A stretch of DNA of 64,000 nt from Thermodesulfobacteriota bacterium (GTDB lineage Bacteria; Desulfobacterota; Desulfobacteria; Desulfobacterales; SURF-7), in assembly GCA_049320885.1 (NCBI GenBank), contig JBMORA010000034.1:47245-111244 (forward strand), written 5' to 3'. Both the position numbers and the translations under genes were made by a program. Under the pieces are notes generated by a model. It had not been told where the DNA came from. It did not search any database and worked only from the letters and a program-made list of their open reading frames with translations. Below are positions 1 to 64,000 of the stretch, one piece after another. The first letter of the stretch is position 1. The number at the start of each line of letters is the position of its first letter.

Positions 1-2
1 CG

Positions 3-1301
3 GAACCGATAGTCCCCCGGTTCATCCGAAAATACCGACTCCTGAGCGATCTGGCCTGGTTGATCCTGAGTCTCTATTGTCCATGGTTTTTCTGGAAAAA
101 ATCCCCTTCCCCCAGGGAAGCGGAAATCATCGACCTGACATACCGGAAGGCGGCAGCGCTTTCCAATCTTGATCCGCGAAGTTTTTTTTCCGAATCCCTC
201 CATTTCTCAAAGCTGCTGTCGCAATACGATGTCACCACCATCAGCCGGGGCGTTGACATGCTCATCGGCCTGAGCGTCATCTTTTCATGGCCGGCCTCAT
301 CATTCCGGCTCAGCCGCAAGATTCTCGCGTTCGTCGGCCGCCTGGTCCATCCGGAAGATGACGTCGAAAAGCTCACGTTTGCACTTGCCGCTCTCTTTCC
401 GGACTACTATGAAGGCAGGTGGCAACAGAAGTATGACCACAGCCTGGTGGAGGCCGTATTGAAGAAAGGGGAGATCCTGCCGGTAGTCGCCTATATCACG
501 TTCCACGGACGGATCCGACTCGAGCAGGGGGACTACGCGGGAGCGAGGCGCCTGGTCGCCAAATTGTCGGAAATCGACAGGGTCTTCACCCACTCCTTGG
601 CCAGAACCCTGAAATACTACCTGAATATCAAGCTCCTGCTGAAATATCGCAAACTGCCAGCAGCGCTTCTGGAAGCCGATGAAGGAATCGCCTTTGCATC
701 CGAAACCGATTTCCAACAGATCCGCATGGTGTTATCCGCCTTCAAGACCCGCATCCTGATCCTGCTGGATGATTTCCCGGGAGCCGAAATCGCCATGCAA
801 CAAACCGAGGAATATAAAACGGGTCTACACCTCCCGCCACCCTACGTCAGCAATTATCTCATCACCAGGCTGTTGTTCGACCTCGCGAAATTGAAAACCG
901 CCGTTCTCCAAGATGATTCGGCCTCGGTCCGGACCATCAGCCGCCGGGCATTCCGGGTAGGCAGGGAAGTTCGCAAAATGGCCAAGAAGCTTGCCTATGA
1001 ACGAACGGAGGCTTTCCGATTGCTGGGAGACTTTTTCCATTTGACGCAACAGGATCACCGGGCCCGCAACTGGTGGCAACGCAGCCTGGAGGAAGGCCGC
1101 CGGCTGAATGCCCGTGTGGAATTGTCACGCACCTATCTTGAAGTCGGCATGTATCTATCCAGGCCGGAAAACAGCCACCGGCTCCAGGATCATTCCGCTG
1201 GGCCGAAGTTCATGGAAGAAGCGCGGCGTCTCTTTCGGGAGTTGAATCTTCAATGGGACTTGCAACGGATGAAAGGCGACCTCCACCTGCCCCTCTGGTG
1301 A
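3..1301 (+). CDS. C-terminal part of a large helical/TPR-like protein (5' truncated; resembles the tail of AAA-ATPase/adenylate-cyclase-TPR proteins)
   Basis: Frame is open from base 3 to the stop at 1301; TPR-like helical pattern (WQRSLEEGRRLNARVELSRTYLEVG). N-terminal domain lies outside the window. Confidence 0.55.
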   Translation, partial: EPIVPRFIRKYRLLSDLAWLILSLYCPWFFWKKSPSPREAEIIDLTYRKAAALSNLDPRSFFSESLHFSKLLSQYDVTTISRGVDMLIGLSVIFSWPASSFRLSRKILAFVGRLVHPEDDVEKLTFALAALFPDYYEGRWQQKYDHSLVEAVLKKGEILPVVAYITFHGRIRLEQGDYAGARRLVAKLSEIDRVFTHSLARTLKYYLNIKLLLKYRKLPAALLEADEGIAFASETDFQQIRMVLSAFKTRILILLDDFPGAEIAMQQTEEYKTGLHLPPPYVSNYLITRLLFDLAKLKTAVLQDDSASVRTISRRAFRVGREVRKMAKKLAYERTEAFRLLGDFFHLTQQDHRARNWWQRSLEEGRRLNARVELSRTYLEVGMYLSRPENSHRLQDHSAGPKFMEEARRLFRELNLQWDLQRMKGDLHLPLW

Positions 1302-1306
1302 TAAAA

Positions 1307-1345
1307 CAGAATCGGGGAGTTCCCTGCGGTAACTCCCCGATTCTG
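1307..1345. terminator. Hairpin between convergent genes, probable intrinsic terminator
   Basis: 15-bp perfect inverted repeat CAGAATCGGGGAGTT / AACTCCCCGATTCTG; TTTTAT follows on the minus strand. Confidence 0.7.
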
Positions 1346-1374
1346 AAAGTCCGTGAGTGTTTCTGCTGTTCCCT

Positions 1375-3432
1375 TTACTTGAATACAACGGAATTTTTGT
1401 GCGATTCCTTCCCGCCGATGGCGATATTGGTATTCTGTCCACCGCTGAAAATGGACAGGTCCGTATCATTAACCTTGAGACCGGAGCCGGATATGTTTGT
1501 GATATTGCCGTTCACACTGCGGTTTTTAACGATGACGGAACCCGAATTGGCCACACTGCCCGAACCGATGGCCACGTTGGTCACCGCTCCGCCGGCCGCC
1601 TTGTTCACGATATTGCCTTTCACGTTGGCGTTCTCCAGATTGACCGCACCCAAATTCGCCTTTGCGCGGCTGCCGACGGCCACGTTGGTGACCACACCGC
1701 CAGCCACGGTATTGACCACATTGCCTTTCATGGTGCTGTTCTCCATGTTCACGGAACCGGTGTTGGCCTGTGACCGGCTGCCCACCGCAACATTCGTCAC
1801 CACCCCACCGGCAACGGTATTGACCACGTTCCCCTTCATGGTGCTGTTCTCTAAATTTACGGCGCCGGTATTGGCTTTTGACTGGCTGCCGATGGCGGCG
1901 TTGGTCACAACCCCGCCGGCTACCGTATTGACCGCGTTGCCCTGCATCGTGCTGTTCTCCAGGTTAACGGCCGCCATATTGGCTTTGGCGTTGCTGCCGA
2001 TGGCGGCGTTGGTCATAACCCCGCCGGCCGCCGTATTGACCGCGTTGCCCTGCATCGTGCTGTTCTCCAGGTTAACGGCCGCCATATTGGCTTTGGCGTT
2101 GCTGCCGATGGCCGCATTGGTCATAACCCCGCCGGCCGCCGTATTCACGATGGTTCCCTTGGCCGAACTGTTTTTCATGTCCAGGGCCGCCATGTTCGCC
2201 TCACTGTTGCTGCCGATGGCCGCATTGGTCATAACGCCACCGACCGCGGTATTCACCGTCGTCCCCTGGCGGTTGCTGTTTTCCATGTTCACCGCCGCCA
2301 TATTGGCCTTGGTATTGCTGCCGATGGCGGCATTGGTCACCACGCCGCCTCCGGCGGTATTGATCATGGCTCCCTTGGCGGTGCTGTTTTCCATGTTCAC
2401 GGCGGCCATATTCGCCTTGCTTTTATTGCCGATGGCCGCATTGGTTACAACGCCGCCGACGGCCGTGTTGACCATGGTGCCTTCCGCGGAGCTGTTTTTC
2501 ATATCGACCGCGCCCAGATTCGCTTCGGTTTTATTCCCGATGGCCGCATTGGTCACGGTCTGACCACCGACGGTGTTGACGGCCGCTCCTTTCAACTCGC
2601 TGTTGTTCATGCTGACCGATCCCAAATTGGCGTTGCTGCTGTTGCCAATGGCCACGTTGGTGACCGTCTGGCCGGCGACGGTGTTGACGACCGCTCCTTT
2701 TACCGTGCTGTTTTTCAAATCCACGGCGCCAAGATTGGCGGTATTACCCTTTCCCACGGCGACGTTGGTGACCGTCTGGCCCGCCACCGTATTGACGGCC
2801 GCACCTTTCATTTGACTGCCGGTCATGTTGATGGAACCCAGGTTGGCGGTGTTGTTCTTTCCCAAAGCCACGTTGGTAAGCGTCTGCCCCGCCACGGTGT
2901 TCACCGCCGCCCCGCTGACTTCACTGCCCTGCATGGCTACGGATCCCAGACGGGCCTGGTTATCGCTGCCCACCGCGACATTAGTGAGATTTTTTCCCAC
3001 CGCGGTATTGGCCACCACTCCCGTCACCTGGCTGTCTTCCGTCTTCACGGACGCCAGATCCGCTTCATTGCCGCTGCCGACGGCTACGTTAATATTGTTT
3101 TTCCCCAGATTGGTATTGACGATTCCGCCCTGAACCGATCCGCCGACAGCAACGGATCCGAGATTGGCCTCGTTCCGATTGCCCACAGCGACATTCACCT
3201 TCTGTTTTCCCTGGTCGGCATTGACGATCGCCCCCCTGGTTTTGGCGTCTTTCAGGCCGATGGAACCTTGAGTTGCTTTGCTTTCCTTGCCGACTGCCAC
3301 ATTAACCGCCTTGTCGGTCCGGGTCGGAATATTGATAACGGCGTCCTTTACATCGGAGCCAGCCGAAACGGGCGATGGCGGCATGCCCATCAACAACGCC
3401 ATCATGATCATGGAAAGAAACATTGTCCTCAT
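1375..3432 (-). CDS. Secreted Asn/Ala/Gly/Val-rich protein with about 18 tandem 36-aa repeats (predicted beta-solenoid)
   Basis: Signal peptide (MRTMFLSMIMMALLMG...VSA), RBS AAAGGAGGG, repeat consensus NAVNTAAGGVMTNAAIGSNAKANMAAVNLENSTMQG. Confidence 0.85.
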   Translation of the reverse strand: MRTMFLSMIMMALLMGMPPSPVSAGSDVKDAVINIPTRTDKAVNVAVGKESKATQGSIGLKDAKTRGAIVNADQGKQKVNVAVGNRNEANLGSVAVGGSVQGGIVNTNLGKNNINVAVGSGNEADLASVKTEDSQVTGVVANTAVGKNLTNVAVGSDNQARLGSVAMQGSEVSGAAVNTVAGQTLTNVALGKNNTANLGSINMTGSQMKGAAVNTVAGQTVTNVAVGKGNTANLGAVDLKNSTVKGAVVNTVAGQTVTNVAIGNSSNANLGSVSMNNSELKGAAVNTVGGQTVTNAAIGNKTEANLGAVDMKNSSAEGTMVNTAVGGVVTNAAIGNKSKANMAAVNMENSTAKGAMINTAGGGVVTNAAIGSNTKANMAAVNMENSNRQGTTVNTAVGGVMTNAAIGSNSEANMAALDMKNSSAKGTIVNTAAGGVMTNAAIGSNAKANMAAVNLENSTMQGNAVNTAAGGVMTNAAIGSNAKANMAAVNLENSTMQGNAVNTVAGGVVTNAAIGSQSKANTGAVNLENSTMKGNVVNTVAGGVVTNVAVGSRSQANTGSVNMENSTMKGNVVNTVAGGVVTNVAVGSRAKANLGAVNLENANVKGNIVNKAAGGAVTNVAIGSGSVANSGSVIVKNRSVNGNITNISGSGLKVNDTDLSIFSGGQNTNIAIGGKESHKNSVVFK
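1923..2155. repeat. Near-identical 108-bp tandem duplication inside the repeat-protein gene
   Basis: ACCGCGTTGCCCTGCATCGTGCTGTTCTCCAGG recurs at 1931 and 2039 (108-bp period). Confidence 0.85.
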
Positions 3433-3644
3433 ATCCGGTCCCTCCTTTTATCTGGAATCCACCAACTAATACCATCATATTATCCATTTTTATTTTATTT
3501 TCAAGGGCATTTTGGGCGGTCCTTATTGCGGTGCTCTTGTCCGGACCGGAAGTTCGCCCTTCCCGCACCACCACCTTATTTCAATCCAGCGATCCCGCCA
3601 ATGAAGCCGCTTACCGGGCGCCTGTGAACCATATCACAGTCAAC

Positions 3645-3683
3645 AAAAAAGCCGCCTTCCGGGTTGTCCCCCGGAAAGCGGCT
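3645..3683 (-). terminator. Rho-independent terminator downstream of the VWA lipoprotein gene
   Basis: Minus strand AGCCGCTTTCCGGG...CCCGGAAGGCGGC followed by T6. Confidence 0.75.
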
Positions 3684-3737
3684 CCACAATCATCTTTCTC
3701 TTACTCGCTTTTTATGCGTTTTACGAGCAGCTCGCCA

Positions 3738-5537
3738 TCATCTCCGGCCGTCATACCCATCGCAATTCTGATCCCACCCATCCGTTTCGGTGTCCGCCAT
3801 ATTGGGATTGATGAGATCGGCATAGGGCTCCGCATCCAGATCATCCTTGCAATCGCTGTTGATATTGCAGTCCTTGCCGCCGAAACCATCTCCGTCCTGA
3901 TCCATGCAGGTGTCGCATTTGTTCCAGTTGTAAGGATCCAGATCGTTGCAGTCGGTTTTATTATCGTCATCGACAAAATAATATTTATCCGAATCGAAAT
4001 CGAAGTATTTGACCTTTTCCGTTTCAAGCGAATTCGAACAGCCGCCCTCAAATTTGGCGGCGTTGTAGCCTTGGGCCGCCGCGCCGAACCGCCCGATAGG
4101 ATCATGCACGTTCACGGTAAGGGTATGCAGGCCTTCCCGAAAGCTCAGACAGAAGGCCAAAATGTAGGATTTCAAATGTTCCCGCCTGGCTTCAAAAGCC
4201 GCCAGGATGAATTTTTCGGTCAACTCCGATGTTGTCGGGGCCCCGAACCATCCGTTTTTGCCGATGCCTTGTTGTTCTTCGGATATCAACCGGCCCTCGC
4301 GGGACCTGTCCGTTTCCCCAACATTAAGACTCACTGTGATGACATTGTGCTTCGAAGCCGTCACTTTTCCAAGGGCGTTCGCGTAGGTTTTTCGGCCAGC
4401 CGTGTCCCGGCCGTCTGAAAAGACGACCAGTGTGCCTACCTTGGTCATGGCATCCTCGGCCCGCTTGTCCAGTTTGTCAATTCCATTGATGATAGCCCCG
4501 TAAAGGTTGGAAGAGTCATCTTCGTCTACATATTGATCAAGATTGTTGATTTTTGCGTGTAGCTGCTGTCTGGCGGATTCGATATTCTTCCTGTGAGGAC
4601 CTGGATCGATAAAAGTAGCGATTTCAGTTATATCTGCATCGCTATTGAAGTAATAAACACCAATCGTCTGGCCACTTTGCAGCACATAATCGATAAATTT
4701 CTTGGCAGAAGTTTTCAGCTCACTTAACGCGTTAACCCCATTGTCCATAACGCTTCCAGACAGGTCGAGCAACAAGAGCACGTCCGTTGTTGCCGGCAGA
4801 ATTTCAAATCCCCGCTCCGGTCCTATCAACTCGCTGCTATCATCAAAAATTTTAAAATGATCCGACTTGAGTCCGCTGACGGGAACTTTAGAAGTCTGGG
4901 TTTTGGCAATCATATTGAGCGTCAGGTTGGCCGGTTCGTTTGGTTCGTTGGCGTACAGGGAAACCGCAATATCTTCATCGGCGACGACTGGATTGCAAAC
5001 AACGATCCGAATCACCTCTGAAGCACTCATGATCGTGGCACCGTCATCCGAGACAGTCGCTTTAAAATAATGAGTTCCGGTTTTCGCCGGCGTCCAGGTA
5101 AAAGTTCTGGTCTGGGCGTTGAATGCGGCGGTTACATCCGGCCAATCAAGGATGGGCAGACCGGTATCCGAATGTAAGACTAAGGTGCCGTCGGCAGCGT
5201 TGACTTTGTATTTTTTGCCTTCGCTGCTCGGCAGATCCACCGGATAGAAATCATATACCAGGACGTCGTCCGGAGTATCCAGGGCCTCCAAGGTGATGGA
5301 CAGCGGGACACCCACATAGGCAATGCGATCCCCCACCGGCTTCAACAACGGAGCCTTGTTCGCGCCCTTGGTAACGGTCAGGTCGAAGATTTTTTCCTCT
5401 TTCGGCGGCGACGAGGGCGGCGGATCATCGCTGCTGCACCCGCTGAGCTGTATGAGCATGCAGCTCATGAAAGCGACGGCAGCAACCACTGCCGGAATGG
5501 AGGTCCATATTCGCCTTTGGCGGCCGTTAGGAATCAT
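3738..5537 (-). CDS. Lipoprotein with cadherin/Ig-like domain, VWA domain and C-terminal Asp/Cys-rich metal-binding repeats
   Basis: Lipobox LSGC; 'FTWTP' Ig/cadherin-like segment; MIDAS DLSGS and FSDG; DQDGDGFG..DC..D and DQNCDG motifs. Start placed at ATG 5537 after RBS GAGGAG. Confidence 0.75.
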   Translation of the reverse strand: MIPNGRQRRIWTSIPAVVAAVAFMSCMLIQLSGCSSDDPPPSSPPKEEKIFDLTVTKGANKAPLLKPVGDRIAYVGVPLSITLEALDTPDDVLVYDFYPVDLPSSEGKKYKVNAADGTLVLHSDTGLPILDWPDVTAAFNAQTRTFTWTPAKTGTHYFKATVSDDGATIMSASEVIRIVVCNPVVADEDIAVSLYANEPNEPANLTLNMIAKTQTSKVPVSGLKSDHFKIFDDSSELIGPERGFEILPATTDVLLLLDLSGSVMDNGVNALSELKTSAKKFIDYVLQSGQTIGVYYFNSDADITEIATFIDPGPHRKNIESARQQLHAKINNLDQYVDEDDSSNLYGAIINGIDKLDKRAEDAMTKVGTLVVFSDGRDTAGRKTYANALGKVTASKHNVITVSLNVGETDRSREGRLISEEQQGIGKNGWFGAPTTSELTEKFILAAFEARREHLKSYILAFCLSFREGLHTLTVNVHDPIGRFGAAAQGYNAAKFEGGCSNSLETEKVKYFDFDSDKYYFVDDDNKTDCNDLDPYNWNKCDTCMDQDGDGFGGKDCNINSDCKDDLDAEPYADLINPNMADTETDGWDQNCDGYDGRR

Positions 5538-5899
5538 CGTCAATATCTCCTCTGTTTTGGGGAACCATTGTCCGGCCGGACGCCGGTACAATGACTTCCC
5601 GTGCGGTTTTCTCTTTTACTTCCTAATCAGGAACCCGATGAAAATCAGTATTCCTGCATGTGAACCATGTTTACAGCATTCCCGCCCGCTTGTCAAGCAG
5701 CAAGTTGCTGCTCAGCGCATCGCCCGGAAATAAATAATGGCATATTATTGAATATGATTTTTTTAAATAATTTTATTTTTAATTATATTGACATTTTTAT
5801 CATGATCATTTTAGGTACAGTTTCCCAGACCGGATTCCGGACAGGGAAAGCGGAAGCTACCGAATAACAAATTAAGGGATAACGACAGGGAGGTGCTAT

Positions 5900-7090
5900 A
5901 TGCGATCCATGCTGGAAAATGTCAGGGTCATCGATTTCACGGCCAATGTTTCCGGGCCTGCGGCCAGCACTTTTTTAGCCGATATGGGAGCGGAGGTGAT
6001 CAAGGTGGAAAAACCCGGGTTCGGAGACGACGCCCGCCTATTTCCGCCCTACAAGGCCGGATTCTCCGCCCCCTTTGTGGTCATGAACCGAGGCAAGAAG
6101 GGAGTTTGTATCGATCTTAAAAAACAGGAAGGGATCGAACTGTTTAAAGAAATCGTGAAACAATCCGACGTGGTGATGGAAAATCATCGTCCCGGAACCA
6201 TGGAAAAATACGGTTTGGGTTATGAAGACTTGAAGGGGATCAATCCACGCCTGATCATGCTCTCCCTGTCCGGGTATGGTCAATATGGTCCGCTTGCCGA
6301 ACGACCGGCCTATGATTCGATCATTCAGGCCATGACCGGCATCATGGCCACCACCGGTTTCCCGGATGGACCGCCCACCAAGGCAGGCCCCATCGTCATC
6401 GACATCGCCACGGCCATGCAGGCGGCTTTTGCCATTTGCGCTGCTCTGTATGCCCGGGAAAAAACCGGCGAAGGGGAGTTCCTGGATGTTTCCATGTTCG
6501 ATGTGGGAGTCAACCTCATGGCAGGGACCTGGACGGACTATACGGTCATGGGCAATGTCCAGAAAAGAACCGGCAACCGGTATCCCTACGTCAGTCCTTT
6601 TGACACATATCAGGCCAAGGACGGGTATTTCATGATCTGCAGCGCGGGCGACACCACCTTCCATCGAATCTGTGACGCCATGGGTAAACCGGAACTGAAA
6701 ACCGATCCCCGTTTTTCGAATCTTTTTGTCCGCAACGACAATGAACCGGCATTAACAAAGCTCATGCAGGAGTGGGTTTCCCGCCATACAACGGAAGAAC
6801 TGTTGCAGCTTTCCGTCCAATTCGGATTTCCAGGCTCACCGATTCTGAATGTGGATCAAGTGGTCAACCACCCCCATACCCGGGCCAGAGGCCTGGCAGT
6901 GGATGTGGACCAGCCCAATCGAGGCGTTATAAACATATACGGCCCCCCCACCAAGGCAAAAAACAGTGAAATCAAGGTTCGAGGTCCGGCGCCGGAACAT
7001 GGCCAGCACAATGAATGGCTGCTGCGGGAGGTCCTGGGTAAAACCGTCGAGGAAGCGGCGGTCGTCCTTTCCTCCGGGGCGATGGGTTAG
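5900..7090 (+). CDS. CoA-transferase family III (CaiB/BaiF)
   Basis: VIDFT..VSGP...LADMGAEVIKVE, NRGKK, ENHRPG, GYGQYGP, YD.IIQA motifs; RBS GGAGG. Confidence 0.93.
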   Translation: MRSMLENVRVIDFTANVSGPAASTFLADMGAEVIKVEKPGFGDDARLFPPYKAGFSAPFVVMNRGKKGVCIDLKKQEGIELFKEIVKQSDVVMENHRPGTMEKYGLGYEDLKGINPRLIMLSLSGYGQYGPLAERPAYDSIIQAMTGIMATTGFPDGPPTKAGPIVIDIATAMQAAFAICAALYAREKTGEGEFLDVSMFDVGVNLMAGTWTDYTVMGNVQKRTGNRYPYVSPFDTYQAKDGYFMICSAGDTTFHRICDAMGKPELKTDPRFSNLFVRNDNEPALTKLMQEWVSRHTTEELLQLSVQFGFPGSPILNVDQVVNHPHTRARGLAVDVDQPNRGVINIYGPPTKAKNSEIKVRGPAPEHGQHNEWLLREVLGKTVEEAAVVLSSGAMG

Positions 7091-7093
7091 GGG

Positions 7094-7145
7094 GCAATCC
7101 CATTCGGACCGGTCGGCGGACCAGCCGGACTGAATGGGGGATTGC
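7094..7145. terminator. Imperfect hairpin between convergent CoA-transferase and motA
   Basis: GCAATCCCATTCGGACCGG ... CCGGACTGAATGGGGGATTGC. Confidence 0.45.
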
Positions 7146-7150
7146 AATGA

Positions 7151-8119
7151 TCAGGTTTTTTCTTGTATATCCCTGACGGTTTCCGGCTGCAGACGGAATT
7201 TTTCGCGGATGCGCTCCAGGGAAACCAACCTGCCGGAACGGGCCGAGGGCGTAAGGAATGATTTGAGCTTCATTTCCAGGACCCGCGGATGCTGTTCGCT
7301 GCCGATGGCCAATATGCCGTCGGTGATGACCTTCTGCAGCAACAATTCATGCTCCGTGCGCTCCCGGATATTCACGGCAAAGGGTAAAAAAAAGAAATTG
7401 GCGAACACGATGCCGTAAATCGTCGATGTCAGGGCGATGGGAACCGTCGAAAGGACAATCTCCGTGTCACCGACGCCCACAAGCATGGCGATCATTCCGA
7501 CCACGCTTCCCACCAGACCGAAGGAAGGCGAGATCTCGGCCATGGTGAGCAATACCCGTTCACTTTTTTCCCGCCGCAGTCGGAAATACATCATCTCCGT
7601 ATACAAGAGCTCCCGGATTTGATGCAGCGGATATCCATCCACCAGAAAGCCCAGGGCCCGGTGCAGGAACAGGATGGTGGTCTCCTTCTCGTCCTCCTGC
7701 AGCGCCAAAAGCCCTTTCAACCGGCATTTCACAGAAAGATCCACCAGGATTTCAACAATTTCACTAATCTGTTTGACCGGCTGCCGATAGGAACCTAGCA
7801 GCACTTTATACACGATGATGAGCTGTTCGAGCCGGTAGCTGACAAGAGTCGCTCCCGCGGTTCCCCCCACCACCACAATCAAACCGGAAATATTGAAAAA
7901 GACGCCGAAATTCCCCTGCAATAAAAACCCCGATAAAAACAGCGCCACACAAATCCCCAGCCCCACCAGATTCCGGTTCCGGCTCATCCAGTTGAAAGAA
8001 TGGGCAAAAGGCTTGGTCAGGGGTCTGGAGGTTCGGACATCACCAAAGGCATGGGTATAATCATTTTTCAGCTCATGGATTCGATCATCATCATCTTCTT
8101 CCAGTCGTTCCGACCGCAT
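7151..8119 (-). CDS. motA: Flagellar stator A subunit (MotA/PomA family)
   Basis: Four hydrophobic segments; CRLKGLLALQE (ARREGLLALE-like); PSFGLVGSVVGMI; ALTSTIYG. Start uncertain (8119 has RBS GGAG; 7987 is an alternative). Confidence 0.85.
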   Translation of the reverse strand: MRSERLEEDDDDRIHELKNDYTHAFGDVRTSRPLTKPFAHSFNWMSRNRNLVGLGICVALFLSGFLLQGNFGVFFNISGLIVVVGGTAGATLVSYRLEQLIIVYKVLLGSYRQPVKQISEIVEILVDLSVKCRLKGLLALQEDEKETTILFLHRALGFLVDGYPLHQIRELLYTEMMYFRLRREKSERVLLTMAEISPSFGLVGSVVGMIAMLVGVGDTEIVLSTVPIALTSTIYGIVFANFFFLPFAVNIRERTEHELLLQKVITDGILAIGSEQHPRVLEMKLKSFLTPSARSGRLVSLERIREKFRLQPETVRDIQEKT

Positions 8120-9044
8120 TGTACGCTCCACCTAAAGGCAGTTCTCGCAAATGGCCCCGCCGCGCATAGGGCAATTCCCGGGTAATGAGGATTTCAACCC
8201 GGCGATTGGCGGCACGGCTTTCTTCTGACGTATCCGTATACATGGGTTGAATGTGAGCATAACCGCTTACATAAAACCGTTCTTCCGGCAGTTTCATCTC
8301 CTCAATCAAAAAGCGGGCCACGGCGCAGGCCCTCAGGGACGACAGTTCCCAGTTGGTGCCGAAACGCGTGGAATTCGTCGGCGTCGCATCCGTATGTCCA
8401 ACCACATTGACCATGTATGGAAAATTGCCCAGCAACCCGGCGATTTGCCTCAATGAATTCCGGGCATCCGGTTTCAGTTCCGACTGGCCGCTGGCAAACA
8501 AGACATCCCCAGGCAGGATAATGCGCACAGCCTGATTCGATCCCAGTTCAAGGGATTGGAGATCGGCAAACCACTTGTCCTGCATGATGGGACTCCCCCA
8601 TTCATATACATGCTCCACCAGCGGCGGAATGGTCTCCATACGGTCTCGTTTTTCCACCGGCTTCGGTTTGCTTTCAACCGCTGTTTCCGCTTTTGCCTTG
8701 GACTTTTCCAGGTTGAAGCCCTGCTGGGTCGCCTTCTGAACATAGAGGACCAGGAAAAGCACGAACATCGTCATCATGACATCGGACCACAGAATGGACC
8801 AGTGAACGATCTTCTGCTTTCGTTTCCGGAAGAAGCCCAGGCTCTCGCTGGTAAAATCCGGCTCGACATCCGGGAAATGTTCAGAGGAAAACGGCGCCGA
8901 CGGTTCCGGGGTGTCGGCTGGTTTGCCCGGGGTGAAAACAGGCTCCGGACAAAACGAGAACAGGGGTCTTTGCATGGGACCGGATTTTCCGCTCTTTGCA
9001 TGGGTGTTATCGGAATTGGCCGGTAAGGTCGATGTGGAATTCAT
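8091..9044 (-). CDS. motB: Flagellar stator B subunit (MotB/OmpA domain)
   Basis: TM segment WSILWSDVMMTMFVLF with conserved Asp; OmpA-like GHTD, NWELSSLRA, NRRVEI. Confidence 0.88.
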   Translation of the reverse strand: MNSTSTLPANSDNTHAKSGKSGPMQRPLFSFCPEPVFTPGKPADTPEPSAPFSSEHFPDVEPDFTSESLGFFRKRKQKIVHWSILWSDVMMTMFVLFLVLYVQKATQQGFNLEKSKAKAETAVESKPKPVEKRDRMETIPPLVEHVYEWGSPIMQDKWFADLQSLELGSNQAVRIILPGDVLFASGQSELKPDARNSLRQIAGLLGNFPYMVNVVGHTDATPTNSTRFGTNWELSSLRACAVARFLIEEMKLPEERFYVSGYAHIQPMYTDTSEESRAANRRVEILITRELPYARRGHLRELPLGGAYNAVGTTGRR

Positions 9045-9075
9045 GAAAAAGCCCTCTGATTGTATTCGAAAAGAA

Positions 9076-9091
9076 AGCCAAAAGCATGCCA
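9076..9091 (-). promoter_or_regulatory. Putative sigma54 promoter for motB-motA
   Basis: Minus strand TGGCATGCTTTTGGCT (GG-N10-GC) about 30 nt upstream of the motB ATG. Confidence 0.5.
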
Positions 9092-9268
9092 AAAGATCAA
9101 AAAAACACGTGGATTTTGTCCAGAAATCCGATCGCGGTCCGGCCGCCCTGATCCGGGATTTTTGAGGCCGGGTCACACCTGGGCCACAGCCGTCCTCCAT
9201 TACCGGGAACAGCGGCGGCTTCTGGAACTACCATGGGAAAAATTTTCCGCCTGGGGTGATCTTATGAC

Positions 9269-10438
9269 TTATGTGTCGATCAGGCTGTACTCCGGCATGT
9301 TGAACAACTGACGTACGCTGAAGCCCAGGGTATCCGGCAAGTATCGTCCCCATATTTTGATGGGAATTTCATCGATATGGACGGCCGGACTCAAGCCGAC
9401 GGCGAGAAGGTACTCTATGATATATTCAATGTTTTTTGGTATGTTGCCATAAAATCGCTGTTGCTGACGCTGATCGAAAATCCGCTTTTCATGCATGGAT
9501 CTGCCGATCTCCGATTCCACGAGTTCCTTGTAGGTTGTGACAATCAGGTCGATCTGAATGGCAGGATACCCGGTCGCACCGAATGCAAGAAAGTCATCCG
9601 TAATCCCGGACACGGGCAGTCCCCGCAGGGAAAGGTTCATGGCGGGGGCCACGCTATTAAATTTCTTTTGTAACTTCGAATAGTCAACCGGAACATCAAC
9701 AATATAATGCACCGCATTATACATTCCCGTATGACGTTCTTTCTCGACGATCTCGATACCCGGAAGACTCAGGACGGCTGTCTCCAGTTCCGCCTCATCC
9801 GGCGGATCCATCACGATCTTCATACCGAGCACATCCCGTATGGTCATGATCTCCACCGGCAGCCGCAGGCCGTTTTCACGGATCTGCTCCATGACTTTCT
9901 TCTCAGCCCGAACCAGATCCGCCATGACACCGGGATCTTCCAACACTTCCGCCGGCAACCGTTTCGATAAGGACGGATGCGCCGCCGCCATGACTTCCCG
10001 GTGGATGAACTCGGAAGCGTACCGGCTGGCTTTTTCGGCCGTTCGCTTGATCCGTTTGAAGCGGCACATACTCAAAATCCGGTCGCGCTCGTCATGGTAG
10101 ATCAGGCCGGCGATGGGCGAACTATTATAGTAGTACTCCGGTGTCCGCAGATAATCGTTGATCAATGCCTCGATTCTCGTTGTCCGGCGGTGGCCGGAAC
10201 GGCACAGAAAATCCTTCAGCTCTTTCTTTGTGGCAATGGGCCTCAGGAAAACCGCACCTTCAAACAGCAAGGGGATCAGCCTGCCGATAAAATCCTGAAT
10301 GGTTTCCCAGGCAATGAAGCTGTCATAGGTGATGATCCGGGTTATCCGGATGGGATCGGCTTCTTCCAGCTGATCGGACAACCAGCGGTTGGTGATTTCG
10401 AACAATTCGTCCCGGTGCGGGAAGGCCGAGATATACAT
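9269..10438 (-). CDS. Hypothetical protein with divergent RelA/SpoT-like nucleotidyltransferase motifs
   Basis: 389-aa ORF; ordered motifs RFKRIKRTAEK, IRDVLGMKIV, GMYNAVHYIV, IQIDLIVTT, SMHE. The gene call is solid, the function is tentative. Confidence 0.6.
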   Translation of the reverse strand: MYISAFPHRDELFEITNRWLSDQLEEADPIRITRIITYDSFIAWETIQDFIGRLIPLLFEGAVFLRPIATKKELKDFLCRSGHRRTTRIEALINDYLRTPEYYYNSSPIAGLIYHDERDRILSMCRFKRIKRTAEKASRYASEFIHREVMAAAHPSLSKRLPAEVLEDPGVMADLVRAEKKVMEQIRENGLRLPVEIMTIRDVLGMKIVMDPPDEAELETAVLSLPGIEIVEKERHTGMYNAVHYIVDVPVDYSKLQKKFNSVAPAMNLSLRGLPVSGITDDFLAFGATGYPAIQIDLIVTTYKELVESEIGRSMHEKRIFDQRQQQRFYGNIPKNIEYIIEYLLAVGLSPAVHIDEIPIKIWGRYLPDTLGFSVRQLFNMPEYSLIDT

Positions 10439-10485
10439 GCTTGCTTACCAGTTGTATTGTCTAAAGGAAACGATGCGAACCCGGG

Positions 10486-10737
10486 TCATTTTTCGTCAAC
10501 GGCTCCGTTCCTCACCGCGCTGATGATTTCCAGAATGTCCTCCCTGTAGTCCAACGGGGCGCTGATTTCGCCCCATCCTTTTTGCATCTGGAACAGGCCG
10601 TCATACGCCGTATCATGATAGGATCGCAGCAAATGCGGAATCTCCTGTTCCGTCAATATGGAAGTGACCAGTTGGGATTCGATATCACTGTCCAATACGG
10701 CAATTTTAACGAAAAACTGTTCATTGGAATCGTTCAT
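10486..10737 (-). CDS. Small DUF2007-like (putative signal-transducing) protein
   Basis: 83 aa; 'ESQLVTSILTEQEIPHLLRS..D.AY.G' pattern typical of DUF2007. Confidence 0.65.
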   Translation of the reverse strand: MNDSNEQFFVKIAVLDSDIESQLVTSILTEQEIPHLLRSYHDTAYDGLFQMQKGWGEISAPLDYREDILEIISAVRNGAVDEK

Positions 10738-11340
10738 GGGTTCCTTTCTTTCCGCCACCCGCCAGTCCCCCGCCATTCATCTGTCTATGCATAGGTATCG
10801 ATCAATCTTCCCCTGGTTGCTACCCCTTGTGATACCATGCGCTGTTTTGCGTTGTAAATATCATTCTCTTCATTTGATTTCAGATAATACCGATATCGCT
10901 CCCCATTCAAGGCGCCGCCGTGCGGCTGCAAACCGCTTTGACCCTGCCCCTGCCCCCGGAAGTCCAACGCCGGCCAATCCGACGGCGAAGGAGCATGCCC
11001 CTGATCCTGGCGTTGAAAATACGGGATCAGATAATAATGGGTCTGAACATTCATACAACCGCCCGGAAGAATTCATCTATCATGATTCGCCGTCCAAGCC
11101 TCCTGGAAGAGATTCTCCCCACCGTTCCGGATTCCCCCGGCGGGACCAATGGAAATTAACATGCAAATTTCTTACCATAATCACGAAATTCCAAATCGTT
11201 ACCACCCTGGCCGGGGTCAAAAGGAGACTTTACAATTTTCGGCCGGCTTGATAGAGGTGATCCCAGTCAGACCTTCGATTTTTCATCCCAGAATGCGGAA
11301 ATTCTGCCGATGGAATCGAAACCATAGGTAAAGGACCGAT

Positions 11341-11658
11341 ATGGATACGGAAGCCCTTCCGGATTTTCATGGCAAGATCGTCGTTTTTTACATTTCCAAC
11401 GCGCCCGACTCCCTCCAGGACGGCGCTGTTCTCGAATATATTTCCTTCAAGCAATTCGGCGGCAAACTGTTCGTCGTGGGCCGTGTCCCGGAAATAGACG
11501 CGGAAAACGGGGATTGGATCGCCAACCTCCAGGGAGGCATCGCCTGGGATGCGGTAACGAGTTACCTGATCTTCGACTCCCGGGAAAACTATCTCAGCCG
11601 AATGGGATTGACGAAAACGCCCCTTATTCAAAGACTGTTTGCCCGCATATTCAACTGA
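11341..11658 (+). CDS. Hypothetical protein
   Basis: 105-aa ORF with RBS AAAGGA, protein-like composition, directly upstream of and co-oriented with the ThDP enzyme. Confidence 0.65.
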   Translation: MDTEALPDFHGKIVVFYISNAPDSLQDGAVLEYISFKQFGGKLFVVGRVPEIDAENGDWIANLQGGIAWDAVTSYLIFDSRENYLSRMGLTKTPLIQRLFARIFN

Positions 11659-11684
11659 CCTGCAATGGGAAGGGAAGCCGTTAG

Positions 11685-13424
11685 ATGAACCCGAGCGGTG
11701 GAGAGCTGATTGCCGATATCCTGAGAGCGCATGGGGTGCGATTTCTGTTCACCCTCACTGGAGGACATATCGCCCCGATTCTGGTGGGCTGCCATCATCG
11801 TGGAATCCGGGTGGTGGATGTGCGGGACGAAGTGAATGCCGTTTTCGCGGCCGACGCCGTTGCGCGATTGACCGGCATACCCGGGGTGGCGGCCGTAACC
11901 GCCGGGCCGGGGGTTACCAATACCATCACCGCCCTGAAAAACGCCCAAATGGCCCAATCCCCACTGATTCTCCTGGGGGGGGCTGCTGCGACGCTGATCA
12001 GAGGCCGGGGATCGCTCCAGGACATCGATCAAATCTCCCTGCTGAAATCCGTGGTGAAAATGGCCGTCACCATCAACCGGAACTGCGATATCGCGCCGGC
12101 CATGGAACATGCGTTTCAGACGGCCAGATCGGGAGTCCCCGGACCTGTTTTCGTGGAATGCCCCATCGATCTCTTGTACAGTGAAAAGCTGGTCCGGGAA
12201 TGGTATGGCGCCAAATCCAGGGAATCGGGCGGGAATGACATAAAAAGCAAGCTGTTTCAGTTCTATATGAACCGGCATGTCAACAACCTGTTCGCCTGCG
12301 ACCTGAATGAGGTGAAAACCAGACCACGAGGCTGCTCCTTCCCGGAAGTCAAGACCGGCCACATCATCAAGGCTGAAAAAATACTGGAGGGCGCCCACCG
12401 TCCCGTTCTCATTGTCGGCAGCCAGGCCATGCTGGAGCCCTCTCAGTCCGGGAGACTGCTCTCTTCCCTGGAGCGCATGGCTATCCCGGTGTTTCTGGCA
12501 GGAATGGCGCGAGGCGTTATGGGAAAAAGTCATCATTTGCAGATGCGCCATCATCGCAAGGAGGCCTTAAAAAAAGCGGACGTGGTGGTGATCGCCGGCA
12601 TGCCCTGCGATTTCCGCCTGGGATACGGCATGGCCATCAACAGCCGGGCCACGCTGATCGCCATCAATCGCAGCAAGGCGGATCTGATGCTCAATCGGAA
12701 GCCGGAGCTGGCTGTTCATGCCGACCCGGCTCAATTCCTGGCAGCCCTGGCGGAACGCTTCGTCCCCGGGGGACGCTCCAGGGACTGGACCGCCTCCCTG
12801 CGGTCATCGGATGACGACAGGGAAAATGAAATCCGCAAAATGGCCGAAATGAAGACCGATGGTGTTCATCCCCTCCGCTTGTTGACCCGGCTGGAGGATT
12901 TTTTGACGGATGAAAGCATTCTGGTGGCGGACGGCGGGGATTTTGTGGCTACCGCTTCCTATGTCTTGCGTCCCCGGGCGCCGCTGAGCTGGCTCGATCC
13001 TGGCGTGTTCGGCACCCTGGGGGTAGGCGCGGGTTTCGCCACGGGCGCCAAACTCTGCAGGCCGGACGCCGAGGTCTGGCTGATCTACGGCGACGGCGCT
13101 GCGGGATACAGCCTCCAGGAATTCGACACCTTTGTGCGTCATGGCCTTCCGGTCATCGCCGTGGTGGGAAACGATGCCGCCTGGGCCCAGATCGCCCGGG
13201 AACAGATCGAACTGTTCCATAACGAAATCGCCACCGTCCTCCGCCGTTCGGATTATCACACGGTGGCGGCCGGATTCGGGGGCATGGGCATTCTCGTAAC
13301 CCGGGAAGAGGAAATTCAGCCGGCCCTGGAATCCGCCAGGCACCACGCCAGGGAAGGCATCCCGGTCCTGATCAACGTCCACATAGGTAAAACCGACTTT
13401 CGCAAAGGCTCCATATCCATGTAA
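11685..13424 (+). CDS. Thiamine-diphosphate enzyme, acetolactate synthase-like / 2-hydroxyacyl-CoA lyase (ILVBL/HACL2-like)
   Basis: DVRDE...[16 protein letters not shown]-x25-N ThDP motif (YGDGAAG...GND), C-terminal [10 protein letters not shown]. Confidence 0.9.
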
Positions 13425-13432
13425 GCTTTTCA

Positions 13433-14263
13433 TTATTTTAGCAAATTGATGACATTCTCCTCCTTGGCATTGGCCTGGGCCAGGGCGTAGGATCGCGCCC
13501 GGTTCAACAATTTGAGCCGTGACAATACCATGGATGCCTCGGCCATGTCCGCATCCCGGATGTTGGATTCAGACGCGAAGACATTGATCTGCGAAGTCGA
13601 CAAATTTTGGATCGTCGAGGCCAGCTGATTCTGCACCGAACCGATTCGGGACCGGTTGGCGTTCAGGTCGCTCATCGCCTGGTCCGCAATTCCGATGGCT
13701 GCCTGGGCGCCTTCAAAGGTGGTCACATCGATTTCGCTCAACCGGCCGGCATCACTGTTGCCGAGTTCACCGGAAGCGGCGGAATCGATGGACAGGGAGA
13801 TGGTTTCGCCCGCATAGGCGCCAGTCTGGAACGATTTATTCGTGAACTCACCGGTCAGCAGCCGTTGACCGTTGTAGGTGGTGGTCTGGGCGATCGTGTC
13901 CAACTGGGTCAGCATCTTGTCGATATCCGCCTGGATCGCCTGACGGGACGCAGAACCCTGGCTGTCGTTGGCGGCCTGCAGCGCCTTTTCCCGTATCACC
14001 TGAATGATCCGGGAGGCGTTTTCCAGGGCGCCGTCCGCCACTTGCGCCATGGCCACGGCATCGCTGGCGTTACGGATGGCCTGTCCCATACCGCGGGCCT
14101 GGCTCTCCAGTGAATCGGCGATGGTCATGCCGGAGGCGTCATCAGCGGCGCTGTTGATGCGATGGCCCGAAGCGATGGTATCCAGCGTGGCCTGCAAGGA
14201 CCGCTGGCCTTCCTGCAACGAACGGACCGCGAACATACCGCTGATATTGGAATTGATTCTCAT
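13433..14263 (-). CDS. Minimal flagellin (D0/D1 only, about 276 aa)
   Basis: MRINSNI, RINSAADDASG, RSRIGSVQNQL, ESNIRDADMAE; almost no central variable domain. Confidence 0.92.
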   Translation of the reverse strand: MRINSNISGMFAVRSLQEGQRSLQATLDTIASGHRINSAADDASGMTIADSLESQARGMGQAIRNASDAVAMAQVADGALENASRIIQVIREKALQAANDSQGSASRQAIQADIDKMLTQLDTIAQTTTYNGQRLLTGEFTNKSFQTGAYAGETISLSIDSAASGELGNSDAGRLSEIDVTTFEGAQAAIGIADQAMSDLNANRSRIGSVQNQLASTIQNLSTSQINVFASESNIRDADMAEASMVLSRLKLLNRARSYALAQANAKEENVINLLK

Positions 14264-14277
14264 ACAACCCCCCATTG

Positions 14278-14318
14278 TAATTACGAATTACGAATTAGGA
14301 TTTAGGAATTGCGGATGG
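14278..14318 (-). repeat. Heptamer tandem array (ATTCGTA family), upstream of the short flagellin RBS
   Basis: Plus strand TAATTACGAATTACGAATTAGGATTTAGGAATTGCGGATGG. Confidence 0.9.
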
Positions 14319-14397
14319 ATATCCATATGATATCCATTCTGTACGGATTAACCAGTAAAAAAAGATATACCCGTCCAGCGGTCCCGATTCGACGGAA

Positions 14398-14435
14398 CCT
14401 TCATTCGTAATTCGTAATTCCTAATTCGTAATTCC
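14398..14435 (+). repeat. Heptamer tandem array (ATTCGTA family) overlapping the 3' end of an ORF
   Basis: CCTTC ATTCGTA ATTCGTA ATTCCTA ATTCGTA ATTCC. Confidence 0.9.
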
Positions 14436-14802
14436 TTCTATAAAACGCCGCCGCCGCCTGCTGCTGATTCCTCTTGAAATCCGCACGATTCCTGTTTTCT
14501 TCGCGCTGGAAGGCCTCCGCTTCTTGCTGCTGGGCGCGCTTGAATTCGATTTCATTCCGTCGGGCCCGATTTTCAAAAGCCTCGGTTTCCCGTTGCTGCT
14601 CACGGTCAAACTCCTGCTTCGCCCGGACGCGGGCCTGCTCGGAAAGTCGAACGGAATAGGCGGCATCATCGCCTTGCTCATCCCCGGACGCATGGCGGCC
14701 GGCCCCTTTCAGGGCTGCTTTGCCCTCGGGTTGCATTGTCTGCGCCCCGGAAACCGAGAGCTGCGCAATGCCTGCCGTTATGTCATTCCCCATTACCTTC
14801 AT
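14401..14802 (-). CDS. Small hypothetical protein with 11-residue Phe periodicity
   Basis: RBS GAGGTG; YSVRLSEQAR motif followed by six Phe residues spaced exactly 11 apart. Confidence 0.65.
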   Translation of the reverse strand: MKVMGNDITAGIAQLSVSGAQTMQPEGKAALKGAGRHASGDEQGDDAAYSVRLSEQARVRAKQEFDREQQRETEAFENRARRNEIEFKRAQQQEAEAFQREENRNRADFKRNQQQAAAAFYRRNYELGITNYE

Positions 14803-14844
14803 TGAGATCACCTCAGCGATTGAAATTGCCTTACAGCCGTGCCA

Positions 14845-15108
14845 TCAACCCGCGATCTCTCCCGCCGCGTTATAGACGGCATTCTGATTCGCCGTCTGCT
14901 GTTCGGCTTGGGCCGCCTGACGCTCCTCCGTCTGTCGCCTGCGGGCCTCTTCCGACAACTCCACCTGATAGGCTTCCTTTGGAGCGGTATTCGCTGATTC
15001 CTCAGTCTTTTCATTCCGCTCCGGCTCCCTCGCCGCGCTCCTAGCATCCTCGGGACGCGCCGAATTCAACGCCTCGCCGCTGATACGCTCCAGCTGATTG
15101 ATTTCCAT
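14845..15108 (-). CDS. Small hypothetical protein (flagellar operon)
   Basis: RBS AAGGAG; 87 aa, low complexity, YQVELSEEAR motif, C-terminal YNAAGE. Confidence 0.7.
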   Translation of the reverse strand: MEINQLERISGEALNSARPEDARSAAREPERNEKTEESANTAPKEAYQVELSEEARRRQTEERQAAQAEQQTANQNAVYNAAGEIAG

Positions 15109-15157
15109 AAGCCAGCTCCTTCTTCTTTGTAAGGTTACGGTGTAATCCAGGACCGTT

Positions 15158-15793
15158 CTACCCGAACGTATCGACGGTCCCACCGGTTATCTGAACGGTC
15201 GTATCCGCTGAATAGGCTTTTTCAGCGCCGTATTGCCGAAACACCGGTTCTTCACGCGCCAGCGCCTTGTTTTCCCGCATTCGCGACAAGGTGTATTCCA
15301 TGGCTGCTTCAGCCCCCATCTGGGCCGCCTGGGCCGCTATCCGGCGGTCCTGGGCCGAAGGATCCCGGGGCGCCAGGGCGGCCCGTTGCACGGCCTTCAT
15401 TTTTTCAGCCGTGGCCTTGGGGTCGCCCGGCACTTTCCCCATATCGATGGACACTTCCCCGGCTACGGCATAAGATTTCCCATCCGGACCACGCTCGTAC
15501 TGAAACCGGGCGCCGCTGCGGACATATTGTCCTCCCGCCGTCACATGGGCCATCTCATGGGCTCGCACCGCCGCATCCGCCTGTTTCAACTGCTGGATCA
15601 GGTCCAATTCCGCCCGGGTCAACTCTCCGACGCCACTGATTTTCTTCCCTTCCGCCCCCCCGGATTGGCGGTTTCCGTTTGCGGCTCCGTCACCTCCCAT
15701 GGTCTCACCGGACCGGGTTTTCACCTCCGGACGGGCAGAACCACCGTTTTCGACAGACGGCTGAGGATATGGCTTCACGGTTCCGATTTTCAC
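15158..15793 (-). CDS. SprA-related / putative metalloprotease (HExxH) family protein
   Basis: D..VRAHEMAH..AGG, Y.RGPDGKSYAVAGEVSID, AALAP.DPS.QDR.IAA; GTG start with RBS GGAGG. Confidence 0.85.
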   Translation of the reverse strand: MKIGTVKPYPQPSVENGGSARPEVKTRSGETMGGDGAANGNRQSGGAEGKKISGVGELTRAELDLIQQLKQADAAVRAHEMAHVTAGGQYVRSGARFQYERGPDGKSYAVAGEVSIDMGKVPGDPKATAEKMKAVQRAALAPRDPSAQDRRIAAQAAQMGAEAAMEYTLSRMRENKALAREEPVFRQYGAEKAYSADTTVQITGGTVDTFG

Positions 15794-15814
15794 TCTTATA
15801 CCTCCGCTAATCTG

Positions 15815-15842
15815 TTATCGTCCCGGGACCGGGAAAACTTGA
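15815..15842 (-). promoter_or_regulatory. Putative sigma28 (FliA) promoter
   Basis: Minus strand TCAAGTTT...GACGATAA (TCAA-N16-GACGATAA). Confidence 0.65.
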
Positions 15843-15946
15843 GGAAAAAATATTTGACAATTGGGATGAAACCCATTATCACCATTTACAATTACCATTT
15901 ATTCAATGAAATCAATATTAAAAATAAAAGAAAGCCCCCTCGGCCC

Positions 15947-16450
15947 ATGCAAGGAAGACCTGTTCGCGCCAGCAAAATCACGTTCACCCAGTTAATGACG
16001 GCCCAGGATGCCAACCTTGCCGGCAATGTCCACGGCGGTGTGGTCATGAAACACATCGATAACGCCGCCGGTGTCGTTGCCGCGCGCCACGCCCAATCCA
16101 ACGTGGTGACCGCCAGCATCGACCGGCTGGATTTCCATAATCCGGCTTTCATCGGCAACCTGCTCCTGGTTCAAGCCAGTCTGAACATGGTGGGACGGTC
16201 CTCCATGGAAATCGGCGTCCGGGTGGAAAGCGAGGACATGTTCACCGGACGGAGACGTCATACCGCCTCCGCCTATCTGACCTTTGTAGCCCTGGACGAG
16301 CAGTTCAAACCCAAGGAAGTCCCCCCCCTGATTCTGGAAACGGATGACGAGAAACGACGCAACCGCGAAGCCCTGGCCAGACGGAATGTGCGCCTTGTGG
16401 AAAAACGCAAGGAAAAGGCCTGCCAGCGAGACAATGTGGCTTGCGATTAA
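15947..16450 (+). CDS. Acyl-CoA thioesterase (HotDog, YciA-like)
   Basis: DAN..GNVHGG.VMK.ID, VVTASID, VGRSSMEIGV, TFVALD. Confidence 0.92.
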   Translation: MQGRPVRASKITFTQLMTAQDANLAGNVHGGVVMKHIDNAAGVVAARHAQSNVVTASIDRLDFHNPAFIGNLLLVQASLNMVGRSSMEIGVRVESEDMFTGRRRHTASAYLTFVALDEQFKPKEVPPLILETDDEKRRNREALARRNVRLVEKRKEKACQRDNVACD

Positions 16451-16468
16451 CAGCAGCGGAAGGTGCCA

Positions 16469-17380
16469 ATGAAGATTCTGATCACCGGCGGCAGCGGATT
16501 CATCGGAACGGCTCTGAGCCGTTTTTTAGGTAAAAAAGGCCACCAGATCATCGCCCTTGGCACAACCCCGCCCCCGGATGTTTCCGACCCATCACGGTTC
16601 CGGTTCATCGCGGCGGATACCTCCCGATCCGGCCCCTGGCAACGGGAATTAAGTGGTGTGGACGCGGTGATCAATCTTACCGGCAGGACCATTTTCAAAC
16701 GCTGGACGGAGGCTTATAAGCAACAAATTTATGACAGCCGCATCCGCACCACCGCCAATATCGTGGAGGCCCTGCCGGATTCAAAAGGACTGGTGCTGGT
16801 GAGCGCCTCCGCGGCCGGGTTTTACGGCAACCGCGGAGACGCTGTTTTGACGGAGACGGAACCGGGGGGCGACGATTTTTTGGCGGTGGTCTGCCGGGAC
16901 TGGGAAAAAGCGGCGGGACTGGCGGAGTCAAAAGGCGCCCGGGTGGTGACCGCCCGGTTCGGTGTGGTGCTGGGAAAAAGCGGGGGCGCCCTGGCCCAGA
17001 TGATCCCGGCCTATCGGTTCTTCGTGGGCGGTCCCATCGGCAACGGCGGGCAATGGTTCCCCTGGATCCACATGGACGACCTTCTGAACGCCATGGATTT
17101 TATCTTTCAAAACGAACAGATCACCGGCCCGGTGAATTTCTGCGGCGAACACCCGGCCCGCAACCTCGATCTGGCAAAAGCCCTGGGAAAAGCCCTGGGC
17201 CGCCCCAGCTTCATGAAGGTGCCGGCTTTCATGATCCGGTTGCTCATGGGAGAACTGGGCAACGCCGTCCTCTTCAGCCAGCGGACCCGGCCCAAGGTCC
17301 TTCTGGATAACGGTTTTCATTTCACCTATCCGGACATCCAATCCGCCCTGAACCAGATCATCGGAGCGAGGGGGGATTGA
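16469..17380 (+). CDS. TIGR01777-type NAD(P)-dependent epimerase/oxidoreductase (YfcH-like)
   Basis: ITGGSGFIG, SRIRTT, FLAVVCRDWE, G.QWFPWIH.DD, SQR..P..L...GF.F.YP. Confidence 0.92.
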   Translation: MKILITGGSGFIGTALSRFLGKKGHQIIALGTTPPPDVSDPSRFRFIAADTSRSGPWQRELSGVDAVINLTGRTIFKRWTEAYKQQIYDSRIRTTANIVEALPDSKGLVLVSASAAGFYGNRGDAVLTETEPGGDDFLAVVCRDWEKAAGLAESKGARVVTARFGVVLGKSGGALAQMIPAYRFFVGGPIGNGGQWFPWIHMDDLLNAMDFIFQNEQITGPVNFCGEHPARNLDLAKALGKALGRPSFMKVPAFMIRLLMGELGNAVLFSQRTRPKVLLDNGFHFTYPDIQSALNQIIGARGD

Positions 17381-17510
17381 TCCAGCCCCCGGTAATCCTT
17401 ACCCACCACCCTGCAACTTTTTCCCGATCGACCGGGTGGCCCATTTGCCGGGTGACGGTCACTCCGTGGTATGTTTCGCTGGTTGACCCGCCTAGACTAT
17501 AATATCGCTG

Positions 17511-17551
17511 CCATCCGCCATTGGTAATTCGTAATTCGCAATTCGTAATTG
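17511..17551 (+). repeat. Heptamer tandem array (ATTCGTA family) abutting the island promoters
   Basis: CCATCCGCC ATTGGTA ATTCGTA ATTCGCA ATTCGTA ATTG. Confidence 0.85.
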
Positions 17552-17557
17552 TTTCTC

Positions 17558-17572
17558 TGGCATATGTTTTGC
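17558..17572 (+). promoter_or_regulatory. Putative sigma54 promoter of the glycosylation island
   Basis: TGGCATATGTTTTGC (GG-N10-GC). Confidence 0.65.
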
Positions 17573-17597
17573 GAGTAAAGTTAATCAAAAAGTTATA

Positions 17598-17625
17598 TCA
17601 AGGTTTCCGTTCCTTCGGCCGATAT
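17598..17625 (+). promoter_or_regulatory. Putative sigma28 promoter of the glycosylation island
   Basis: TCAA-N16-GCCGATAT. Confidence 0.75.
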
Positions 17626-17712
17626 AGAGAACAAACAGCCTGCAGGCAGCCACATTCGATGTTTGACGCTTTGTTGAAACCATCGGCAACTTCCTACAAT
17701 AAGGTGAAGAAG

Positions 17713-18966
17713 ATGTATCGCATTCAAGAAATCGGCAGTAAGGTTGACGTACCCGTTTCCACCATCCGGTACTGGCAGAAGGAATTCACGGAATTCATCA
17801 GTCCGGCCAAAACCAATGGCGGTCAAAAAAGGTATTCCGATGAAGATCTGGCCGTGCTGTCCAAAATCAAGGAAATGCTGCATGTCCAGAAAAAAAGCGT
17901 AGCTGAAGTCCGCAGATTGCTGAAAAAGGGGTATTCGGACTCACCCGATGTCGACTGGAGCAGCCAGAGTATCCTGATCACCGGCGGCACCGGCTCCTTC
18001 GGCAAGCATTTCTGCAAAATCATGACGGAAAAATACCATCCCAAGGTGATCCGGGTATACAGCCGCGATGAACTGAAACAGCATGAAATGCGTCAGCAGT
18101 TCGGGGAAAAGAAACTGCGCTATTTCATCGGCGACGTGCGCGACGGCGACCGCTTGCGCCGGGCCATGGAAGGGGTCGATTTCGTAATTCATGCGGCAGC
18201 CCTGAAACAGGTCCCGGCCTGTGAATACAACCCCTTCGAGGCTATCAAAACCAATGTCCACGGGGCCCAGAACGTCATCGATGCAGCCATTGACACCGGC
18301 GTGAAAAAGGTGATCGCCCTGTCCACCGACAAGGCGGTGAACCCGGTGAACCTTTACGGCGCCACCAAGCTCTGCTCGGACAAACTGTTTGTTCAGGGCA
18401 ACGCCTACGCCGGCAACAAGGGAACCCGGTTCGCCTGCGTCCGGTACGGCAATGTCATCGGCAGCCGCGGCAGCGTCATCCCGGTTTTCCTGAAACAGCG
18501 CCAAACCGGCACCATCACCATCACCGATCCCCGCATGACCCGCTTCTGGATCACCCTGGATCAGGCCGTTGAGCTGGTGCTGAAGGGTTTTCACCATATG
18601 CAGGGGGGCGAGATTTTCATTCCCAAAATTCCCAGCATGCGCATCATGGACCTGGCCCAGGCCATTGCCCCGGAATGCCGGATCGATTACATCGGCATCC
18701 GACCCGGCGAAAAACTCCATGAAGCCTTGACCGGAGAGGATGAAGGCCGCAACACCCTGTTTTATGACGGGATGTATATCACCATTCCGAGTCATTCCTG
18801 GTGGGAGCGCCAGAATTATGTTGAGGCCCGGGCCATGCCGGACGATTTCGTCTATACGAGCGACCGCAACAGCGACTGGATGGGCGTTGAGCAATTGCGG
18901 CAGATCGTTTTCGGCGCGGAAACGCAACAAACCAAATCGGTTCGCCAATTGGCGCATGCCGGCTGA
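17713..18966 (+). CDS. pseB: UDP-GlcNAc 4,6-dehydratase (inverting) with N-terminal MerR-type HTH fusion
   Basis: N-term YRIQEIGSKVDVPVSTIRYWQKEF...GGQKRYS (MerR); then ITGGTGSFG, SRDELKQ, HAAALKQVP, STDKAVNPVNLYGATK, RYGNVIGSRGSV. Alternative start 17659. Confidence 0.9.
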   Translation: MYRIQEIGSKVDVPVSTIRYWQKEFTEFISPAKTNGGQKRYSDEDLAVLSKIKEMLHVQKKSVAEVRRLLKKGYSDSPDVDWSSQSILITGGTGSFGKHFCKIMTEKYHPKVIRVYSRDELKQHEMRQQFGEKKLRYFIGDVRDGDRLRRAMEGVDFVIHAAALKQVPACEYNPFEAIKTNVHGAQNVIDAAIDTGVKKVIALSTDKAVNPVNLYGATKLCSDKLFVQGNAYAGNKGTRFACVRYGNVIGSRGSVIPVFLKQRQTGTITITDPRMTRFWITLDQAVELVLKGFHHMQGGEIFIPKIPSMRIMDLAQAIAPECRIDYIGIRPGEKLHEALTGEDEGRNTLFYDGMYITIPSHSWWERQNYVEARAMPDDFVYTSDRNSDWMGVEQLRQIVFGAETQQTKSVRQLAHAG

Positions 18967-18985
18967 CAAAGAAGGATGCAGAAAG

Positions 18986-19615
18986 ATGCTATCTTACAAG
19001 ACGGATCAAGAAGAATTCTGGACCGGCAGTTTCGGCAATTCCTATGTGAACCGCAACTCGGATATGGCCATTGCCGATGCCTATGAAGCCTTGTACCGAA
19101 AGATATTCGCCCGGATTGATCCCTTCGGCTCGCTGCTGGAGCTGGGCGCCAACGTGGGCATGAACATCCGAAGCCTGCGCAGGATCTACCCGGATGCAAG
19201 CTTTTCCTGTGTGGAAATCAATGCAAAAGCCGTGGAAAAACTGCGCCTCATCCCGGATCTGGAGATATACCACCAGTCGATCCTCGACTTTACCCCCTCC
19301 CGGCGCTGGGAAATGGTGCTGATCAAAACCGTGCTGATTCATATCAATCCGGAATTCCTGAATGTCGTCTACGATGTGCTTTACCGGTCCAGCAGCCGTT
19401 ACATCTGCCTGGCGGAATACTACAACACCACACCGGTGGAGGTTCCCTACCGGGGCCATTCCGAAAAGCTTTTCAAACGGGATTTCGCCGGTGAAATGCT
19501 CGATCGCCACCCGGATCTCCGGCTGCTGGATTACGGCTTTATTTACACCCGTGATACGGCCGTGCCCATCCGTGACGACCTCACCTGGTTCATCATGGAA
19601 AAAAGAGGCGCCTGA
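18986..19615 (+). CDS. Pseudaminic acid biosynthesis-associated SAM methyltransferase
   Basis: TDQEEFW.G.FG..Y..RN, ELGANVGMN, VLIHINP, YRGH...LFKRDFAGE. Confidence 0.88.
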   Translation: MLSYKTDQEEFWTGSFGNSYVNRNSDMAIADAYEALYRKIFARIDPFGSLLELGANVGMNIRSLRRIYPDASFSCVEINAKAVEKLRLIPDLEIYHQSILDFTPSRRWEMVLIKTVLIHINPEFLNVVYDVLYRSSSRYICLAEYYNTTPVEVPYRGHSEKLFKRDFAGEMLDRHPDLRLLDYGFIYTRDTAVPIRDDLTWFIMEKRGA

Positions 19616-19620
19616 AAACC

Positions 19621-20493
19621 ATGGACGTGGTGCTTGTGGGAGGAACCGGTCTGCTGGGGAAAAGTCTGGCGGCCCACTTCACGGAATCGGGGGATACGGT
19701 GCATACCATCGCCAGAAGGAACGCAGACATCCGTCTGGATGTACGCAATCTGGCGGCGCTCCGCGACGCGACCAATGGACTCTCGCCGGATGTCGTCATC
19801 AACGCAGCCGCCGTGGTCGATCTGTCGGCCTGCGAAAAAGACCCCGGATTTGCTTATGCCGTCAATGCAAGACCAGTTTCCGCACTGGCGGAATTGTCCA
19901 TGGAACGGGGGTGGCCGCTTGTCCACATATCGACGGATCATTTTTTCACGGGAGACGGCGACAAATGTCATGATGAACGGGCGGCCGTCCGGTTGATGAA
20001 TGAATATGCGCGGACGAAATACGCCGCGGAGGCCTATGCGTTGACCGCTGAAAAATCCATGGTGGTGCGCACCAATATCGTCGGTTTTCGGGATGGCGAA
20101 GGAGCGCCGACCTTCATGGACTGGCTGGTGGACTCCCTGCGGCGCAAAACGGCCATAACCCTTTTCGATGATTATTACACCTCGAGCATCGATACGGTCA
20201 TGTTCGCTGTGCTGTTGCGCCGGCTGATTCAATCGGGGACGACCGGCATCATCAATCTGGGGGCAAGGCAGCCCGCAAGCAAACTGGAATTTGCCAAACA
20301 GGTGACCATGAAAATGAACCTCGACCTGTCCGCGGTCAAAACCGGCAGTATCCGTTCAATGACCAATCCGCAACGCGCCGAGAGCCTTGGGCTGGACTGC
20401 CGCAGGGCTGAAAAAATCCTGGGCGCTCCCATGCCGGATCTGGATGAAATCGCGGAAAACCTGGCCCGGCAATACAAGGAGAAACCCCGATGA
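19621..20493 (+). CDS. RmlD-like NAD(P)-dependent sugar reductase (extended SDR)
   Basis: GGTGLLG, INAAA, HISTD, YARTK. Confidence 0.85.
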   Translation: MDVVLVGGTGLLGKSLAAHFTESGDTVHTIARRNADIRLDVRNLAALRDATNGLSPDVVINAAAVVDLSACEKDPGFAYAVNARPVSALAELSMERGWPLVHISTDHFFTGDGDKCHDERAAVRLMNEYARTKYAAEAYALTAEKSMVVRTNIVGFRDGEGAPTFMDWLVDSLRRKTAITLFDDYYTSSIDTVMFAVLLRRLIQSGTTGIINLGARQPASKLEFAKQVTMKMNLDLSAVKTGSIRSMTNPQRAESLGLDCRRAEKILGAPMPDLDEIAENLARQYKEKPR

Positions 20494-21581
20494 GACCTTT
20501 CCGGAAAAAAATCATGATCAACGAACGCGCCGTCGGTCCCGGCGAGCCGGTGTATTTTGTGGCCGATATCGCCTCGAACCACGACGGCGACCTGGAACGA
20601 GCCAAGGAGTTGATCCACAAGGCCAGGCTGGCGGGCGCCGATGCGGTTAAGTTCCAGCATTTCATTGCGGAAAAAATCGTCAGCGATTACGGCTTCCGTT
20701 CGCTGGGACGGCAGGTCGGCCACCAGTCCGCCTGGACCAAACCGGTGTTCGATATCTATCGTCAGTACGAATGCAACCGGTCGTGGAGCGGGGAGCTTTC
20801 GGCCGCCGCCAAAGCCGAAGGAATACATTTTTTCACCACGCCCTATGACATGGATGCCTTGCATCTGCTCGATCCGCTTGTGCCCGCATGGAAAATCGGT
20901 TCGGGAGACATCACCTGGACCGATTTCATTCATCAGGTCGCCTCCCTCGGAAAACCGGTAATGATCGCTGCGGGGGCTTCCGATCTGGAGGATGTCCGTC
21001 GAGCGGTGACAACCGCGGCATCTGTCAACGATCAACTGGTCCTGCTCCAATGCAATACCAATTACACAGGCTCCCTGGATAATTTCAGGCATGTCAATCT
21101 GCGGGTCCTGCGTTTGTTCGCCGATGAATTTCCGGATATCATCCTCGGCCTGAGCGACCATACCCCGGGACACAGCGCCGTCCTCGGCGCCGTGACACTG
21201 GGAGCATCGGTGATTGAAAAACATTTCACGGACGATAATTCCCGCAGCGGCCCCGATCATGGTTTCGCCATGAATCCGAAAAGCTGGCGGGAAATGGTCG
21301 ATCGGACACTTGAGACCGCAGCGGCCCTGGGTGACGGGATCAAGCGGATTGAGGCCAATGAAATTGATACGGTTATCGTGCAAAGACGCTGCCTGCGTTA
21401 TCGGCGCTCACTGGCGGCCGGTACGCGCATCAACCGCAATGACATCGAAGCTCTGCGGCCGGCGCCGGAAGGCTCCATCGAACCCTGGCGACTGGAAAAG
21501 ATCCTTGAGCGGCGTCTTGACCGGCAAGTCGAAGCCGGTGAAGCGGTAAAATGGGAAGACCTGGAAGGTGAAACATGTTGA
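20490..21581 (+). CDS. Nonulosonic acid synthase (NeuB/PseI family) with C-terminal SAF domain
   Basis: ADIASNHDG, GADAVKFQ, KIGSGD, GLSDHT, EKHFT...GPDH. Confidence 0.92.
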   Translation: MRPFRKKIMINERAVGPGEPVYFVADIASNHDGDLERAKELIHKARLAGADAVKFQHFIAEKIVSDYGFRSLGRQVGHQSAWTKPVFDIYRQYECNRSWSGELSAAAKAEGIHFFTTPYDMDALHLLDPLVPAWKIGSGDITWTDFIHQVASLGKPVMIAAGASDLEDVRRAVTTAASVNDQLVLLQCNTNYTGSLDNFRHVNLRVLRLFADEFPDIILGLSDHTPGHSAVLGAVTLGASVIEKHFTDDNSRSGPDHGFAMNPKSWREMVDRTLETAAALGDGIKRIEANEIDTVIVQRRCLRYRRSLAAGTRINRNDIEALRPAPEGSIEPWRLEKILERRLDRQVEAGEAVKWEDLEGETC

Positions 21582-22141
21582 AAGGGGCTTGCACGGGATT
21601 GCGGGCCGTGGAAAAAAGCGACCTGGAACAACTTCTGCGCTGGAGAAACCAACCGGAATTCAGAAAATTTTTTCGGGAATACCGAGAACTGAACATGACC
21701 CAGCAGCATATCTGGTATGAGACCAGCTGCCTGAAAGACGACCATACGATCATGTTTTCCATCGTGGAGCTGCCGACCATGCGCCTGCTGGGAGCCGCCG
21801 GTCTTTGCCGCATCAACTGGATCGACCGGAACGCGGATTTCTCCATCTATATCGGAGCCGATGGCGTCTACATCGACTCGCGTTTCGCTCCCGATGCGGG
21901 AAGAACATTGATCCGGTACGCTTTTGAAGAGCTTTGCCTGCACCGCCTGTGGGCCGAGATCTATTCCATCGACGACGCAAAACAGATCCTGCTCCCGTCC
22001 CTGGGATTTTCCATGGAAGGGCGCCACCGCGGCACCCACTGGACGGAAGGCAGGTGGGTCGATTCCCTTTTTTTCAGCCTTCTGGAAGACGATTACCACC
22101 GAACAAACGACACCCAACAGGCAACCAGTGATAAAGGATAA
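21575..22141 (+). CDS. GNAT N-acetyltransferase (PseH/RimJ-like)
   Basis: LLRWRN, I.WIDRNADFSIYIG, YAFEEL.LHRL, GF..EG. Confidence 0.8.
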   Translation: MLKGACTGLRAVEKSDLEQLLRWRNQPEFRKFFREYRELNMTQQHIWYETSCLKDDHTIMFSIVELPTMRLLGAAGLCRINWIDRNADFSIYIGADGVYIDSRFAPDAGRTLIRYAFEELCLHRLWAEIYSIDDAKQILLPSLGFSMEGRHRGTHWTEGRWVDSLFFSLLEDDYHRTNDTQQATSDKG

Positions 22142-22144
22142 AAC

Positions 22145-22849
22145 ATGCAACCATCCGCACTCGCCATCATTCCCGCCCGGGGCGGCAGCAAACGCATCCC
22201 CCGGAAAAACATCAAACCCTTCGCCGGAGAGCCCATCATCCGGTATTCCATCCGGGCGGCCCTCATGAGCGGTTGTTTTTCCGAAGTAATGGTTTCCACG
22301 GAAGACAAAGAGATTGCCGATGTGGCCTCCCGCTGCGGGGCGACGATTCCGTTTCGACGCTCGGAAAAAACCGCGGACGATCAGGCCATGCTCGCCGATG
22401 TCATCGAGGAAGTGGTCCTGGAGTATCAAAAACGCGGGCGCAGGTTCGACCTGTTCTGCTGCATCCTGCCGACCGCTCCGTTCATTTCAGGGGATCGCAT
22501 CAAAGAGGCTTACGATCTGCTGGTCCGGAACGACGTCGACTCGGTTTTTCCGGTGACCCGTTTCAGCTACCCGATCCAAAGAGCCCTCCGGATCGAAAAC
22601 GGCCTGATGAAAATGTTCTGGCCCGAAAATTACAACGTCCGGTCGCAGGATCTGGAACCCGCCTTCCATGACAGCGGGCAGTTCTACTGGATGAAGACGG
22701 CAAGCCTGCTGCGGCAGAAACAATTGTTCGCCGAAAAGTCCATCGGCCTTGAGTTGCCTGAATCCGAAGTCCAGGACATCGATAACGAGGAAGATTGGAA
22801 AGTCGCGGAGATGAAATACACGCTTCTCCAAACCGTGCAAGGAACGTAA
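22145..22849 (+). CDS. pseF: CMP-nonulosonic (pseudaminic) acid cytidylyltransferase
   Basis: AIIPARGGSKRIPRKNIK, RSQDLE..FHDSGQFYW, DIDNEEDW. Confidence 0.9.
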   Translation: MQPSALAIIPARGGSKRIPRKNIKPFAGEPIIRYSIRAALMSGCFSEVMVSTEDKEIADVASRCGATIPFRRSEKTADDQAMLADVIEEVVLEYQKRGRRFDLFCCILPTAPFISGDRIKEAYDLLVRNDVDSVFPVTRFSYPIQRALRIENGLMKMFWPENYNVRSQDLEPAFHDSGQFYWMKTASLLRQKQLFAEKSIGLELPESEVQDIDNEEDWKVAEMKYTLLQTVQGT

Positions 22850-22856
22850 TCGGACG

Positions 22857-23849
22857 ATGAACGGATACCGCGCCCTGATCATCGGCGCCGGCAAAATCGG
22901 CGCCTTTTACGACACCCCCGATTTTTCCGAGGTGCTTTCGCATGCGCACGCCTACACCGCATCGGCGGATTTCCGGCTGGCCGGATTCGTCGATAGCCGG
23001 GTCGAATCCGCCGAGCGAGCCGCCGGCATCTGGGGAGGACGCGCCTACACGAACCTAGCCGAGGCTTTCCGGGCCGAAAAACCGGACGTCATCTCCGTCT
23101 GCGTTCCCGATGATTGTCACGAACCGATTCTGCGGCAAATATCGGAACTGGGGCCTCGTCTGGTTTTTGCCGAAAAACCCCTCGCCGCGGATTCAGCCAG
23201 TGCCTGGGCCATCGCCAGGCTTTACCAGGAAAAAGGGATCCCGCTGGCGGTAAACTATTCCCGTGGATATCTGCCGAAATTGAGACACCTTGCAAATGCC
23301 ATTCATTCCGGTTCCCATGGACGGTTTGTCAATGGCGTCGGTTTGTACGGCAAGGGCCTGATGCACAACGGTTCCCATATGATCGATCTCCTGCTTCGAC
23401 TCCTCGGTCCGTTATCGTCCGCCATCCGGACAGGCGCGTTGACGGACTGGTCGGACCAGGATCCATCCATATCCGCCTCGATCCGCATGCGGAACGGCGG
23501 AACCGTTTTTCTGCAGGCAGTCGACAGCCGCATCGTCACGATTTTCGAACTGGATCTGATCTTCGAGCGCGCCAGGATTCGGCTTGTCGATTCATGCGCA
23601 GCCATCGAGGTATACCATGTACAAGAACACGAAAGTTATCGAGGGTATCCGGTATTCCGCTTATTCAATTCGGGAAGGATGGAGCTGATGAAAGCGCTTC
23701 CCCATGCCATCGATAACATCTGCGCGCATCTCGAGACCGGCGCACCGCTTTCCTGCTCCGGCCTGGATGCTTGCCGGGTCATCGCTGACTGTGAACTCGT
23801 CCGCAACGGAAAAGCGGCCATTTACACCAACGGATGCCTTGGGGCATGA
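22857..23849 (+). CDS. Gfo/Idh/MocA family oxidoreductase
   Basis: IIGAGKIG, FAEKP, HNGSHMID. Confidence 0.88.
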   Translation: MNGYRALIIGAGKIGAFYDTPDFSEVLSHAHAYTASADFRLAGFVDSRVESAERAAGIWGGRAYTNLAEAFRAEKPDVISVCVPDDCHEPILRQISELGPRLVFAEKPLAADSASAWAIARLYQEKGIPLAVNYSRGYLPKLRHLANAIHSGSHGRFVNGVGLYGKGLMHNGSHMIDLLLRLLGPLSSAIRTGALTDWSDQDPSISASIRMRNGGTVFLQAVDSRIVTIFELDLIFERARIRLVDSCAAIEVYHVQEHESYRGYPVFRLFNSGRMELMKALPHAIDNICAHLETGAPLSCSGLDACRVIADCELVRNGKAAIYTNGCLGA

Positions 23850-23859
23850 TGGGATTCCC

Positions 23860-25017
23860 ATGAATACGGATAACGGCGGCAATCTGCAAAAAACCTTACC
23901 AGGGAGATGGCTGTTTGCCGCCGGCGATGTGGGTGGTGCGCGGGCGCTTTTGCCCGTCATCCGGGAATGCGCGAATCAGGGGATACCGTTTGGCGTCCTG
24001 GCCCATGGACAGATTGCAAGTGAAACCGATACGGAATGGACCATGATCGATCCCCCGGAAAAATCAGACACGCCAAGGATGTCCGTCCTGCTGGACAACC
24101 TGAAGGCAGGCGCCTTTGTTTTCGCTTCCAGCGTGCATGACACCTTCGCGCTGACCATGGCAAGGCAGGCGGCCGCTAAACATATCCCGCTGGTTCATGT
24201 TCTAGACAATTGGACGGCTTATCGGCATCGTCTGGAAAATGACGGCCTGCCGCTGCTGCATCCCGACGTCTACACCGCCATGGACAGCCTGGCCTTTGAA
24301 GAAGCCGTTGCGGAAGGTATCGACCCGGCGATTTTGAAAATCACCGGTCACCCGGCCCTGGCGGATCTGGGCCGGCAGCTCGAACAACAAAGTGACAAAA
24401 AACCGCCGGCGTCTTCCCGCCGGCAGATTGTGTTCGTTTCCGAACCGGTCGCGGCCGACCAGAGCGGGGATTCATCCTCTCCCTTTTTCCGGGGGTACAC
24501 GGAAAGCCAGGTGCTTGATAGCTTTTGCCGCGCGCTGCAACCCCACGCCGGGGAAGTAACCGTGTCCATTCTGCCGCATCCCAGGGAAAATCCCGGTCGT
24601 CTGCATCGGACATGGGAGGAGGCCAAGGGTCTCCTGGAAGGAAAACTGACCGACGGGACGGACGGACGGGGTCATGTACTGCGGTCGGATGGAGTGGCCG
24701 GCATGGCGTCCCTGCTGCTCTATGAAGCCTGGCTGGCGGGGAAGCCGGTTATAAGCATTCAGCCGGATCTCAGACGGCATGACCTGCGCATGTTGTCACG
24801 GCGAAAAGAAATTCATTTTGCCGACACCGATTCGAAAATAAACGCGACCGTGAACAATTGGCTTTCCGATATTCGGAAACCCGTAAAACGAAGACCGCAT
24901 CCGGACCTCGTACAGCATCGGGAATCAGCCGCGAAAATCTGTTCCCTGCTGAAAGACATGACGGCGACCATGCCCGGCGCCGAACGCGAAAAAACTGACC
25001 AAGGGAGATTGACATGA
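23860..25017 (+). CDS. Hypothetical GT-B-fold-like protein (glycosyltransferase or nucleotide-sugar hydrolase)
   Basis: GDVGGA, ITGHP, PHPRE, GMASLLLYEAWLAGKPVIS; operon position. Confidence 0.6.
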   Translation: MNTDNGGNLQKTLPGRWLFAAGDVGGARALLPVIRECANQGIPFGVLAHGQIASETDTEWTMIDPPEKSDTPRMSVLLDNLKAGAFVFASSVHDTFALTMARQAAAKHIPLVHVLDNWTAYRHRLENDGLPLLHPDVYTAMDSLAFEEAVAEGIDPAILKITGHPALADLGRQLEQQSDKKPPASSRRQIVFVSEPVAADQSGDSSSPFFRGYTESQVLDSFCRALQPHAGEVTVSILPHPRENPGRLHRTWEEAKGLLEGKLTDGTDGRGHVLRSDGVAGMASLLLYEAWLAGKPVISIQPDLRRHDLRMLSRRKEIHFADTDSKINATVNNWLSDIRKPVKRRPHPDLVQHRESAAKICSLLKDMTATMPGAEREKTDQGRLT

Positions 25018-26324
25018 AATTGGCCATCCATGGGGGAAAACCGGTCAGAAGCAAACCTTTTCCCAGACACACCACCATCGGCGAGGAGGAGAAAACCGCG
25101 GTCGCCAGGGTGCTGGAATCCGGGGTCTTGTCCAAATACCTGGGATGCTGGCATGAAAACTTCATGGGCGGCCCCGAAGTGCGCGCCCTGGAGGAGGAAT
25201 GGGCCGACTTCTTCGGTGTTCGTCACGCCATTGCCGTCAATTCCTGCACTTCCGGATTGTATTGCGCCGTCGGCGCCATCGCCACGGAACCCGGCGACGA
25301 AATCATCGTTACGCCCTACACCATGAGCGCCACCGCCATGGCACCCCTCATATACAACGCCGTACCGGTCTTCGCGGACATCGAAGCCGATTTTTTCTGC
25401 CTGGATCCGCAAGCGGTGGAGAAAAAAATCACCTCCCGCACCCGGGCGATCCTCACGGTGGATCTTTTCGGACACCCCTATGATGCCGATGCCATCAGCA
25501 CCCTTGCCCGCAAGCACGGGTTGTACGTCATCGAGGACACAGCCCAGGCGCCGGGCGCCCGATACCACGGAAAACCCGCCGGCACCCTGGGGGATATCGG
25601 AATCTACTCCCTCAATTACCACAAACACATCCATTGCGGAGAAGGCGGCGTGGTCGTGACCGAAGACGACGCCATCGCGGAACGGATCCGTCTGATCCGC
25701 AATCATGCCGAAGCGGTCGTCGAGGATAAAGGCGTTGCCGACATCGTCAACCTGATCGGTTTCAATTTCCGCATGACCGAAATGGAAGCTGCCGTGGCCC
25801 GTTGCCAACTGAAAAAATTGCCGGACTTGCTCGAAAAACGTCTGGCGAACGAGGCCTGCCTGGCCAAAAAACTGGCTCAAATTCCGGCGCTTATTCCCCC
25901 CAAGACCCGCGAAGACTGCCAACATGTTTTTTATATGCATGCCTGCAAATTCGATGACCGGGAAGGAGGAATTTCCCGGGATCGCTTCATCGCCGCCGTC
26001 CGGGCCGAATTGCCGGTTTTTGAAGGCCGGGAATCCGAAGGCGTCCGTCTGGCATGCGGTTATGTGAGACCGTTGTATCTGCAACCGATCTTTCAAAAAA
26101 AGACCGCCTATGGTTCGCAGGGCTTTCCGTTCCATCATTTCCGGCGGCCGGAGGAAATCACCTACCGCAAGGGGGACTGCCCGGTATGCGAGCGCATGCA
26201 TGAGCGCGAGCTGTTCATCCATGAACTGATGCTGCCATCCCTGTCTGTTGACGATCTGGACGACGTGTTCCGGGCATTTGAAAAAGTCTGGGAAAACCGG
26301 ACGGACTTGAGGGAGCGGTCATGA
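25014..26324 (+). CDS. DegT/DnrJ/EryC1/StrS sugar aminotransferase (PseC-role candidate)
   Basis: VNSCTSGL, EDTAQAPG, SLNYHKHIHCGEGG (PLP Lys), GFNFRMTE. Confidence 0.92.
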   Translation: MKLAIHGGKPVRSKPFPRHTTIGEEEKTAVARVLESGVLSKYLGCWHENFMGGPEVRALEEEWADFFGVRHAIAVNSCTSGLYCAVGAIATEPGDEIIVTPYTMSATAMAPLIYNAVPVFADIEADFFCLDPQAVEKKITSRTRAILTVDLFGHPYDADAISTLARKHGLYVIEDTAQAPGARYHGKPAGTLGDIGIYSLNYHKHIHCGEGGVVVTEDDAIAERIRLIRNHAEAVVEDKGVADIVNLIGFNFRMTEMEAAVARCQLKKLPDLLEKRLANEACLAKKLAQIPALIPPKTREDCQHVFYMHACKFDDREGGISRDRFIAAVRAELPVFEGRESEGVRLACGYVRPLYLQPIFQKKTAYGSQGFPFHHFRRPEEITYRKGDCPVCERMHERELFIHELMLPSLSVDDLDDVFRAFEKVWENRTDLRERS

Positions 26325-26887
26325 CGACACTTGCCGGCGCCATCCAGACGAAACGGCTTTCAATGACGCCTTTCACCGAACGGCATATCAACGATCGCTA
26401 TCTGGGCTGGTTGAACGACAAGACGCTGATGCGATACAGCGAACAGCGCCATCGCCGCCATACACGGGAATCGGCCCTGGAGTATCTGCGATCCTTCCAT
26501 GGGAGCTCCAATTACTTCTGGGCCATAGAGGAGATTCCGGACGGGCTCGGTCATATCGGGAATATCAACGCCTATGTGGACCGGAACAATCTGGTGGCGG
26601 ATATCGGCATCCTGATCGGTGAACCGGCCGCCCGCAAAAAGGGCTACGGCCTGGAAGCATGGAAAGGTGTCTGCGGGTTTCTGCTCGGGGAGCTTGGCAT
26701 GCGGAAGATTACCGCCGGAACCATGGCGCGCAACCTTCCCATGATTCATCTGATGCAGCGGGCGGGCATGATCCCGGACGGTATCCGCAAACGCCACTAT
26801 CTGCTGGAAGGCCTTGAAGTGGATATTCTTCATATGGCCGTTTTTCAGACGGCCGAACCATCCAAGAAAGAGGAAGATGCGTCATGA
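26321..26887 (+). CDS. GNAT N-acetyltransferase (RimJ-like)
   Basis: Y..WLND, HIGNI, ADIGILIGE...KGYG.EAW. Confidence 0.85.
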   Translation: MTTLAGAIQTKRLSMTPFTERHINDRYLGWLNDKTLMRYSEQRHRRHTRESALEYLRSFHGSSNYFWAIEEIPDGLGHIGNINAYVDRNNLVADIGILIGEPAARKKGYGLEAWKGVCGFLLGELGMRKITAGTMARNLPMIHLMQRAGMIPDGIRKRHYLLEGLEVDILHMAVFQTAEPSKKEEDAS

Positions 26888-28065
26888 ATTCCACAACGAA
26901 ACCGCTTTTCGATCATTTGCGATATTGCATCCGGTGCTGCATGCCGGAAACCCAGGAGGGCATCCAATTCGACGAATTCGGCATCTGCCGGGCCTGCCAG
27001 TCCTCCGAACAAAAAATTCACATCAACTGGGTTGAACGGGAAAAAGCGTTGTCGGCCATTCTGGAAAAGGCCCGGAGCCAGGCCGGGGATAATTATGACT
27101 GTATCATCCCCATCAGCGGCGGCAAGGACAGCACTTTCCAGCTCCATGTGCTGGTCAGGGTCTATGGCATGAAGCCGCTGGCGGTCACCTTCAGCCACAA
27201 CTGGTTCAGCCGGACGGGATGGTACAATCTCCAGAACGCCCTGGAAAAATTCAATGTCGACCACATGATGTTCACTCCCAACCGCGATCTGGTGAACCGT
27301 ATCGCCCGCAAATCCGTGGAGGCCATAGGCGATTCCTGCTGGCACTGTCATGCGGGGGTCGGAGCCTTTCCGCTCCAGATCGCCGCCCGCTTCCGGATTC
27401 CTCTGTTGATCTGGGGCGAATCCATCGCCGAATCCTCGGGCCGGGCCTCCTATCTCAATCCGGTCCGCAAATTCGACCGGGAATACTTCACCAAGGTTTC
27501 CGCCAAATTGAGACCGGACCAGATGATCTGCGACACCCTTTCCGCGAGGGATCTGTATCCCTTCCAGGTTCCTTCCGCCGAAGAATGCGAGAAAGCGGGG
27601 ATCTTCGGCATTCATCTCGGCGACTATATTTTCTGGGACGACGAACGCCAGACCGAATTCGTCCGGGACACCTATGGCTGGCGGGAAACGGAAATGGAAG
27701 GCACGTACAAGCGGTATAAAAGCGCCGAGTGCATCATGGCGGGAATGCATGATTTCACCTGCTACCTGAAGCGCGGATACGGCCGCGGCACGTTTCATGC
27801 TTCCGTGGATGTCCGCAACGGTCTCCTGACCCGTGAAGAGGGCTTTTCCCTGGCGGGGGAACATGATCCGGTCCGTCCTGAATCCTTGGATTATTTTCTG
27901 CGGATCACCGGCCTTTCCGAAGCGGAGTTTTATGACATCATGGAAAAAAACAGGGTAAAGCAACTTCAGGGGAAGACCATCCCCGTCAAGGCCAAGAAGC
28001 AACCGCACAGCGAACGGTTGCTTCCTTTTCCGGAACAACTGATCCATGAAGAAGGTAAAAACTGA
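26884..28065 (+). CDS. N-acetyl sugar amidotransferase (PseA/WbuX family)
   Basis: CIRC..P, GICRAC, YDCIIPISGGKDS (PP-loop), K.GYGR....AS.DVR.G..TREE. Confidence 0.9.
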   Translation: MNSTTKPLFDHLRYCIRCCMPETQEGIQFDEFGICRACQSSEQKIHINWVEREKALSAILEKARSQAGDNYDCIIPISGGKDSTFQLHVLVRVYGMKPLAVTFSHNWFSRTGWYNLQNALEKFNVDHMMFTPNRDLVNRIARKSVEAIGDSCWHCHAGVGAFPLQIAARFRIPLLIWGESIAESSGRASYLNPVRKFDREYFTKVSAKLRPDQMICDTLSARDLYPFQVPSAEECEKAGIFGIHLGDYIFWDDERQTEFVRDTYGWRETEMEGTYKRYKSAECIMAGMHDFTCYLKRGYGRGTFHASVDVRNGLLTREEGFSLAGEHDPVRPESLDYFLRITGLSEAEFYDIMEKNRVKQLQGKTIPVKAKKQPHSERLLPFPEQLIHEEGKN

Positions 28066-28102
28066 TCCAACGGCGGCGTTATCCGCATTCGAGGTGCTGG
28101 TT

Positions 28103-29473
28103 ATGAAACATGACGGTTTTCTGGATTTGAGTGTACGCGACATTCTGGACGGATATCGCAAGCGGCGCTTTCTTCCCCGGGATGTGGCCCGGCATTGCAT
28201 CAACATGACCGAAAAACTGGATGGACGCTACAAGGCCTTTGAACGGTTCGATCCTGAAAAACTCATGGCCCTGGCCCTGGATGCCGAACAGCGCCTGGCG
28301 GCGGAAATTCCATTGCGGGCGCTGGAAGGCATCCCCGTCGGCGTGAAAGACATCTTTAACACCATCGATTTCCCCACCCAGATGGGGAGTCCGATCTGGA
28401 AAGATTTCCAAGCTGGTAACGACGCCCGGGTGGTGTATAGCCTGAAACAGGCCGGCGCCTTGATTCCGGGGAAAACCGTCACCGCCGAATTCGCCGTCCA
28501 TACCCTGCAAAAAACCATCAATCCGCATGCGGCGGACCGCACTCCGGGCACATCTTCCAGCGGTTCCGCGGTGGCTGTGGCGACCGGCATGCTGCCTGTC
28601 GCCATCGGCACCCAGACGGCCGGCTCCATCGTCAGGCCGGCGAGCTTCTGCGGGATTTACGGCTGCAAGCCCTCTTTCGGCCTGATTCCGCGCACGGGCA
28701 GCCTGAAAACCACCGACAGTCTGGATACCATCGGATTCTTCACCACCCATGTAACGGATTTGGAACTGGTTTTCGACGTGTTGCGCGTCCACGGTCTGAA
28801 TTATCCCCTCAGCCATCGCATATTGCATGATGAAACCCGCCAGAAAAAACCGGATTCCAGACCATGGCGGGTGGCCCTGGTGAAAACTCACACATGGGAA
28901 TACGCTCCCGAATATGCCCGCGAATCCATCCAGGACTGGAGTAAACGCCTCTCCCGGGATACCGCCATTGAGGTGATGGAGAAGGAATTGCCCGGCGAAA
29001 TGGCGGAAGCCCATGAGGTGCATGCCACCATTTATGATTGCACCCTCGCTTATTATTTCAAGGAAGAGTACAAGAAAAAAGAGCTTGTCTCGCCCATCAT
29101 GAACGCCATCATCGAGCGCGGCATGCGCGTCTCCCCCAACGACTACCAGGCAGCCTTGAAGCGCCAGGAAGTTTTGGCGGCGTCCATGGAAATCTTTTTC
29201 GAAAACGTGGATGCGCTTGTCTGCCTCAGTACCGCCGGGGAAGCCCCCTTGCGGGAAATCACGGAGAAACCGGACCCGGCCCTGATGTGGACCCTGACCC
29301 ATCTGCCTGTAATCAGCGCGCCGGTGTTCAGGTCTCCCGGCGGGCTGCCGTTCGGCGCCCAACTGGCGGCGAGGAGGTATAACGATAAACTGCTGTTCCG
29401 GTTCGCTGAATATCTTCATGGTCGGGATCTGATTCCCACCGGACCGAATCCGCGCGCGCGGATTTTAGAATAG
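28103..29473 (+). CDS. Amidase-signature family protein (GatA-like)
   Basis: GVKDIF (Lys), PGTSSSGSA, GTQTAGSIVRPASFCG (Ser); RBS GAGGTG before 28103; alternative start 28046. Confidence 0.88.
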   Translation: MKHDGFLDLSVRDILDGYRKRRFLPRDVARHCINMTEKLDGRYKAFERFDPEKLMALALDAEQRLAAEIPLRALEGIPVGVKDIFNTIDFPTQMGSPIWKDFQAGNDARVVYSLKQAGALIPGKTVTAEFAVHTLQKTINPHAADRTPGTSSSGSAVAVATGMLPVAIGTQTAGSIVRPASFCGIYGCKPSFGLIPRTGSLKTTDSLDTIGFFTTHVTDLELVFDVLRVHGLNYPLSHRILHDETRQKKPDSRPWRVALVKTHTWEYAPEYARESIQDWSKRLSRDTAIEVMEKELPGEMAEAHEVHATIYDCTLAYYFKEEYKKKELVSPIMNAIIERGMRVSPNDYQAALKRQEVLAASMEIFFENVDALVCLSTAGEAPLREITEKPDPALMWTLTHLPVISAPVFRSPGGLPFGAQLAARRYNDKLLFRFAEYLHGRDLIPTGPNPRARILE

Positions 29474-29518
29474 CGACATCTGGCGCGCCAAGCGTCGGTC
29501 AAGAGAAGGAGCGGAAAT

Positions 29519-32437
29519 ATGGAAGCTGACGGCCATTTCCTGGAGAACAACACCAAACTGCTGCAACAGCATCACCCGCGGGTATGGGAAGCATTGAAAC
29601 GGTATGCCGATGAACCCATCGGCGAAATCCGGCTCGCCGGAGAAGGGAAACCGACCCTGTGGATGAAGGATGACGCCGGCGCCGAGTACTTCCTTCACGA
29701 TACCAAAAACCCCGAGGCGGAGCTGAAAGACTTTTTCGCCCTGGTGCCGGAAAACACGACGGGCACCGTCATATTCGTGGGCATGGGGCTGGGATACGCG
29801 CCGCTTGCCATGCTCCGGAGCCGCACCCGGATGCGCCACATGCTGATCCTCGAACCGAAAACCGGCTTCTTCCTCCAGGCGCTCCGCGCACTGGATCTGG
29901 GCCCGCTCCTGACCGACAGCCGCGTGACATTCGCCGTGGGTCCGGATATCAACGTCCCGGCCTGCATGCAGCCCATGTCCCGGGCTCTGCTTCTGGAAAG
30001 CACCCATATCCTGAACCATCTGTCCTCGGCCAGAATTTTCCCCCAAATCTACCAGAACTTGTACGACGAAGTCTATAAGCAGGGAAACACCTTGAATGTC
30101 GGGGGCCTCACCATCCGGACATTCGGGCGGAAATTCATTGAAAACCGGCTGCGCCATCTGAGCGCCATCCATCATCAACACCTCCTGGAACATCTCCTGG
30201 GCGCTTTTTCCGGCAAACCGGCGATTATCGTCGCCGGCGGCCCCTCGCTGAACAACAACATTCACCACCTTTGCGCCGCCAAGGGCAAGGCGGTCATTAT
30301 CGCCGTGGACACGGTGCTGCCCGCCCTCCTGGCACACGGTATCTCCCCGGATTTCACCACCGCCATCGATATGCAGGACATCGTCATGGAAAAAATCGTG
30401 GATGTTTCCGACAGGGCCGACACTTCCCTGGTGTGCGCCTCCTGGGTCAGCCCGACCATTCCGAAAATTTTTCCCGCCCGTCAGGTTTACTGGGCCTTCG
30501 CGGCCAAACATATGGAAAAATGGATCAGCGACATGCTGGGCGGCCGGTTCCTGACCAACGGAGCCGGCACCGTGGCCCACCTCAATATGACCACGGCCCT
30601 CCTGCTCGGCTGCTCCCCCATCATCTTCGTCGGACAAGACCTGGCGTACACCAACCGCCAGGATCATGCCGGCCACACGTCTCTCACCCAGAAGGATGAT
30701 CTGACTTCCCTGTATGAGCGCAATGAGATCCAATGGGTGGACGGATACGGCGGCCAGAAAGTCCCCACAACAAGGGGCTGGCTCAGCGACAAGCACCATT
30801 TTGAATGGATGATCGCCGCCAATCCGGACCGGCGTTTTATCAATTCAACGGAGGGCGGTGTCCGCATCGAGGGTGCGGAAGAAATCGACCTTCGGACGGC
30901 GCTTTCCACCTGGTGCCTGGATTCCATCGATATCCCGGCCATTATCGACAAGTCCCACGCCGGCGGGAAAATGCCCGGCCGACGCAAAATGATGGAAGAG
31001 GTCGGGCGTCTGCTGAGGAATATCGCGGGAATCGAAAAAGACATGGACCAACTGGCCGCTGTTTCGGCGAAACTCCAAAAGGAGTTCACCCGTCTTCGGA
31101 ACGGCGGGAGCGGCCACTCCTGTTTCGATTCCCTGCCCATGGAACTCAAGCGGCAGGTGCACACCCTGGACACCCTGAACGACCGCCTGGACAAATCCAT
31201 CGTCTGGGCGCTCCTGGACGAGGTCACCATGGAAGGGCTCCTCCAGAGCGAGCGACTGAACCACGAACTCCGGCAGTTGGAAGGCCGCCCGGAAAAATAT
31301 CTGGAATGGATCGGGAAAAGCATCGAGCGCTTCCTGCTCATCAATCGATGCCGCGGTGATGTCCTGAAGCCCTTCAAGCAACAACTGAAAACCGTGCTGG
31401 AAAGACTGCGGCGGGAAAATCTGCTCCTGAAAAAACTCCAGGAGAAAGACCCCCGATCCGGCCGGTACCTGCTGGAACTGTTATCGCTCTACTATGAAGA
31501 CGGCGACCATGTGCTCCTTCAACGGGCCATCGAGGCAATCGACCCGAAAGAGGCGCGGAACGCCGAAATATCGTTTTACCTCGGGGCCGTTGCAGCCCAT
31601 CAGTCCCTGTTTGAGAAGGCGGAATCCCGTTTCGCCGAGGCCCTGGCCCTCGATGCCTCGCTGGCCGCCCGGATTGAGGACTGCCGGCGAAGGCTCGCGG
31701 ACCGCTATATCACTTTCAGCCGCGAATGGGAGCGGAATGACCGGGACGTGGCCCGCCGGCTGCTGTTCAAGGGTCTCCGTCATTGCCCCGGTCATCCGGT
31801 ATTGGGAAAAACCCTGGCCGGCCAGGCCGCCGAATTGTTGCGCCAAGCGGACGAAGCCGCTGAAAAAAAGACTCCGGCACCGCAAGCCGAGGCTTTCCGC
31901 CCCTGGTGCGAGGCCCTGACCGCCATCCCCGGGCTGGTCGCGGTCATCGGTGCGGAGAAAGCCGCCTTGCTGTACCGCCATTATGGTCACGGTCTGGTGG
32001 CCGAAAACCGGCATGCCCGGGCAGCGGAAGCATTTGCCGCCGCCGCCGACCTTTCGCCCGACGATCCGGCCCTGTATATCTTCCTGGCCGATGCGGCCTT
32101 CGCCGCCGATGATCCGGACCGCGGCGTGGCCTGTCTGGACAAGGCCGTGTCCCTTGACCGCCGGTACGCCCAGTTCTGGGAAACCATGGGGGATAACCTC
32201 GCCGCTGCCGGACAGCCCCGGGATGCCGTTTCCGCCTATGAGCGCTGTCTCCTGACCATGCCGGAACATTTCATCCTCTTCAAAAAGATCGGTGACTGTT
32301 ATATGGCCATGGAGCAACCCCAGGCGGCCCTGACGGCCTACCGGCATTTCAAGGCCAAAACCACCGGCAACAACCCCGCGGGTCCCGATGACTCCGGGCT
32401 TGGAAAAGAGGTGTCGAGTCATGGGACTTCCTGCTGA
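29519..32437 (+). CDS. Maf-type flagellin glycosyltransferase (DUF115) with C-terminal TPRs
   Basis: F..N..LL N-term, G.GLGY, AIIVAGGPSL, GTVAH......GCSPIIFVGQDLAY, INSTEGG..I.G; TPR tail. Confidence 0.88.
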   Translation: MEADGHFLENNTKLLQQHHPRVWEALKRYADEPIGEIRLAGEGKPTLWMKDDAGAEYFLHDTKNPEAELKDFFALVPENTTGTVIFVGMGLGYAPLAMLRSRTRMRHMLILEPKTGFFLQALRALDLGPLLTDSRVTFAVGPDINVPACMQPMSRALLLESTHILNHLSSARIFPQIYQNLYDEVYKQGNTLNVGGLTIRTFGRKFIENRLRHLSAIHHQHLLEHLLGAFSGKPAIIVAGGPSLNNNIHHLCAAKGKAVIIAVDTVLPALLAHGISPDFTTAIDMQDIVMEKIVDVSDRADTSLVCASWVSPTIPKIFPARQVYWAFAAKHMEKWISDMLGGRFLTNGAGTVAHLNMTTALLLGCSPIIFVGQDLAYTNRQDHAGHTSLTQKDDLTSLYERNEIQWVDGYGGQKVPTTRGWLSDKHHFEWMIAANPDRRFINSTEGGVRIEGAEEIDLRTALSTWCLDSIDIPAIIDKSHAGGKMPGRRKMMEEVGRLLRNIAGIEKDMDQLAAVSAKLQKEFTRLRNGGSGHSCFDSLPMELKRQVHTLDTLNDRLDKSIVWALLDEVTMEGLLQSERLNHELRQLEGRPEKYLEWIGKSIERFLLINRCRGDVLKPFKQQLKTVLERLRRENLLLKKLQEKDPRSGRYLLELLSLYYEDGDHVLLQRAIEAIDPKEARNAEISFYLGAVAAHQSLFEKAESRFAEALALDASLAARIEDCRRRLADRYITFSREWERNDRDVARRLLFKGLRHCPGHPVLGKTLAGQAAELLRQADEAAEKKTPAPQAEAFRPWCEALTAIPGLVAVIGAEKAALLYRHYGHGLVAENRHARAAEAFAAAADLSPDDPALYIFLADAAFAADDPDRGVACLDKAVSLDRRYAQFWETMGDNLAAAGQPRDAVSAYERCLLTMPEHFILFKKIGDCYMAMEQPQAALTAYRHFKAKTTGNNPAGPDDSGLGKEVSSHGTSC

Positions 32438-34298
32438 CAAACCGGCGGTGGCCGCCATCCTGGAACAGGGAATCCAGCTTCACCGATCCCAAAGGTTCCC
32501 GGAGGCCGCGGCCGCCTATGATCGACTTCTCCGGCTCGATCCGGACAATGCCGATGCGCTGCACCTTTTGGGTGTGATCGCCAGCCAGACCGGCCAGCAT
32601 GAACGCGCGGCACGCCTCATCGACGAGGCCATCCGTCGCAACCCTGCGGCGCCGGAATTTTACAACAGCCTGGGAGCCGTCAAACAGGCCATGGGACGGG
32701 TGAAAGAAGCCGTCAGTCTCTACCTCCAGGCCGTCAACCTGCATGGCGAGTATCTGGAGGCCTATTACAACCTGCTGCGGCTCCTGCCCGACAATGCGGA
32801 TATCCCTTTCAAAATCGGCTTTGTCCTTCACCGCCAGGGAAAACGGGACGACGCCATGCGCCATTACGAAACGGCCCTCGCCATCCAGCCGGACCATGCG
32901 GACGCCCTCAACAATCTCGGCTGCGCGCATCGGGAGCTTGGAAACCTTGACGAGGCCCTGGGCTGTTTTCAGCGGGCGGCCCGGGTACGGCCGGATTTCG
33001 CGGACGCCCATCATAACCTCGGTTTTGTGTTGCATGAAAAAGAGCGGTACGAGGAAGCACTGGTCCATTACCGCGCGGCCCTGTCCCTGGAGCCGCATCG
33101 CGCCGACACCCACATGGACCTGGGCCGGACCCATCAGCGCATGGGGGATCTCGCGGAAGCCGTCCGCTGCTATCAACGGGCGGTGGACATCCGGCCGGAT
33201 CACTCCAAGGCGCTTTACAACTGGGCCTGTGCCTTGCATGAACTCGGCCGGGACGACGACGCCGTCGACCAATACGCCGAAGCCGTCCGCCGGGATCCCG
33301 GCCACGTTGAGGCCCATGTCAACCGGGCCTTCATCCTGTTGCTGAACGGCCGGTACAAGGAAGGCTGGCCGGAATATGAATGGCGCCTGCAACGTCCGGA
33401 CTGGCTTTCGGTCAACCACCGGTATGCGGACATCCCCCCCTGGAACGACGTCACCAAAAGCCGGGACCGCATCCTGGTAATCGCCGAACAGGGGATGGGC
33501 GACACCATTCAATTTTCCCGCTATCTGCCCCTGGTCAAATCCCGCTGCCGCAAGCTCCTGTTGCACGTCCAACCGGAGCTGATGCCCTTGTTCGCGACAT
33601 GCCCCGTCATCGACGAACTGATCACCGCGCAACCAGGCCAAACCCCCGAGGCCGATGCCGCGGTTCATATCATGAGCCTGGCGGGCCTGTTCGGCACCAC
33701 CCCGGAGACGATTCCGTCTGTTTTTCCGTATCTCACAGCGCCCCGGGAAAAAATGGCAATATGGGACGCGAGGATACCGAAGGCTGGAATCAATATCGGT
33801 ATCGCCTGGTCCGGCAATCCGGCATATCCGGGCAACCGGGAGCGTTCCTGTCCCCTCCGGTGTTTTGAACCCATTGCCGACATTCCGTCCGTACGCCTGT
33901 ACAGCCTGCAGAAAGGCCGGGCGGCGGAAGAGCTTCATACGCTTCCGTCCGGCATGCAACTCACCGATCTCGGTCCGGATTTGAACGATTTCGCCGATAC
34001 CGCGGCGGCCGTCATGCACCTGGACCTGATCGTTTCCGTGGATACCGCCATTGTCCATCTGGCCGGCGCCCTGAACAAACCTGTCTGGACCCTCCGGTAT
34101 CACATTCCCTACTGGGTATGGGGCCTCCGGGGCAACCGAACCCCATGGTACCCATCCATGCGCATTTTCCGCCAGCAACGACCCGGGGACTGGGAGGAAT
34201 TGTTTCAGCGGGTAACGGACGGATTGCTCCAGATCACCCGCCAATCATCCGCCGAGGCGTTGTCCGCTTCATTCCCGAAAGGCTGGGACCATGTCTGA
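32421..34298 (+). CDS. TPR-repeat glycosyltransferase-family protein
   Basis: About 8 TPRs, then EGW.EYEWR, AEQGMGDTIQF.RY, GIAWSGNP, LDLIVSVDT...HLAGAL, PWYPS.RIFRQ. Confidence 0.88.
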   Translation: MGLPADKPAVAAILEQGIQLHRSQRFPEAAAAYDRLLRLDPDNADALHLLGVIASQTGQHERAARLIDEAIRRNPAAPEFYNSLGAVKQAMGRVKEAVSLYLQAVNLHGEYLEAYYNLLRLLPDNADIPFKIGFVLHRQGKRDDAMRHYETALAIQPDHADALNNLGCAHRELGNLDEALGCFQRAARVRPDFADAHHNLGFVLHEKERYEEALVHYRAALSLEPHRADTHMDLGRTHQRMGDLAEAVRCYQRAVDIRPDHSKALYNWACALHELGRDDDAVDQYAEAVRRDPGHVEAHVNRAFILLLNGRYKEGWPEYEWRLQRPDWLSVNHRYADIPPWNDVTKSRDRILVIAEQGMGDTIQFSRYLPLVKSRCRKLLLHVQPELMPLFATCPVIDELITAQPGQTPEADAAVHIMSLAGLFGTTPETIPSVFPYLTAPREKMAIWDARIPKAGINIGIAWSGNPAYPGNRERSCPLRCFEPIADIPSVRLYSLQKGRAAEELHTLPSGMQLTDLGPDLNDFADTAAAVMHLDLIVSVDTAIVHLAGALNKPVWTLRYHIPYWVWGLRGNRTPWYPSMRIFRQQRPGDWEELFQRVTDGLLQITRQSSAEALSASFPKGWDHV

Positions 34299-35076
34299 TC
34301 ATCCTGTTTTCAACAAACTGAAGCCATGCCGGCATGGCGCCATGCTGTATAACATCAACGATCAATATATCGGCAAATCCCTGGATATGTATGGCGAATA
34401 CAGCGAAATGGAAATCGCTCTTTTCGATCAGATCCTGCAACCAGGCCAGGTGGTCCTGGACGTGGGCGCCAACATCGGCGCCTACACGCTGTATTTCGCG
34501 AAAAAGGTGGGCGACGCCGGCGCCGTGCACGCCTTCGAACCCCAGCGGCTTGTATTCCAGACCCTGTGCGCCAACATGGCCCTCAACAGCATTGTCAACG
34601 CGCACTGCCGCAACGCCGCCCTGGGAACCACAGCGGGCACGATTAGGGTTCCCGATATCAAACCATGGATTTCATTCAACTTCGGCGGCCTGACCCTCGG
34701 CGACCACGAAACCGGCAACCCGGTTCCACTCTTGCGCCTGGACGACCTGGGAATCGGCGCCTGTCATTTCATGAAAATCGATGTGGAAGGAATGGAGCTG
34801 GAGGTTCTGAAAGGCGGCTCCTCCCTCATCCGGGCATGCAACCCGGTTCTGTATGTGGAAAACGACCGGCAGGAAAAATCCGCCGATCTGGTGGCGTATC
34901 TATCCGAACTGGGTTATGATCTGTTCTGGCATCTGCCGCCGCTCTACAATCCGGATAATTTTTTTCAAAACCGGGAGAATGTTTTCGGTACCATCGTATC
35001 CCAAAACATGCTCTGTCTCCCCAAAACAGCGGACTATAAAATGGACGGCTTTCAGCGGGTGGAGATACCCGTTTGA
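34291..35076 (+). CDS. FkbM family methyltransferase
   Basis: DVGANIG, AFEPQ, KIDVEGME. Confidence 0.92.
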   Translation: MSDHPVFNKLKPCRHGAMLYNINDQYIGKSLDMYGEYSEMEIALFDQILQPGQVVLDVGANIGAYTLYFAKKVGDAGAVHAFEPQRLVFQTLCANMALNSIVNAHCRNAALGTTAGTIRVPDIKPWISFNFGGLTLGDHETGNPVPLLRLDDLGIGACHFMKIDVEGMELEVLKGGSSLIRACNPVLYVENDRQEKSADLVAYLSELGYDLFWHLPPLYNPDNFFQNRENVFGTIVSQNMLCLPKTADYKMDGFQRVEIPV

Positions 35077-35121
35077 CATGGACTTCCACGGATGATATAC
35101 ATTTAATATGGTGTATATCAT
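35073..35121 (+). promoter_or_regulatory. Promoter/operator of TA pair 1
   Basis: TTGACA at 35073; 10-bp perfect inverted repeat ATGATATACA-N10-TGTATATCAT (35092-35121). Confidence 0.65.
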
Positions 35122-35136
35122 AAAAGGAGGTCTCCC

Positions 35137-35370
35137 ATGCAAGTCTCTAAATGGGGTAACAGCTTGGCGATTCGCTTGCCCGCTTCCGTGGTCCAACTGC
35201 TGGAGCTGCGCGAAGGGGACGACATCGAAGTATTGATCGCCGATGAACGTGTCTTTCAGGTCAGAAGAAAACCCTGTAAAGAAGACGTTCTATCGCGGTT
35301 ACGAAAATTCCGGGGGAAACTGCCGGCAGATTTCAAGTTTGACCGGGATGATGCCAATGCCCGCACCTAA
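35137..35370 (+). CDS. AbrB/MazE/SpoVT-family antitoxin (VapB-type)
   Basis: KWGNSLAIRLP...L.L.EGD; C-term FKFDRDDAN.R; RBS AGGAGG. Confidence 0.92.
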   Translation: MQVSKWGNSLAIRLPASVVQLLELREGDDIEVLIADERVFQVRRKPCKEDVLSRLRKFRGKLPADFKFDRDDANART

Positions 35371-35773
35371 CGTGTTCATCGACACCAATATTTTGCTGTA
35401 TCTCCTGTCGGCGGACACGGCCAAGGCTGATTGCGCAGAAACCATTGTGCGGAGCGGCGGCCTGATCAGTGTGCAAGTGCTGAATGAAATGGCCCACGTG
35501 ACCCGTCGCAAGTTCGCCATGCCTTGGGCGGACGTCAACGAGGTACTGGCAATGATCCGATCCTTATGCACAACCGCCCCATTGACCATCGAAACCCATG
35601 ACAGGGGACGGCTTGTCGCCGAGCGATACGGGCTGGGTATATACGACGCGATGATTCTGGCCGCCGCTCTTATCGGAGGATGCGAGATCCTGTACTCCGA
35701 AGATATGCAGGACGGGCAGGCGATCGACCATCAGTTGCGTATCTGCAATCCATTCAACATTCAAAATAAATGA
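35357..35773 (+). CDS. PIN-domain toxin (VapC-type)
   Basis: FIDTNILLY, SVQVLNE, YDAMI.AAA...GC..LYSED; overlaps the antitoxin stop. Confidence 0.92.
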   Translation: MPAPNVFIDTNILLYLLSADTAKADCAETIVRSGGLISVQVLNEMAHVTRRKFAMPWADVNEVLAMIRSLCTTAPLTIETHDRGRLVAERYGLGIYDAMILAAALIGGCEILYSEDMQDGQAIDHQLRICNPFNIQNK

Positions 35774-35805
35774 CAAAGCCCCTGGAGATGGCCGCATTCC
35801 ATCGG

Positions 35806-36057
35806 TTAGGAATCAAGTTCGTCACCGGCCCGCGGAGGTTCTCCACCGGTCCGCTGCAGCAGTTTTCGAAATGCATCCAGATCCGCCTGTTTCGCCCTTT
35901 CGATAACATATTTCCCGGTTTCCAAGGCCGATATTTTTTCCGCCACCGCAATGGCAATGAACTGGTTGATGCTGGTTCCGTCACGCTTGGCAACCCTGGT
36001 GAGCTGCGCCTTCAGTGATTTGGGAAGTCGCAACGGATAAGTTGATGTTTCCTTCAT
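35806..36057 (-). CDS. Ribbon-helix-helix antitoxin (HicB-C/YlcI-like)
   Basis: YPLRLPKSLK......AK.DG.SINQFI..AVAEK; 3 nt downstream of the PIN gene. Confidence 0.85.
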   Translation of the reverse strand: MKETSTYPLRLPKSLKAQLTRVAKRDGTSINQFIAIAVAEKISALETGKYVIERAKQADLDAFRKLLQRTGGEPPRAGDELDS

Positions 36058-36060
36058 TTC

Positions 36061-36489
36061 TCATTCTCCTCGCATTCTTTTGATGGCCGTGGATGGAGAA
36101 ATCGCCTCCAGGCCAAACATTCCCGGCACTTCACCATAATCACGTAAATTGAACGTCACAATCGCGTCGGCTTTGCCATTAACGGCAACCTCTAAAACCA
36201 TTTCGTCGTTTGGATCACGCAGCGTTGGTCGCCAGAGATAATGTGTTTGGACCGGTTCAATCAATGCGGCAATACCACTAATGAAAATATCCGCTTGTTC
36301 CCTTGTCAATCCAGCGGCGATCCAATGCACCGGATCCGTGCATTTGGCTTCGTATTCAAAAAAAAGCGGTACGCTGGCCAGCATTGTTACCCGCCTATCC
36401 AAGGCCGCGCATAATAATGCCGCTGATGCCCCGGTTGGGCTGCGCATGGCGGCGACAATGACATCGGTATCCAAAACAAGTCTACGCAT
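36061..36489 (-). CDS. PIN-family toxin (TIGR00305-like)
   Basis: VLDTDVIVAA, EYE, RDPNDEMVLE.A....ADAIVT.N.RD. Confidence 0.9.
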   Translation of the reverse strand: MRRLVLDTDVIVAAMRSPTGASAALLCAALDRRVTMLASVPLFFEYEAKCTDPVHWIAAGLTREQADIFISGIAALIEPVQTHYLWRPTLRDPNDEMVLEVAVNGKADAIVTFNLRDYGEVPGMFGLEAISPSTAIKRMRGE

Positions 36490-36526
36490 GATATCGTATA
36501 TTATGTCATATCATATACGATGTCAA
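36489..36526 (-). promoter_or_regulatory. Promoter/operator of TA pair 2 (likely leaderless)
   Basis: Minus strand TTGACA-N17-TAATAT ending 8 nt before the ATG; inverted repeat ATCGTATAT-N11-ATATACGAT (36493-36521). Confidence 0.6.
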
Positions 36527-36558
36527 CATTCGCTTCAATTCGAACGCCAAGAAAACCT

Positions 36559-36585
36559 TCAAGAAATTCCCCTACCCGCCGATAT
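36559..36585 (+). promoter_or_regulatory. Sigma28 promoter of the giant flagellin
   Basis: TCAA-N15-GCCGATAT, about 170 nt upstream of the ATG. Confidence 0.85.
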
Positions 36586-36754
36586 AGTTTGTGTAGAGAC
36601 GAACTCCCTTTTCAACAATCGGTTACAAAAAATCCAAAGGAGGTGATCGAAACAAATGTAATTTTCCCATCGAAACAATATGTTGTCTTTATCCAGCAAT
36701 GATTTCAAGCAATGGGGAAAGGAATCCCCGTCACCCACACATGGAGGTTAGACC

Positions 36755-39700
36755 ATGGCATTACGTATCAATACCAATATATCAGCAATGAACGCCCACA
36801 AGAACTTGATAAGCACCGATAACAAGTTGTCGGCCTCCATAGAGAGGCTGTCCACCGGTTTGCGGATCAACAAGGCGGCCGACGATGCGGCCGGCATGGG
36901 CATCGCCGATTCCCTCAAATCCCAGGCCCTGAGTCTGGGGCAGGCCATCCGGAACGGCAATGACGGTATCAGCATCGTGCAGACCGCCGACGCCGCCCTG
37001 CAGGAATCCATCAACATCGTCAACACCATTAAAACCAAGGCCATCCAGGCGGCCCAGGACGGCCAGACCACCGATTCCCGGAAAGCCATCCAGGCGGATA
37101 TCGACAAGCTCTTGGAAGAGCTCGATATGATCGCCGAGACCACATCCTTCAACAACCAGAAACTGCTCTTCGGCAATTTCACCAACAAAAAATTCCAGAT
37201 GGGCGCCTATTCCGGTGAAACCATCAGTATCTCCATCGCCTCGGCCCAATCCACCAAAATGGGCCATGTCACCACCGGCCGGCTGGGCATCACCGGCGAC
37301 CAGCCCGGCTCCGTTGAACTGGCCATCTACAGCAACCTGCAGAACCAGAGCTTCCTGGTGGAATCCGTCAATGTCCAGTACAACAACAGCGCGGAAAACA
37401 GCCTGGGCGCGGTGGCCTCAAACATCAACCGGCTGAGCGACTCCCTCGGTATTTCGGCAACGGCCGTGGTGGAGAGCAAGACCAGCCTCAACATCGCCGC
37501 GGGCACCACCGATGCGGACTTCGCCATCAATGGTATCACCATCGGTCAGTTGAATGTCGTGGCCAATGACGCCGACGGCGCCCTGGTCAAGGCCATCAAC
37601 CAGAAAACCTCCCAGCACGGCGTCATCGCCAGCGTGGACAGCGCCGGATACATGACCCTGACCTCCACGGACTCGCGGGCGCTTCAGGTATCCTATGGCA
37701 GCGCCATCGGCAGCGGCCTGGGCACCGACGCCATCCTGCGGGGCTCCGACATGTCCACCCTGGGCTATATCACCCTCAACCAGGAAGGCTCGGCGGAAAT
37801 CCAGGTCCTGGATGTGGGCGACGGCGGGGTCGTGGCCATCACCAGCGATCTCGAAACCGCGGGCACCACCACCACCACCCAGGCCTCCACCCTGGGAGCC
37901 GGATCCACCCTGGCCCAGAATTCCGTTCTGGGAGCCGGCTGGACCGCGGACCAGAACTTCGCCGGCACCCAGTTCGCCGCGCCCATCACCACCACCCTGT
38001 CTTCCACCCTGCTGAACGGTTCGAGCCTGGGACAGAACTCCATCCTGGGCGCCGGCACGGTCATCGGCGCCAATTCCACCTTCGGCGGCGTCGGCACGGT
38101 TGAGGAAGTGGCCAACACCACCGGCAACAGCACCATCGAGAGCGCCTCGACCCTTCAGGCCGGTTCGGTGCTGAGCCTGGCGACGACGGAGGACATCACG
38201 GCGGACATGACCATCGCCGCCTCCAACACCGCCACCGCCGCCAGCACCCTGACCTCCGGAGCCACCCTGGGCGCCGGCACGGTCCTGAACTCGGGCCAGA
38301 TCCTGTCCGGTGCCATGTCGGGCGTGGCTTTCACCATCCGGCAGACCGGCGAGGCCGCCGGGGCCACCTCCATCGCCAGCGGCTCCACCCTGGCCACGGG
38401 CACGGTCCTGAATTCCGGCCAGATCCTGTCCGGCGGCTTGTCCGGCGTGGCCTTCACCATCGGCCAGACCGGTACGGCCCTTAGCGCCACCACCATCGCC
38501 AGCGGCTCCACCCTGGCCACGGGTACGGTCCTGAATTCCGGCCAGATCCTGTCCGGCGGCTTGTCCGGCGTGGCCTTCACCGTGGCCGAAACCGGGACGG
38601 CCCTCAGCGCCACCACCCTGGCCAGCGGCTCGACATTGGCCGTGGGTACCGTCCTTGCAGCCGGTCAGGGCCTGCTCAACGTGGCCGACAGCGTTTCCAT
38701 CGACACCACCGTCACCACCCAGACCACCACCCTCTCCGGTGCCTCCACCAACAGCATCCTGGCCGTGGGCACGACCTTCGTGGCCGGCCACACCATGGGC
38801 TACAATGCCACCGTCAGCGACACCGCCGCGACCGTAGGCTCCAGCACCATTGCCGCCAACAGCACTTTGGCCAGCGGCACGGTCATCGGCTCCGGCACGA
38901 CCTTCACCCAGGATATCTACACCACCACCGGCGTGCTCACCGCCGGCACCGCGGTTTCCGGCACGGTCACCCTGTCCGGCGCCCAGGTCATCGCCGCGGG
39001 CACCACCCTGCAGGGCGGCAGCCGTTTCATCAACGGCACCGTGCTCGCAGCCGGTTCCTCGGTGGATACGGCCACCACCATCACCTCGGCCATCACCGTC
39101 ACCGGCGCCTACACCCTGGAGGCCGGCACGGTGCTCGGACGCAGTTCCAGCATCGGCTCCGGTTCCGTCCTCGGCGGAGACGCCACACTGCTGGCGGCGG
39201 AAACCACGGCCGCGAACGCAGCCTCGGTGCTGGTGGCCGGCCATAGTCTGGGCAGCGGCACGATCTTCAACACCAGCGACGCCGCCGACACCAACGTCCT
39301 GGGTCTGGATGCAGCCCTGGCCACCTCCGGTACCACCGGCGGTGCCGCCACGATCTTGACCGCGGGTCATTCCCTGGCCAGCGGCTCGATCTTCAACACC
39401 AGCAACGCCGCCGACACCAACGTCCTGGGCGTAGATGCGACCCTGGCCAACTCCGGCACCACCAGCGGCTCGGTCGCGGTGTTGACCGCGGGTCATTCCC
39501 TGGCCAGCGGCTCGATCTTCAACACCAGCAACGCTGCCGGCACCAACGTCCTGGGCGTGGATATCACCATCAATGCCGCCACCAACCTGAACGCCAACTC
39601 CAGCGGCGTGCTGGTCACCGGCCATTCCTTCGGCGCCGGCACGGTCCTGCAATCCGGCACCACCGTGGGCACGGCCATCACCCTGCAGAGCAGCGCCACC

Positions 39701-40642
39701 TTGAACGATGACATGATCCTGAGCACCGGCTCCACCATCGCGGCCAACAGCGTCCTGGAAACCGGGTCCGTCCTGTCCGACGACGCCACTCTGGCCGCCG
39801 GCATGACCCTGCTCAGCGACATGGATCTGAACGAGGATACGGTCCTGGCCGCGGGTTCCACCATCCAGAACAATGCCGGAACCGCCATCATGGACGGCTC
39901 CGTCATCGGCGGCGACGCCACCCTGGCGAGCACCATCACCCTGGTGGATTCCCTGGACCTGGCGGCCGGCTCCGTCATCGGCAGCGGTTCGGCCCTGGTG
40001 AACGGCTCCACCCTGGGAGGCGCGGTGACACTGGCCAACGATGAAACCGTCACCGGCAACGGCGGCATGAACCTGGCGGCCGGTTCTTCCCTGGCCGCGG
40101 GCAGCATCATCGCCAAGGGCACCTACCTGACCAACAACATCGTGGCTGCCGACGGCAATACCTACGCCACCGGCACGGTGCTCACGGCCAACATCACCAC
40201 GGCCGGCACCAACGCCATCGGCGTGGAAATGAGCCTGCAGGAAGGTTCGGTCCTGGCGGCGGGCAGCGTGCTGGGCGCCAACCTGAGCTCCGGCGCGGTC
40301 ACCACCGAGGTAACCGACACCGAGCTCAACCGGCTCTCCGATGTGAACGTGCTCACCCAGGAAGAAGCCCAGAAGACCATCGCGGTCGCCAGCGCGGCCC
40401 TGAAGGATCTGGACAAGATCCGGTCCGACCTTGGTTCCGTGCAGAACCAGCTGTCGGTCACCATCTCCAACATATCCACGACCCAGGTGAACATCTATTC
40501 CTCGGAATCCTCCATCCGCGATGTGGATTTCGCCGAGGAAGCCTCCAACTTCACCAAAATGCAGATTCTGGCCCAGACCGGCACCTTCGCCCTGTCCCAG
40601 GCCAATGCCAGCGCCCAGAACGTTCTGAGCCTGCTGCAGTAA
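36755..40642 (+). CDS. fliC: Giant flagellin (1295 aa)
   Basis: MALRINTN, GLRINKAADDAAG, RSDLGSVQNQL, IRDVDFAEE, NVLSLLQ; large T/G/A/S-rich central insertion. Confidence 0.96.
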   Translation: MALRINTNISAMNAHKNLISTDNKLSASIERLSTGLRINKAADDAAGMGIADSLKSQALSLGQAIRNGNDGISIVQTADAALQESINIVNTIKTKAIQAAQDGQTTDSRKAIQADIDKLLEELDMIAETTSFNNQKLLFGNFTNKKFQMGAYSGETISISIASAQSTKMGHVTTGRLGITGDQPGSVELAIYSNLQNQSFLVESVNVQYNNSAENSLGAVASNINRLSDSLGISATAVVESKTSLNIAAGTTDADFAINGITIGQLNVVANDADGALVKAINQKTSQHGVIASVDSAGYMTLTSTDSRALQVSYGSAIGSGLGTDAILRGSDMSTLGYITLNQEGSAEIQVLDVGDGGVVAITSDLETAGTTTTTQASTLGAGSTLAQNSVLGAGWTADQNFAGTQFAAPITTTLSSTLLNGSSLGQNSILGAGTVIGANSTFGGVGTVEEVANTTGNSTIESASTLQAGSVLSLATTEDITADMTIAASNTATAASTLTSGATLGAGTVLNSGQILSGAMSGVAFTIRQTGEAAGATSIASGSTLATGTVLNSGQILSGGLSGVAFTIGQTGTALSATTIASGSTLATGTVLNSGQILSGGLSGVAFTVAETGTALSATTLASGSTLAVGTVLAAGQGLLNVADSVSIDTTVTTQTTTLSGASTNSILAVGTTFVAGHTMGYNATVSDTAATVGSSTIAANSTLASGTVIGSGTTFTQDIYTTTGVLTAGTAVSGTVTLSGAQVIAAGTTLQGGSRFINGTVLAAGSSVDTATTITSAITVTGAYTLEAGTVLGRSSSIGSGSVLGGDATLLAAETTAANAASVLVAGHSLGSGTIFNTSDAADTNVLGLDAALATSGTTGGAATILTAGHSLASGSIFNTSNAADTNVLGVDATLANSGTTSGSVAVLTAGHSLASGSIFNTSNAAGTNVLGVDITINAATNLNANSSGVLVTGHSFGAGTVLQSGTTVGTAITLQSSATLNDDMILSTGSTIAANSVLETGSVLSDDATLAAGMTLLSDMDLNEDTVLAAGSTIQNNAGTAIMDGSVIGGDATLASTITLVDSLDLAAGSVIGSGSALVNGSTLGGAVTLANDETVTGNGGMNLAAGSSLAAGSIIAKGTYLTNNIVAADGNTYATGTVLTANITTAGTNAIGVEMSLQEGSVLAAGSVLGANLSSGAVTTEVTDTELNRLSDVNVLTQEEAQKTIAVASAALKDLDKIRSDLGSVQNQLSVTISNISTTQVNIYSSESSIRDVDFAEEASNFTKMQILAQTGTFALSQANASAQNVLSLLQ
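38270..38650 (+). repeat. Three tandem 123-bp (41-aa) repeats in the flagellin insertion
   Basis: GTVLNSGQILSG..SGVAFT recurs every 41 aa; DNA copies nearly identical. Confidence 0.85.
39235..39570 (+). repeat. Three tandem 126-bp (42-aa) repeats in the flagellin insertion
   Basis: AGHSL.SG.IFNTS.AA.TNVLG.D; His codons at 39242, 39368, 39494. Confidence 0.85.
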
Positions 40643-40690
40643 GCGGGGGCATGAGCGGCACCAGCCGCTCGGCACTCCTAACCTTGTAAC

Positions 40691-40730
40691 CATGAGACCC
40701 CGGGAGCTTTCCCGGGGTCTCATGATTTTC
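40691..40730 (+). terminator. Terminator downstream of the giant flagellin
   Basis: 15-bp stem CATGAGACCCCGGGA / TCCCGGGGTCTCATG, then ATTTT. Confidence 0.75.
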
Positions 40731-40793
40731 CGTCTGGATGCGGGGGTTCCAGACAACGGGTTCCCGGGCTGCCGCTTGGGAACGACGGAACCT

Positions 40794-40830
40794 CATCCAT
40801 TCGTCATTCGTAATTCCAGATTCGTAATTG
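40794..40830 (+). repeat. Degenerate heptamer array (ATTCGTA family) abutting the fliD promoter
   Basis: CATCC ATTCGTC ATTCGTA ATTCCAG ATTCGTA ATTG. Confidence 0.8.
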
Positions 40831-40835
40831 TTTTA

Positions 40836-40863
40836 TCAAGTTTTTCGTTCCATCTGCCGATGA
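40836..40863 (+). promoter_or_regulatory. Putative sigma28 promoter of the fliD operon
   Basis: TCAAGTTT...GCCGATGA (TCAA-N16). Confidence 0.75.
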
Positions 40864-41043
40864 TAGGAAGGAAGGAGCGGTATCGCGGCGGTTCCCGAAT
40901 GACCGCGCGGGTGGGGAATCTGTCGGAAACTGGCCTGTTTTTTGCAGTCCATGTTGTTGATACCCCAGGATTCGGATGATTGCATGACTGACCTCATGAG
41001 TCGCCGGCACCATTCACCAGCCTAAAACCAAAGGATCAATCCC

Positions 41044-42753
41044 ATGGCATCTCTCGGCACCGTCACCAGCCTGGGCGTGGGCTCGGGTTTCGAATTACAG
41101 AAAATGCTGGAAGAGTTCCGGGCCATCGATGAAATCCCCATCACCGGGATGAAGGATGAAATCACGGCCATCAAGGAGCGCCTGACCAAATACGATGAAA
41201 TCAAGGCCAAACTCCTGGAAATCAAAGCCCATGCCCTGACCCTTTCCCTGGAATCCAATTTCATCGAGCGCAATGTAGCGGTGTCGGACGAGGAGATTGT
41301 TTCCGCCACCGCCATCCAAGGCTCGACCCTGACGTCCACCACCCTGGAGGTGACGCGCCTGGCCAGCCGCAGCTCCTGGCAGACAGCCGGCGTGGCCACC
41401 GCCGACACATCGGTGTACATTCCCACGGTGCAGAATTCCACCCAGGGCTTCGACGATCCGGATCAAGCGGCGGCGGTCACGGAAAACGGGCTGCTTATCC
41501 TGACTTACGGCAGCGGCGAAACGCAAAAAACCATCGGTGTGGGCCTGACCGCCGGCATGACCCTGGATCAGATGGCCGCTGCCGTCAATACGGACAGCGA
41601 AAACAGCGACGGCGCCGGCGGAACGCTCCTGACCGCCGCCACTTTCCAGGGAGAAGACGGCCAATATTATCTGCGCCTCGCCGCCACCGCCGCCGGCAGC
41701 AGCGAGGCCAACCGGGTCGGCATTGCCGAGTCCCCGGAAGAATTTTCCTTTGAGGCTCCCAAGGTGGCCTTTTCCATCCAGGTGGGTTCCGCAGACCCCG
41801 TCATCATCGAGGTGGCCGCCGACACCACTTTCAATGAGCTGGCGGCTCAGATCAATGAAGACGGCAACAATCCCGGGGTCACCGCCGGCGTCATCAACGA
41901 CGGCACGGGCGCGACGCCTTACCGGCTGGTCATCACCGCCGGTGCCACCGGCGAGGACAGCCGCATCCAGATCAGCGGCATCCAAATGACCGAGGTGCAA
42001 GGCGCCGAAGGCGCCTCGCTGAACGCGGAAATCAGCCTGGATGGCATCCTCTACCAGCGCCAGAGCAATTCGGGCCTGACCGACATCATCCAGGGACTGA
42101 CCCTGGAACTGAAAAAGGAGGGCGAGGTCTCCATCAGCGTTTCCGCCAACCAGGAAACCATCCGGACGGAAATCATCGGTCTGGTTACGTCTTACAACGA
42201 ACTGGTCCAGGACATCAAGGCCTCCAGCGCCTATGATAAGGAAGAAGAAAAATGGGGGGTCCTGGCCGCCGCCTATTCCATCAAGGGCCTGCCCAATCAG
42301 CTGAACGGACTGATCGGCGCGGTGACCGGCTCCGTCGGCAGCGTCAACAGCCTGTACGACCTGGGCATGGGGATCAATCGGGACGGCACCATCAGCATCG
42401 ACGAGGAGGTTCTGGACAGTGCCTTGGCCGCTCATCCCGACGACGTGGCGGATTTCTTCCTGAGCGATCCGGAAACCGGCAAGACCGGCCTGGCCGACCT
42501 GCTGAACGAACACCTGCGCTCCCTGACCGGCAACCTGGGACTCATCGGGCAGGAAAAAACCTATGCCGAAGAATCCATCGACCGTCTGGAAAAGGACATC
42601 GAGGCCACCACCGCCCGGCTGGACGAGCGCTATGACGTACTGGCCCGTCAATTCGTGGAACTGGACAGATACGCCGCCTCGATGAAAAACCTTGGTGATT
42701 ATCTCACCAGCGCCTTCAATTCCATGCAGTCATCTGGAAATAATAACCCATAA
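41044..42753 (+). CDS. fliD: Flagellar filament cap protein
   Basis: SLGVGSG N-term, V.RLA, YRLVI....TG, SN.L.DII.G.TL.LK, C-terminal coiled coil ending ..RY..L..QF..LD. Confidence 0.93.
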   Translation: MASLGTVTSLGVGSGFELQKMLEEFRAIDEIPITGMKDEITAIKERLTKYDEIKAKLLEIKAHALTLSLESNFIERNVAVSDEEIVSATAIQGSTLTSTTLEVTRLASRSSWQTAGVATADTSVYIPTVQNSTQGFDDPDQAAAVTENGLLILTYGSGETQKTIGVGLTAGMTLDQMAAAVNTDSENSDGAGGTLLTAATFQGEDGQYYLRLAATAAGSSEANRVGIAESPEEFSFEAPKVAFSIQVGSADPVIIEVAADTTFNELAAQINEDGNNPGVTAGVINDGTGATPYRLVITAGATGEDSRIQISGIQMTEVQGAEGASLNAEISLDGILYQRQSNSGLTDIIQGLTLELKKEGEVSISVSANQETIRTEIIGLVTSYNELVQDIKASSAYDKEEEKWGVLAAAYSIKGLPNQLNGLIGAVTGSVGSVNSLYDLGMGINRDGTISIDEEVLDSALAAHPDDVADFFLSDPETGKTGLADLLNEHLRSLTGNLGLIGQEKTYAEESIDRLEKDIEATTARLDERYDVLARQFVELDRYAASMKNLGDYLTSAFNSMQSSGNNNP

Positions 42754-42764
42754 AGGAGGAAGCA

Positions 42765-43283
42765 ATGGCCGTACCCAATGGATATGCGACGTACCTCAAC
42801 ACCCACTTTGAAGGCATGGACCCCAAAAAACTGATCCTCATGCTGTATGACGGTGCCCTGAAAAATATCCGGTTCACCAGGGAGGCCATACAAAAGGGGA
42901 ATATCCCGAAACGGGGGGAGAGTCTCAGCAAGGTCATCGCCATTGTCACCGAACTGAACGCCAGCCTGGACAGTCGCTATCAGGACGAGCCCATCCGTTT
43001 CCTGCGGGGCCTGTACACCGCCATTCTGACGGAACTGCCCAAGGTTTCCATCACCAACGACATCTCCATTCTGGACCGCACGGAAGCGTATATCGAAGAG
43101 CTGAAAACCATCTGGACGGATACGGTCATGAAAACCAGGGCGCCGGATCAATCCACACCGGCGGTTTTCGAGGAAACAGGGCAAACCGATCACCAGTCCC
43201 GACCCCAGGCCGGCGGTTCGCGCATGAATCCCTATCGCAACCCGATGGCAGCCTGTTATGGGCAGCGATCGGTCTCCGCATAA
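42765..43283 (+). CDS. fliS: Flagellin export chaperone
   Basis: P.KLILMLYDGAL, KVIAIV.EL..SLD, L..LY, ELK..W. Confidence 0.9.
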   Translation: MAVPNGYATYLNTHFEGMDPKKLILMLYDGALKNIRFTREAIQKGNIPKRGESLSKVIAIVTELNASLDSRYQDEPIRFLRGLYTAILTELPKVSITNDISILDRTEAYIEELKTIWTDTVMKTRAPDQSTPAVFEETGQTDHQSRPQAGGSRMNPYRNPMAACYGQRSVSA

Positions 43284-43300
43284 GGAGAAAGCAACGGATT

Positions 43301-43711
43301 ATGAGCAGCCGACTGACCCCAGCCTTGCAGGATGCTTTTGATCGAATGGCGGCGATCCAGCACCGCCACCTGTCCGCGTTCAGCTCCCGCGACCCGTATG
43401 ACCGGGAATCCGATGCAGCGCAACAGAATTTTGAACGCTCCCGGGCCGTGGAAGAACTGAAACATCAACTCCAGGCTTTCCTGAGAAGCGGACTCCCGGC
43501 CGGAGAGGATCGCCGCGAGGCGCTCCGGCGCTGCCAAGAGGGAATCGCGGCCATCATCGCCGGAGAGGCGGCCTTGAAAGAAGGATTGACCGACCGCCGC
43601 CTCTGCCTTAAAAACGAAATGAAACGCCTGCTGAACGGCAGGCGAGCCCTTGGCGGATACGGTCAGGCCGTCCGGAACGACCGGCCTTTCCATGTCAGCG
43701 ACAAGGGCTGA
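43301..43711 (+). CDS. Helical hypothetical protein in the FliT position
   Basis: RBS AAGGAG; follows fliS; helical with C-terminal G.RAL.GY motif seen in FliT/FlgN-like chaperones. Confidence 0.6.
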   Translation: MSSRLTPALQDAFDRMAAIQHRHLSAFSSRDPYDRESDAAQQNFERSRAVEELKHQLQAFLRSGLPAGEDRREALRRCQEGIAAIIAGEAALKEGLTDRRLCLKNEMKRLLNGRRALGGYGQAVRNDRPFHVSDKG

Positions 43712-43737
43712 ACCATCTGTCATGCAGGAGGTATATC

Positions 43738-44100
43738 ATGGCCATTTATCCAACCGATGCCAACAATCTGAAAATTCAAACCGGTCAACAGATGCCGCCG
43801 GCATTCGAGACGGAGAGCTCCCACCGGCAAGCCAACGGGGGAGAAAAGACGAACCAGAACGGCAACGGGAAACTGTCCGCACAGGAAACCAGGGAAATGG
43901 TCGCATCCCTGACCGGGTACATGGAAATTCTTCAGACCAGCCTGAGCTTCAATGTCATGGAAGACAAAGGGCGGGTGGTCGTGACCATCACGAACAAGGA
44001 AACCGATGAGGTCATCCGCCAGATTCCTTCCGAGGAGCTGATCGCCCTCCAGGAAAAAATGAAGGAGCTGACGGGGATTATTTTTAACGAAATCGCATGA
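43738..44100 (+). CDS. flaG: FlaG family protein
   Basis: L.F......GRVVV...NKETDEVIRQIPSEE...G.IF. Confidence 0.9.
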   Translation: MAIYPTDANNLKIQTGQQMPPAFETESSHRQANGGEKTNQNGNGKLSAQETREMVASLTGYMEILQTSLSFNVMEDKGRVVVTITNKETDEVIRQIPSEELIALQEKMKELTGIIFNEIA

Positions 44101-44103
44101 CTG

Positions 44104-44214
44104 CAATTACGAATTGGGAATTACGAATTTTGATTTGAGATTCGAGATGGTCTGAGATTTGAGATGATCGGCGGGCTCTTGATCTGCAATTTCAAATCTC
44201 AAATTTGAAATCTC
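44104..44214. repeat. Composite heptamer arrays between convergent flaG and fliW
   Basis: AATTACG-type units, then TTTGAGA units, then inverted ATCTCAA/TTTGAAA units. Confidence 0.85.
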
Positions 44215-44216
44215 TC

Positions 44217-44681
44217 TCAGCCGGCGGCGGCGCGTTGCCGCGGCGGCTGGGGCTGTTCCATGACCGGATGCTGAATCGAATACCGGCTGTCATAGAGGAC
44301 GAGCTGGACGGCTTCCCGCCTGCCGGTGTTGATCACGATGGGTCCGATGAGGTTGGCGGTGATCCGATAGGGGCCGTTCTCATTGACCGTCAGCACCACG
44401 TAAACCGCCATATCCTCCGTTCGATCCCCTTCCCAGGACATTTCCTTGATAGCCGACTTCAGTTCCACACGGTAATCCGGTTTGAAAAGCAGCGGATTCA
44501 TCACCACCAGCGACAGGTTGGGATCGTCCGCCGACTGAAACCAGCAGAAGGGCCTGGTTTCCTCTCGTTCCAGCAGCACGAACCGCTTTCTGCCGGGGAA
44601 ACCCGCCAGCCCCGCCGGCATGGTCAACACCTTTTCGTCCGCCACCTCGATCTTGCCGAATCTTCGTGTCTGAATAATCAA
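44217..44681 (-). CDS. fliW: Flagellar assembly factor / CsrA antagonist
   Basis: I.T.RFG, GL.GF, F.WFQS.DDP.L, TANL.GPIVIN. Confidence 0.93.
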   Translation of the reverse strand: MIIQTRRFGKIEVADEKVLTMPAGLAGFPGRKRFVLLEREETRPFCWFQSADDPNLSLVVMNPLLFKPDYRVELKSAIKEMSWEGDRTEDMAVYVVLTVNENGPYRITANLIGPIVINTGRREAVQLVLYDSRYSIQHPVMEQPQPPRQRAAAG

Positions 44682-44685
44682 TCCC

Positions 44686-44928
44686 TCACTCCTTTCCGCC
44701 TGATTTCCGGAAGTGCTGAACCGCAGCCGCGATATCCGCCAAATCCCCCCGGGCCGCCTTCAGGTTTTCCTCCTGGATGCGCTCATACACCTCATGCCGA
44801 TGAATGGCCACCCGCTTGGGGGCCTCGACCCCCAGCCTGACATTGCCTTTGCTGATTTCCAGAATGCTGACGACGATGTCGTCGCCGATTTGAATGCGCT
44901 CCCCCACCTTGCGCGTAAGTACCAACAT
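44686..44928 (-). CDS. csrA: Carbon storage regulator
   Basis: [36 protein letters not shown]. Confidence 0.96.
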
Positions 44929-44978
44929 ATGCCCTCCCTGGCTCCGGCCGTCGCATCTCCGGCGACGGGATGCTGAAG

Positions 44979-45093
44979 AATTTGAGATTTGAAATTTGAG
45001 ATTTGAAAGTCCACCCCCATCTCAAATCTGAAATCTCAAATCAAAATGATACCATCCACCATTCGTAATTCGTAATTCCTAATTCGTCATTGT
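44979..45093. repeat. Composite heptamer arrays between flgL and csrA
   Basis: TTTGAGA/TTTGAAA x4, inverted ATCTCAA-type x3-4, then CCATCCACC ATTCGTA-type x4. Confidence 0.88.
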
Positions 45094-45100
45094 CTTTATT

Positions 45101-45128
45101 ATATCGGTAGCCCCGCCCGTTTTCTCAA
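45101..45128 (-). promoter_or_regulatory. Possible sigma28 promoter for csrA-fliW
   Basis: Minus strand TTGA-N16-ACCGATAT; good -10, weak -35. Confidence 0.35.
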
Positions 45129-45150
45129 GCCTTTTTTCCCCTGCCCGGCA

Positions 45151-48100
45151 TCAAAGGAAATCCACCAGGCTGAGCTTCATGACCTTGGCGGAAGACGAAA
45201 GCGCCGCCTGGTAGGCCAGTTGATTCTTCTGGAGATCCATGAGAGCCTTGATATAATCGGCATCCTCGATATTGCTGCGGCGCTCGGTCAGACTCAGGTT
45301 GAGATCGATGTTGATTTTCTGCTTGACCTCGATGCGGTTGGCCTTTACACCGGTATCCGCGATGAAGGACTCGATATGATTGTAATGCGTATGCAGGCGG
45401 GTCAGGGAACGCTCGATGCCGCTCACATCGTTGGCTTCCAGGTAGCCCTTCAAATCGATCAGGGTCTGGAAAATACCCCATTCCGTTTGCTTGTCACTTT
45501 CCAGGACCGCGACGCTGTCGTCTTCCGGATTGAATCCCAGGACGCCGGCGGCGCTGGCATTACTGTTCCGTCCGCTCTGCCAGAGGAGATCCAGCTGATC
45601 CAGGGTCACACCGCTTTCCTTGATGGTGAAGGTTCGGTTGGTGGGATCATAGGACACGTCATAGGCAACACCGTGGCCGAAATGCGCGGACTCGCCGTTC
45701 ATGGCCTCCTCCACCGCGGCGGCCAGCTCCGCAAGATTCCGGTATTCCCCGTTGGGTATGACCGCGCACAATTCGCAGGTCTCCCGGGTGTCGCCCCGCC
45801 GGACAATCTCGCGGAAATCGATGCGGTTGTTGCTGTCGTCGATGGTGATGTGGGCCACATACTCGTCGCTGCCCGGCACGGTCACGACATCATCGGTGCC
45901 GTCGAATCCCAGGGTTGCGGCGGCACTGCTTGTCCGGTGGCTGCCCGTTCCCCACAACAGCCGCAGCTCGCTCATGCCGGTGCTTTCGCCGCTGATGATG
46001 AAGCGACGGTTGGCCCCGTCGTAGGAGACGCTGTAGTCCACGGGCGGCGTCAACCCGGAGGCCGCCTCCAGGGCGTTCTCGATGGCCATGGACAGACTGG
46101 TCAAATCCGTATAGGCGCCGACGGGAATGACGGCGGTGCGCTCTCCCGATGTCCGGCCCGTCAAATCGTATTCCGCGAAATCGATCCGGTTGTTGCTGGC
46201 GTCGATGGTGATCAGCACCGCCTGGTTGTCGGCTGCATGGGAACTGACACCCGCGGCGGCATCATCGTCCGGCGCATAAAAGGTGACCGCCGCGCCCCCG
46301 TTGGCGGTGATGGAACCACCGGGCGGAGGCAGCAGGGTCGTTCCGGAAATGCCGCTCAGATCGAACCGGGCGTTGGCGCCTCCGGAGTCCGTAAAATTAT
46401 CAATGCGCAAGGTGGCGTTCTGCAAGGTGAAATCAATGCCCGCCCCATTCAATGCAAAAGTGCCCGCGGTTCCGAAAGCCGCCGTCAACCGGCCTTGAAG
46501 CGCGGTCAGGATGGATTCGTTGGTATCCACAGCCGTATCCACGGTATGGGTGAAGGTCATGGTGCTGCCGGCGATGGTGAAATCCATGCTGATCACATCC
46601 CCGTTTTCCCAGCCGTTGCCCAGCAGATCGCCGCCGACCGTGCCGGCGGCATGCTCCGCATTGTCGTACCCCAGGACGGTGGCGGCGCTGCGGGCATGGT
46701 TCAAGCCGCTGTTCCACAACAAATGCAGTTCATTCAGGGTGGCGCCGGCATCGGCGATGGTGAACCGGCGGGTGACGGGATCATAGTCAACGGCATAGTC
46801 CACGCCATTGGCCGTGGCGGCCTCCAAACGCGCTTCGATCTCCAGGGCCAGGTCCGCCGGACTGGTGTAGCTGCCATTGGTCAATGTCACGCCCAGGGGT
46901 GTGGCGACGCCGGCCACGACCTCTTCGAAATCAATCCGGTTGTTGTCGTTGGTAATGGTGAACAGGGGCACCGGATGATCGCTCACCGGGATCTCCATGA
47001 CATCGTCCGCCAGGAAAAAACCGAGGGTGTCGCCGGCGCTGGTGTCTGCATTGGGGCCGCTCCGCCACAGGAAATTCACCTGGCCCAGGGAAGCGCCGTC
47101 TCCATGAATGGAAAACCGGCTGGTCTCCGGATCATAGGCGACCGTATAGTCGGCCGGGGGCGCGATGGTGGAAGCGGCCTCAAGGGCCGCCTCGATGGCG
47201 GCGCTCAAGGTGTCCATATCGGTATACTCCCCATTCGGTCCCGGACCGGGCGGAATGGTGGCGGTGAGCACGCCGCTGCTGGCGCCGGCGATATCGAATT
47301 CCTCAAAATCGATGTGGTTGTTGGTATGATCGATCATGATCCGGTTGATGGGCGTAACCGGATTGTCACCGGTCAACGCGCGGTAGGTGACATCCCGGGC
47401 CTCCAGGCCCAGATCCACCCCGATGCTGCCCGCCGCGGCATCGGCGATGATGTCGAAGGCGATGAAATCATCGGCCCGGGAAACCGGTGTCGCGAACCGT
47501 ACCCGGATATCGGCGGCGCCGTCCTCGTCCAGATCCAGATCAACACCATCGGCGGTCCCGGTGATGTTGACCGGAAGTTCATAACCCGGATCATTCTGAA
47601 CGATCCAGCCGGTCCCTCCCCAGACCAGCCGGAAAGGCGCGGAACCCAGGGGCGAGGGAGTCGAAATGGTCAGGGCCTCCGGGTTCAGCACCGTAACGCC
47701 GGCATCAAACAGCGGCGCCCCGCCGGCGGTATCGAAGCCCTGGGGATCGAGGGTTGCGGGCCGCGGCGTGAAGGTTTCGCCCAGGGGTGAGTTCACCAGC
47801 ACCGTACCCGGGCCGCCGGTGGAGCCCAGGTCCGTCCCGTTGCCCGCCGTGACGGACAGACCGGCGGCGTTGCCCAGGGCGCCGGCGTTGTCGTCGCTGA
47901 AATTGGCAATGGCGAAGGCCTGGCCGCCGGTGGTCACAAAGGTGAAATCATTACCGTTGCGGCCGATGGTCACCTGGTTGCCGGCGCCGTCACCCAGGAC
48001 GACATGCTCGCCGTTGTTCAAGGCCACGCCATTGTTGAAATGGCGCGAGATGGCGTCGGCGATGGTGGCATTGGTGACAGGACCGGCATCGCCGATGGCG

Positions 48101-49422
48101 TCCATGTCCACCGTGATATTGGCCACCGTGACGTCTCCCAGGGTCAGATCAAACCGGATCACGTCTCCGGTGGTGGTTCCGCCGTTGTAATCAAACCCAT
48201 TGGCCGCGTAATTGCCGCCGAAGGACCCGGCCGCGTTGTTGGTCAGGGTCAGATTGTCGGCATGGATCCGCAGGCCCGAAAGGCTGGTGATGGTCACGCT
48301 GTTTTCGGCGGCAGTCAGCCGGTCGGCGTCGATGGCCAAATCCACGCCGTCCATGCCGGCTAGGGCGCTGGTGAGGGCCGTAAGGAAATTGGCCCGGGTG
48401 GTATCGTTGTCGGCGTCCACGGTGAAGGCCACCGCGGCGGTCTCCCCGCCGGCCGAAAGGGTGAATTCCACCAGATCCCCTGGATCCGCGCCGCTGCCGG
48501 CATCCGCCAGAATGCCGGCGATATCGATTTCCGCCCCGATGCCGGTATTGATGTTGCCGACCAAGGGCTCCCGGGTCGGATCCAGCAGCAGGGTGAACGT
48601 CAGTTCGCCGTCATAGGAGGAGCCGTCCGGTGTGATCTGGAATTTGCCGGTCTCCTCATCCGCGACCACATCATACACAATGCCGTGTCCGTAGGCCTCC
48701 GAGGCCGCGTTCATGGCGTTTCGCACCGCCAGGGCCAGACCTTCCGCCGTATAGGTTCCGTCGGGTATCATGCCCGTCAGCGTGCGCTCCGAATTGGGGC
48801 CGAGCCCTACATCTTCCCGAAAGGTGATCCGGTTGTTGGTATGATCCACCCGGATGGAATCCTCCCAGAAAACCGCGGACCCATCCCGCCCCACTTCCAG
48901 CGTGGCGGTTTTTTCCGTCTTGACGGCAAAAGCCTGGTGGTCCCCCTGGTAGATCACTTTCCGGGGATCGACGGCCCTATCGAAGACCAGGGGTTTGGTG
49001 GTGATCTTGGAACCGGAAAAAATATAGCTGTTGTTGATCTCGGTGTTGCCGATGGCCAGGATCTGGTCCAGCACGCCGTTGACCCGCTCGATGGCGTCGG
49101 CCCGCTGGGCCTCGCTATTGGAGGCATTGATCAGTTGGTTGCTGAGCAGTTGCATATCGAGGATCAGGTCATTGACGCTGGAAAGGGCGCTCTCCCCGCC
49201 GGTGAGCCAGTTCAGACCCGCATCCATGTTCTTGTCGTACTGCGTGATGTTGTTGATGTTGGCCTTGATAGCCAGCACCTGGGAAACCCCCGTGGGGTTA
49301 TCGGACAGACGGTTGATCTGCTTGCCCGTGGTCACCACCAGGTTGCTCTCGCTGAGCGCCCGGGTAAGATTTCTCAGGCGCAATTCCATGGAATCGTATA
49401 TGGTTTTGTTGGTGATGCGCAT
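45151..49422 (-). CDS. flgL: Giant hook-associated protein 3 (1423 aa)
   Basis: MRITN, TGKQINRLSDNP, GN....YIFSG; C-term IEDADY........YQAAL.......SLVDFL. Confidence 0.93.
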   Translation of the reverse strand: MRITNKTIYDSMELRLRNLTRALSESNLVVTTGKQINRLSDNPTGVSQVLAIKANINNITQYDKNMDAGLNWLTGGESALSSVNDLILDMQLLSNQLINASNSEAQRADAIERVNGVLDQILAIGNTEINNSYIFSGSKITTKPLVFDRAVDPRKVIYQGDHQAFAVKTEKTATLEVGRDGSAVFWEDSIRVDHTNNRITFREDVGLGPNSERTLTGMIPDGTYTAEGLALAVRNAMNAASEAYGHGIVYDVVADEETGKFQITPDGSSYDGELTFTLLLDPTREPLVGNINTGIGAEIDIAGILADAGSGADPGDLVEFTLSAGGETAAVAFTVDADNDTTRANFLTALTSALAGMDGVDLAIDADRLTAAENSVTITSLSGLRIHADNLTLTNNAAGSFGGNYAANGFDYNGGTTTGDVIRFDLTLGDVTVANITVDMDAIGDAGPVTNATIADAISRHFNNGVALNNGEHVVLGDGAGNQVTIGRNGNDFTFVTTGGQAFAIANFSDDNAGALGNAAGLSVTAGNGTDLGSTGGPGTVLVNSPLGETFTPRPATLDPQGFDTAGGAPLFDAGVTVLNPEALTISTPSPLGSAPFRLVWGGTGWIVQNDPGYELPVNITGTADGVDLDLDEDGAADIRVRFATPVSRADDFIAFDIIADAAAGSIGVDLGLEARDVTYRALTGDNPVTPINRIMIDHTNNHIDFEEFDIAGASSGVLTATIPPGPGPNGEYTDMDTLSAAIEAALEAASTIAPPADYTVAYDPETSRFSIHGDGASLGQVNFLWRSGPNADTSAGDTLGFFLADDVMEIPVSDHPVPLFTITNDNNRIDFEEVVAGVATPLGVTLTNGSYTSPADLALEIEARLEAATANGVDYAVDYDPVTRRFTIADAGATLNELHLLWNSGLNHARSAATVLGYDNAEHAAGTVGGDLLGNGWENGDVISMDFTIAGSTMTFTHTVDTAVDTNESILTALQGRLTAAFGTAGTFALNGAGIDFTLQNATLRIDNFTDSGGANARFDLSGISGTTLLPPPGGSITANGGAAVTFYAPDDDAAAGVSSHAADNQAVLITIDASNNRIDFAEYDLTGRTSGERTAVIPVGAYTDLTSLSMAIENALEAASGLTPPVDYSVSYDGANRRFIISGESTGMSELRLLWGTGSHRTSSAAATLGFDGTDDVVTVPGSDEYVAHITIDDSNNRIDFREIVRRGDTRETCELCAVIPNGEYRNLAELAAAVEEAMNGESAHFGHGVAYDVSYDPTNRTFTIKESGVTLDQLDLLWQSGRNSNASAAGVLGFNPEDDSVAVLESDKQTEWGIFQTLIDLKGYLEANDVSGIERSLTRLHTHYNHIESFIADTGVKANRIEVKQKINIDLNLSLTERRSNIEDADYIKALMDLQKNQLAYQAALSSSAKVMKLSLVDFL

Positions 49423-49480
49423 ACCGCCCGCCCTTCGTCAACCCGTTAGCCTGGTAGCCCAGACTGTAATTGACCCTGAT

Positions 49481-49532
49481 CCTTCATTCCTAATTCGTAA
49501 TTCCCAATTCGTCATTATCTTCCAATTCGTCA
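49481..49532 (+). repeat. Heptamer array immediately after the flgK stop
   Basis: CCTTC ATTCCTA ATTCGTA ATTCCCA ATTCGTC, plus an 18-bp tandem duplication spanning the stop codon. Confidence 0.85.
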
Positions 49533-52500
49533 TTATCTTATGGACACGATCGTATCCAGCATCTCATCCGACACTGTAAGCAGCTTGGCCGCCACGGTGT
49601 AGGCATGCTGAAATTTCATGATATTGATCATCTCCTCATCCAGGGACACCGCCGAAACGCTGTCCCGCAACTGGCCGATCTGGTCCACCATCACTTCACT
49701 GAATTCCCGGCTGCGCTGGATGGTCTGGGACTTGATCCCCAGGGAGCCCACCATCAGGTTCAGATAATCCCCCAGGGTTGCGCTGAGATTGCCGGCCCGG
49801 GCATCGAGACCACTTTCGAATGACCACTGGGACATGTCACGGGCCGTGTGCTCCACATTACTGATGGCCAGGGCGTTGGTGTTGTCGCCGGTGCTGATTT
49901 CACCGCTCCGGCCGTCTATGGTTGCCGCGGCGATATAGCCCTTGTTCTGACGGATGACGTCGTTGATGCCGATGGTCATGGCGTCGTCGCCGGTAAAAAA
50001 GGTGTTGACCCCCAGCGCGGCGCTCAAGCCCGCGTCACCGGCGCCGTTATCGGAAAAGGCGTAACTGTAAACCCCATTGTCGGGTGAAATACTGAAGGTC
50101 AGGGAACCGTTGTCGGAAACCGCCTGGTTGAAGTTCACCGCAATGGCCCGCAACCCGTCCAGGGAGACGTAAAAACCGTTGTCCAGGTCGAATCCGTCCA
50201 TGGGAATCAGTTCCACGTCATAACCCGGATTGGTGTATTCGGTGATCCCCCATCCGCCGGTGGACGCATACAGGGTATCATTGCGCTCGATGCGCAGGTT
50301 CGGCCAGGCCCGGTCCATGACCTCGTAGTTGCGCGCCGTGATGGTGCAGTTCTGCTCGCAGAAGCCGTCCGATCCGGTAAAACGGACATCAGCGATGTCA
50401 AAGCCGCTCGTATCCGCGGCGAAGGTGATGGCTTCATTGCGGACCGTCGCCTTGACCCCCAGGGTCTGACGGTTGAATTGATCCGCGAAGGATTCCATGG
50501 TCCAGTGCCAGTCCGAAGGCCGATGAACCGTGGCGGTCCCGTTCTCGTCGGTGGCGATGGTGAAGACATCGCCGTCGAAAAGGGTGCCGCTTTCGAATTG
50601 CAGCCGCATGCCATCCACATTGACGATGACCGGGGTCTGGGGTGGTGTCTCCCCCTTGATGGTGAAAGATCCGTAGGTGATGCGGTTGGTCCAGGTGATG
50701 GTGATATCATCACTGCCGATTTCGCCGCCGCCTTCCGGATCCACGGTGAAAATATACATATCGTTGACACTGTTGGCGAACCCCCTGGCTTTGAGGTCCA
50801 AAGGCGCCGCCTGTCCCGTTACGTCCGTATTGAGGGTGAAGGTGTTGCCCGCCACCAGATCGCCGTCGCTGATGGTGAAGGACAATCCGCCTTCATCCAC
50901 CTCGAAGGGACCTGAATCCGATACCGTAATCCGGCCCCGCTGACCGGTGAACACTCCGCCGGAAGTGAATTTTTCCCACTCGATGATCCCCTGGTCGCCG
51001 AAATTCCGGGAGGAAACTGAGTTGGTGGAAGGGTTGTTGGCTGTCAGCAAACGGTTGGCTGGGGCTTCCAGCCGGGCCAGGGTGCCGCCGCCGAAATTGT
51101 CGTCCGAAAAATGGGCCAGCTCGATGGGGGTGCCGTCGTTTTTCAGGATGGATACATGGGTTCCGTGCCGGCTCACCGAATAAACATGCGGATCCAGAGC
51201 TGCGGTCAGGGAAGCGGTGAGCCCGCCGGCGAATTCGATATCCGTATCGTCGCCCGGAGCCACGATATAGCTCACAAACGTGCCGTCCACATAGAAACTG
51301 ATACGGTTGTTGGGATCAAAGCCGATATATCCGCCGTCGCCCCCCAGGGTCAAAACGGAACTGTTCAGATTCACGGGCAAATCGGCCGGATTGTTGAAAA
51401 CACCGCCGGCGGCCCCGGCCACGTTGGACTGAATGAACAAACCCGGTTCCAGAATAATGGTGGCGGTCCCGGTTTTCACAGCGCTGTCGTCTCCCGCTCC
51501 GCCGCTTTCGGTGAGCGGCACACCGTCGAACAACATGGTATCGGTGTTCACCACGCTGGTAAAGGCCACCGCATCGGCACCATCCAGCGTCAAGGTGTCG
51601 GTCACACCGCTGACAGTCACATCGAAACCGCCATCGATGCCCACGGTTTCCGCGCCGTTGGTAAAGGTGAAGTCCGCGGCGTTTTCATCCGTGGCCGTGA
51701 TGGTGACGGACGTACCGTTCAGGGTCACGTAGGCGTTGGTGACCCGGGTATCCAGGCCCCGGTGGAAAGCCGCCGCCACGGCGGCGGCGTTGGTGGTATC
51801 CACCCGCCGCAAGTCCACGGTGATGTTGTCCGTGGCATTCACGGTGAAAGTCACGGTATTGTCGCCGGCATATTGTTCCAGATCCCCGCTGCCGTCGAAT
51901 ACCAGGGTATTGTCTCCCGCGGCCGGATACGCGCTGGTGCCGCCGCCCGCGGCGATGGCGAAGGATTCGTTCCCGCCGGGGCCGGCGGTGAGGGCCGCCA
52001 GATCCACATAACCGGCCGAGGCGTCACCGGTGATGGTCACCACGCCGCCCACCCGGGCCCAGGTGACGCCGATGGCGTTCAGGGCCGCGCCGTTGGCGAT
52101 GAGGGTATTCTCGAAATCCGTGGCCAGGGTGGTCTGATTGGTGTCATCGGTGACGGTATGGGTCATGGTCACGCTGCCCCGGGCCGTGGTGATGGAAAAA
52201 TCCGCCGTGTCGGCATTGGTGAAATTAGCGAAATTGCTCACATTCACCACGGTGTTGACCCCCAGGTTCTGGAAATTGTCCAGGATGGCCACCGCCAGAT
52301 CCTGCACGGCGAAATCCGCAATGCCGATGTTCTCCCCGCTCCGGCTGGTGATGGCGGCGGTGTTGCCAGTGTATTCCACCGCCAGGTCTTGGCCGAAATC
52401 GTTGATGGCGGCCACGGCGTTGTTCAGGGATTCCTGGAAATTGGCCCGGGTTTCGTAATCGAAGGCGCCCACCCGGAAGGCGACATCGGCGCTGCGGCCG

Positions 52501-54026
52501 GCCGAATGGAGGGTGAAACGGATGAGATCATTGGGATCGGCGCCGCTCACCGCGGGCGGCAGAAGGCCGCCGATATCGAGGACGGCGGTGTTTTCAAAGG
52601 CCCGGGCCGTCACGCCGTCCAGGTTGTTCAGACCAGCCACGATGGAGGCGGCCGAGCGCTCCGCATCCCCGCCGTCACGGACGGTCAGGGTCTGGGTCCC
52701 GGGATCACCGCCGAATACCGAAATGGTCTGGTTGGCGATGGCGTTGTCCAGGGCGGCAAGGACGCCGGCACCGGTGCGCACCACCCCGAGACCGGGGCCG
52801 TCCAGCATGACGACATTGCCGTCCACGTCCACCCCGCCGCCGTCCACCACCGTGAAAACGTATTTGAATTCGGAAGCCTCCGGCGCGGCGCCGGTCCACC
52901 CGGTGACCGCCGCATCGGAGATGCCCATGTCCACCGTGGAGGAATCAAAGGCCGGCTGGGAGGTGGCATCGTCCCGGATCCACATGGTAAAATCTTTTGT
53001 ATAGTCGATTTTGGAACCGTAATCCAGGGTATCCAGCAGACCGCTGGCATCGGTTGTATAGGTGCCGGTGAGCGGAATGTCGTAATAGGCCAAGCCGGCC
53101 CCCTGGCTGTGCTGGTAATTGACCGCCCAGATCAGTTCCGAGGCGAGCATGTCCAGCTCGGTGCGGTACTTGGCCACGACTTCATCGCGGATTTCCAGGA
53201 TGCCCCCCAACTTGCCGCTGGTGATCTTGCCGGTGATGTCCACCGTGGAGCCGTAGGAACCTTCCCAGTTGACCTGGCCGCTGATCACGCTGAGCTCATA
53301 GTTGTCGATGCCGTTGACCAGGATGAAACCGTTGGCGGTGGTGACATTGATGGCCCCGTCTTCCTGCGTGAAGGTATGAATGTCGAGGCGCTGGGCCAGT
53401 TCGGTCAACAGGGCGTTGCGTTTATCCACCTGGTCGTTGGCCGTGCCGGTGGCCTGGAGGCGGACCACCTCCTGATTGATGGCCCCGATTTCCGCAGTGA
53501 TATTATTGATTTCGATTACCCGGGCCTCCACCTCCTCGGTGAGGGTTCCCTCCATCAGCGTCAAATCGCTGTTCATGGCATTCAAGCGTTCGGCGATGAG
53601 CTGTCCCTGCTCCACCAGGATGCCCCTCTCCGTAAAGCCCGCGGGGTTGTTGGCCAGATCCTGCCAGGCGTTCCAGAAATCGGACAGGAGATTGCTGATG
53701 CTGCTTTCCGAATTGACATTGAAATAGCCCTCGACGACGCTGACGTAGGTTTCGGCGTCCTCGAAACGGGCCAGGTTGGATTTCTGTTCGATCAGCCGGT
53801 TTTCCAGCATCTGGCTGCTCACCTGGGAAACTTCCTGGGCCTGGACGCCGCTGCCGAACACCAGGCCGCCGAACAGGATGGGGATGCTGCTGGTCAGACC
53901 GAGCATCTGCCGGCTGTAGCTGGGTGTATTGACATTGGCGATATTGTGCCCGGCGACGTTCAGGCCGTACTGCTGGGCCGACAGCGCCGTTCTGGCGATA
54001 TTCAGGGTATGTCCGATGCCGGTCAT
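49533..54026 (-). CDS. flgK: Giant hook-associated protein 1 (1497 aa)
   Basis: LNIA..AL..QQ..L.V.GHNIANVNT..YSRQ, SGKLGG.L..RD; C-term SVSAVSLDEEM.N..KFQ.AY..AAK. Confidence 0.94.
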   Translation of the reverse strand: MTGIGHTLNIARTALSAQQYGLNVAGHNIANVNTPSYSRQMLGLTSSIPILFGGLVFGSGVQAQEVSQVSSQMLENRLIEQKSNLARFEDAETYVSVVEGYFNVNSESSISNLLSDFWNAWQDLANNPAGFTERGILVEQGQLIAERLNAMNSDLTLMEGTLTEEVEARVIEINNITAEIGAINQEVVRLQATGTANDQVDKRNALLTELAQRLDIHTFTQEDGAINVTTANGFILVNGIDNYELSVISGQVNWEGSYGSTVDITGKITSGKLGGILEIRDEVVAKYRTELDMLASELIWAVNYQHSQGAGLAYYDIPLTGTYTTDASGLLDTLDYGSKIDYTKDFTMWIRDDATSQPAFDSSTVDMGISDAAVTGWTGAAPEASEFKYVFTVVDGGGVDVDGNVVMLDGPGLGVVRTGAGVLAALDNAIANQTISVFGGDPGTQTLTVRDGGDAERSAASIVAGLNNLDGVTARAFENTAVLDIGGLLPPAVSGADPNDLIRFTLHSAGRSADVAFRVGAFDYETRANFQESLNNAVAAINDFGQDLAVEYTGNTAAITSRSGENIGIADFAVQDLAVAILDNFQNLGVNTVVNVSNFANFTNADTADFSITTARGSVTMTHTVTDDTNQTTLATDFENTLIANGAALNAIGVTWARVGGVVTITGDASAGYVDLAALTAGPGGNESFAIAAGGGTSAYPAAGDNTLVFDGSGDLEQYAGDNTVTFTVNATDNITVDLRRVDTTNAAAVAAAFHRGLDTRVTNAYVTLNGTSVTITATDENAADFTFTNGAETVGIDGGFDVTVSGVTDTLTLDGADAVAFTSVVNTDTMLFDGVPLTESGGAGDDSAVKTGTATIILEPGLFIQSNVAGAAGGVFNNPADLPVNLNSSVLTLGGDGGYIGFDPNNRISFYVDGTFVSYIVAPGDDTDIEFAGGLTASLTAALDPHVYSVSRHGTHVSILKNDGTPIELAHFSDDNFGGGTLARLEAPANRLLTANNPSTNSVSSRNFGDQGIIEWEKFTSGGVFTGQRGRITVSDSGPFEVDEGGLSFTISDGDLVAGNTFTLNTDVTGQAAPLDLKARGFANSVNDMYIFTVDPEGGGEIGSDDITITWTNRITYGSFTIKGETPPQTPVIVNVDGMRLQFESGTLFDGDVFTIATDENGTATVHRPSDWHWTMESFADQFNRQTLGVKATVRNEAITFAADTSGFDIADVRFTGSDGFCEQNCTITARNYEVMDRAWPNLRIERNDTLYASTGGWGITEYTNPGYDVELIPMDGFDLDNGFYVSLDGLRAIAVNFNQAVSDNGSLTFSISPDNGVYSYAFSDNGAGDAGLSAALGVNTFFTGDDAMTIGINDVIRQNKGYIAAATIDGRSGEISTGDNTNALAISNVEHTARDMSQWSFESGLDARAGNLSATLGDYLNLMVGSLGIKSQTIQRSREFSEVMVDQIGQLRDSVSAVSLDEEMINIMKFQHAYTVAAKLLTVSDEMLDTIVSIR

Positions 54027-54029
54027 GGG

Positions 54030-54533
54030 TTATGCCTCCCGGTGCAGCAACACATTCGCCCGTTCCCTGCGTTCCGGTCCCCGCGGCTTTTCATAGGGCA
54101 CGGCGGGTTTGCCGGCATTGGCGATGATGCCGATGAGTTCATCCAGAACGAGAAGATATTCCTCCACGAAATTCTTGTTGGCGCGGGAAAGAGCGTGGAC
54201 CCTGGTTTTGGCGGCCAGCAGGGCCCGTTGCAGATTGCCGATTTGTCGATCCCGGCGGTCCGGTAACAAAGCGAAAATGCGTTCTTCGCGGAAGGTTTCC
54301 GCCGTCATGCCGTGTTCCACCCCCAGGCGCTTCAGTTCGGCCAGCATTTTGCGCCGCAATAATTCGATATCGCTGACATATTGGTGTTTGCGGTCCGAAA
54401 ACCGCCACAGCGCTTCCACATCGGACCGGATCAGGCTTTCTTTCTCCTGTTCCAATACGTCGATGAGGGAATGATACACGACGATTGTTTCCTGCAACAG
54501 ATTGACCATGCCGTTCGATCCGGTTTCCATCAT
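54030..54533 (-). CDS. flgN: FlgK/FlgL export chaperone
   Basis: Helical; L..E...L...D...L.....K pattern, N..F; position directly upstream of flgK. Confidence 0.8.
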   Translation of the reverse strand: MMETGSNGMVNLLQETIVVYHSLIDVLEQEKESLIRSDVEALWRFSDRKHQYVSDIELLRRKMLAELKRLGVEHGMTAETFREERIFALLPDRRDRQIGNLQRALLAAKTRVHALSRANKNFVEEYLLVLDELIGIIANAGKPAVPYEKPRGPERRERANVLLHREA

Positions 54534-54624
54534 CCATCTCCTTTGCCCCGGCCGGACGGACCGCCGGCTGAAACCCGAAAACCACCCAGCCTTGTCATGC
54601 CCATCCCCCGAGTACTTACCATTA

Positions 54625-54651
54625 TCATCGGTATAACCGCTCCCTTCCTGA
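54625..54651 (-). promoter_or_regulatory. Putative sigma28 promoter for flgN-flgK-flgL
   Basis: Minus strand TCAG-N15-ACCGATGA. Confidence 0.6.
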
Positions 54652-54663
54652 AGCCGTCCCGAT

Positions 54664-54691
54664 CCTTCATTCGTAATTCGTAATTCGTAAT
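54664..54691 (+). repeat. Heptamer array immediately after the flgJ stop
   Basis: CCTTC ATTCGTA ATTCGTA ATTCGTA AT. Confidence 0.9.
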
Positions 54692-54695
54692 GGCT

Positions 54696-55022
54696 TTATT
54701 TGATTTTTTCTTTCAATTCCATATACATGGCCTCACCAAGCCCCATATTCTTATCGCTCCGGGCGATGTCCTCCGAAACCTGCCGATAGTACATGGATTC
54801 ATAGATATCCCGGGCCAGACTGCCGCCGAAAAGATCGCTTTTCGACAAGGAACTGCGCATGCTCTCAAACATCTGGTTCAACATGACCGCCTCGAAATCC
54901 GCGCAGGCCTGCCGGAGTTTGGCCTGCTCCTGCCGCAAATCCTTTTTTTTGGCACCGTCGGCCCGGGACGCGCCACTCGCTGCCCCGTCCGCCCGGCTGG
55001 CCCCGATTTTTCCCGTATCCAT
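54696..55022 (-). CDS. flgJ: Rod-binding protein (single-domain FlgJ)
   Basis: KLRQAC.DFEA..L.QM...MR, GLGE.MY.EL; no muramidase domain. Confidence 0.88.
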   Translation of the reverse strand: MDTGKIGASRADGAASGASRADGAKKKDLRQEQAKLRQACADFEAVMLNQMFESMRSSLSKSDLFGGSLARDIYESMYYRQVSEDIARSDKNMGLGEAMYMELKEKIK

Positions 55023-55081
55023 ACCGCTCTCCCTGTTTGAGTCTTCTGACCATTCACTCCCATGCAACTTACAATTGATCC

Positions 55082-55136
55082 CCATCCACCATCCACCATC
55101 CGCCATTCGTAATTCGTAATTCGTAATTCATAATTG
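55082..55136 (+). repeat. Heptamer array immediately after the flgI stop
   Basis: CCATCCA CCATCCA CCATCCG CC ATTCGTA x3 ATTCATA ATTG. Confidence 0.9.
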
Positions 55137-55139
55137 TCT

Positions 55140-56255
55140 TTATATGATGATCAAATCCGCCTGCATGGCCCCGGCGGCCTTGATGCTCTGAAAAATGCTG
55201 ATCATGTCCCGGGGGGTCACGCCGATGGCGTTCAGGGCCCGCACCAGATCACCGATGGTGGAGGCGCCCGGAACCAGCATCACCTTGCTTTTATCCTCTT
55301 TCATCGTGATCTGGGTATCCCGGGTGGTGACGGTCTCTCCGCTGGCAAAAGGTCCCGGCTGGGACACGGCTTCGCTTTCCGTGATGGTGATGCTGAGGTT
55401 TCCGTGTGAAATGGCCACAGTGGAAATCCGGACATTCTCACCGATAACCACCGTGCCGGTTTTTTCATTGACCACGATTTTGGCCACCGAATCCGGCATC
55501 ACTTCCAGGGTTTCGATGCCGGCGATGAACAGGGACACATCCATCCGCATCTCCGGGGGGATTTGAATCCACATGGTGGCGGAATCCACCGGCCTGGCCA
55601 GCCGTTTCCCCATGGCGGCATTGATGGTCTCCGAGATGCGCAGGGCAGTGGTGAAATCCGGATTGTACAGGGAAAGGGTCAAATCCCCCCTGCCATTCAG
55701 GGGCATGGGAATTTCCTTTTCCACCGTGGCCCCTCCCGCCACCCGGGCCACCAGCAGATGGTTTTTGATCACCGAACCGGCATCCCCGGCGGCTCCGGCT
55801 CCGCCGAGGGCCAGGGCGCCCTGGGCCAGGGCATAGGTATTGCCGTCCACGCCCTTGAGGGGTGTCAGGAGCAGGGTCCCGCCCACCAGACTCTTGGCGT
55901 CGCCCACGGAGGACACCATGATATCGATCTGGTTGCCCACCCGGGCAAAAGGCGGCATTTCCGCCGTCACCATGACGGCAGCCACGTTTTTGACTTTCAA
56001 CTGATCGGGGCTGACCTGGATCCCCATGCGGTCCATCATGTTCGACAGGGCCTGAATGGTAAAGCGGGCCTTCTGTTTGTCGCCCGTGCCGTTCAGGCCC
56101 ACCACCAGACCGTATCCGATCAGCTGATTGTTGCGCACGCCTTTAATGGAAACCAGTTCCTTGATCCGCACCCCATGGGCCGGCGGCGCGACTGCCAGCA
56201 GGAACAGCCCTGCCGCCGCGATCCAGATGCTTGCCTTTGTCCGATGTCCCATCAT
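55140..56255 (-). CDS. flgI: Flagellar P-ring protein
   Basis: RIKEL..I.GVR.NQLIGYGLVVGL.GTGD, KNVAAVMVTA, NEKTGTVV.G; start after RBS AGGAGG. Confidence 0.96.
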   Translation of the reverse strand: MMGHRTKASIWIAAAGLFLLAVAPPAHGVRIKELVSIKGVRNNQLIGYGLVVGLNGTGDKQKARFTIQALSNMMDRMGIQVSPDQLKVKNVAAVMVTAEMPPFARVGNQIDIMVSSVGDAKSLVGGTLLLTPLKGVDGNTYALAQGALALGGAGAAGDAGSVIKNHLLVARVAGGATVEKEIPMPLNGRGDLTLSLYNPDFTTALRISETINAAMGKRLARPVDSATMWIQIPPEMRMDVSLFIAGIETLEVMPDSVAKIVVNEKTGTVVIGENVRISTVAISHGNLSITITESEAVSQPGPFASGETVTTRDTQITMKEDKSKVMLVPGASTIGDLVRALNAIGVTPRDMISIFQSIKAAGAMQADLIII

Positions 56256-56270
56256 CCGCCCTCCTGGGGA

Positions 56271-56362
56271 TTCGAGATTTGAGATTTCAAATTTGAAATC
56301 AAAAAAACAAACTTTCTCAATCCACAATCTCAAATCTCAAATCTCAAATTTGAAATCTCAAA
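56271..56362. repeat. Inverted pair of TTTGAGA / ATCTCAA heptamer arrays between flgH and flgI
   Basis: TTCGAGATTTGAGATTTCAAATTTGAAAT ... ATCTCAAATCTCAAATCTCAAATTTGAAATCTCAAA. Confidence 0.9.
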
Positions 56363-57064
56363 TCAAAAAGGACTGACCCAGTCGATGATCCGCATTCCCC
56401 ATCCCACCCGCTGTTTGTCGCCCAAAACCCCCTCGCCGAAATATTCGATGCGGGCATCGGCCAGATAGGTCGATTTGATGTGGTTATCCGCAGTGACATC
56501 CTCCCGCCGGGCGATCCCGGAAACGGTGATGATCTGGTTTTCGTTGTTGACCCGCATCTCCCGCTTGCCGAAAACCACCATATTGCCGTTGGGGAGGACT
56601 TCCGTGATCCGGCCGCCGATGGAGGCCGTGACCCGGCCGCTGCGGTCGCTTTGCCCCTCGCCCTTGTGCTCGTTGGTCAGGCTGCTCTTCCAGAGAGCAC
56701 TGGGGCTCAAATTCTCGTTGATATTCTCCTGCCCGGTCAACCCGTCCACCGCCACTTCAAGGGTCCGTTCGGATTTCGTTTCCGTATTGGCGTCCACTTT
56801 GGATGATGTATTTTCCACAATGTCCACAATGATGGTATCCCCGGTGCGTCTTGCGCGGCGATCGACGAAAAGGAGTTCGCCGCCGTTTTCGGTCCACAAG
56901 GAGCCTTCCGCCGCCGGTTGGGCCGAATAGGAGTGTCCGGCCATGGGCGTTTGGGACTCCGGCAGTGGCATTACCGCATTGGTTTCCGGCCCGGAAGAAC
57001 ACCCGGCAACCATGATGACCAGCACCCACAGGGCCGCTGTCGAAACCCGCCGTTCTTTTTTCAT
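56363..57064 (-). CDS. flgH: Flagellar L-ring lipoprotein
   Basis: Lipobox VAGC; GSLW, D.RAR..GD, VLPNGN....G.RE..VN.E, ADARIEY.G.G, C-term PF. Confidence 0.95.
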   Translation of the reverse strand: MKKERRVSTAALWVLVIMVAGCSSGPETNAVMPLPESQTPMAGHSYSAQPAAEGSLWTENGGELLFVDRRARRTGDTIIVDIVENTSSKVDANTETKSERTLEVAVDGLTGQENINENLSPSALWKSSLTNEHKGEGQSDRSGRVTASIGGRITEVLPNGNMVVFGKREMRVNNENQIITVSGIARREDVTADNHIKSTYLADARIEYFGEGVLGDKQRVGWGMRIIDWVSPF

Positions 57065-57076
57065 GAAACCCTCCTG

Positions 57077-58093
57077 TTAAAAAACGATCTCCACGGTTTC
57101 GGCATCCACCACCCGTCCCATGACGATCCGTTCCGAGCCCGGGTTTTCCACCCGGATCTGATCCGCCGCTCCGCCGCTGGATTTGGCAATGCCGGTGGTC
57201 GCGACGCGCAGGGAGCCGCCGCCGACAATCAGCTTCACCCGATCCCCTTTATGAACCAGGATCGGATTGACCAGGCTGTTTCGGAACAAACAGGCGCCGG
57301 CTTCCAGACTTTTTTTCAACTGCTTGCCCACCGCCTCCTGGGCCGAACCAATTACATTATTCGAATTTCTTATAATATTCAAACTCTTAAGTTCAAGATC
57401 CGCCGCGGTCAGCACCGTTCCCCGGGCCAAGGCGCGCCGCAGACAAACCACCCGGGAAAACCGGTCCACCCAGGCGGAAATGTTCAGTTTCCCGGCGAAA
57501 TGACCGTCCACGGATACCGAAACCACGGCATCCAAGCGGCGGCGGTGCTTATCGGTTTTTTGTTCCGCAATGCCAAGGGACAGGTCGCCCAGGGGAAAAT
57601 TCGTTTTCCCCCGGACGGAGACACGCCGCAGAACGAAATCGGAACCGTCAATATAGGGCGCCAGCAAGGCCTTCAAACGGTCCTCCGGGACGATCTGGGA
57701 AAGCCGCTGGATGTGCACCTTCCGGGGCACCGACACCCGGGCATCCTCCGGAAAACCCGGAAGGGACTTCACCAGGCTTACCATTTTCCTTCCGGAAACC
57801 ATCTTCCCCATTCCCGGCAGGGGTGCTGCCCCCAAGTCCGCCTGGCTGAACGCATCCTGCTGCGGTCCGAATCCCCGGATGTCCGCCACTTCCCCCAGGC
57901 GGATGCGGTCTCCGGCGACCGCGGCTTCGGCCTTGATCCGCACCTGCGCCGGTTTGTTTCCATCCGGCGGAGACTGGGCCATGACCGGAAGAGCGGCCTG
58001 TAGCCATGCCAGGCAGCAGGCGCATCCGAACAACCGCCAGAATCGCCGCCCGCGGACCGTCAACCCGGGCATATGTGTCTTGGCATTTCCCAT
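57077..58093 (-). CDS. flgA: P-ring formation chaperone
   Basis: SAF-like R.L.RG.VL...D; LV.KGD.V, G.A...G...D.IRV.N..S...V.GRV. Confidence 0.9.
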   Translation of the reverse strand: MGNAKTHMPGLTVRGRRFWRLFGCACCLAWLQAALPVMAQSPPDGNKPAQVRIKAEAAVAGDRIRLGEVADIRGFGPQQDAFSQADLGAAPLPGMGKMVSGRKMVSLVKSLPGFPEDARVSVPRKVHIQRLSQIVPEDRLKALLAPYIDGSDFVLRRVSVRGKTNFPLGDLSLGIAEQKTDKHRRRLDAVVSVSVDGHFAGKLNISAWVDRFSRVVCLRRALARGTVLTAADLELKSLNIIRNSNNVIGSAQEAVGKQLKKSLEAGACLFRNSLVNPILVHKGDRVKLIVGGGSLRVATTGIAKSSGGAADQIRVENPGSERIVMGRVVDAETVEIVF

Positions 58094-58106
58094 GATCTCC
58101 CTGATC

Positions 58107-58889
58107 CTACCGTTTCAAGCCGTTGGCCAGGGACAGCATGCTGTCGGCCGTCTGCACGGTTTTGGAATTCGCCTCATACGCCCGCTGGCCGATGATCATC
58201 GCCACCATTTCCTCCACCACGCTGACATTGGACTTTTCCACAAAACCATTGGCGATGGTACCGAAGCCCTCATCCCCCGGGATGCCCTCGATGGCCTCGC
58301 CGGAACCCTCCGTGGGTCTCAGAAGATTCTGGCCCACCGCAAACAAGCCCGCCGGATTGATGAAATTGTAGATATTGATCTGCTCCTCCACCAGCACCGT
58401 GTCGCCGGCGCCATAGGCCGTAAGGGTGCCGTTGGATTGTACCGTCACCAGCACGGTTTCCTCGGGCAGGGAAATTTCCGGCTGCAGCCGGTCGCCGGCG
58501 GGGGTGGTGATGAACCCTTCGCTGTCCAGGGTGAAATTGCCGGCCCGGGTATACAACTCTTCATCCCCGTGCAATACCTGGAAAAATCCCCGGCCTTCGA
58601 TGGCCATGTCCAGATCGTTGCCGGTATTGACGAAATCCCCCTGGGTGAACAATTTCTGGACGCTGGACGGTTTCACCCCCATGCCCAGCTGGATGCCGGC
58701 GGGAATCTGGCCGCCGCCGGGGGTTTCCGCACCGGCGATCAGGAACGTCTGGTACATCAAATCCTGGAAATTGGCCCGGCTGCGTTTGAAACCGGTGGTG
58801 TCCACATTGGCCAGGTTGTTCGCCACCACATCCACATTGAGCTGTTGGGCCTGCATTCCCGATGCGCCGGTCCATAACGATCTGATCAT
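58107..58889 (-). CDS. flgG: Distal rod protein
   Basis: MIRSLWTGASGM.AQQ...DVVANNLANV.T.GFK, FQDL.YQ, SNV.VVEEMV.MI..QRAYE.NSK; 260 aa. Confidence 0.96.
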   Translation of the reverse strand: MIRSLWTGASGMQAQQLNVDVVANNLANVDTTGFKRSRANFQDLMYQTFLIAGAETPGGGQIPAGIQLGMGVKPSSVQKLFTQGDFVNTGNDLDMAIEGRGFFQVLHGDEELYTRAGNFTLDSEGFITTPAGDRLQPEISLPEETVLVTVQSNGTLTAYGAGDTVLVEEQINIYNFINPAGLFAVGQNLLRPTEGSGEAIEGIPGDEGFGTIANGFVEKSNVSVVEEMVAMIIGQRAYEANSKTVQTADSMLSLANGLKR

Positions 58890-58955
58890 GTGCTACCTCC
58901 GTTTGCGGTCATCCGGTTCGCCCGGTTTGCCGCTGTTTTCCATCAATTGACCACG

Positions 58956-58994
58956 ATCCGCCATTCGTAATTCGTAATTCCTAATTCGTAATTG
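58956..58994 (+). repeat. Heptamer array immediately after the flgF stop
   Basis: ATCCGCC ATTCGTA ATTCGTA ATTCCTA ATTCGTA ATTG. Confidence 0.9.
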
Positions 58995-58998
58995 TAGT

Positions 58999-59694
58999 TT
59001 ACAACCGTCCGACTTCCGTAACCGCCTTGCTGTCGATTTCGTCAAATGTCTGGATCATTTTCTGAAACGCCTCATACATGCGGTGCACCTGAATCATCTT
59101 GGTCATTTCCACCGCCGTTGCTATATTCGCGCCTTCCAATGCGCCCTGCTGGACCACGTATTGGTCGGCCGCGCGTTCATCCGCCGGCAACCCTTCATAG
59201 ACAAAAAGGGAAGAGCGGTCCTTGCGCAGCCTGGTCAGGTCGTCGAAGGTCACGATATCCAGCTGTCCGGCGACCTCACCGTCCACCCGGATTTCACCGT
59301 CCTCACTGATTTGAATATTATCGGTGGTTTCCGCTTCCGCGCCCTGAAGGACAATGGGGGCTCCGTCCCCCAGAACCGGATCGCCGTTCTGGGTCACCAG
59401 CTCCATGTCCTGATTGATCGTGAAGCCGCCGTCGCGGGTATAACGGATGCCTTCCGCCGTTTCGATTTTAAAGAATCCGTTCCCGGAAATCGCCACATCC
59501 AGATTGTTGCCGGTGGTCCGGATATCTCCGGACTGGAAATCCACCACCTGGGTTGCTTTCAGGGCCTGATCGAAGGCCAGAATGTCCGCCTTGAATCCGG
59601 TGGTGCCGACATTGGCGAGATGGTTGGCAATCAACTCGAACTGTCTTTCCTGGCGAAGTCCGCCCTGAACCGGCCGCGTCATTTGCAGAATCAT
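58999..59694 (-). CDS. flgF: Proximal rod protein
   Basis: IANHLANV.TTGFK, TGN.LDVAI.G.GFF, YTRDG.F, EMTKMI...R.YE..QK; upstream of flgG. Confidence 0.9.
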   Translation of the reverse strand: MILQMTRPVQGGLRQERQFELIANHLANVGTTGFKADILAFDQALKATQVVDFQSGDIRTTGNNLDVAISGNGFFKIETAEGIRYTRDGGFTINQDMELVTQNGDPVLGDGAPIVLQGAEAETTDNIQISEDGEIRVDGEVAGQLDIVTFDDLTRLRKDRSSLFVYEGLPADERAADQYVVQQGALEGANIATAVEMTKMIQVHRMYEAFQKMIQTFDEIDSKAVTEVGRL

Positions 59695-59726
59695 GGTGCC
59701 CTCTCTTTCGTTTCGACGGTATTCAT

Positions 59727-59742
59727 TGCAATATAAGTGCCA
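59727..59742 (-). promoter_or_regulatory. Sigma54 promoter of the flgF operon
   Basis: Minus strand TGGCACTTATATTGCA, a consensus -24/-12 site about 30 nt before the ATG. Confidence 0.85.
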
Positions 59743-59862
59743 CGGCAAACGCACCCTGGACTTACCTGGAAAACCCTTTGTCATCACGGTGCAAATCGTA
59801 TCACCAGCCCAAAAAGGCGGGGCCAAAGACAACCGGCGGTCTCCCGGCATGGCAAAAAATAC

Positions 59863-60141
59863 CTAGGCCGGTCGTTTTTTCCCATTGATGGAGTAGGCAA
59901 AGGCCAGTAATTCGGCAACGACGAGATAGACACTGGGCGGGATCTCGGCCTCCAGGTCAAGCTTGGAGAGGACTTCGACCAAATCCGGATCATCCTTTAC
60001 CGGGATTCCGTGTTTTTGGGCCAGGGCGATGATGGTTTCGGCAATATGTCCGCTTCCCTTTGCCGCCACTTTGGGGGCGTGGTCCTTCTGCGGCTGGTAT
60101 TTCAAGGCGACGGCCTTTTTGGTTTTGGATTTCGGGCTCAT
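59863..60141 (-). CDS. FlhB C-terminal-domain-like protein (EscU/YscU/HrcU switch family)
   Basis: KAVAL.Y....D.APKV.AKG.G.IAE.II..A....IP, EIP...Y.VVAE.LAF.Y. Confidence 0.9.
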   Translation of the reverse strand: MSPKSKTKKAVALKYQPQKDHAPKVAAKGSGHIAETIIALAQKHGIPVKDDPDLVEVLSKLDLEAEIPPSVYLVVAELLAFAYSINGKKRPA

Positions 60142-60182
60142 GGTAGGGTATGCAGCAATTATTCCAATTCTTCGATATCGGT

Positions 60183-61289
60183 CTACACCACTACATTCAA
60201 CAGACCTTCCTCCGCATGGACGCGCTGCAGGAAGGTGGTGGATACCGCGTCGGGAGTTCCGGCCAGACGGCAATCCAGGCCGGTCACCTGGAATCCGAGA
60301 AGCCTGAAGCGGTTTTTCAATTCCGGAATCCCCTCTTCGATGAGGTCCCGGACGGTTTCATCGGCGGTTTCAAAAAAGCCGTTCACCATGCGTTCGTAAA
60401 CGGAAAAATCGGCCGCCAGATGCCCGAGACGGGTAAGGTCCAGTAAAAAAGCGATCCTCACCGGGCCATGCCCTCCTTTTCGGGGGGCTTCCCGCCCGGC
60501 ATTCAGGTGGATCAGCAATTGCCCGAAGCGCCAGTCTCCGTCGACAGCAACCGGGAAGGGCAACAACAATTTCCCGGTGTCTTCCAGGGCCTGTTTGTTA
60601 AACAACTGGAACTCCTCGATCTGATCGATGAAAATGCGCGCCGGATTGACCGACTCCTTGCTCTCGCTCACCGCCTCGCGGAAATACTCCAACGCCAGGG
60701 CTTTGACATCCCCGGACGGCATATCCCTGACGCCGTCTGCTCCCGGTGGATGCGCCGACAACACCAGCTGTCTCAATTTATGTTCCCAGGCCATGCCGCC
60801 GCTTTGAATCAAGCGCGTCAAAAAGGCGCTGTCCGGTTTGTCCGACTGGAGCGCGATTTGGGTGAACAAGCGTCCCAACCGGCTGGTTTGCGAAACAGCC
60901 GGTTCCGTGCCGACTTTGACACCACCGTGGTCATTCAGCATTTCCAACAGGAATCGATAGGGTTCCTGACGGGTCGGCAGGGAGGGTAATCCATGCGGCT
61001 GGGCAGCCGGCCTTTCCGGAAGCGGCATCATTTTGAGCACCGTCTCATTCCCGGTTGAAACCACCCGCAGGGTAATCGTTTCTCCGGCTTTCAGCGGCGT
61101 GTGGCTTTTGACCGGGACCTCCCGTCCCAATATCCGCAAGACGGTTTCCCGGGAAGAGGAATCCCCGACCACCCTGGCCGTAATTATCTGGCCGGCCTTC
61201 AGATGGGTCGCCGCATCCTTCCCGCCGGCCTTCAAGTTGACGACCAGTTCGGAAGCGGAAAGCAGCAATTTCGAAATCGTCGGTTTCAC
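60183..61289 (-). CDS. FliK-like hook-length-control domain protein
   Basis: N-term G....A.V / L..GE.I.LRV; C-term LDL..LG.L...F, L..R....G pattern; usual neighbour of the FlhB-like gene. Confidence 0.7.
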   Translation of the reverse strand: MKPTISKLLLSASELVVNLKAGGKDAATHLKAGQIITARVVGDSSSRETVLRILGREVPVKSHTPLKAGETITLRVVSTGNETVLKMMPLPERPAAQPHGLPSLPTRQEPYRFLLEMLNDHGGVKVGTEPAVSQTSRLGRLFTQIALQSDKPDSAFLTRLIQSGGMAWEHKLRQLVLSAHPPGADGVRDMPSGDVKALALEYFREAVSESKESVNPARIFIDQIEEFQLFNKQALEDTGKLLLPFPVAVDGDWRFGQLLIHLNAGREAPRKGGHGPVRIAFLLDLTRLGHLAADFSVYERMVNGFFETADETVRDLIEEGIPELKNRFRLLGFQVTGLDCRLAGTPDAVSTTFLQRVHAEEGLLNVVV

Positions 61290-61318
61290 ATCGGTTCACC
61301 CCGGTTTGATCAAAACCG

Positions 61319-61416
61319 TTCCCCATCCACCATTTCTAATTCGTAATTCGTAATTCGTAATTCCTAATTGTTCCCCATCCGCCATTCGTAATTTGTAATT
61401 CGTAATTCCTAATTAT
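61319..61416 (+). repeat. Two tandem copies (52-bp period) of the full CCATCC-ATTCGTA element
   Basis: TTCCCCATCCACCATT... at 61319 and TTCCCCATCCGCCATT... at 61371. Confidence 0.9.
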
Positions 61417-61418
61417 TT

Positions 61419-61895
61419 CTACCCCATGGCCAGCAGTTTTTTCTTAAGGTCGATCACCAGTTCCACCTCACCTTTGGGCATGGTCAATTCCCTGGCGATG
61501 GACGCCGCATCATATCCTTTTTCGTACAGCCGGCCGATGGCCGTCTGTTGGTCGTATACATGCGCCTGCTCAGCGCCCAGGGACCCGGATCGCAGATTCA
61601 GATCCGCGCGATTCAGCAGCAAATTCAAGCTGATGATGCGGCTGTCCAGCTTTTCGTTCAACTGCTTGATGATCTGGTTTTTTTCTCTCAGCTGCTTTTC
61701 AAAGTCTTTCGCGGCCATCTCCGCCTCCTTGAAAAGCGGTTCGATGAGCCGGAAGACCTTTTCGGCCGCCCTTGCGGAAATTTCCCGCTGCAAACCGGTC
61801 CGGATGCTGCGGACAAAATAGAGCAGAAATAGCATCAGCATCAGATCGATCACGATCATCATGGTGGTCAGAAATTCGATGGAAAGCCCCTTCAT
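61419..61895 (-). CDS. Membrane-anchored coiled-coil protein with C-terminal HTH (DUF2802/DUF6115-like)
   Basis: N-term TM, coiled coil, L.EKG.....IA.EL..PKGEVELV..L. Confidence 0.75.
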   Translation of the reverse strand: MKGLSIEFLTTMMIVIDLMLMLFLLYFVRSIRTGLQREISARAAEKVFRLIEPLFKEAEMAAKDFEKQLREKNQIIKQLNEKLDSRIISLNLLLNRADLNLRSGSLGAEQAHVYDQQTAIGRLYEKGYDAASIARELTMPKGEVELVIDLKKKLLAMG

Positions 61896-61994
61896 CGGCA
61901 ATCTATGTTCCTCCGTGTCATGAATGTCCAGGGAATGGCCCGCCGCCTACCGCTGGCGCGTACTACCGATGGATTGTCGGGATATCAGAGTGCG

Positions 61995-62309
61995 TCAGGC
62001 GACGGTATCCAGCAGCCGACCGGTTCCATCGGGATCCTCGGCATTCAGTTCCTTCCGTTCTTTTTCCCGCCGCTCCCGTTCCTGTTCCTTTTGGGCCTCG
62101 CTCTGCGACCCCTGCTGCTTTTCCTGATGCGGTTTGATTCGATCAGCGGTATCCGTTTCTTTGATGACCGCCCGCTGCTCCATCTCCCTTTGCGCATGCT
62201 GGGCAGGAGTCATCTGACTAGGATCCAGCGGCTGGGGTTTCAGTTGCTGGGTTTCCCTGGCAACATCCCCTTGTTGAACCACTATGGTGATATTGGAAAT
62301 CGTAGTCAT
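61995..62309 (-). CDS. Small hypothetical flagellar-region protein
   Basis: RBS GGAGG; Q/E-rich; C-terminal TGRLLDTVA. Confidence 0.7.
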   Translation of the reverse strand: MTTISNITIVVQQGDVARETQQLKPQPLDPSQMTPAQHAQREMEQRAVIKETDTADRIKPHQEKQQGSQSEAQKEQERERREKERKELNAEDPDGTGRLLDTVA

Positions 62310-62341
62310 GGACAAACCTCCAGCGTCAGGGATGTTCCGGC

Positions 62342-64000
62342 TCAAATGGATTTATAATCATGAAGCACCACTTTGCCCACCGCGTCTTCCCGGAGGACTC
62401 GGTTCAGGGCCTTCTGAACAGCCTCCTGCAAACGGGTTTCATAGGAGCCGTCGTCATTCCTCGATGCCAAGACCTTTCTGATTTTCCGATACACGACGGA
62501 CCGGAAATACGCTTTGTTCCTGACGACTTGTTCCGCGAAATCCGCCTTGTTGAAATCAATCCGGATGCTGGTTGTCACAAAGGTCAAATCTTCCCGGTCA
62601 ACCGGCGCAAAAACCACAAAGTCCTTCAACTCCACGGTATGCTTGGCTTTGGTGACAAGCGGTTGTTCCACCGGTTTGGGTATCGGCCTGGAAACAACCT
62701 CGGGAGCAACGTCCTCGACCATCGCAGGCCTTGTCTTTTTCAAAAGATGGAACCCCAGGAATCCTCCGGCAGCCACCAGCAGCAGCACCGACGCGGCAAT
62801 AGGCAGATATTTGGAACGATACCAGGGGCGATGCAGCGTTTTCACCGCTTTTCGCGATTCGCCCTCATCGCTTTCCGCCAGAATAACCTTGTCGGTGACC
62901 TCCGGTACCGGCTGATCCAGCGCCGGCGGAATAGCATCGGGAGGAATTTCCTCCTGAACTTCGCTTTCCAGCAACAGGAGGTCGATATCTTCCTGGGAAA
63001 CGACTGCTTTCCTGGTCTTTGCCTTCGACGGCTTCGGCCCCCCATCCGGAACGTCGCCGTCCACTTCCCGCAGAAGATGATCGATGTCATCCTGGGAAAT
63101 GATATCCGCTTCCACGGCGGCCAAATGCGCGGCGCGGGGATCATCCATCCCCCCGCCCTTGCCCTGCAACAGCTGTTCGATATCTTGCTGGGTGATGATG
63201 TCGCCTTTTACCGGTATTTCCTTGAATCCTTCGGCTTCATCCTCATCGCCGCTTCCCTGCAACAACCGGTCGATGTCCTCCTGGGAGATGAGTTCTTCTT
63301 CATCCGGAGCTTTCTTCAGGGCCACGGTTTCTTCCTCGTCACCCACGCCCTGCAACAGCCGGTCTAGTTCATCCTGGGAAATGACTTCGCCGTCATCCGG
63401 ATTTTCTCCCGAAACGAGGGTTTCGTTTACATCGCCGGCCCCCTGCAACATCCGATCAATATCATCCTGGGACAAACCGTCGATACCGTCTTCCACCCCG
63501 GTGGCGGGTTTCCCGCCGCCGGACCTTTTGGCGCTTGCCTGAAGGAGCAATTGATCCAATTCCTGCTGGGTAATGAAATTGGAACGTTCGGCTTCTTCCT
63601 CCATGCTTTCGGAAACAGCCTGATCTTCCCGCAGCAGGCTGTTGAGTTCTTCCTGGGAAAGCAGGTGGGTGGCATCCGCCTCCGGAAGTTTCTCCCTGCC
63701 TGGTTTCATGGGATCCGCCGCGGCTTCCAGCAGAAAATCGATGTCGTCCTGGGATACCGGCCCCGACTCCGGTTCCACGGCCCTCGCCGGCACCGCTTCC
63801 TCCGCCGGCGAAACTCCCCCGGAAAACAACGCGTCGATGTCGTCCTGGGATACCGGCCCCGATTCCGGTTCCACGGCCTTCGCCGGCGCTGCTTCCTCCG
63901 CCGGCGATACTCCCCCGGAAAACAACGCGTCGATGTCGTCCTGGGATACCGGCCCCGACTCCGGTTCCACGGCCTTCGCCGGCGCTGCTTCCTCCGCCGG
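62342..64000 (-). CDS. FliL-like membrane protein with a long acidic N-terminal region of repeated SQxxIDxLL motifs (5' truncated)
   Basis: Frame open to the window edge; at least 11 motif copies, one TM helix, then FliL-like L.DFVV...R...Y..I...L...LN.VL....V.KV domain. Confidence 0.75.
   Translation of the reverse strand, partial: PAEEAAPAKAVEPESGPVSQDDIDALFSGGVSPAEEAAPAKAVEPESGPVSQDDIDALFSGGVSPAEEAVPARAVEPESGPVSQDDIDFLLEAAADPMKPGREKLPEADATHLLSQEELNSLLREDQAVSESMEEEAERSNFITQQELDQLLLQASAKRSGGGKPATGVEDGIDGLSQDDIDRMLQGAGDVNETLVSGENPDDGEVISQDELDRLLQGVGDEEETVALKKAPDEEELISQEDIDRLLQGSGDEDEAEGFKEIPVKGDIITQQDIEQLLQGKGGGMDDPRAAHLAAVEADIISQDDIDHLLREVDGDVPDGGPKPSKAKTRKAVVSQEDIDLLLLESEVQEEIPPDAIPPALDQPVPEVTDKVILAESDEGESRKAVKTLHRPWYRSKYLPIAASVLLLVAAGGFLGFHLLKKTRPAMVEDVAPEVVSRPIPKPVEQPLVTKAKHTVELKDFVVFAPVDREDLTFVTTSIRIDFNKADFAEQVVRNKAYFRSVVYRKIRKVLASRNDDGSYETRLQEAVQKALNRVLREDAVGKVVLHDYKSI
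63738..64000. repeat. 96-bp (32-aa) near-perfect tandem repeat running off the window
   Basis: GGGATACCGGCCCC at 63751, 63847, 63943; encodes EPESGPVSQDDIDALFSGGVSPAEEAAPAKAV. Confidence 0.92.

Follow-up and report, generated by a model that had tools for sequence, protein, structure and literature searches.

Polar intergenic heptamer arrays in a Thermodesulfobacteriota genome and their relation to four-helix-bundle cassettes

The STRR heptamers of cyanobacteria belong to the same class as the TAACTGA-type intergenic repeats. TAACTGA direct repeats were described from marine Beggiatoaceae and from some Cyanobacteria and Bacteroidetes by MacGregor 2015 (PMC4679880), and related heptamers, Xanthomonas GGGAATC and Nostoc GGGGA(C/T)T, were described by Rehm et al. 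2015 (PMC4692102) with a polarity rule and a four-unit preference. Repeats of the GGGAATC class closely follow stops on the coding strand and closely precede starts on the non-coding strand; their authors tied the four-unit preference to the G-quadruplex and also cited a polymerase-slippage hypothesis for heptamers. Multicopy heptanucleotide elements occur in Geobacter metallireducens (Aklujkar et al. 2009, PMC2700814), and the 23S rRNA intervening sequence (IVS) found in Coxiella burnetii contains heptamer repeats and a 28-bp stem that is cleaved by RNase III in vitro (Warrier et al. 2016, PMC4990558).

The arrays analyzed here fit a class that was published without an explanation (Rehm 2015; MacGregor 2015), the polar intergenic heptamer repeats. 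They share with the Xanthomonas and Nostoc repeats a genome-wide, non-coding distribution of tandem 7-nt units nearer the 5' ORF whatever the orientation, a four-unit preference, convergent inverted pairs, positions kept between related species despite variation in length and sequence, and neighbors of all functional classes, including flagellar and type II secretion genes. A variant unit in the present genome, GGGAATT, is one base from the Xanthomonas GGGAATC. Unlike those repeats, the main unit AATTACG has a single G and no G-quadruplex capacity, and each array is flanked by conserved non-repeat sequence, a head and a tail. With TAACTGA they have in common the intergenic location, 2-6 units, a patchy lineage-restricted distribution, a fixed orientation to the adjacent start codon, and neighbor genes without functional pattern. 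However, TAACTGA sets mostly stand in place of the ribosome-binding site and stop ~1 nt short of the start codon (PMC4679880), whereas in the present genome head and start are separated by a strong GGGGG or GGAGG site, and stops are favored (36 copies of the main family after stops vs 22 before starts). REP, BIME and REPIN elements and the G. metallireducens elements are likewise short, species-specific extragenic repeats, post-stop or intra-operon and often in inverted pairs; in contrast to these, solo copies of the main family are non-palindromic and have no associated RAYT-type transposase.

Occurrence in the window and in the genome

The window, i.e. the whole 64,000-nt stretch analyzed, contained 18 period-7 rows (Tandem Repeats Finder) at 14279-61414, spread over 11 intergenic gaps, of which the one at 14.3 kb holds two arrays (Table 1; gene names in the window were confirmed by Pfam). 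No period-7 row was found in the window upstream of 14279, in agreement with a preliminary description that had reported no arrays in 1-13 kb. The 5.61-Mb genome (G000) was then scanned with a 21-nt window allowing at most 3 mismatches against a periodic template, which gave 66 arrays of AATTACG (family A) and 22 of TTTGAGA (family B). Nine of 12 permuted control heptamers yielded 0 arrays, and the remaining three yielded 19, 12 and 2; the first of these, GAAATTC, probably reflects another AT-rich heptamer family. The control with 12 arrays, CGTAAAT, is one mismatch from the real unit. Intergenic tandem arrays numbered 103 with period 7, against 13 with period 6 and 18 with period 8.

The window was enriched ~18-fold in array loci (10 observed vs 0.55 expected). 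The earlier proposal that the arrays mark flagellar gene boundaries as such is not supported, however, since 54 of the 66 family A arrays lie outside the window, many in housekeeping operons; among their neighbors are topA, gspEF, gltX, sucAB, valS, tkt and genes of beta-oxidation and chemotaxis. The loci were also clustered, with 37 of 58 having a neighbor within 10 kb compared with a random mean of 10 (2000 draws).

Table 1. Array sites in the window, with flanking features and state at the corresponding place in congeners G001 and G002 or at L009
Feature	Position	Strand	Context	Congeners
Flagellin gene	13433-14275	minus		
Family A arm	14275..14310	+	Reads AATTACG; head abuts GGGGGG ribosome-binding site and flagellin start	
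Family A arm	14398..14437	-	Head abuts stop of minus-strand ORF 14401-14811; inverted relative to its partner at 14275-14310, 87 nt apart	Arrays at same place in G001, G002
Family A with CCATCC tail	17511..17553	-	Upstream of a presumed sigma-28-like motif (read from the sequence) and pseB-like gene	Kept in G001, G002
Short family A	40794..40829	-	6 nt upstream of TCAAG-N16-GCCGATGA motif preceding fliD	Present G002, absent G001
Family A	44104..44130	+	Begins 3 nt past flaG stop	
Family B inverted pair	44128..44215		TTTGAGA arm 44128-44148, TCTCAAA arm 44182-44215; between convergent flaG and fliW	
Family B inverted pair	44978..45046		Hairpin in csrA leader	
Family A	45057..45092	-	After flgL stop; head 8 nt downstream of CCGATAT motif	Motif conserved across three species
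Family A with 18-nt partial duplicate	49482..49539	-	3 nt past flgK stop	Absent G001, G002
Family A	54662..54695	-	4 nt past flgJ stop	Absent G001, degenerate or absent G002
Family A with (CCATCCA)4 tail	55078..55137	-	2 nt past flgI stop	Absent G001, G002
Family B inverted pair	56265..56365		flgH (stop inside first unit) to flgI ribosome-binding site	Present G001, L009; absent G002
Family A	58956..58995	-	3 nt past flgF stop	Present G002; G001 gap is 20 nt without array
Two tandem family A	61331..61417	-	After stop of DUF6115 gene (61419-61901)	Absent G002

Anatomy, polarity and folding of the arrays

Anchored alignment of 65 of the 66 family A copies gave the consensus RRC-(AATTRNG)4-AATGRNG-GATGGGGATCAATT, an arm of ~50-55 bp with non-repeat ends, namely the RRC head and a conserved 22-nt tail, in which information content drops to zero ~20 nt past the last unit. 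The (CCATCCR)n-(ATTCGTA)3-4-ATTG architecture claimed earlier is the reverse strand of this consensus. Four full units plus the terminal degenerate unit was the modal size, in 43 of 66 copies in G000 and 27 of 32 in G001. The unit flavor differed by species (ACG in 52% of units in G000, ATG in 31% in G001), and this species-specific flavor persisted at orthologous sites. Array length was unchanged in three array-bridging contigs from other runs, and a possible +1 unit variant (+ATTCGTA) was seen at 54668 in a single contig from the run that is probably the source sample. Sequence inspection showed that AATTACG and TTTGAGA units lack G-tracts, and hence the four needed for a G-quadruplex, with GG runs only in the GGATGG tail. 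That an AT-rich family obeys the polarity and four-unit rules without quadruplex potential argues against the G-quadruplex explanation.

With gene boundaries from a crude gene caller, in which start codons are uncertain, the AATT head was the side closer to the end of the adjoining ORF in 44 of 57 arrays of G000 (raw distances, p = 5e-5), in 35 of the 46 solo arrays, and in 18 of 26 arrays of G001; when the 22-nt tail was counted as part of the element, the polarity weakened to 36 vs 22 (36/58, p = 0.09). All nine arrays in convergent gaps were closer to the stop of the 5' neighbor by raw distances. Neighboring inverted pairs were always heads-out (5/5 in family A, 8/8 in family B), and their inner stretches (82-196 nt) were unlike one another. 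Because the head faces the ORF on either strand, the RNA at stops is complementary to the RNA at starts, while the DNA element is the same. The orientation rule of the preliminary description stood when checked in the sequence: family A starts 2-4 nt past the stops of flaG, flgJ, flgI, flgF and the ORF at 61419, and 3 nt downstream of flgK through a partial duplicate; family B follows or overlaps the flgH and fliW stops; and the complement precedes the ribosome-binding sites of flagellin (14279), csrA and flgI and lies upstream of presumed promoter motifs resembling the sigma-28 type, at 17.6 and 40.8 kb. The genome-wide scan that it had suggested shows the same non-random orientation, and the head polarity, the 13/13 heads-out pairs and the window enrichment support that the arrays are a non-random, polar gene-boundary feature.

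Several inverted pairs are predicted to fold strongly. The family A pair at 14.3 kb forms a long stem (z -6.8), and the family B pairs at 44978..45046 and 56265..56365 reach -35.8 kcal/mol (z -4.0) and -41.5 kcal/mol (z -4.5), with only z -1.1 for the pair at 44128..44215; solo family A elements were unfolded (z +0.5 at 55078..55137, and +0.15). As a separate class, intrinsic terminators were rejected: the array arms formed none of the 18 terminator-like sites at 43500-62000, a total not above shuffles (20.2 expected), and the nearest such site was a short stem within the terminal part of flgH, next to a family B array. There were no Rfam matches in the window.

Four-helix-bundle cassettes and comparison with congeners

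All six PF05635/TIGR02436 ('23S rRNA intervening-sequence protein') genes in G000 adjoin heptamer arrays, and inverted arms enclose five of the six. Family A arms stand on both sides of the gene at C25:39434-39805, the one at C4:15605-15841 has a family B pair beside it, and GACAGAT/GACAGAA is the unit of two cassettes (on C23). Five arm families account for 89 of the 103 intergenic period-7 arrays. The A cassette, arms included, has a terminal stem of ~33 bp (z -4.6). The cassettes share with the Coxiella IVS a four-helix-bundle (S23p) ORF within terminal inverted repeats, a stem of ~28-33 bp and tandem heptamers in the arm, the Coxiella unit being the same GACAGAT/GACAGAA. Unlike the Coxiella IVS, located in 23S rRNA helix 45, the present cassettes and arms lie between protein-coding genes and most copies are ORF-less; a true 23S rRNA intervening sequence was rejected for the window copies, all of which sit between protein-coding genes. 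A link between heptamer arrays and four-helix-bundle cassettes was not found in the literature searched, and the text of Rehm et al. available to us (PMC4692102) does not mention one.

Across three congeners, abundant family A or B arrays were confined to genomes that carry the matching cassette gene. The A-cognate and B-cognate genes had orthologues (79% and 91% identity, respectively) in G000 and G001 only, and pattern matches for A/B numbered 98/25 in G000, 111/81 in G001 and 10/0 in G002, a co-occurrence that, the genomes being kin, does not amount to an independent statistical test. Families TGAAGGG and CAACCAT tracked their cognate cassette genes in the same way. There were exceptions: G001 had 12 GACAGAA matches with no such cassette found, G002 carried a GACAGAA cassette with only 1 match, and G026, a 1200-contig assembly, had 24 family B matches and no B-cognate orthologue. 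Comparison of orthologous gaps, also proposed in the preliminary description, revealed arrays gained and lost between G000, G001 and G002, many sites being lineage-specific insertions.

Since the cassettes share their units with the arrays and the arrays track the cassettes, the arrays are most likely gene-less cassette arms; that is, we consider it rather probable that the polar intergenic heptamer arrays are arms of small IVS-like cassettes, mostly in gene-less copies. A complete cassette would consist of a four-helix-bundle gene (TIGR02436, Avd-like) inside two inverted heptamer arrays, whose outer ends, the heads, would face the flanking genes and which would pair into the ~33 bp stem. Family A and B arms would have become dispersed, or have persisted, in the short gaps between genes, singly or in heads-out pairs, so that a head would abut any border, whether a stop codon or an other-strand ribosome-binding site or promoter. 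Of the mechanisms offered earlier, scars of a cassette mechanism thus fit best, the array units recurring as cassette arms; the cassettes could not be seen at that stage because no four-helix-bundle cassette gene lies in the window. Counting against the cassette-arm reading, no remnants of four-helix-bundle genes were detected in 74 gene-less gaps, where the sole matches were translations of the family B array itself, giving no sign of cassettes decaying in place.

Alternative readings and biological meaning

The arrays could instead be double-stranded DNA sites bound by a host protein, nucleoid-associated or regulatory, whose role would be to mark or insulate gene borders, with no connection to the cassettes. 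Such sites would suit an element whose head faces ORFs on either strand, the DNA being the same and the RNAs complementary, as well as the fixed array length of ~35 bp and the species-specific unit flavor, also at orthologous sites. They would also suit the persistence of arrays at five orthologous gaps while flanks diverge (~76% vs 61% identical columns, with the qualification that periodic sequence aligns easily). We nevertheless think this unlikely, as no candidate protein emerged, many of the sites are insertions specific to one lineage, and the units shared with cassette arms would be left as coincidence.

Mobile repeats of REP/REPIN or MITE type, moved by a RAYT or other transposase with the four-helix-bundle genes uninvolved, would account for dispersed, genus-restricted repeats in post-stop gaps, often in inverted pairs and present or absent between relatives, for the clustering of loci (37/58 with a neighbor within 10 kb), and for assembly contigs that break at arrays. 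None of the eight Y1_Tnp (PF01797) loci in the genome, however, has A or B arrays within 2.5 kb. Since no Y1 transposase gene is flanked by the repeat and the solo family A unit is neither palindromic nor folding, the REPIN-RAYT class was rejected; so was the MITE class, as pair interiors are unlike and not conserved, conservation stops ~20 nt past the array, and no target duplication was seen between filled and empty sites. Taken together, this origin is quite improbable.

We give still less credence to in-place polymerase slippage shaped only by gap tolerance, in which no template or source element takes part. Many bacteria show an excess of heptamers, the slippage hypothesis has been cited for them (Rehm et al., PMC4692102), and the variant at 54668 is possibly a +1 unit change; but the same composite element recurs at 66 sites with a fixed unit number and defined non-repeat ends (RRC head, 22-nt tail), and its length is unchanged in the three bridging contigs from other runs. 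Phase-variation (contingency) repeats switching flagellar and surface genes, a reading already disfavored and hardly credible despite the enrichment at flagellar, chemotaxis and pilus loci, fit poorly with the location of most arrays in housekeeping operons, after stop codons and outside ORFs and promoter spacers, and with a unit number that is fixed and arrays that are identical in bridging contigs from other studies.

Returning to the cassette-arm reading, the arrays would be transcribed within operon mRNAs, where, to judge from the Coxiella IVS as an analogue, paired arms may serve as stems for RNase III-type processing or for stability, and solo arms may be largely neutral spacers. In the window, the arrays lengthen tight operon junctions of flagellar genes from ~20 nt to ~110 nt, and the long stems that they place between flgH and flgI and in the leaders of csrA and flagellin could affect expression. 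A further step, which we put forward tentatively, is that each four-helix-bundle protein may recognize or maintain its own heptamer arm family, the cassette being the source or keeper of gene-less boundary arms across the genome. The abundance of A and B arrays is each paired with one particular cassette gene, which provides a concrete, testable partner for polar heptamers that are known in cyanobacteria, Xanthomonas and Beggiatoaceae without an explanation. If true, there would be one explanation for the STRR, GGGAATC and TAACTGA polar heptamers of many bacteria, and the arrays would be a trans-controlled layer of mRNA processing or boundary marking, for example in flagellar operons.

Heptamer arrays in the window and across the source genome

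Tandem Repeats Finder reported 18 period-7 rows in the window, from 14279 to 61414 and spread over 11 intergenic gaps of the flagellar region, and none upstream of 14279, in agreement with the array-free first ~13 kb noted earlier. The preliminary description had distinguished three array families. Two of them stand: family A, whose unit AATTACG is ATTCGTA on the opposite strand, and family B, with the unit TTTGAGA/TCTCAAA (or ATCTCAA). The third, CCATCCR, was merged with family A, whose GGATGG tail it spells on the reverse strand. Every array that had been named as lying on the stop side or the start side of a gene was found there in the sequence. Gene identities in the window were taken from Pfam.

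Features of the window and of other contigs. Positions without a prefix are those of the window; C-numbers are contigs of the source genome (G000), or of its congener G001 where so prefixed.
Feature	Position	Strand	Basis or remark
Flagellin	13433-14275	minus	Pfam
Flagellin-glycosylation island	15233-35076		Pfam
Other flagellar genes: 1295-aa flagellin, fliD, fliS, flaG, fliW, csrA, flgL, flgK, flgN			Pfam
Further genes: flgJ, flgI, flgH, flgA, flgG, flgF, FlhB C-terminal-like gene, fliK, DUF6115 gene			Pfam
Giant flagellin, 1295 aa	36755-40642
Its internal 123-126-nt tandem repeats	38262-38655, 39248-39562		with hexapeptide-repeat matches
Giant FlgL, 1423 aa	45151-49422
Giant FlgK, 1497 aa	49533-54026
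108-nt in-frame tandem repeats	1565-2949	minus	within ORF 1375-3432
93-96-nt in-frame tandem repeats	63232-64000	minus	within ORF 62342-64000
Two PIN-domain genes	35243-35773, 36061-36489
pseB-like dehydratase	17521-18966
Sigma-28-like motifs	17590-17640, 40830-40865		TCAAG-N16-GCCGATA
csrA leader	45093-45125		CCGATAT motif
Mosaic spacers	C1:98519-98550, C2:25272-25300, C25:29975-30040
GACAGAA-type arms	C23:12428-14161		two genes, tandem cassettes
AGGCTAT arms	C35
ATTGRGG arms	C22
Four-helix-bundle gene with family A arms	C25:39434-39805
Four-helix-bundle gene with a family B pair beside it	C4:15605-15841
Type I-E cas7 and following ~5 kb	C4:8920-15240
Reverse-transcriptase gene (RVT_1)	C15:21248-21859
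Array-rich region of G001	G001:C100:26000-101000

A periodic-template scan of the source genome (5.61 Mb, 68 contigs, 55.8% G+C), in which the window occupies C34:47245-111244, found 66 A and 22 B arrays. Nine of 12 permuted control heptamers gave 0 arrays and the others gave 19, 12, and 2; the control with 12, CGTAAAT, lies one mismatch from the real unit, and the control with 19, GAAATTC, probably reflects another AT-rich heptamer family. Among intergenic tandem repeats with at least 2.8 copies, 103 arrays had period 7, compared with 13, 18, and 37 for periods 6, 8, and 9. The arrays had been proposed to mark the boundaries of flagellar genes, but 54 of the 66 A arrays were located outside the window. 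Their neighbours were genes of every kind, such as topA, gspE/F, gltX, dnaJ, sucA/B, valS, transketolase, benzoyl-CoA-reductase-like, and acyl-CoA dehydrogenase genes, as well as fliN/O/P, flhF/fliA, cheB/R/W/Y, ppdK, putA, hdrA, glgA, porC, gatB, icmF, and others, and a flagellum-specific signal is therefore ruled out. The loci were clustered, with 37 of 58 having another locus within 10 kb (mean 10 and maximum 26 in 2000 random placements), and the window was enriched (10 loci vs. 0.55 expected). A replication-strand bias was considered, and the link to the local GC skew was weak (Fisher p = 0.03).

Several further features were observed. The filament and junction proteins of the flagellum include three giants, and a pair of PIN-domain genes, absent from the orthologous regions of the congeners G001 and G002, separates the glycosylation island from the giant flagellin gene. 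The longest ORF of the pseB-like dehydratase begins at a TTG within an A array and has a MerR helix-turn-helix match (residues 66-135) ahead of its Polysacc_synt_2 domain; possible explanations are a fusion and an ORF call extended too far. In some A elements the tail side runs into arrays of other heptamer families (CAACCAT, CTGTCTC, CCCTATT), forming mosaic multi-family spacers. A Cas6 gene adjoins an A array on contig C15.

Anatomy, polarity, and conservation of the arrays

When oriented to AATTACG, 65 of the 66 A copies could be aligned to the consensus RRC-AATTACG-AATTAGG-AATTACG-AATTACG-AATGRNG-GATGGGGATCAATT, and conservation stopped ~20 nt past the last unit. The number of units was nearly constant, 43 of the 66 arrays having four full units followed by a degenerate terminal one. 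Within the unit, AATT and the final G were constant and positions 5-6 were variable (ACG 52%, AGG 15%, others). In a comparison of contigs from four DNA runs, the probable source run had contig breaks at the arrays and one contig with an ambiguous extra unit at 54668. Three contigs of the other runs spanned arrays without change, the contigs of those runs being short and little informative on variation.

To describe polarity, we call the AATT end of the A element its head. ORFs came from a crude in-house gene caller with exact stops and uncertain starts, the most upstream start being taken. The median distance to the nearest ORF end was 5 nt for the head and 73 nt for the tail side. Of the 57 arrays located outside called ORFs, 44 had the head nearer (p = 5e-5), as did 35 of the 46 solo arrays, which have no inverted partner. 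The orientation rule proposed from the window is thus non-random genome-wide. Counting the 22-nt conserved tail within the element reduced the contrast to 36 vs. 22 (p = 0.09), a conservative test because called starts are the most upstream ones. On its head side, the array faced a stop on the same strand 36 times and a start on the opposite strand 22 times. At these starts, the ATG is preceded by a real GGGGG or GAGG ribosome-binding site that the head abuts, so that start-side polarity is not an artefact of ORF calling. Independently of gene calls, all neighbouring inverted pairs had their heads pointing outwards (5/5 for A and 8/8 for B), with 0 in the opposite arrangement. The head was also nearer in 18 of 26 arrays in 135 kb of G001 and in 4 of 6 in G002.

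Solo A elements showed no folding (z +0.5 and +0.15). The A pair upstream of flagellin forms a long stem around ~90 nt (z -6.8). B arrays almost always occur in inverted pairs whose arms are a short spacer apart. Two such pairs gave long hairpins rich in AU (z -4.5 and -4.0), and a third was unremarkable (z -1.1). Motifs resembling the sigma-28 consensus are found immediately beyond the heads of two A arrays. The CCGATAT motif of the csrA leader, 8 nt upstream of the A head, is kept in all three congeners, so that transcription of csrA-fliW may start at the array. Resemblance to motifs of CsrA sites, RNase E sites, ribosomal protein S1 enhancers, and UP elements was also weighed, and we claim none of these roles.

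Among other readings, G-quadruplexes are impossible for AATTACG and TTTGAGA units. The conserved interior of a MITE was looked for and not seen, and no array arm forms a canonical intrinsic terminator; Rfam gave 0 matches in the window. As for a three-frame stop insulator, the ATTCGTA strand contains TAA in every frame, but family B carries its stop on the other strand, TTTGAGA, which follows stops, so there is no common stop-insulator rule.

With one mismatch allowed, the A pattern matched 98 times in G000, 111 in G001, 10 in G002, once in G005, and 0 times in 37 other relatives, and the reversed control pattern matched 0 times in all genomes searched. The B pattern matched 25 times in G000, 81 in G001, 0 in G002, 24 in G026 (same order, different family), and 1-3 times in each of six other relatives. 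Orthologous flagellar regions were located via FlgI, whose closest named record (88% identity) is from a metagenome-assembled genome under the name Desulfosudis oleivorans. Arrays were present in all three congeners at the pair upstream of flagellin, epimerase|pseB-like, and csrA|flgL; in G000 and G002 at flgF|flgG; in G000 and G001 at the B hairpin of flgH|flgI; and in G000 only at flgI|flgJ, flgJ|flgN, flgL|flgK, and fliK|DUF6115. The gap states of G001 are identical to those of a further related record, and the two are possibly not independent. Filled junctions measured ~110 nt vs. ~20 nt for empty ones, with the native stop and ribosome-binding site retained, and units at orthologous sites followed the flavour of their own genome (ATG 31%, AGG 23%, and ACG 21% in G001). 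An array-rich 75-kb region of G001, with 27 A arrays and an A-armed four-helix-bundle gene, was considered as the orthologous flagellar region and proved not to be.

Four-helix-bundle cassettes

Four-helix-bundle genes of the TIGR02436 family ('23S rRNA intervening-sequence protein') were twice found beside arrays during neighbour annotation, and the whole genome was therefore searched for them. All six such genes in G000 adjoin heptamer arrays and five are bracketed by an inverted pair. These six cassettes carry five families of arms, one being shared by the two C23 genes, and 89 of the 103 intergenic period-7 arrays belong to these five families (at most one mismatch to the unit). The arms of the A cassette fold into a terminal stem of ~33 bp around the ORF (z -4.6). 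The stretch next to the B-armed gene holds a type I-E cas7 gene and then ~5 kb without a called gene.

In relatives, 9 of 14 aligned four-helix-bundle genes had heptamer arrays on both sides. The protein subfamily goes with the arm unit, with identities of 79% among A-cognates, 91% among B-cognates, and 80-85% in the GACAGAA group; two subfamilies have no arrays. Orthologues of the A- and B-cognate genes were found only in G000 and G001, the two A/B-rich genomes, and G002, without these genes, has 10 mostly short A matches and 0 B matches. Likewise, TGAAGGG has a cassette in G001 and matches 43 times there, 2 in G000, and 1 in G002, and CAACCAT has a cassette in G002 and matches 11 times there, 2 in G000, and 0 in G001. 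There are exceptions: GACAGAA has 12 matches in G001, where no cassette was found, and a single match in G002, which has the cassette, and G026 (a 1200-contig assembly) carries B arrays and no B-cognate orthologue. Given the kinship of these genomes, the co-occurrence counts as a pattern rather than as a statistical test.

The best reading of the A and B arrays in the window makes them arms of four-helix-bundle cassettes, without the gene and either single or paired. The head would be the outer end of the element and would abut whatever borders a short gap on either strand, and the polarity rule would follow without invoking transcription. We looked for a route of arm spread and found none. 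No remnants of decayed cassettes were detected by tblastn of 20 four-helix-bundle proteins against 74 array-bearing, gene-less gaps (27.4 kb): the matches were the C4 cassette gene to itself and B-array translations, and the rest were at the level of an equal-size control. A RAYT/REPIN system was rejected, as 0 of 8 Y1_Tnp loci carry the arrays, and the single reverse-transcriptase gene does not adjoin arrays.

Relation to known heptamers and rRNA intervening sequences

According to Rehm et al. (PMC4692102), heptamers of the GGGAATC and GGGGA(C/T)T types occupy intergenic gaps, closer to the 5' neighbouring ORF in either orientation, with the coding strand directly after stops and the non-coding strand directly before starts. 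Four units are preferred, inverted pairs are convergent, most of the repeats are transcribed, and no function was found. MacGregor (PMC4679880) reports TAACTGA sets that precede start codons in a polar manner, and Aklujkar et al. (PMC2700814) heptanucleotide elements of four and five units in Geobacter metallireducens. The arrays here share the intergenic, polarity, four-unit, and inverted-pair rules of the GGGAATC/GGGGA(C/T)T class and are a new, AT-rich member of the polar intergenic heptamers. Quadruplex formation, impossible for these arrays, cannot be the basis of the polarity and four-unit rules.

The intervening sequence of the 23S rRNA in Coxiella burnetii has an S23p ORF, terminal inverted repeats forming a 28-bp stem that is cut by RNase III in vitro, and tandem GACAGAT/GACAGAA heptamers whose number varies among strains (PMC4990558). 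Its ORF is of the same protein family as the cassette genes here, and the two C23 cassettes have its heptamer as their arm unit. A link between heptamer repeats and four-helix-bundle cassettes was not found in the literature searched. We infer that paired arms, located in the flgH-flgI junction, the csrA leader, and the flagellin leader, are long enough to be candidate RNase III substrates, and that solo arms would be unstructured AU-rich spacers.

Follow-up and report, generated by a model that had tools for sequence, protein, structure and literature searches.

What would a bacterium build from a flagellin whose conserved ends are separated by some 820 residues of hexapeptide repeats? The question is raised by an open reading frame at 36755..40642 (+) in a window of 64,000 nucleotides, the whole stretch of DNA analysed here and the frame for all coordinates below. 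The first-pass annotation had called the product a giant flagellin with a beta-helix-like insertion that coats the filament with long spikes rich in glycosylation sites. The open reading frame list and the translation agree with it on the frame, which encodes 1295 aa and a stop codon; with that length and flagellin termini, the protein exceeds the 1000 aa above which flagellins are termed giant. The host DNA is ~57% G+C and has Desulfobacterales-like relatives. The source organism is a sulfate-reducer-like bacterium.

Flagellin identity and insertion point

Judged by its domains, the product is a flagellin with both ends intact: Pfam Flagellin_N (PF00669) covers residues 5-143 at 148.1 bits (cut-off 26.6) and Flagellin_C (PF00700) covers residues 1211-1294 at 94.5 bits (cut-off 23). 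The top sequence matches in the PDB are H. pylori FlaB (9yh1, E 3.3e-101) and FlaA (9ygu) and C. jejuni FlaA (6x80), with which the protein has the D0/D1 core and the first outer domain in common. The whole-protein NCBIfam FlaB model NF010115 scores 443.3 bits, under its cut-off of 503, because the insert breaks the model, though both ends match. Flagellin_N, the long helices of AlphaFold2 model 1 (pLDDT 80-94 here, 80-95 over the D0/D1 helices as a whole) and Foldseek matches to flagellin filaments place the N-terminal D0/D1 helical core at about residues 1-180 (36755..37294, +). The outer domain common to epsilon-type FlaA and FlaB follows at about residues 181-353 (37295..37813, +), as indicated by the phmmer alignment and Foldseek and modelled at pLDDT >90, and the C-terminal D1/D0 helical core, which holds Flagellin_C, occupies residues 1173-1295 (40271..40639, +). 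Compared with 9yh1, model 1 gives a Foldseek E of 1.5e-28 over 323 columns at an rmsd of 3.5 Å.

The insertion point was defined from the phmmer alignment, in which residues 3-353 correspond to H. pylori FlaB 2-361 and residues 1173-1295 to FlaB 389-513. Between these segments, ~819 residues (354-1172; 37814..40270, +), distinguished also by composition, periodicity, Pfam and DSSP, stand in place of ~27 residues of FlaB. The large insert described at first pass is upheld, and FlaB homology moves its limits from about 370-1180 to 354-1172.

Upstream of the gene, the sequence reads TCAAG-N14-GCCGATAT at 36559..36585 (+), a candidate sigma-28-like promoter; 5 of 15 related flagellin genes are preceded, at a distance of 145-208 nt, by a similar TnAAG ... 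CCGATA motif. A ribosome-binding site, GGAGG (36743..36747, +), can be read 7 nt 5' of the ATG, and past the stop codon a consensus scan located a terminator-like hairpin (40691..40724, +) whose 15-bp stem contains 10 G-C pairs and has a weak T-run behind it. Since our view is of 64 kb of the genome, there may be a second, ordinary flagellin elsewhere.

A six-residue period that varies in extent

Residues 371-1190 consist of T (17.7%), A (15.4%), G (14.1%) and S (12.3%) to a combined 59.5%, in keeping with the T/G/A/S richness first noticed, and include 44 Asp plus Glu, one Pro and no Cys. The near-absence of Lys and Arg, also remarked on earlier, is true of this protein (4 of 820 residues, 0.5%) but not of the family, for which the median over 121 proteins is 3.5%. 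Aliphatic residues in the same stretch recur at multiples of six far beyond chance: against 500 shuffles, autocorrelation z is 7.9, 7.6, 5.3, 4.7, 6.4 and 5.1 at lags 6, 12, 18, 24, 30 and 36, and negative at lags 3, 9 and 15. The values at lags 6, 12 and 18 confirm the periodicity that had been deduced from three runs, all of which are present, at residues 379-395 (TLGAGS TLAQNS VLGAG), 698-715 (TIAANS TLASGT VIGSGT) and 1068-1090 (DLAAGS VIGSGS ALVNGS TLGG). No hexapeptide periodicity is seen in the neighbouring giant FlgL, giant FlgK and FliD, with lag-6 z of -4.2, -1.5 and -1.5, respectively. The hexad register is continuous (6/6 per 36-aa window) at ~727-820, 949-1040 and 1045-1110. Of 50 hexads in register, 47 begin with an aliphatic residue, 20 have G at position 4 and 33 have S, T or A at position 5, while position 6 is occupied by T in 23 and by V in 12, for a consensus of L-[GAT]-[AGS]-G-[STA]-[TV].

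The search for homologous inserts proposed at first pass found periodic ones in all of the at least 120 homologues listed; counting the query, 121 of 121 family members are periodic (median z 7.3, minimum 4.07), and every named homologue among those listed comes from a Desulfobacterales-type organism. Their lengths differ widely, with 91 of the 120 listed at 750-849 aa, 15 at 1100-1149 aa and 5 at 1250 aa or more. Large flagellar proteins from such bacteria are on record, as the supplementary list of PMC6248924 already has 1251-aa flagellins and 1027-1155-aa FlgL from Desulfobacterales and Desulfobacula.

In an alignment of 50 homologues, the insert divides into three parts. A conserved N-terminal base (residues 355-434; 37817..38056, +) has an occupancy of 0.99, and a conserved C-terminal base (residues 1035-1172; 39857..40270, +) one of 0.97-0.99; the middle (residues 435-1034; 38057..39856, +) is hexapeptide-periodic and variable, with an occupancy of 0.18-0.84. 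Two tandem DNA repeats were identified by Tandem Repeats Finder: 123 nt x 3.2 copies at 38262..38655 (+; 41-aa units, 85% matches, score 523) and 126 nt x 2.5 copies at 39248..39562 (+; 42-aa units equal to 7 hexads, 88% matches, score 490). The best explanation suggested by these sequences is that the middle is expandable, by tandem units of 41-42 residues.

Fold of the insert

Profile searches and structure predictions support the assignment of the insert as a hexapeptide-repeat, beta-solenoid-type sequence. Pfam Hexapep (PF00132), a short repeat model whose score could be inflated by the biased T/G/A/S composition, reaches 44.7 bits (cut-off 27, E 8.2e-12), LbH_EIF2B is found at E 7.2e-7, and when the insert alone was compared with the PDB by phmmer, 16 of 19 weak matches were hexapeptide or gamma-carbonic-anhydrase proteins. 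A profile built from 17 orthologous C-terminal segments, spanning residues 977-1190, has as its best PDB match the left-handed beta-helix (LbH) domain of GlmU (E 1.4e-6, profile positions 23-200, ~178 positions, a match that includes the C-terminal base); GlmU, LpxD and LpxA appear at E 1e-6 to 1e-4, and PglD and gamma-carbonic anhydrase are matched as well. Going by the names of the molecules, hexapeptide/LbH families account for 57 of the 60 PDB chains listed; autotransporters, pectate lyases and Ig-like domains are absent from these 60. Hexapep is detected in 13 and LbH_EIF2B in 14 of the 17 segments themselves.

AlphaFold2 (mean pLDDT 69-70) predicts 106 short, regular strands of 2-3 residues in the insert, with 53 of 105 spacings exactly 6 residues by DSSP and a strand autocorrelation of 0.50, 0.41 and 0.34 at lags 6, 12 and 18. 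In the insert-only model (model 2), pLDDT is 91-97 at model residues 11-80, equivalent to 365-434 of the full-length protein, and 93-98 over the C-terminal base, while ~500 residues of the middle are of low confidence (<50 in model 1; 30-75, mostly 50-75, in model 2). Structure prediction, the check recommended at first pass, thus yields regular six-residue strands and confident ends around a middle of low confidence. The hexapeptide beta-helix proposed there is sustained as a type of sequence by Hexapep, the C-terminal profile and the strands; as a structure, the insert model has no Foldseek match in the PDB at E <= 0.001.

The weak structural matches that do appear raise the possibility that the insert is another kind of beta-solenoid, for example right-handed like TibA, Ag43 or pertactin, and functions chiefly in adhesion or as a surface for aggregation. 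At the head of these matches are TibA, which is hyper-glycosylated (E 5.4e-3, prob 0.75), Ag43, pertactin, tailspikes and solenoids of pentapeptide repeats, both synthetic and natural; LpxA, GlmU and any other LbH protein are absent from the 50 PDB matches listed, and several matches in the viral BFVD library are right-handed helices or pentapeptide proteins. All of the PDB matches are nevertheless poor (TMt 0.08-0.37, rmsd 8-26 Å), a solenoid query of 841 residues favours long targets, and in BFVD it is long hexapeptide proteins that come first, namely Pandoravirus 'LpxD incomplete domain' proteins (E 3.5e-4 and 8.7e-4, rmsd 33-40 Å). The rungs of TibA and Ag43 are roughly 19 residues long, unlike the strict 6/12/18 period seen here, and the profile retrieved GlmU, LpxD and LpxA but no autotransporter among its 60 listed PDB matches. 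We consider such an alternative solenoid unlikely.

A little less likely again is a mostly flexible, low-complexity, mucin-like glycosylated linker that is folded at its two conserved ends only. Such a linker would fit the 59.5% of T, A, G and S, the ~380 residues with pLDDT <50 in model 1, the low alignment occupancy of the middle and its recent tandem repeats. It does not fit the aliphatic position of the hexad, which is kept through the middle, continuous registers at 727-820 and 949-1040 included, the single Pro in 820 residues, the periodic strands of model 2, which span the greater part of the middle with a pLDDT of 50-75, or a periodicity maintained in every family member. That the insert might serve on the filament as an active LbH enzyme or a binding module, similar to acyltransferases or gamma-carbonic anhydrases, is very improbable despite its profile likeness to the GlmU acetyltransferase domain, PglB/PglD-like acetyltransferases, LpxA/LpxD and gamma-carbonic anhydrases and the existence of flagellins with a protease domain (PMC7643111), since the likeness is confined to the repeat scaffold at E no better than 1.4e-6, the NCBIfam NeuD/PglB family and LpxD models score 24 and 21.5 bits against cut-offs of 160.8 and 207, a roughly two-fold length range among homologues and growth by tandem repeats are unlike a conserved active site, and 44 of 60 insert-matching representatives are flagellins.

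Sugar genes and a proposed filament architecture

The flagellin gene lies among genes for flagellar assembly and for sugar synthesis. Downstream are fliD (569 aa), fliS (172 aa), orf136 and flaG (120 aa) at 41044..44100 (+; Pfam FliD_C, FliD_N, FliS and FlaG), with the fliD-fliS-flaG order kept in 11 related loci. Giant flgL (1423 aa; 45151-49422, -; Pfam Flagellin_N/C) and giant flgK (1497 aa; 49533-54026, -; Pfam FlgK_D1/Flg_bbr_C), each matched by Pfam at its termini only, are likewise kept in related loci (45151..54026, -), and flgN, like these two, is on the strand opposite the flagellin gene. Upstream, at 29519..32437 (+), is a candidate Maf/MptE-like flagellin glycosyltransferase of 972 aa with C-terminal TPR repeats, identified by Pfam and NCBIfam models (PF01973, 132.8 bits, cut-off 34.6; Maf_flag10_N, 31.3 bits, cut-off 23.5); the NCBIfam PseD domain scores 98.9 bits in it, far under the cut-off of 670. 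A Maf-type gene adjoins the flagellin gene in six related loci. Further upstream, NCBIfam models outline a nonulosonic (pseudaminic-type) acid biosynthesis island at 17521..29473 (+), in which PseB (507 bits, cut-off 407.75), a Pse-associated methylase (250, 112), PseF (297, 205.7) and a WbuX amidotransferase (337, 203) exceed their cut-offs and the NeuB/PseI-like, PseC-like and PseH-like genes fall under theirs. Genes for a Pse-type sugar pathway likewise lie close by, together with one of Maf type, in H. pylori and C. jejuni. With PseB, PseF, the Pse methylase and the Maf/MptE-like gene all upstream of the flagellin, glycosylation is plausible.

We propose, with a probability of roughly 70%, that the gene encodes a filament flagellin whose ~820-residue insert forms LbH-type rods that make up a thick outer layer and carry Ser and Thr glycosylated by the Maf-type enzyme. 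A Desulfobacterales-type bacterium would build its filament from this product, a complete epsilon-type flagellin with the hexapeptide repeats placed in a surface loop. The repeats would most likely fold as beta-solenoid rods of left-handed beta-helix type, each coil taking up three hexads (18 residues), a fold whose handedness we infer; residues 355-434 and 1035-1172 would form the base of the rods, and the middle would grow or shrink through tandem duplication of 41-42-residue units. Because both ends of the insert lie at one spot, the rods would have to extend outwards and come back, arranged as a bundle or a hairpin. With ~27 FlaB residues replaced, the chain must return to its start, which makes a single straight spike impossible. 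Of the long beta-solenoid spikes envisaged at first pass, the solenoid-type sequence is retained and a single straight spike is excluded by the insertion point. On an assembled filament, these rods would add a thick outer layer and so may increase its diameter, and their outward Ser/Thr ladders are likely substrates of the Maf-type glycosyltransferase, which may use a pseudaminic-acid-type sugar from the upstream island.

Comparison with known systems helps to place this protein. LbH proteins (the GlmU C-terminal domain, LpxA, LpxD, PglD and gamma-carbonic anhydrases) have the same [LIV]-small-x-x-[STA]-x hexads. LbH enzymes comprise ~5-10 coils, are typically trimeric and are catalytic, whereas the present repeats amount to ~45 coils' worth, reside in a secreted filament subunit, vary in length and bring no NCBIfam enzyme model near its cut-off. 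TibA and Ag43 (PDB 4q1q and 7koh) are also long surface beta-solenoids with repetitive Ser/Thr that bear many sugars; they differ in being right-handed, in their longer rungs and autotransporter export, and in lacking sequence-profile similarity. Membership of the class of self-associating autotransporter beta-helices was rejected on the period (6/12/18, not 19), a C-terminus that is Flagellin_C where the class has an autotransporter barrel, and TMt values of 0.15-0.21.

The closest known kind is that of the giant flagellins. Those of the Oceanospirillales Bermanella marisrubri and Oleibacter marinus, for which thick filaments have been demonstrated, likewise exceed 1000 aa and carry a large surface insert, which consists of duplicated 'DE' regions and 'DX' with no similarity to enzyme domains, in contrast to the hexapeptide-repeat solenoid proposed here; neither 'hexapeptide' nor 'beta-helix' occurs in the accessible text of that report (PMC6248924, in part). 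What sets this locus apart is the hexapeptide-repeat, solenoid-type insert. Because this giant insert adjoins genes for attaching sugars to flagella, the organism probably has unusually thick, sugar-coated flagella.

A flagellin with an enlarged outer loop

The reading frame at 36755..40642 (+) is uninterrupted in both the ORF list and the translation and encodes 1295 residues, with Flagellin_N at residues 5-143 (Pfam, 148 bits) and Flagellin_C at residues 1211-1294 (94.5 bits), in agreement with the first-pass annotation of a giant flagellin. The region between these termini gives a Hexapep match (PF00132; E 8.2e-12; 44.7 bits, gathering score 27) and an LbH_EIF2B match that falls under its cut-off (E 7.2e-7). 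The top NCBIfam models are the epsilon-type FlaB and FlaA, none of which reaches its cut-off because the insert interrupts them, and the closest solved structures are H. pylori FlaB (9yh1, E 3.3e-101), H. pylori FlaA (9ygu) and C. jejuni FlaA (6x80). At the residue level, positions 3-353 align with H. pylori FlaB 2-361 and positions 1173-1295 with FlaB 389-513; about 27 FlaB residues are replaced by about 819, and the rest of the flagellin is complete. The core domains D0 and D1 are therefore retained, as is the first outer domain, and the start and end of the insert must be spatially close. An antisense frame at 37418..40756 (-), 1112 aa long, was considered as a gene and dismissed: its composition reflects the bias and the shortage of stops in the flagellin frame, which is the one bearing Pfam domains, and the repeats, poor in stops and rich in G+C (0.68), most likely give rise to it as an artefact.

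Residues 371-1190 contain 17.7% T, 15.4% A, 14.1% G, 12.3% S and 10% L, with 44 Asp+Glu, 4 Lys+Arg, one Pro and no Cys. The scarcity of Lys and Arg remarked on at first pass holds for this protein but is not a family trait, the median across 121 proteins being 3.5% as against 0.5% here. The three repeat runs from which a 6-residue periodicity had been proposed were all located in the protein, and the periodicity itself is pronounced: from lag 6 to lag 36, aliphatic autocorrelation gives z-values of 7.9, 7.6, 5.3, 4.7, 6.4 and 5.1 relative to 500 shuffles (the first three at lags 6, 12 and 18), and falls below zero at lags 3, 9 and 15. The internal controls giant FlgL, giant FlgK and FliD lack the signal (lag-6 z of -4.2, -1.5 and -1.5). 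Register is kept without breaks over residues ~727-820, 949-1040 and 1045-1110, and the consensus of 50 in-register hexads, L-[GAT]-[AGS]-G-[STA]-[TV], has an aliphatic residue at position 1 in 47 of them; we take it to agree with the hexapeptide-transferase motif. Each 42-aa repeat within residues 829-960 (window ~39239-39634) also carries an AGHS motif, with a TGHS motif further on, and these motifs contain 4 of the few His residues in the insert.

Fold and topology of the insert

When the insert alone was compared with PDB sequences by phmmer, 19 weak matches were returned at E <= 1, comprising 16 hexapeptide or gamma-carbonic-anhydrase proteins and, for the other three, one WD40 protein. 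A profile was also derived from a trimmed alignment of the conserved C-terminal part, in which residues 977-1190 are joined by 16 orthologous segments taken from 13 related loci; L014 was left out because this related locus has no insert. Its best PDB match was the left-handed beta-helix (LbH) domain of GlmU (E 1.4e-6, profile positions 23-200), followed by a PglB-like pilin glycosylation protein, LpxD, LpxA, gamma-carbonic anhydrases, PglD and eIF2B epsilon/gamma. Going by molecule names, hexapeptide families account for 57 of the 60 chains among the profile matches listed; autotransporters, pectate lyases, tailspikes and pentapeptide proteins are absent from these 60. Hexapep was detected in 13 and LbH_EIF2B in 14 of the 17 C-terminal segments. 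These results support a beta-solenoid of hexapeptide type, which is most likely of the LbH kind; its presumed left-handedness is read from the sequence family rather than from a measured structure.

Structure prediction of the insert, proposed at first pass, gave regular short strands at 6-residue spacing, with a middle region of low pLDDT. The near full-length AlphaFold2 model (residues 48-1247, 51 sequences; mean pLDDT 69.6, pTM 0.55) is confident at 48-477 and 977-1247 and falls below 50 over most of ~489-930, and the insert-only model (residues 355-1195; mean pLDDT 68.9, pTM 0.51) exceeds 90 at both ends and lies mostly at 50-75 between them. DSSP assigns 106 strands to the latter, with start-to-start spacing of exactly 6 in 53 of 105 intervals and of 5-7 in 81, and a strand autocorrelation of 0.50, 0.41 and 0.34 at lags 6, 12 and 18. 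A Foldseek search of the PDB with the insert-only model produced no match at E <= 0.001. The best weak matches were right-handed solenoids, namely TibA (5.4e-3), Ag43, pertactin, pentapeptide-repeat proteins and tailspikes, with TM-scores no higher than 0.37, and these results speak against a clean confirmation of the fold. Of the left-handed beta-helix suggested at first pass, the hexapeptide-type solenoid is supported, and the handedness is a putative one that the weak Foldseek matches do not decide. The viral library gave, at the top of its Foldseek matches, long 'LpxD incomplete domain' proteins of Pandoravirus (E 3.5e-4 and 8.7e-4), though with an rmsd of 33-40 A. The whole-model search of the PDB is uninformative on the insert, the matches listed being flagellins alone, since D1 and D2 dominate, and an ESM Atlas feature search with residues 700-1190 reached at best 0.75-0.77, to unnamed clusters and under the tool's meaningful level. 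A disordered, low-complexity linker was dropped as the main reading because the periodicity is conserved and the region has a single Pro.

For the hexapeptide-type solenoid, topology imposes a further constraint. The termini of a beta-helix sit at opposite ends of the helix, yet the insert starts and ends at one loop of the FlaB alignment, and the rods must therefore go out and return. Of the long spikes pictured at first pass, the single straight form is ruled out on these grounds. In an alignment of 50 homologues, occupancy is 0.99 over residues 355-434, 0.97-0.99 over 1035-1195 and 0.18-0.84 in between, and the segments of the insert predicted with confidence in both models fall on these conserved ends. 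Two tandem DNA repeats of recent origin lie in the middle of the insert (123 nt x 3.2 copies and 126 nt x 2.5 copies, 85-88% matches); their units correspond to 41 and 42 residues, the longer being 7 hexads and the shorter 7 hexads minus one residue. We infer a conserved base and a distal part extended by repeat duplication, which would explain the length classes of the family: among the 120 matches listed, 91 fall at 750-849 aa, 15 at 1100-1149 aa and 5 at 1250 aa or above. The rise of an LbH is ~0.48 nm per coil; at 18 residues per coil, ~820 residues would form ~45 coils and, folded once, a hairpin of roughly 10 nm.

Distribution and genomic setting

With the insert as query, a word-seeded search scored 8000 candidates, of which 310 matched at E <= 0.001. 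Flagellin Pfam domains are present in all 120 matches listed, most of which also have PF00132 and/or PF25084. The homologous inserts sought on the first-pass suggestion share the periodicity without exception: lag-6 z exceeds 3 in all 121 proteins (query plus 120 listed; median 7.3, minimum 4.07), and the named hosts are of Desulfobacterales type (Desulfobacula, Desulfospira joergensenii, Desulfobotulus alkaliphilus, Desulfobacter postgatei, Desulfamplus, Desulfobacteraceae and Thermodesulfobacteriota), apart from MAGs labelled merely Proteobacteria or Deltaproteobacteria. An exhaustive search of 1.84 billion representatives gave 60 matches at E <= 0.001, with 27 of them at <= 1e-10 and 8 of them at <= 1e-30. 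Eleven of the 60 were flagellins already known from the word-seeded search; a Pfam scan of the remaining 49 found flagellin domains in 33, non-flagellin Hexapep in 7, WD40/TIR in one and no family at 1e-5 in 8. Two of the non-flagellin Hexapep proteins, P0163 (1796 aa) and P0165 (1757 aa), carry additional domains, one a Peptidase_S74 tail-fibre chaperone domain and the other RHS repeats, and their insert-like regions hint, at the level of sequence, that long structural hexapeptide rods may occur in other surface or fibre proteins. On genome contigs 14 loci were confirmed, 13 of them Desulfobacterales-type records (including two MAGs labelled just Proteobacteria or Pseudomonadota), with the best relative, L008, 53% identical; in one Christensenellaceae locus the match is confined to D0/D1.

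The flagellin gene has a GGAGG site 7 nt upstream of its ATG, a 15-bp hairpin 3' of its stop codon, and a TCAAG-N14-GCCGATAT motif resembling the sigma-28 consensus, a candidate promoter; comparable motifs precede 5 of 15 related genes. In the nonulosonic-acid island upstream of the gene, PseB (507 bits), a Pse-associated methylase (250), PseF (297) and a WbuX amidotransferase (337) score above NCBIfam cut-offs, and NeuB/PseI-, PseC- and PseH-like genes score below them. Next come a 972-aa Maf/MptE-like protein with TPR repeats, a candidate flagellin glycosyltransferase (PF01973, 132.8 bits; NCBIfam PseD domain, 98.9 versus 670), and then a TPR-GT9 protein and an FkbM methyltransferase. The WbuX-type N-acetyl sugar amidotransferase and an amidase of the sugar island (window 26884-28065 (+) and 28046-29473 (+)) suggest that the nonulosonic acid is modified with an acetamidino-type group. 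Past the glycosylation island and ahead of the flagellin gene are two genes with PIN domains (PF01850 and PF13470; window 35243-35773 (+) and 36061-36489 (-)), possibly toxin-antitoxin remnants.

Downstream of the flagellin gene are fliD, fliS and flaG and, on the opposite strand, flgL, flgK, flgN, flgI, flgH, flgA, flgG, flgF and a FliK-like gene. Both FlgL (1423 aa; window 45151-49422 (-)) and FlgK (1497 aa; window 49533-54026 (-)) are giants with Pfam matches at their termini only, and both are likewise enlarged in related Desulfobacterales loci. The idea that they share the hexapeptide insert of the flagellin was rejected, there being no lag-6 signal and no Hexapep match at E <= 0.001 in either. 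FlgL has about 5 copies of a roughly 100-aa unit, with an 'NNRIDF-E' motif near residues 196, 701, 827, 1077 and 1199. By tblastn, the arrangement of flagellin, fliD-fliS-flaG, giant flgL and flgK, Maf and NeuB/DegT/PseF recurs in related loci, three of which have two tandem flagellin genes of differing lengths, both insert-bearing (L008, 10001-13858 and 14306-18178; L010, 5236-8598 and 10001-13339; L011, 8187-~10480 and 10856-13339). Such paralogues suggest that rods of different lengths may occur in a single filament or regulon.

A proposed length-adjustable filament surface

Giant flagellins and thick filaments are established in Oceanospirillales, where the inserts are duplicated DE regions, in contrast to the hexapeptide repeats described here (PMC6248924). 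Supplement 1 of that paper includes, by length only, 1251-aa flagellins and 1027-1155-aa FlgL from Desulfobacterales and Desulfobacula, and its text mentions neither hexapeptide nor beta-helix; the text of PMC7018530 contains neither 'hexapep' nor 'Desulfo'. Within the full-text literature, whose coverage leaves out most subscription journals, we found nothing relevant tying flagellin to hexapeptide repeats/PF00132, left-handed beta-helices or solenoid outer domains, and no paper on flagellin glycosylation in Desulfobacteraceae. The combination of flagellin and hexapeptide Pfam domains is already a precomputed annotation in public databases, so these proteins are catalogued but, as far as we found, undescribed. 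The protein of this window falls in the known class of giant flagellins and differs from those of Oceanospirillales in its hexapeptide insert.

We tentatively propose, with a probability of roughly one in three, that a family of Desulfobacterales flagella uses the LbH as a purely structural, length-adjustable block in a thick, sugar-capped filament. Every one of the thousands of subunits would bear a ~10-nm hairpin of hexapeptide rods, ~45 coils in total, whose tip would extend through tandem duplication of 41-42-residue units. Thr/Ser ladders along the rods may be densely capped with pseudaminic-acid-type sugars, and the resulting filament could be bottle-brush or sheath-like and well over 30 nm thick, a girth to which the enlarged FlgK and FlgL junction proteins would be matched. 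Because two cultured species, Desulfospira joergensenii and Desulfobacter postgatei, have homologues, the diameter, structure and glycosylation of such filaments are directly testable.

Flagella diversify mainly in the outer domains of flagellin, for which, to our knowledge, only a few architectures have been structurally described, and we know of the LbH almost exclusively as an enzyme scaffold. If the proposal is correct, the hexapeptide/LbH rod would be a new flagellin outer-domain architecture, and would pose the topological puzzle of a linear solenoid within a loop whose ends are adjacent. It would also give sediment-dwelling sulfate reducers a repeat-tunable means of controlling both the thickness and the surface chemistry of their filaments.
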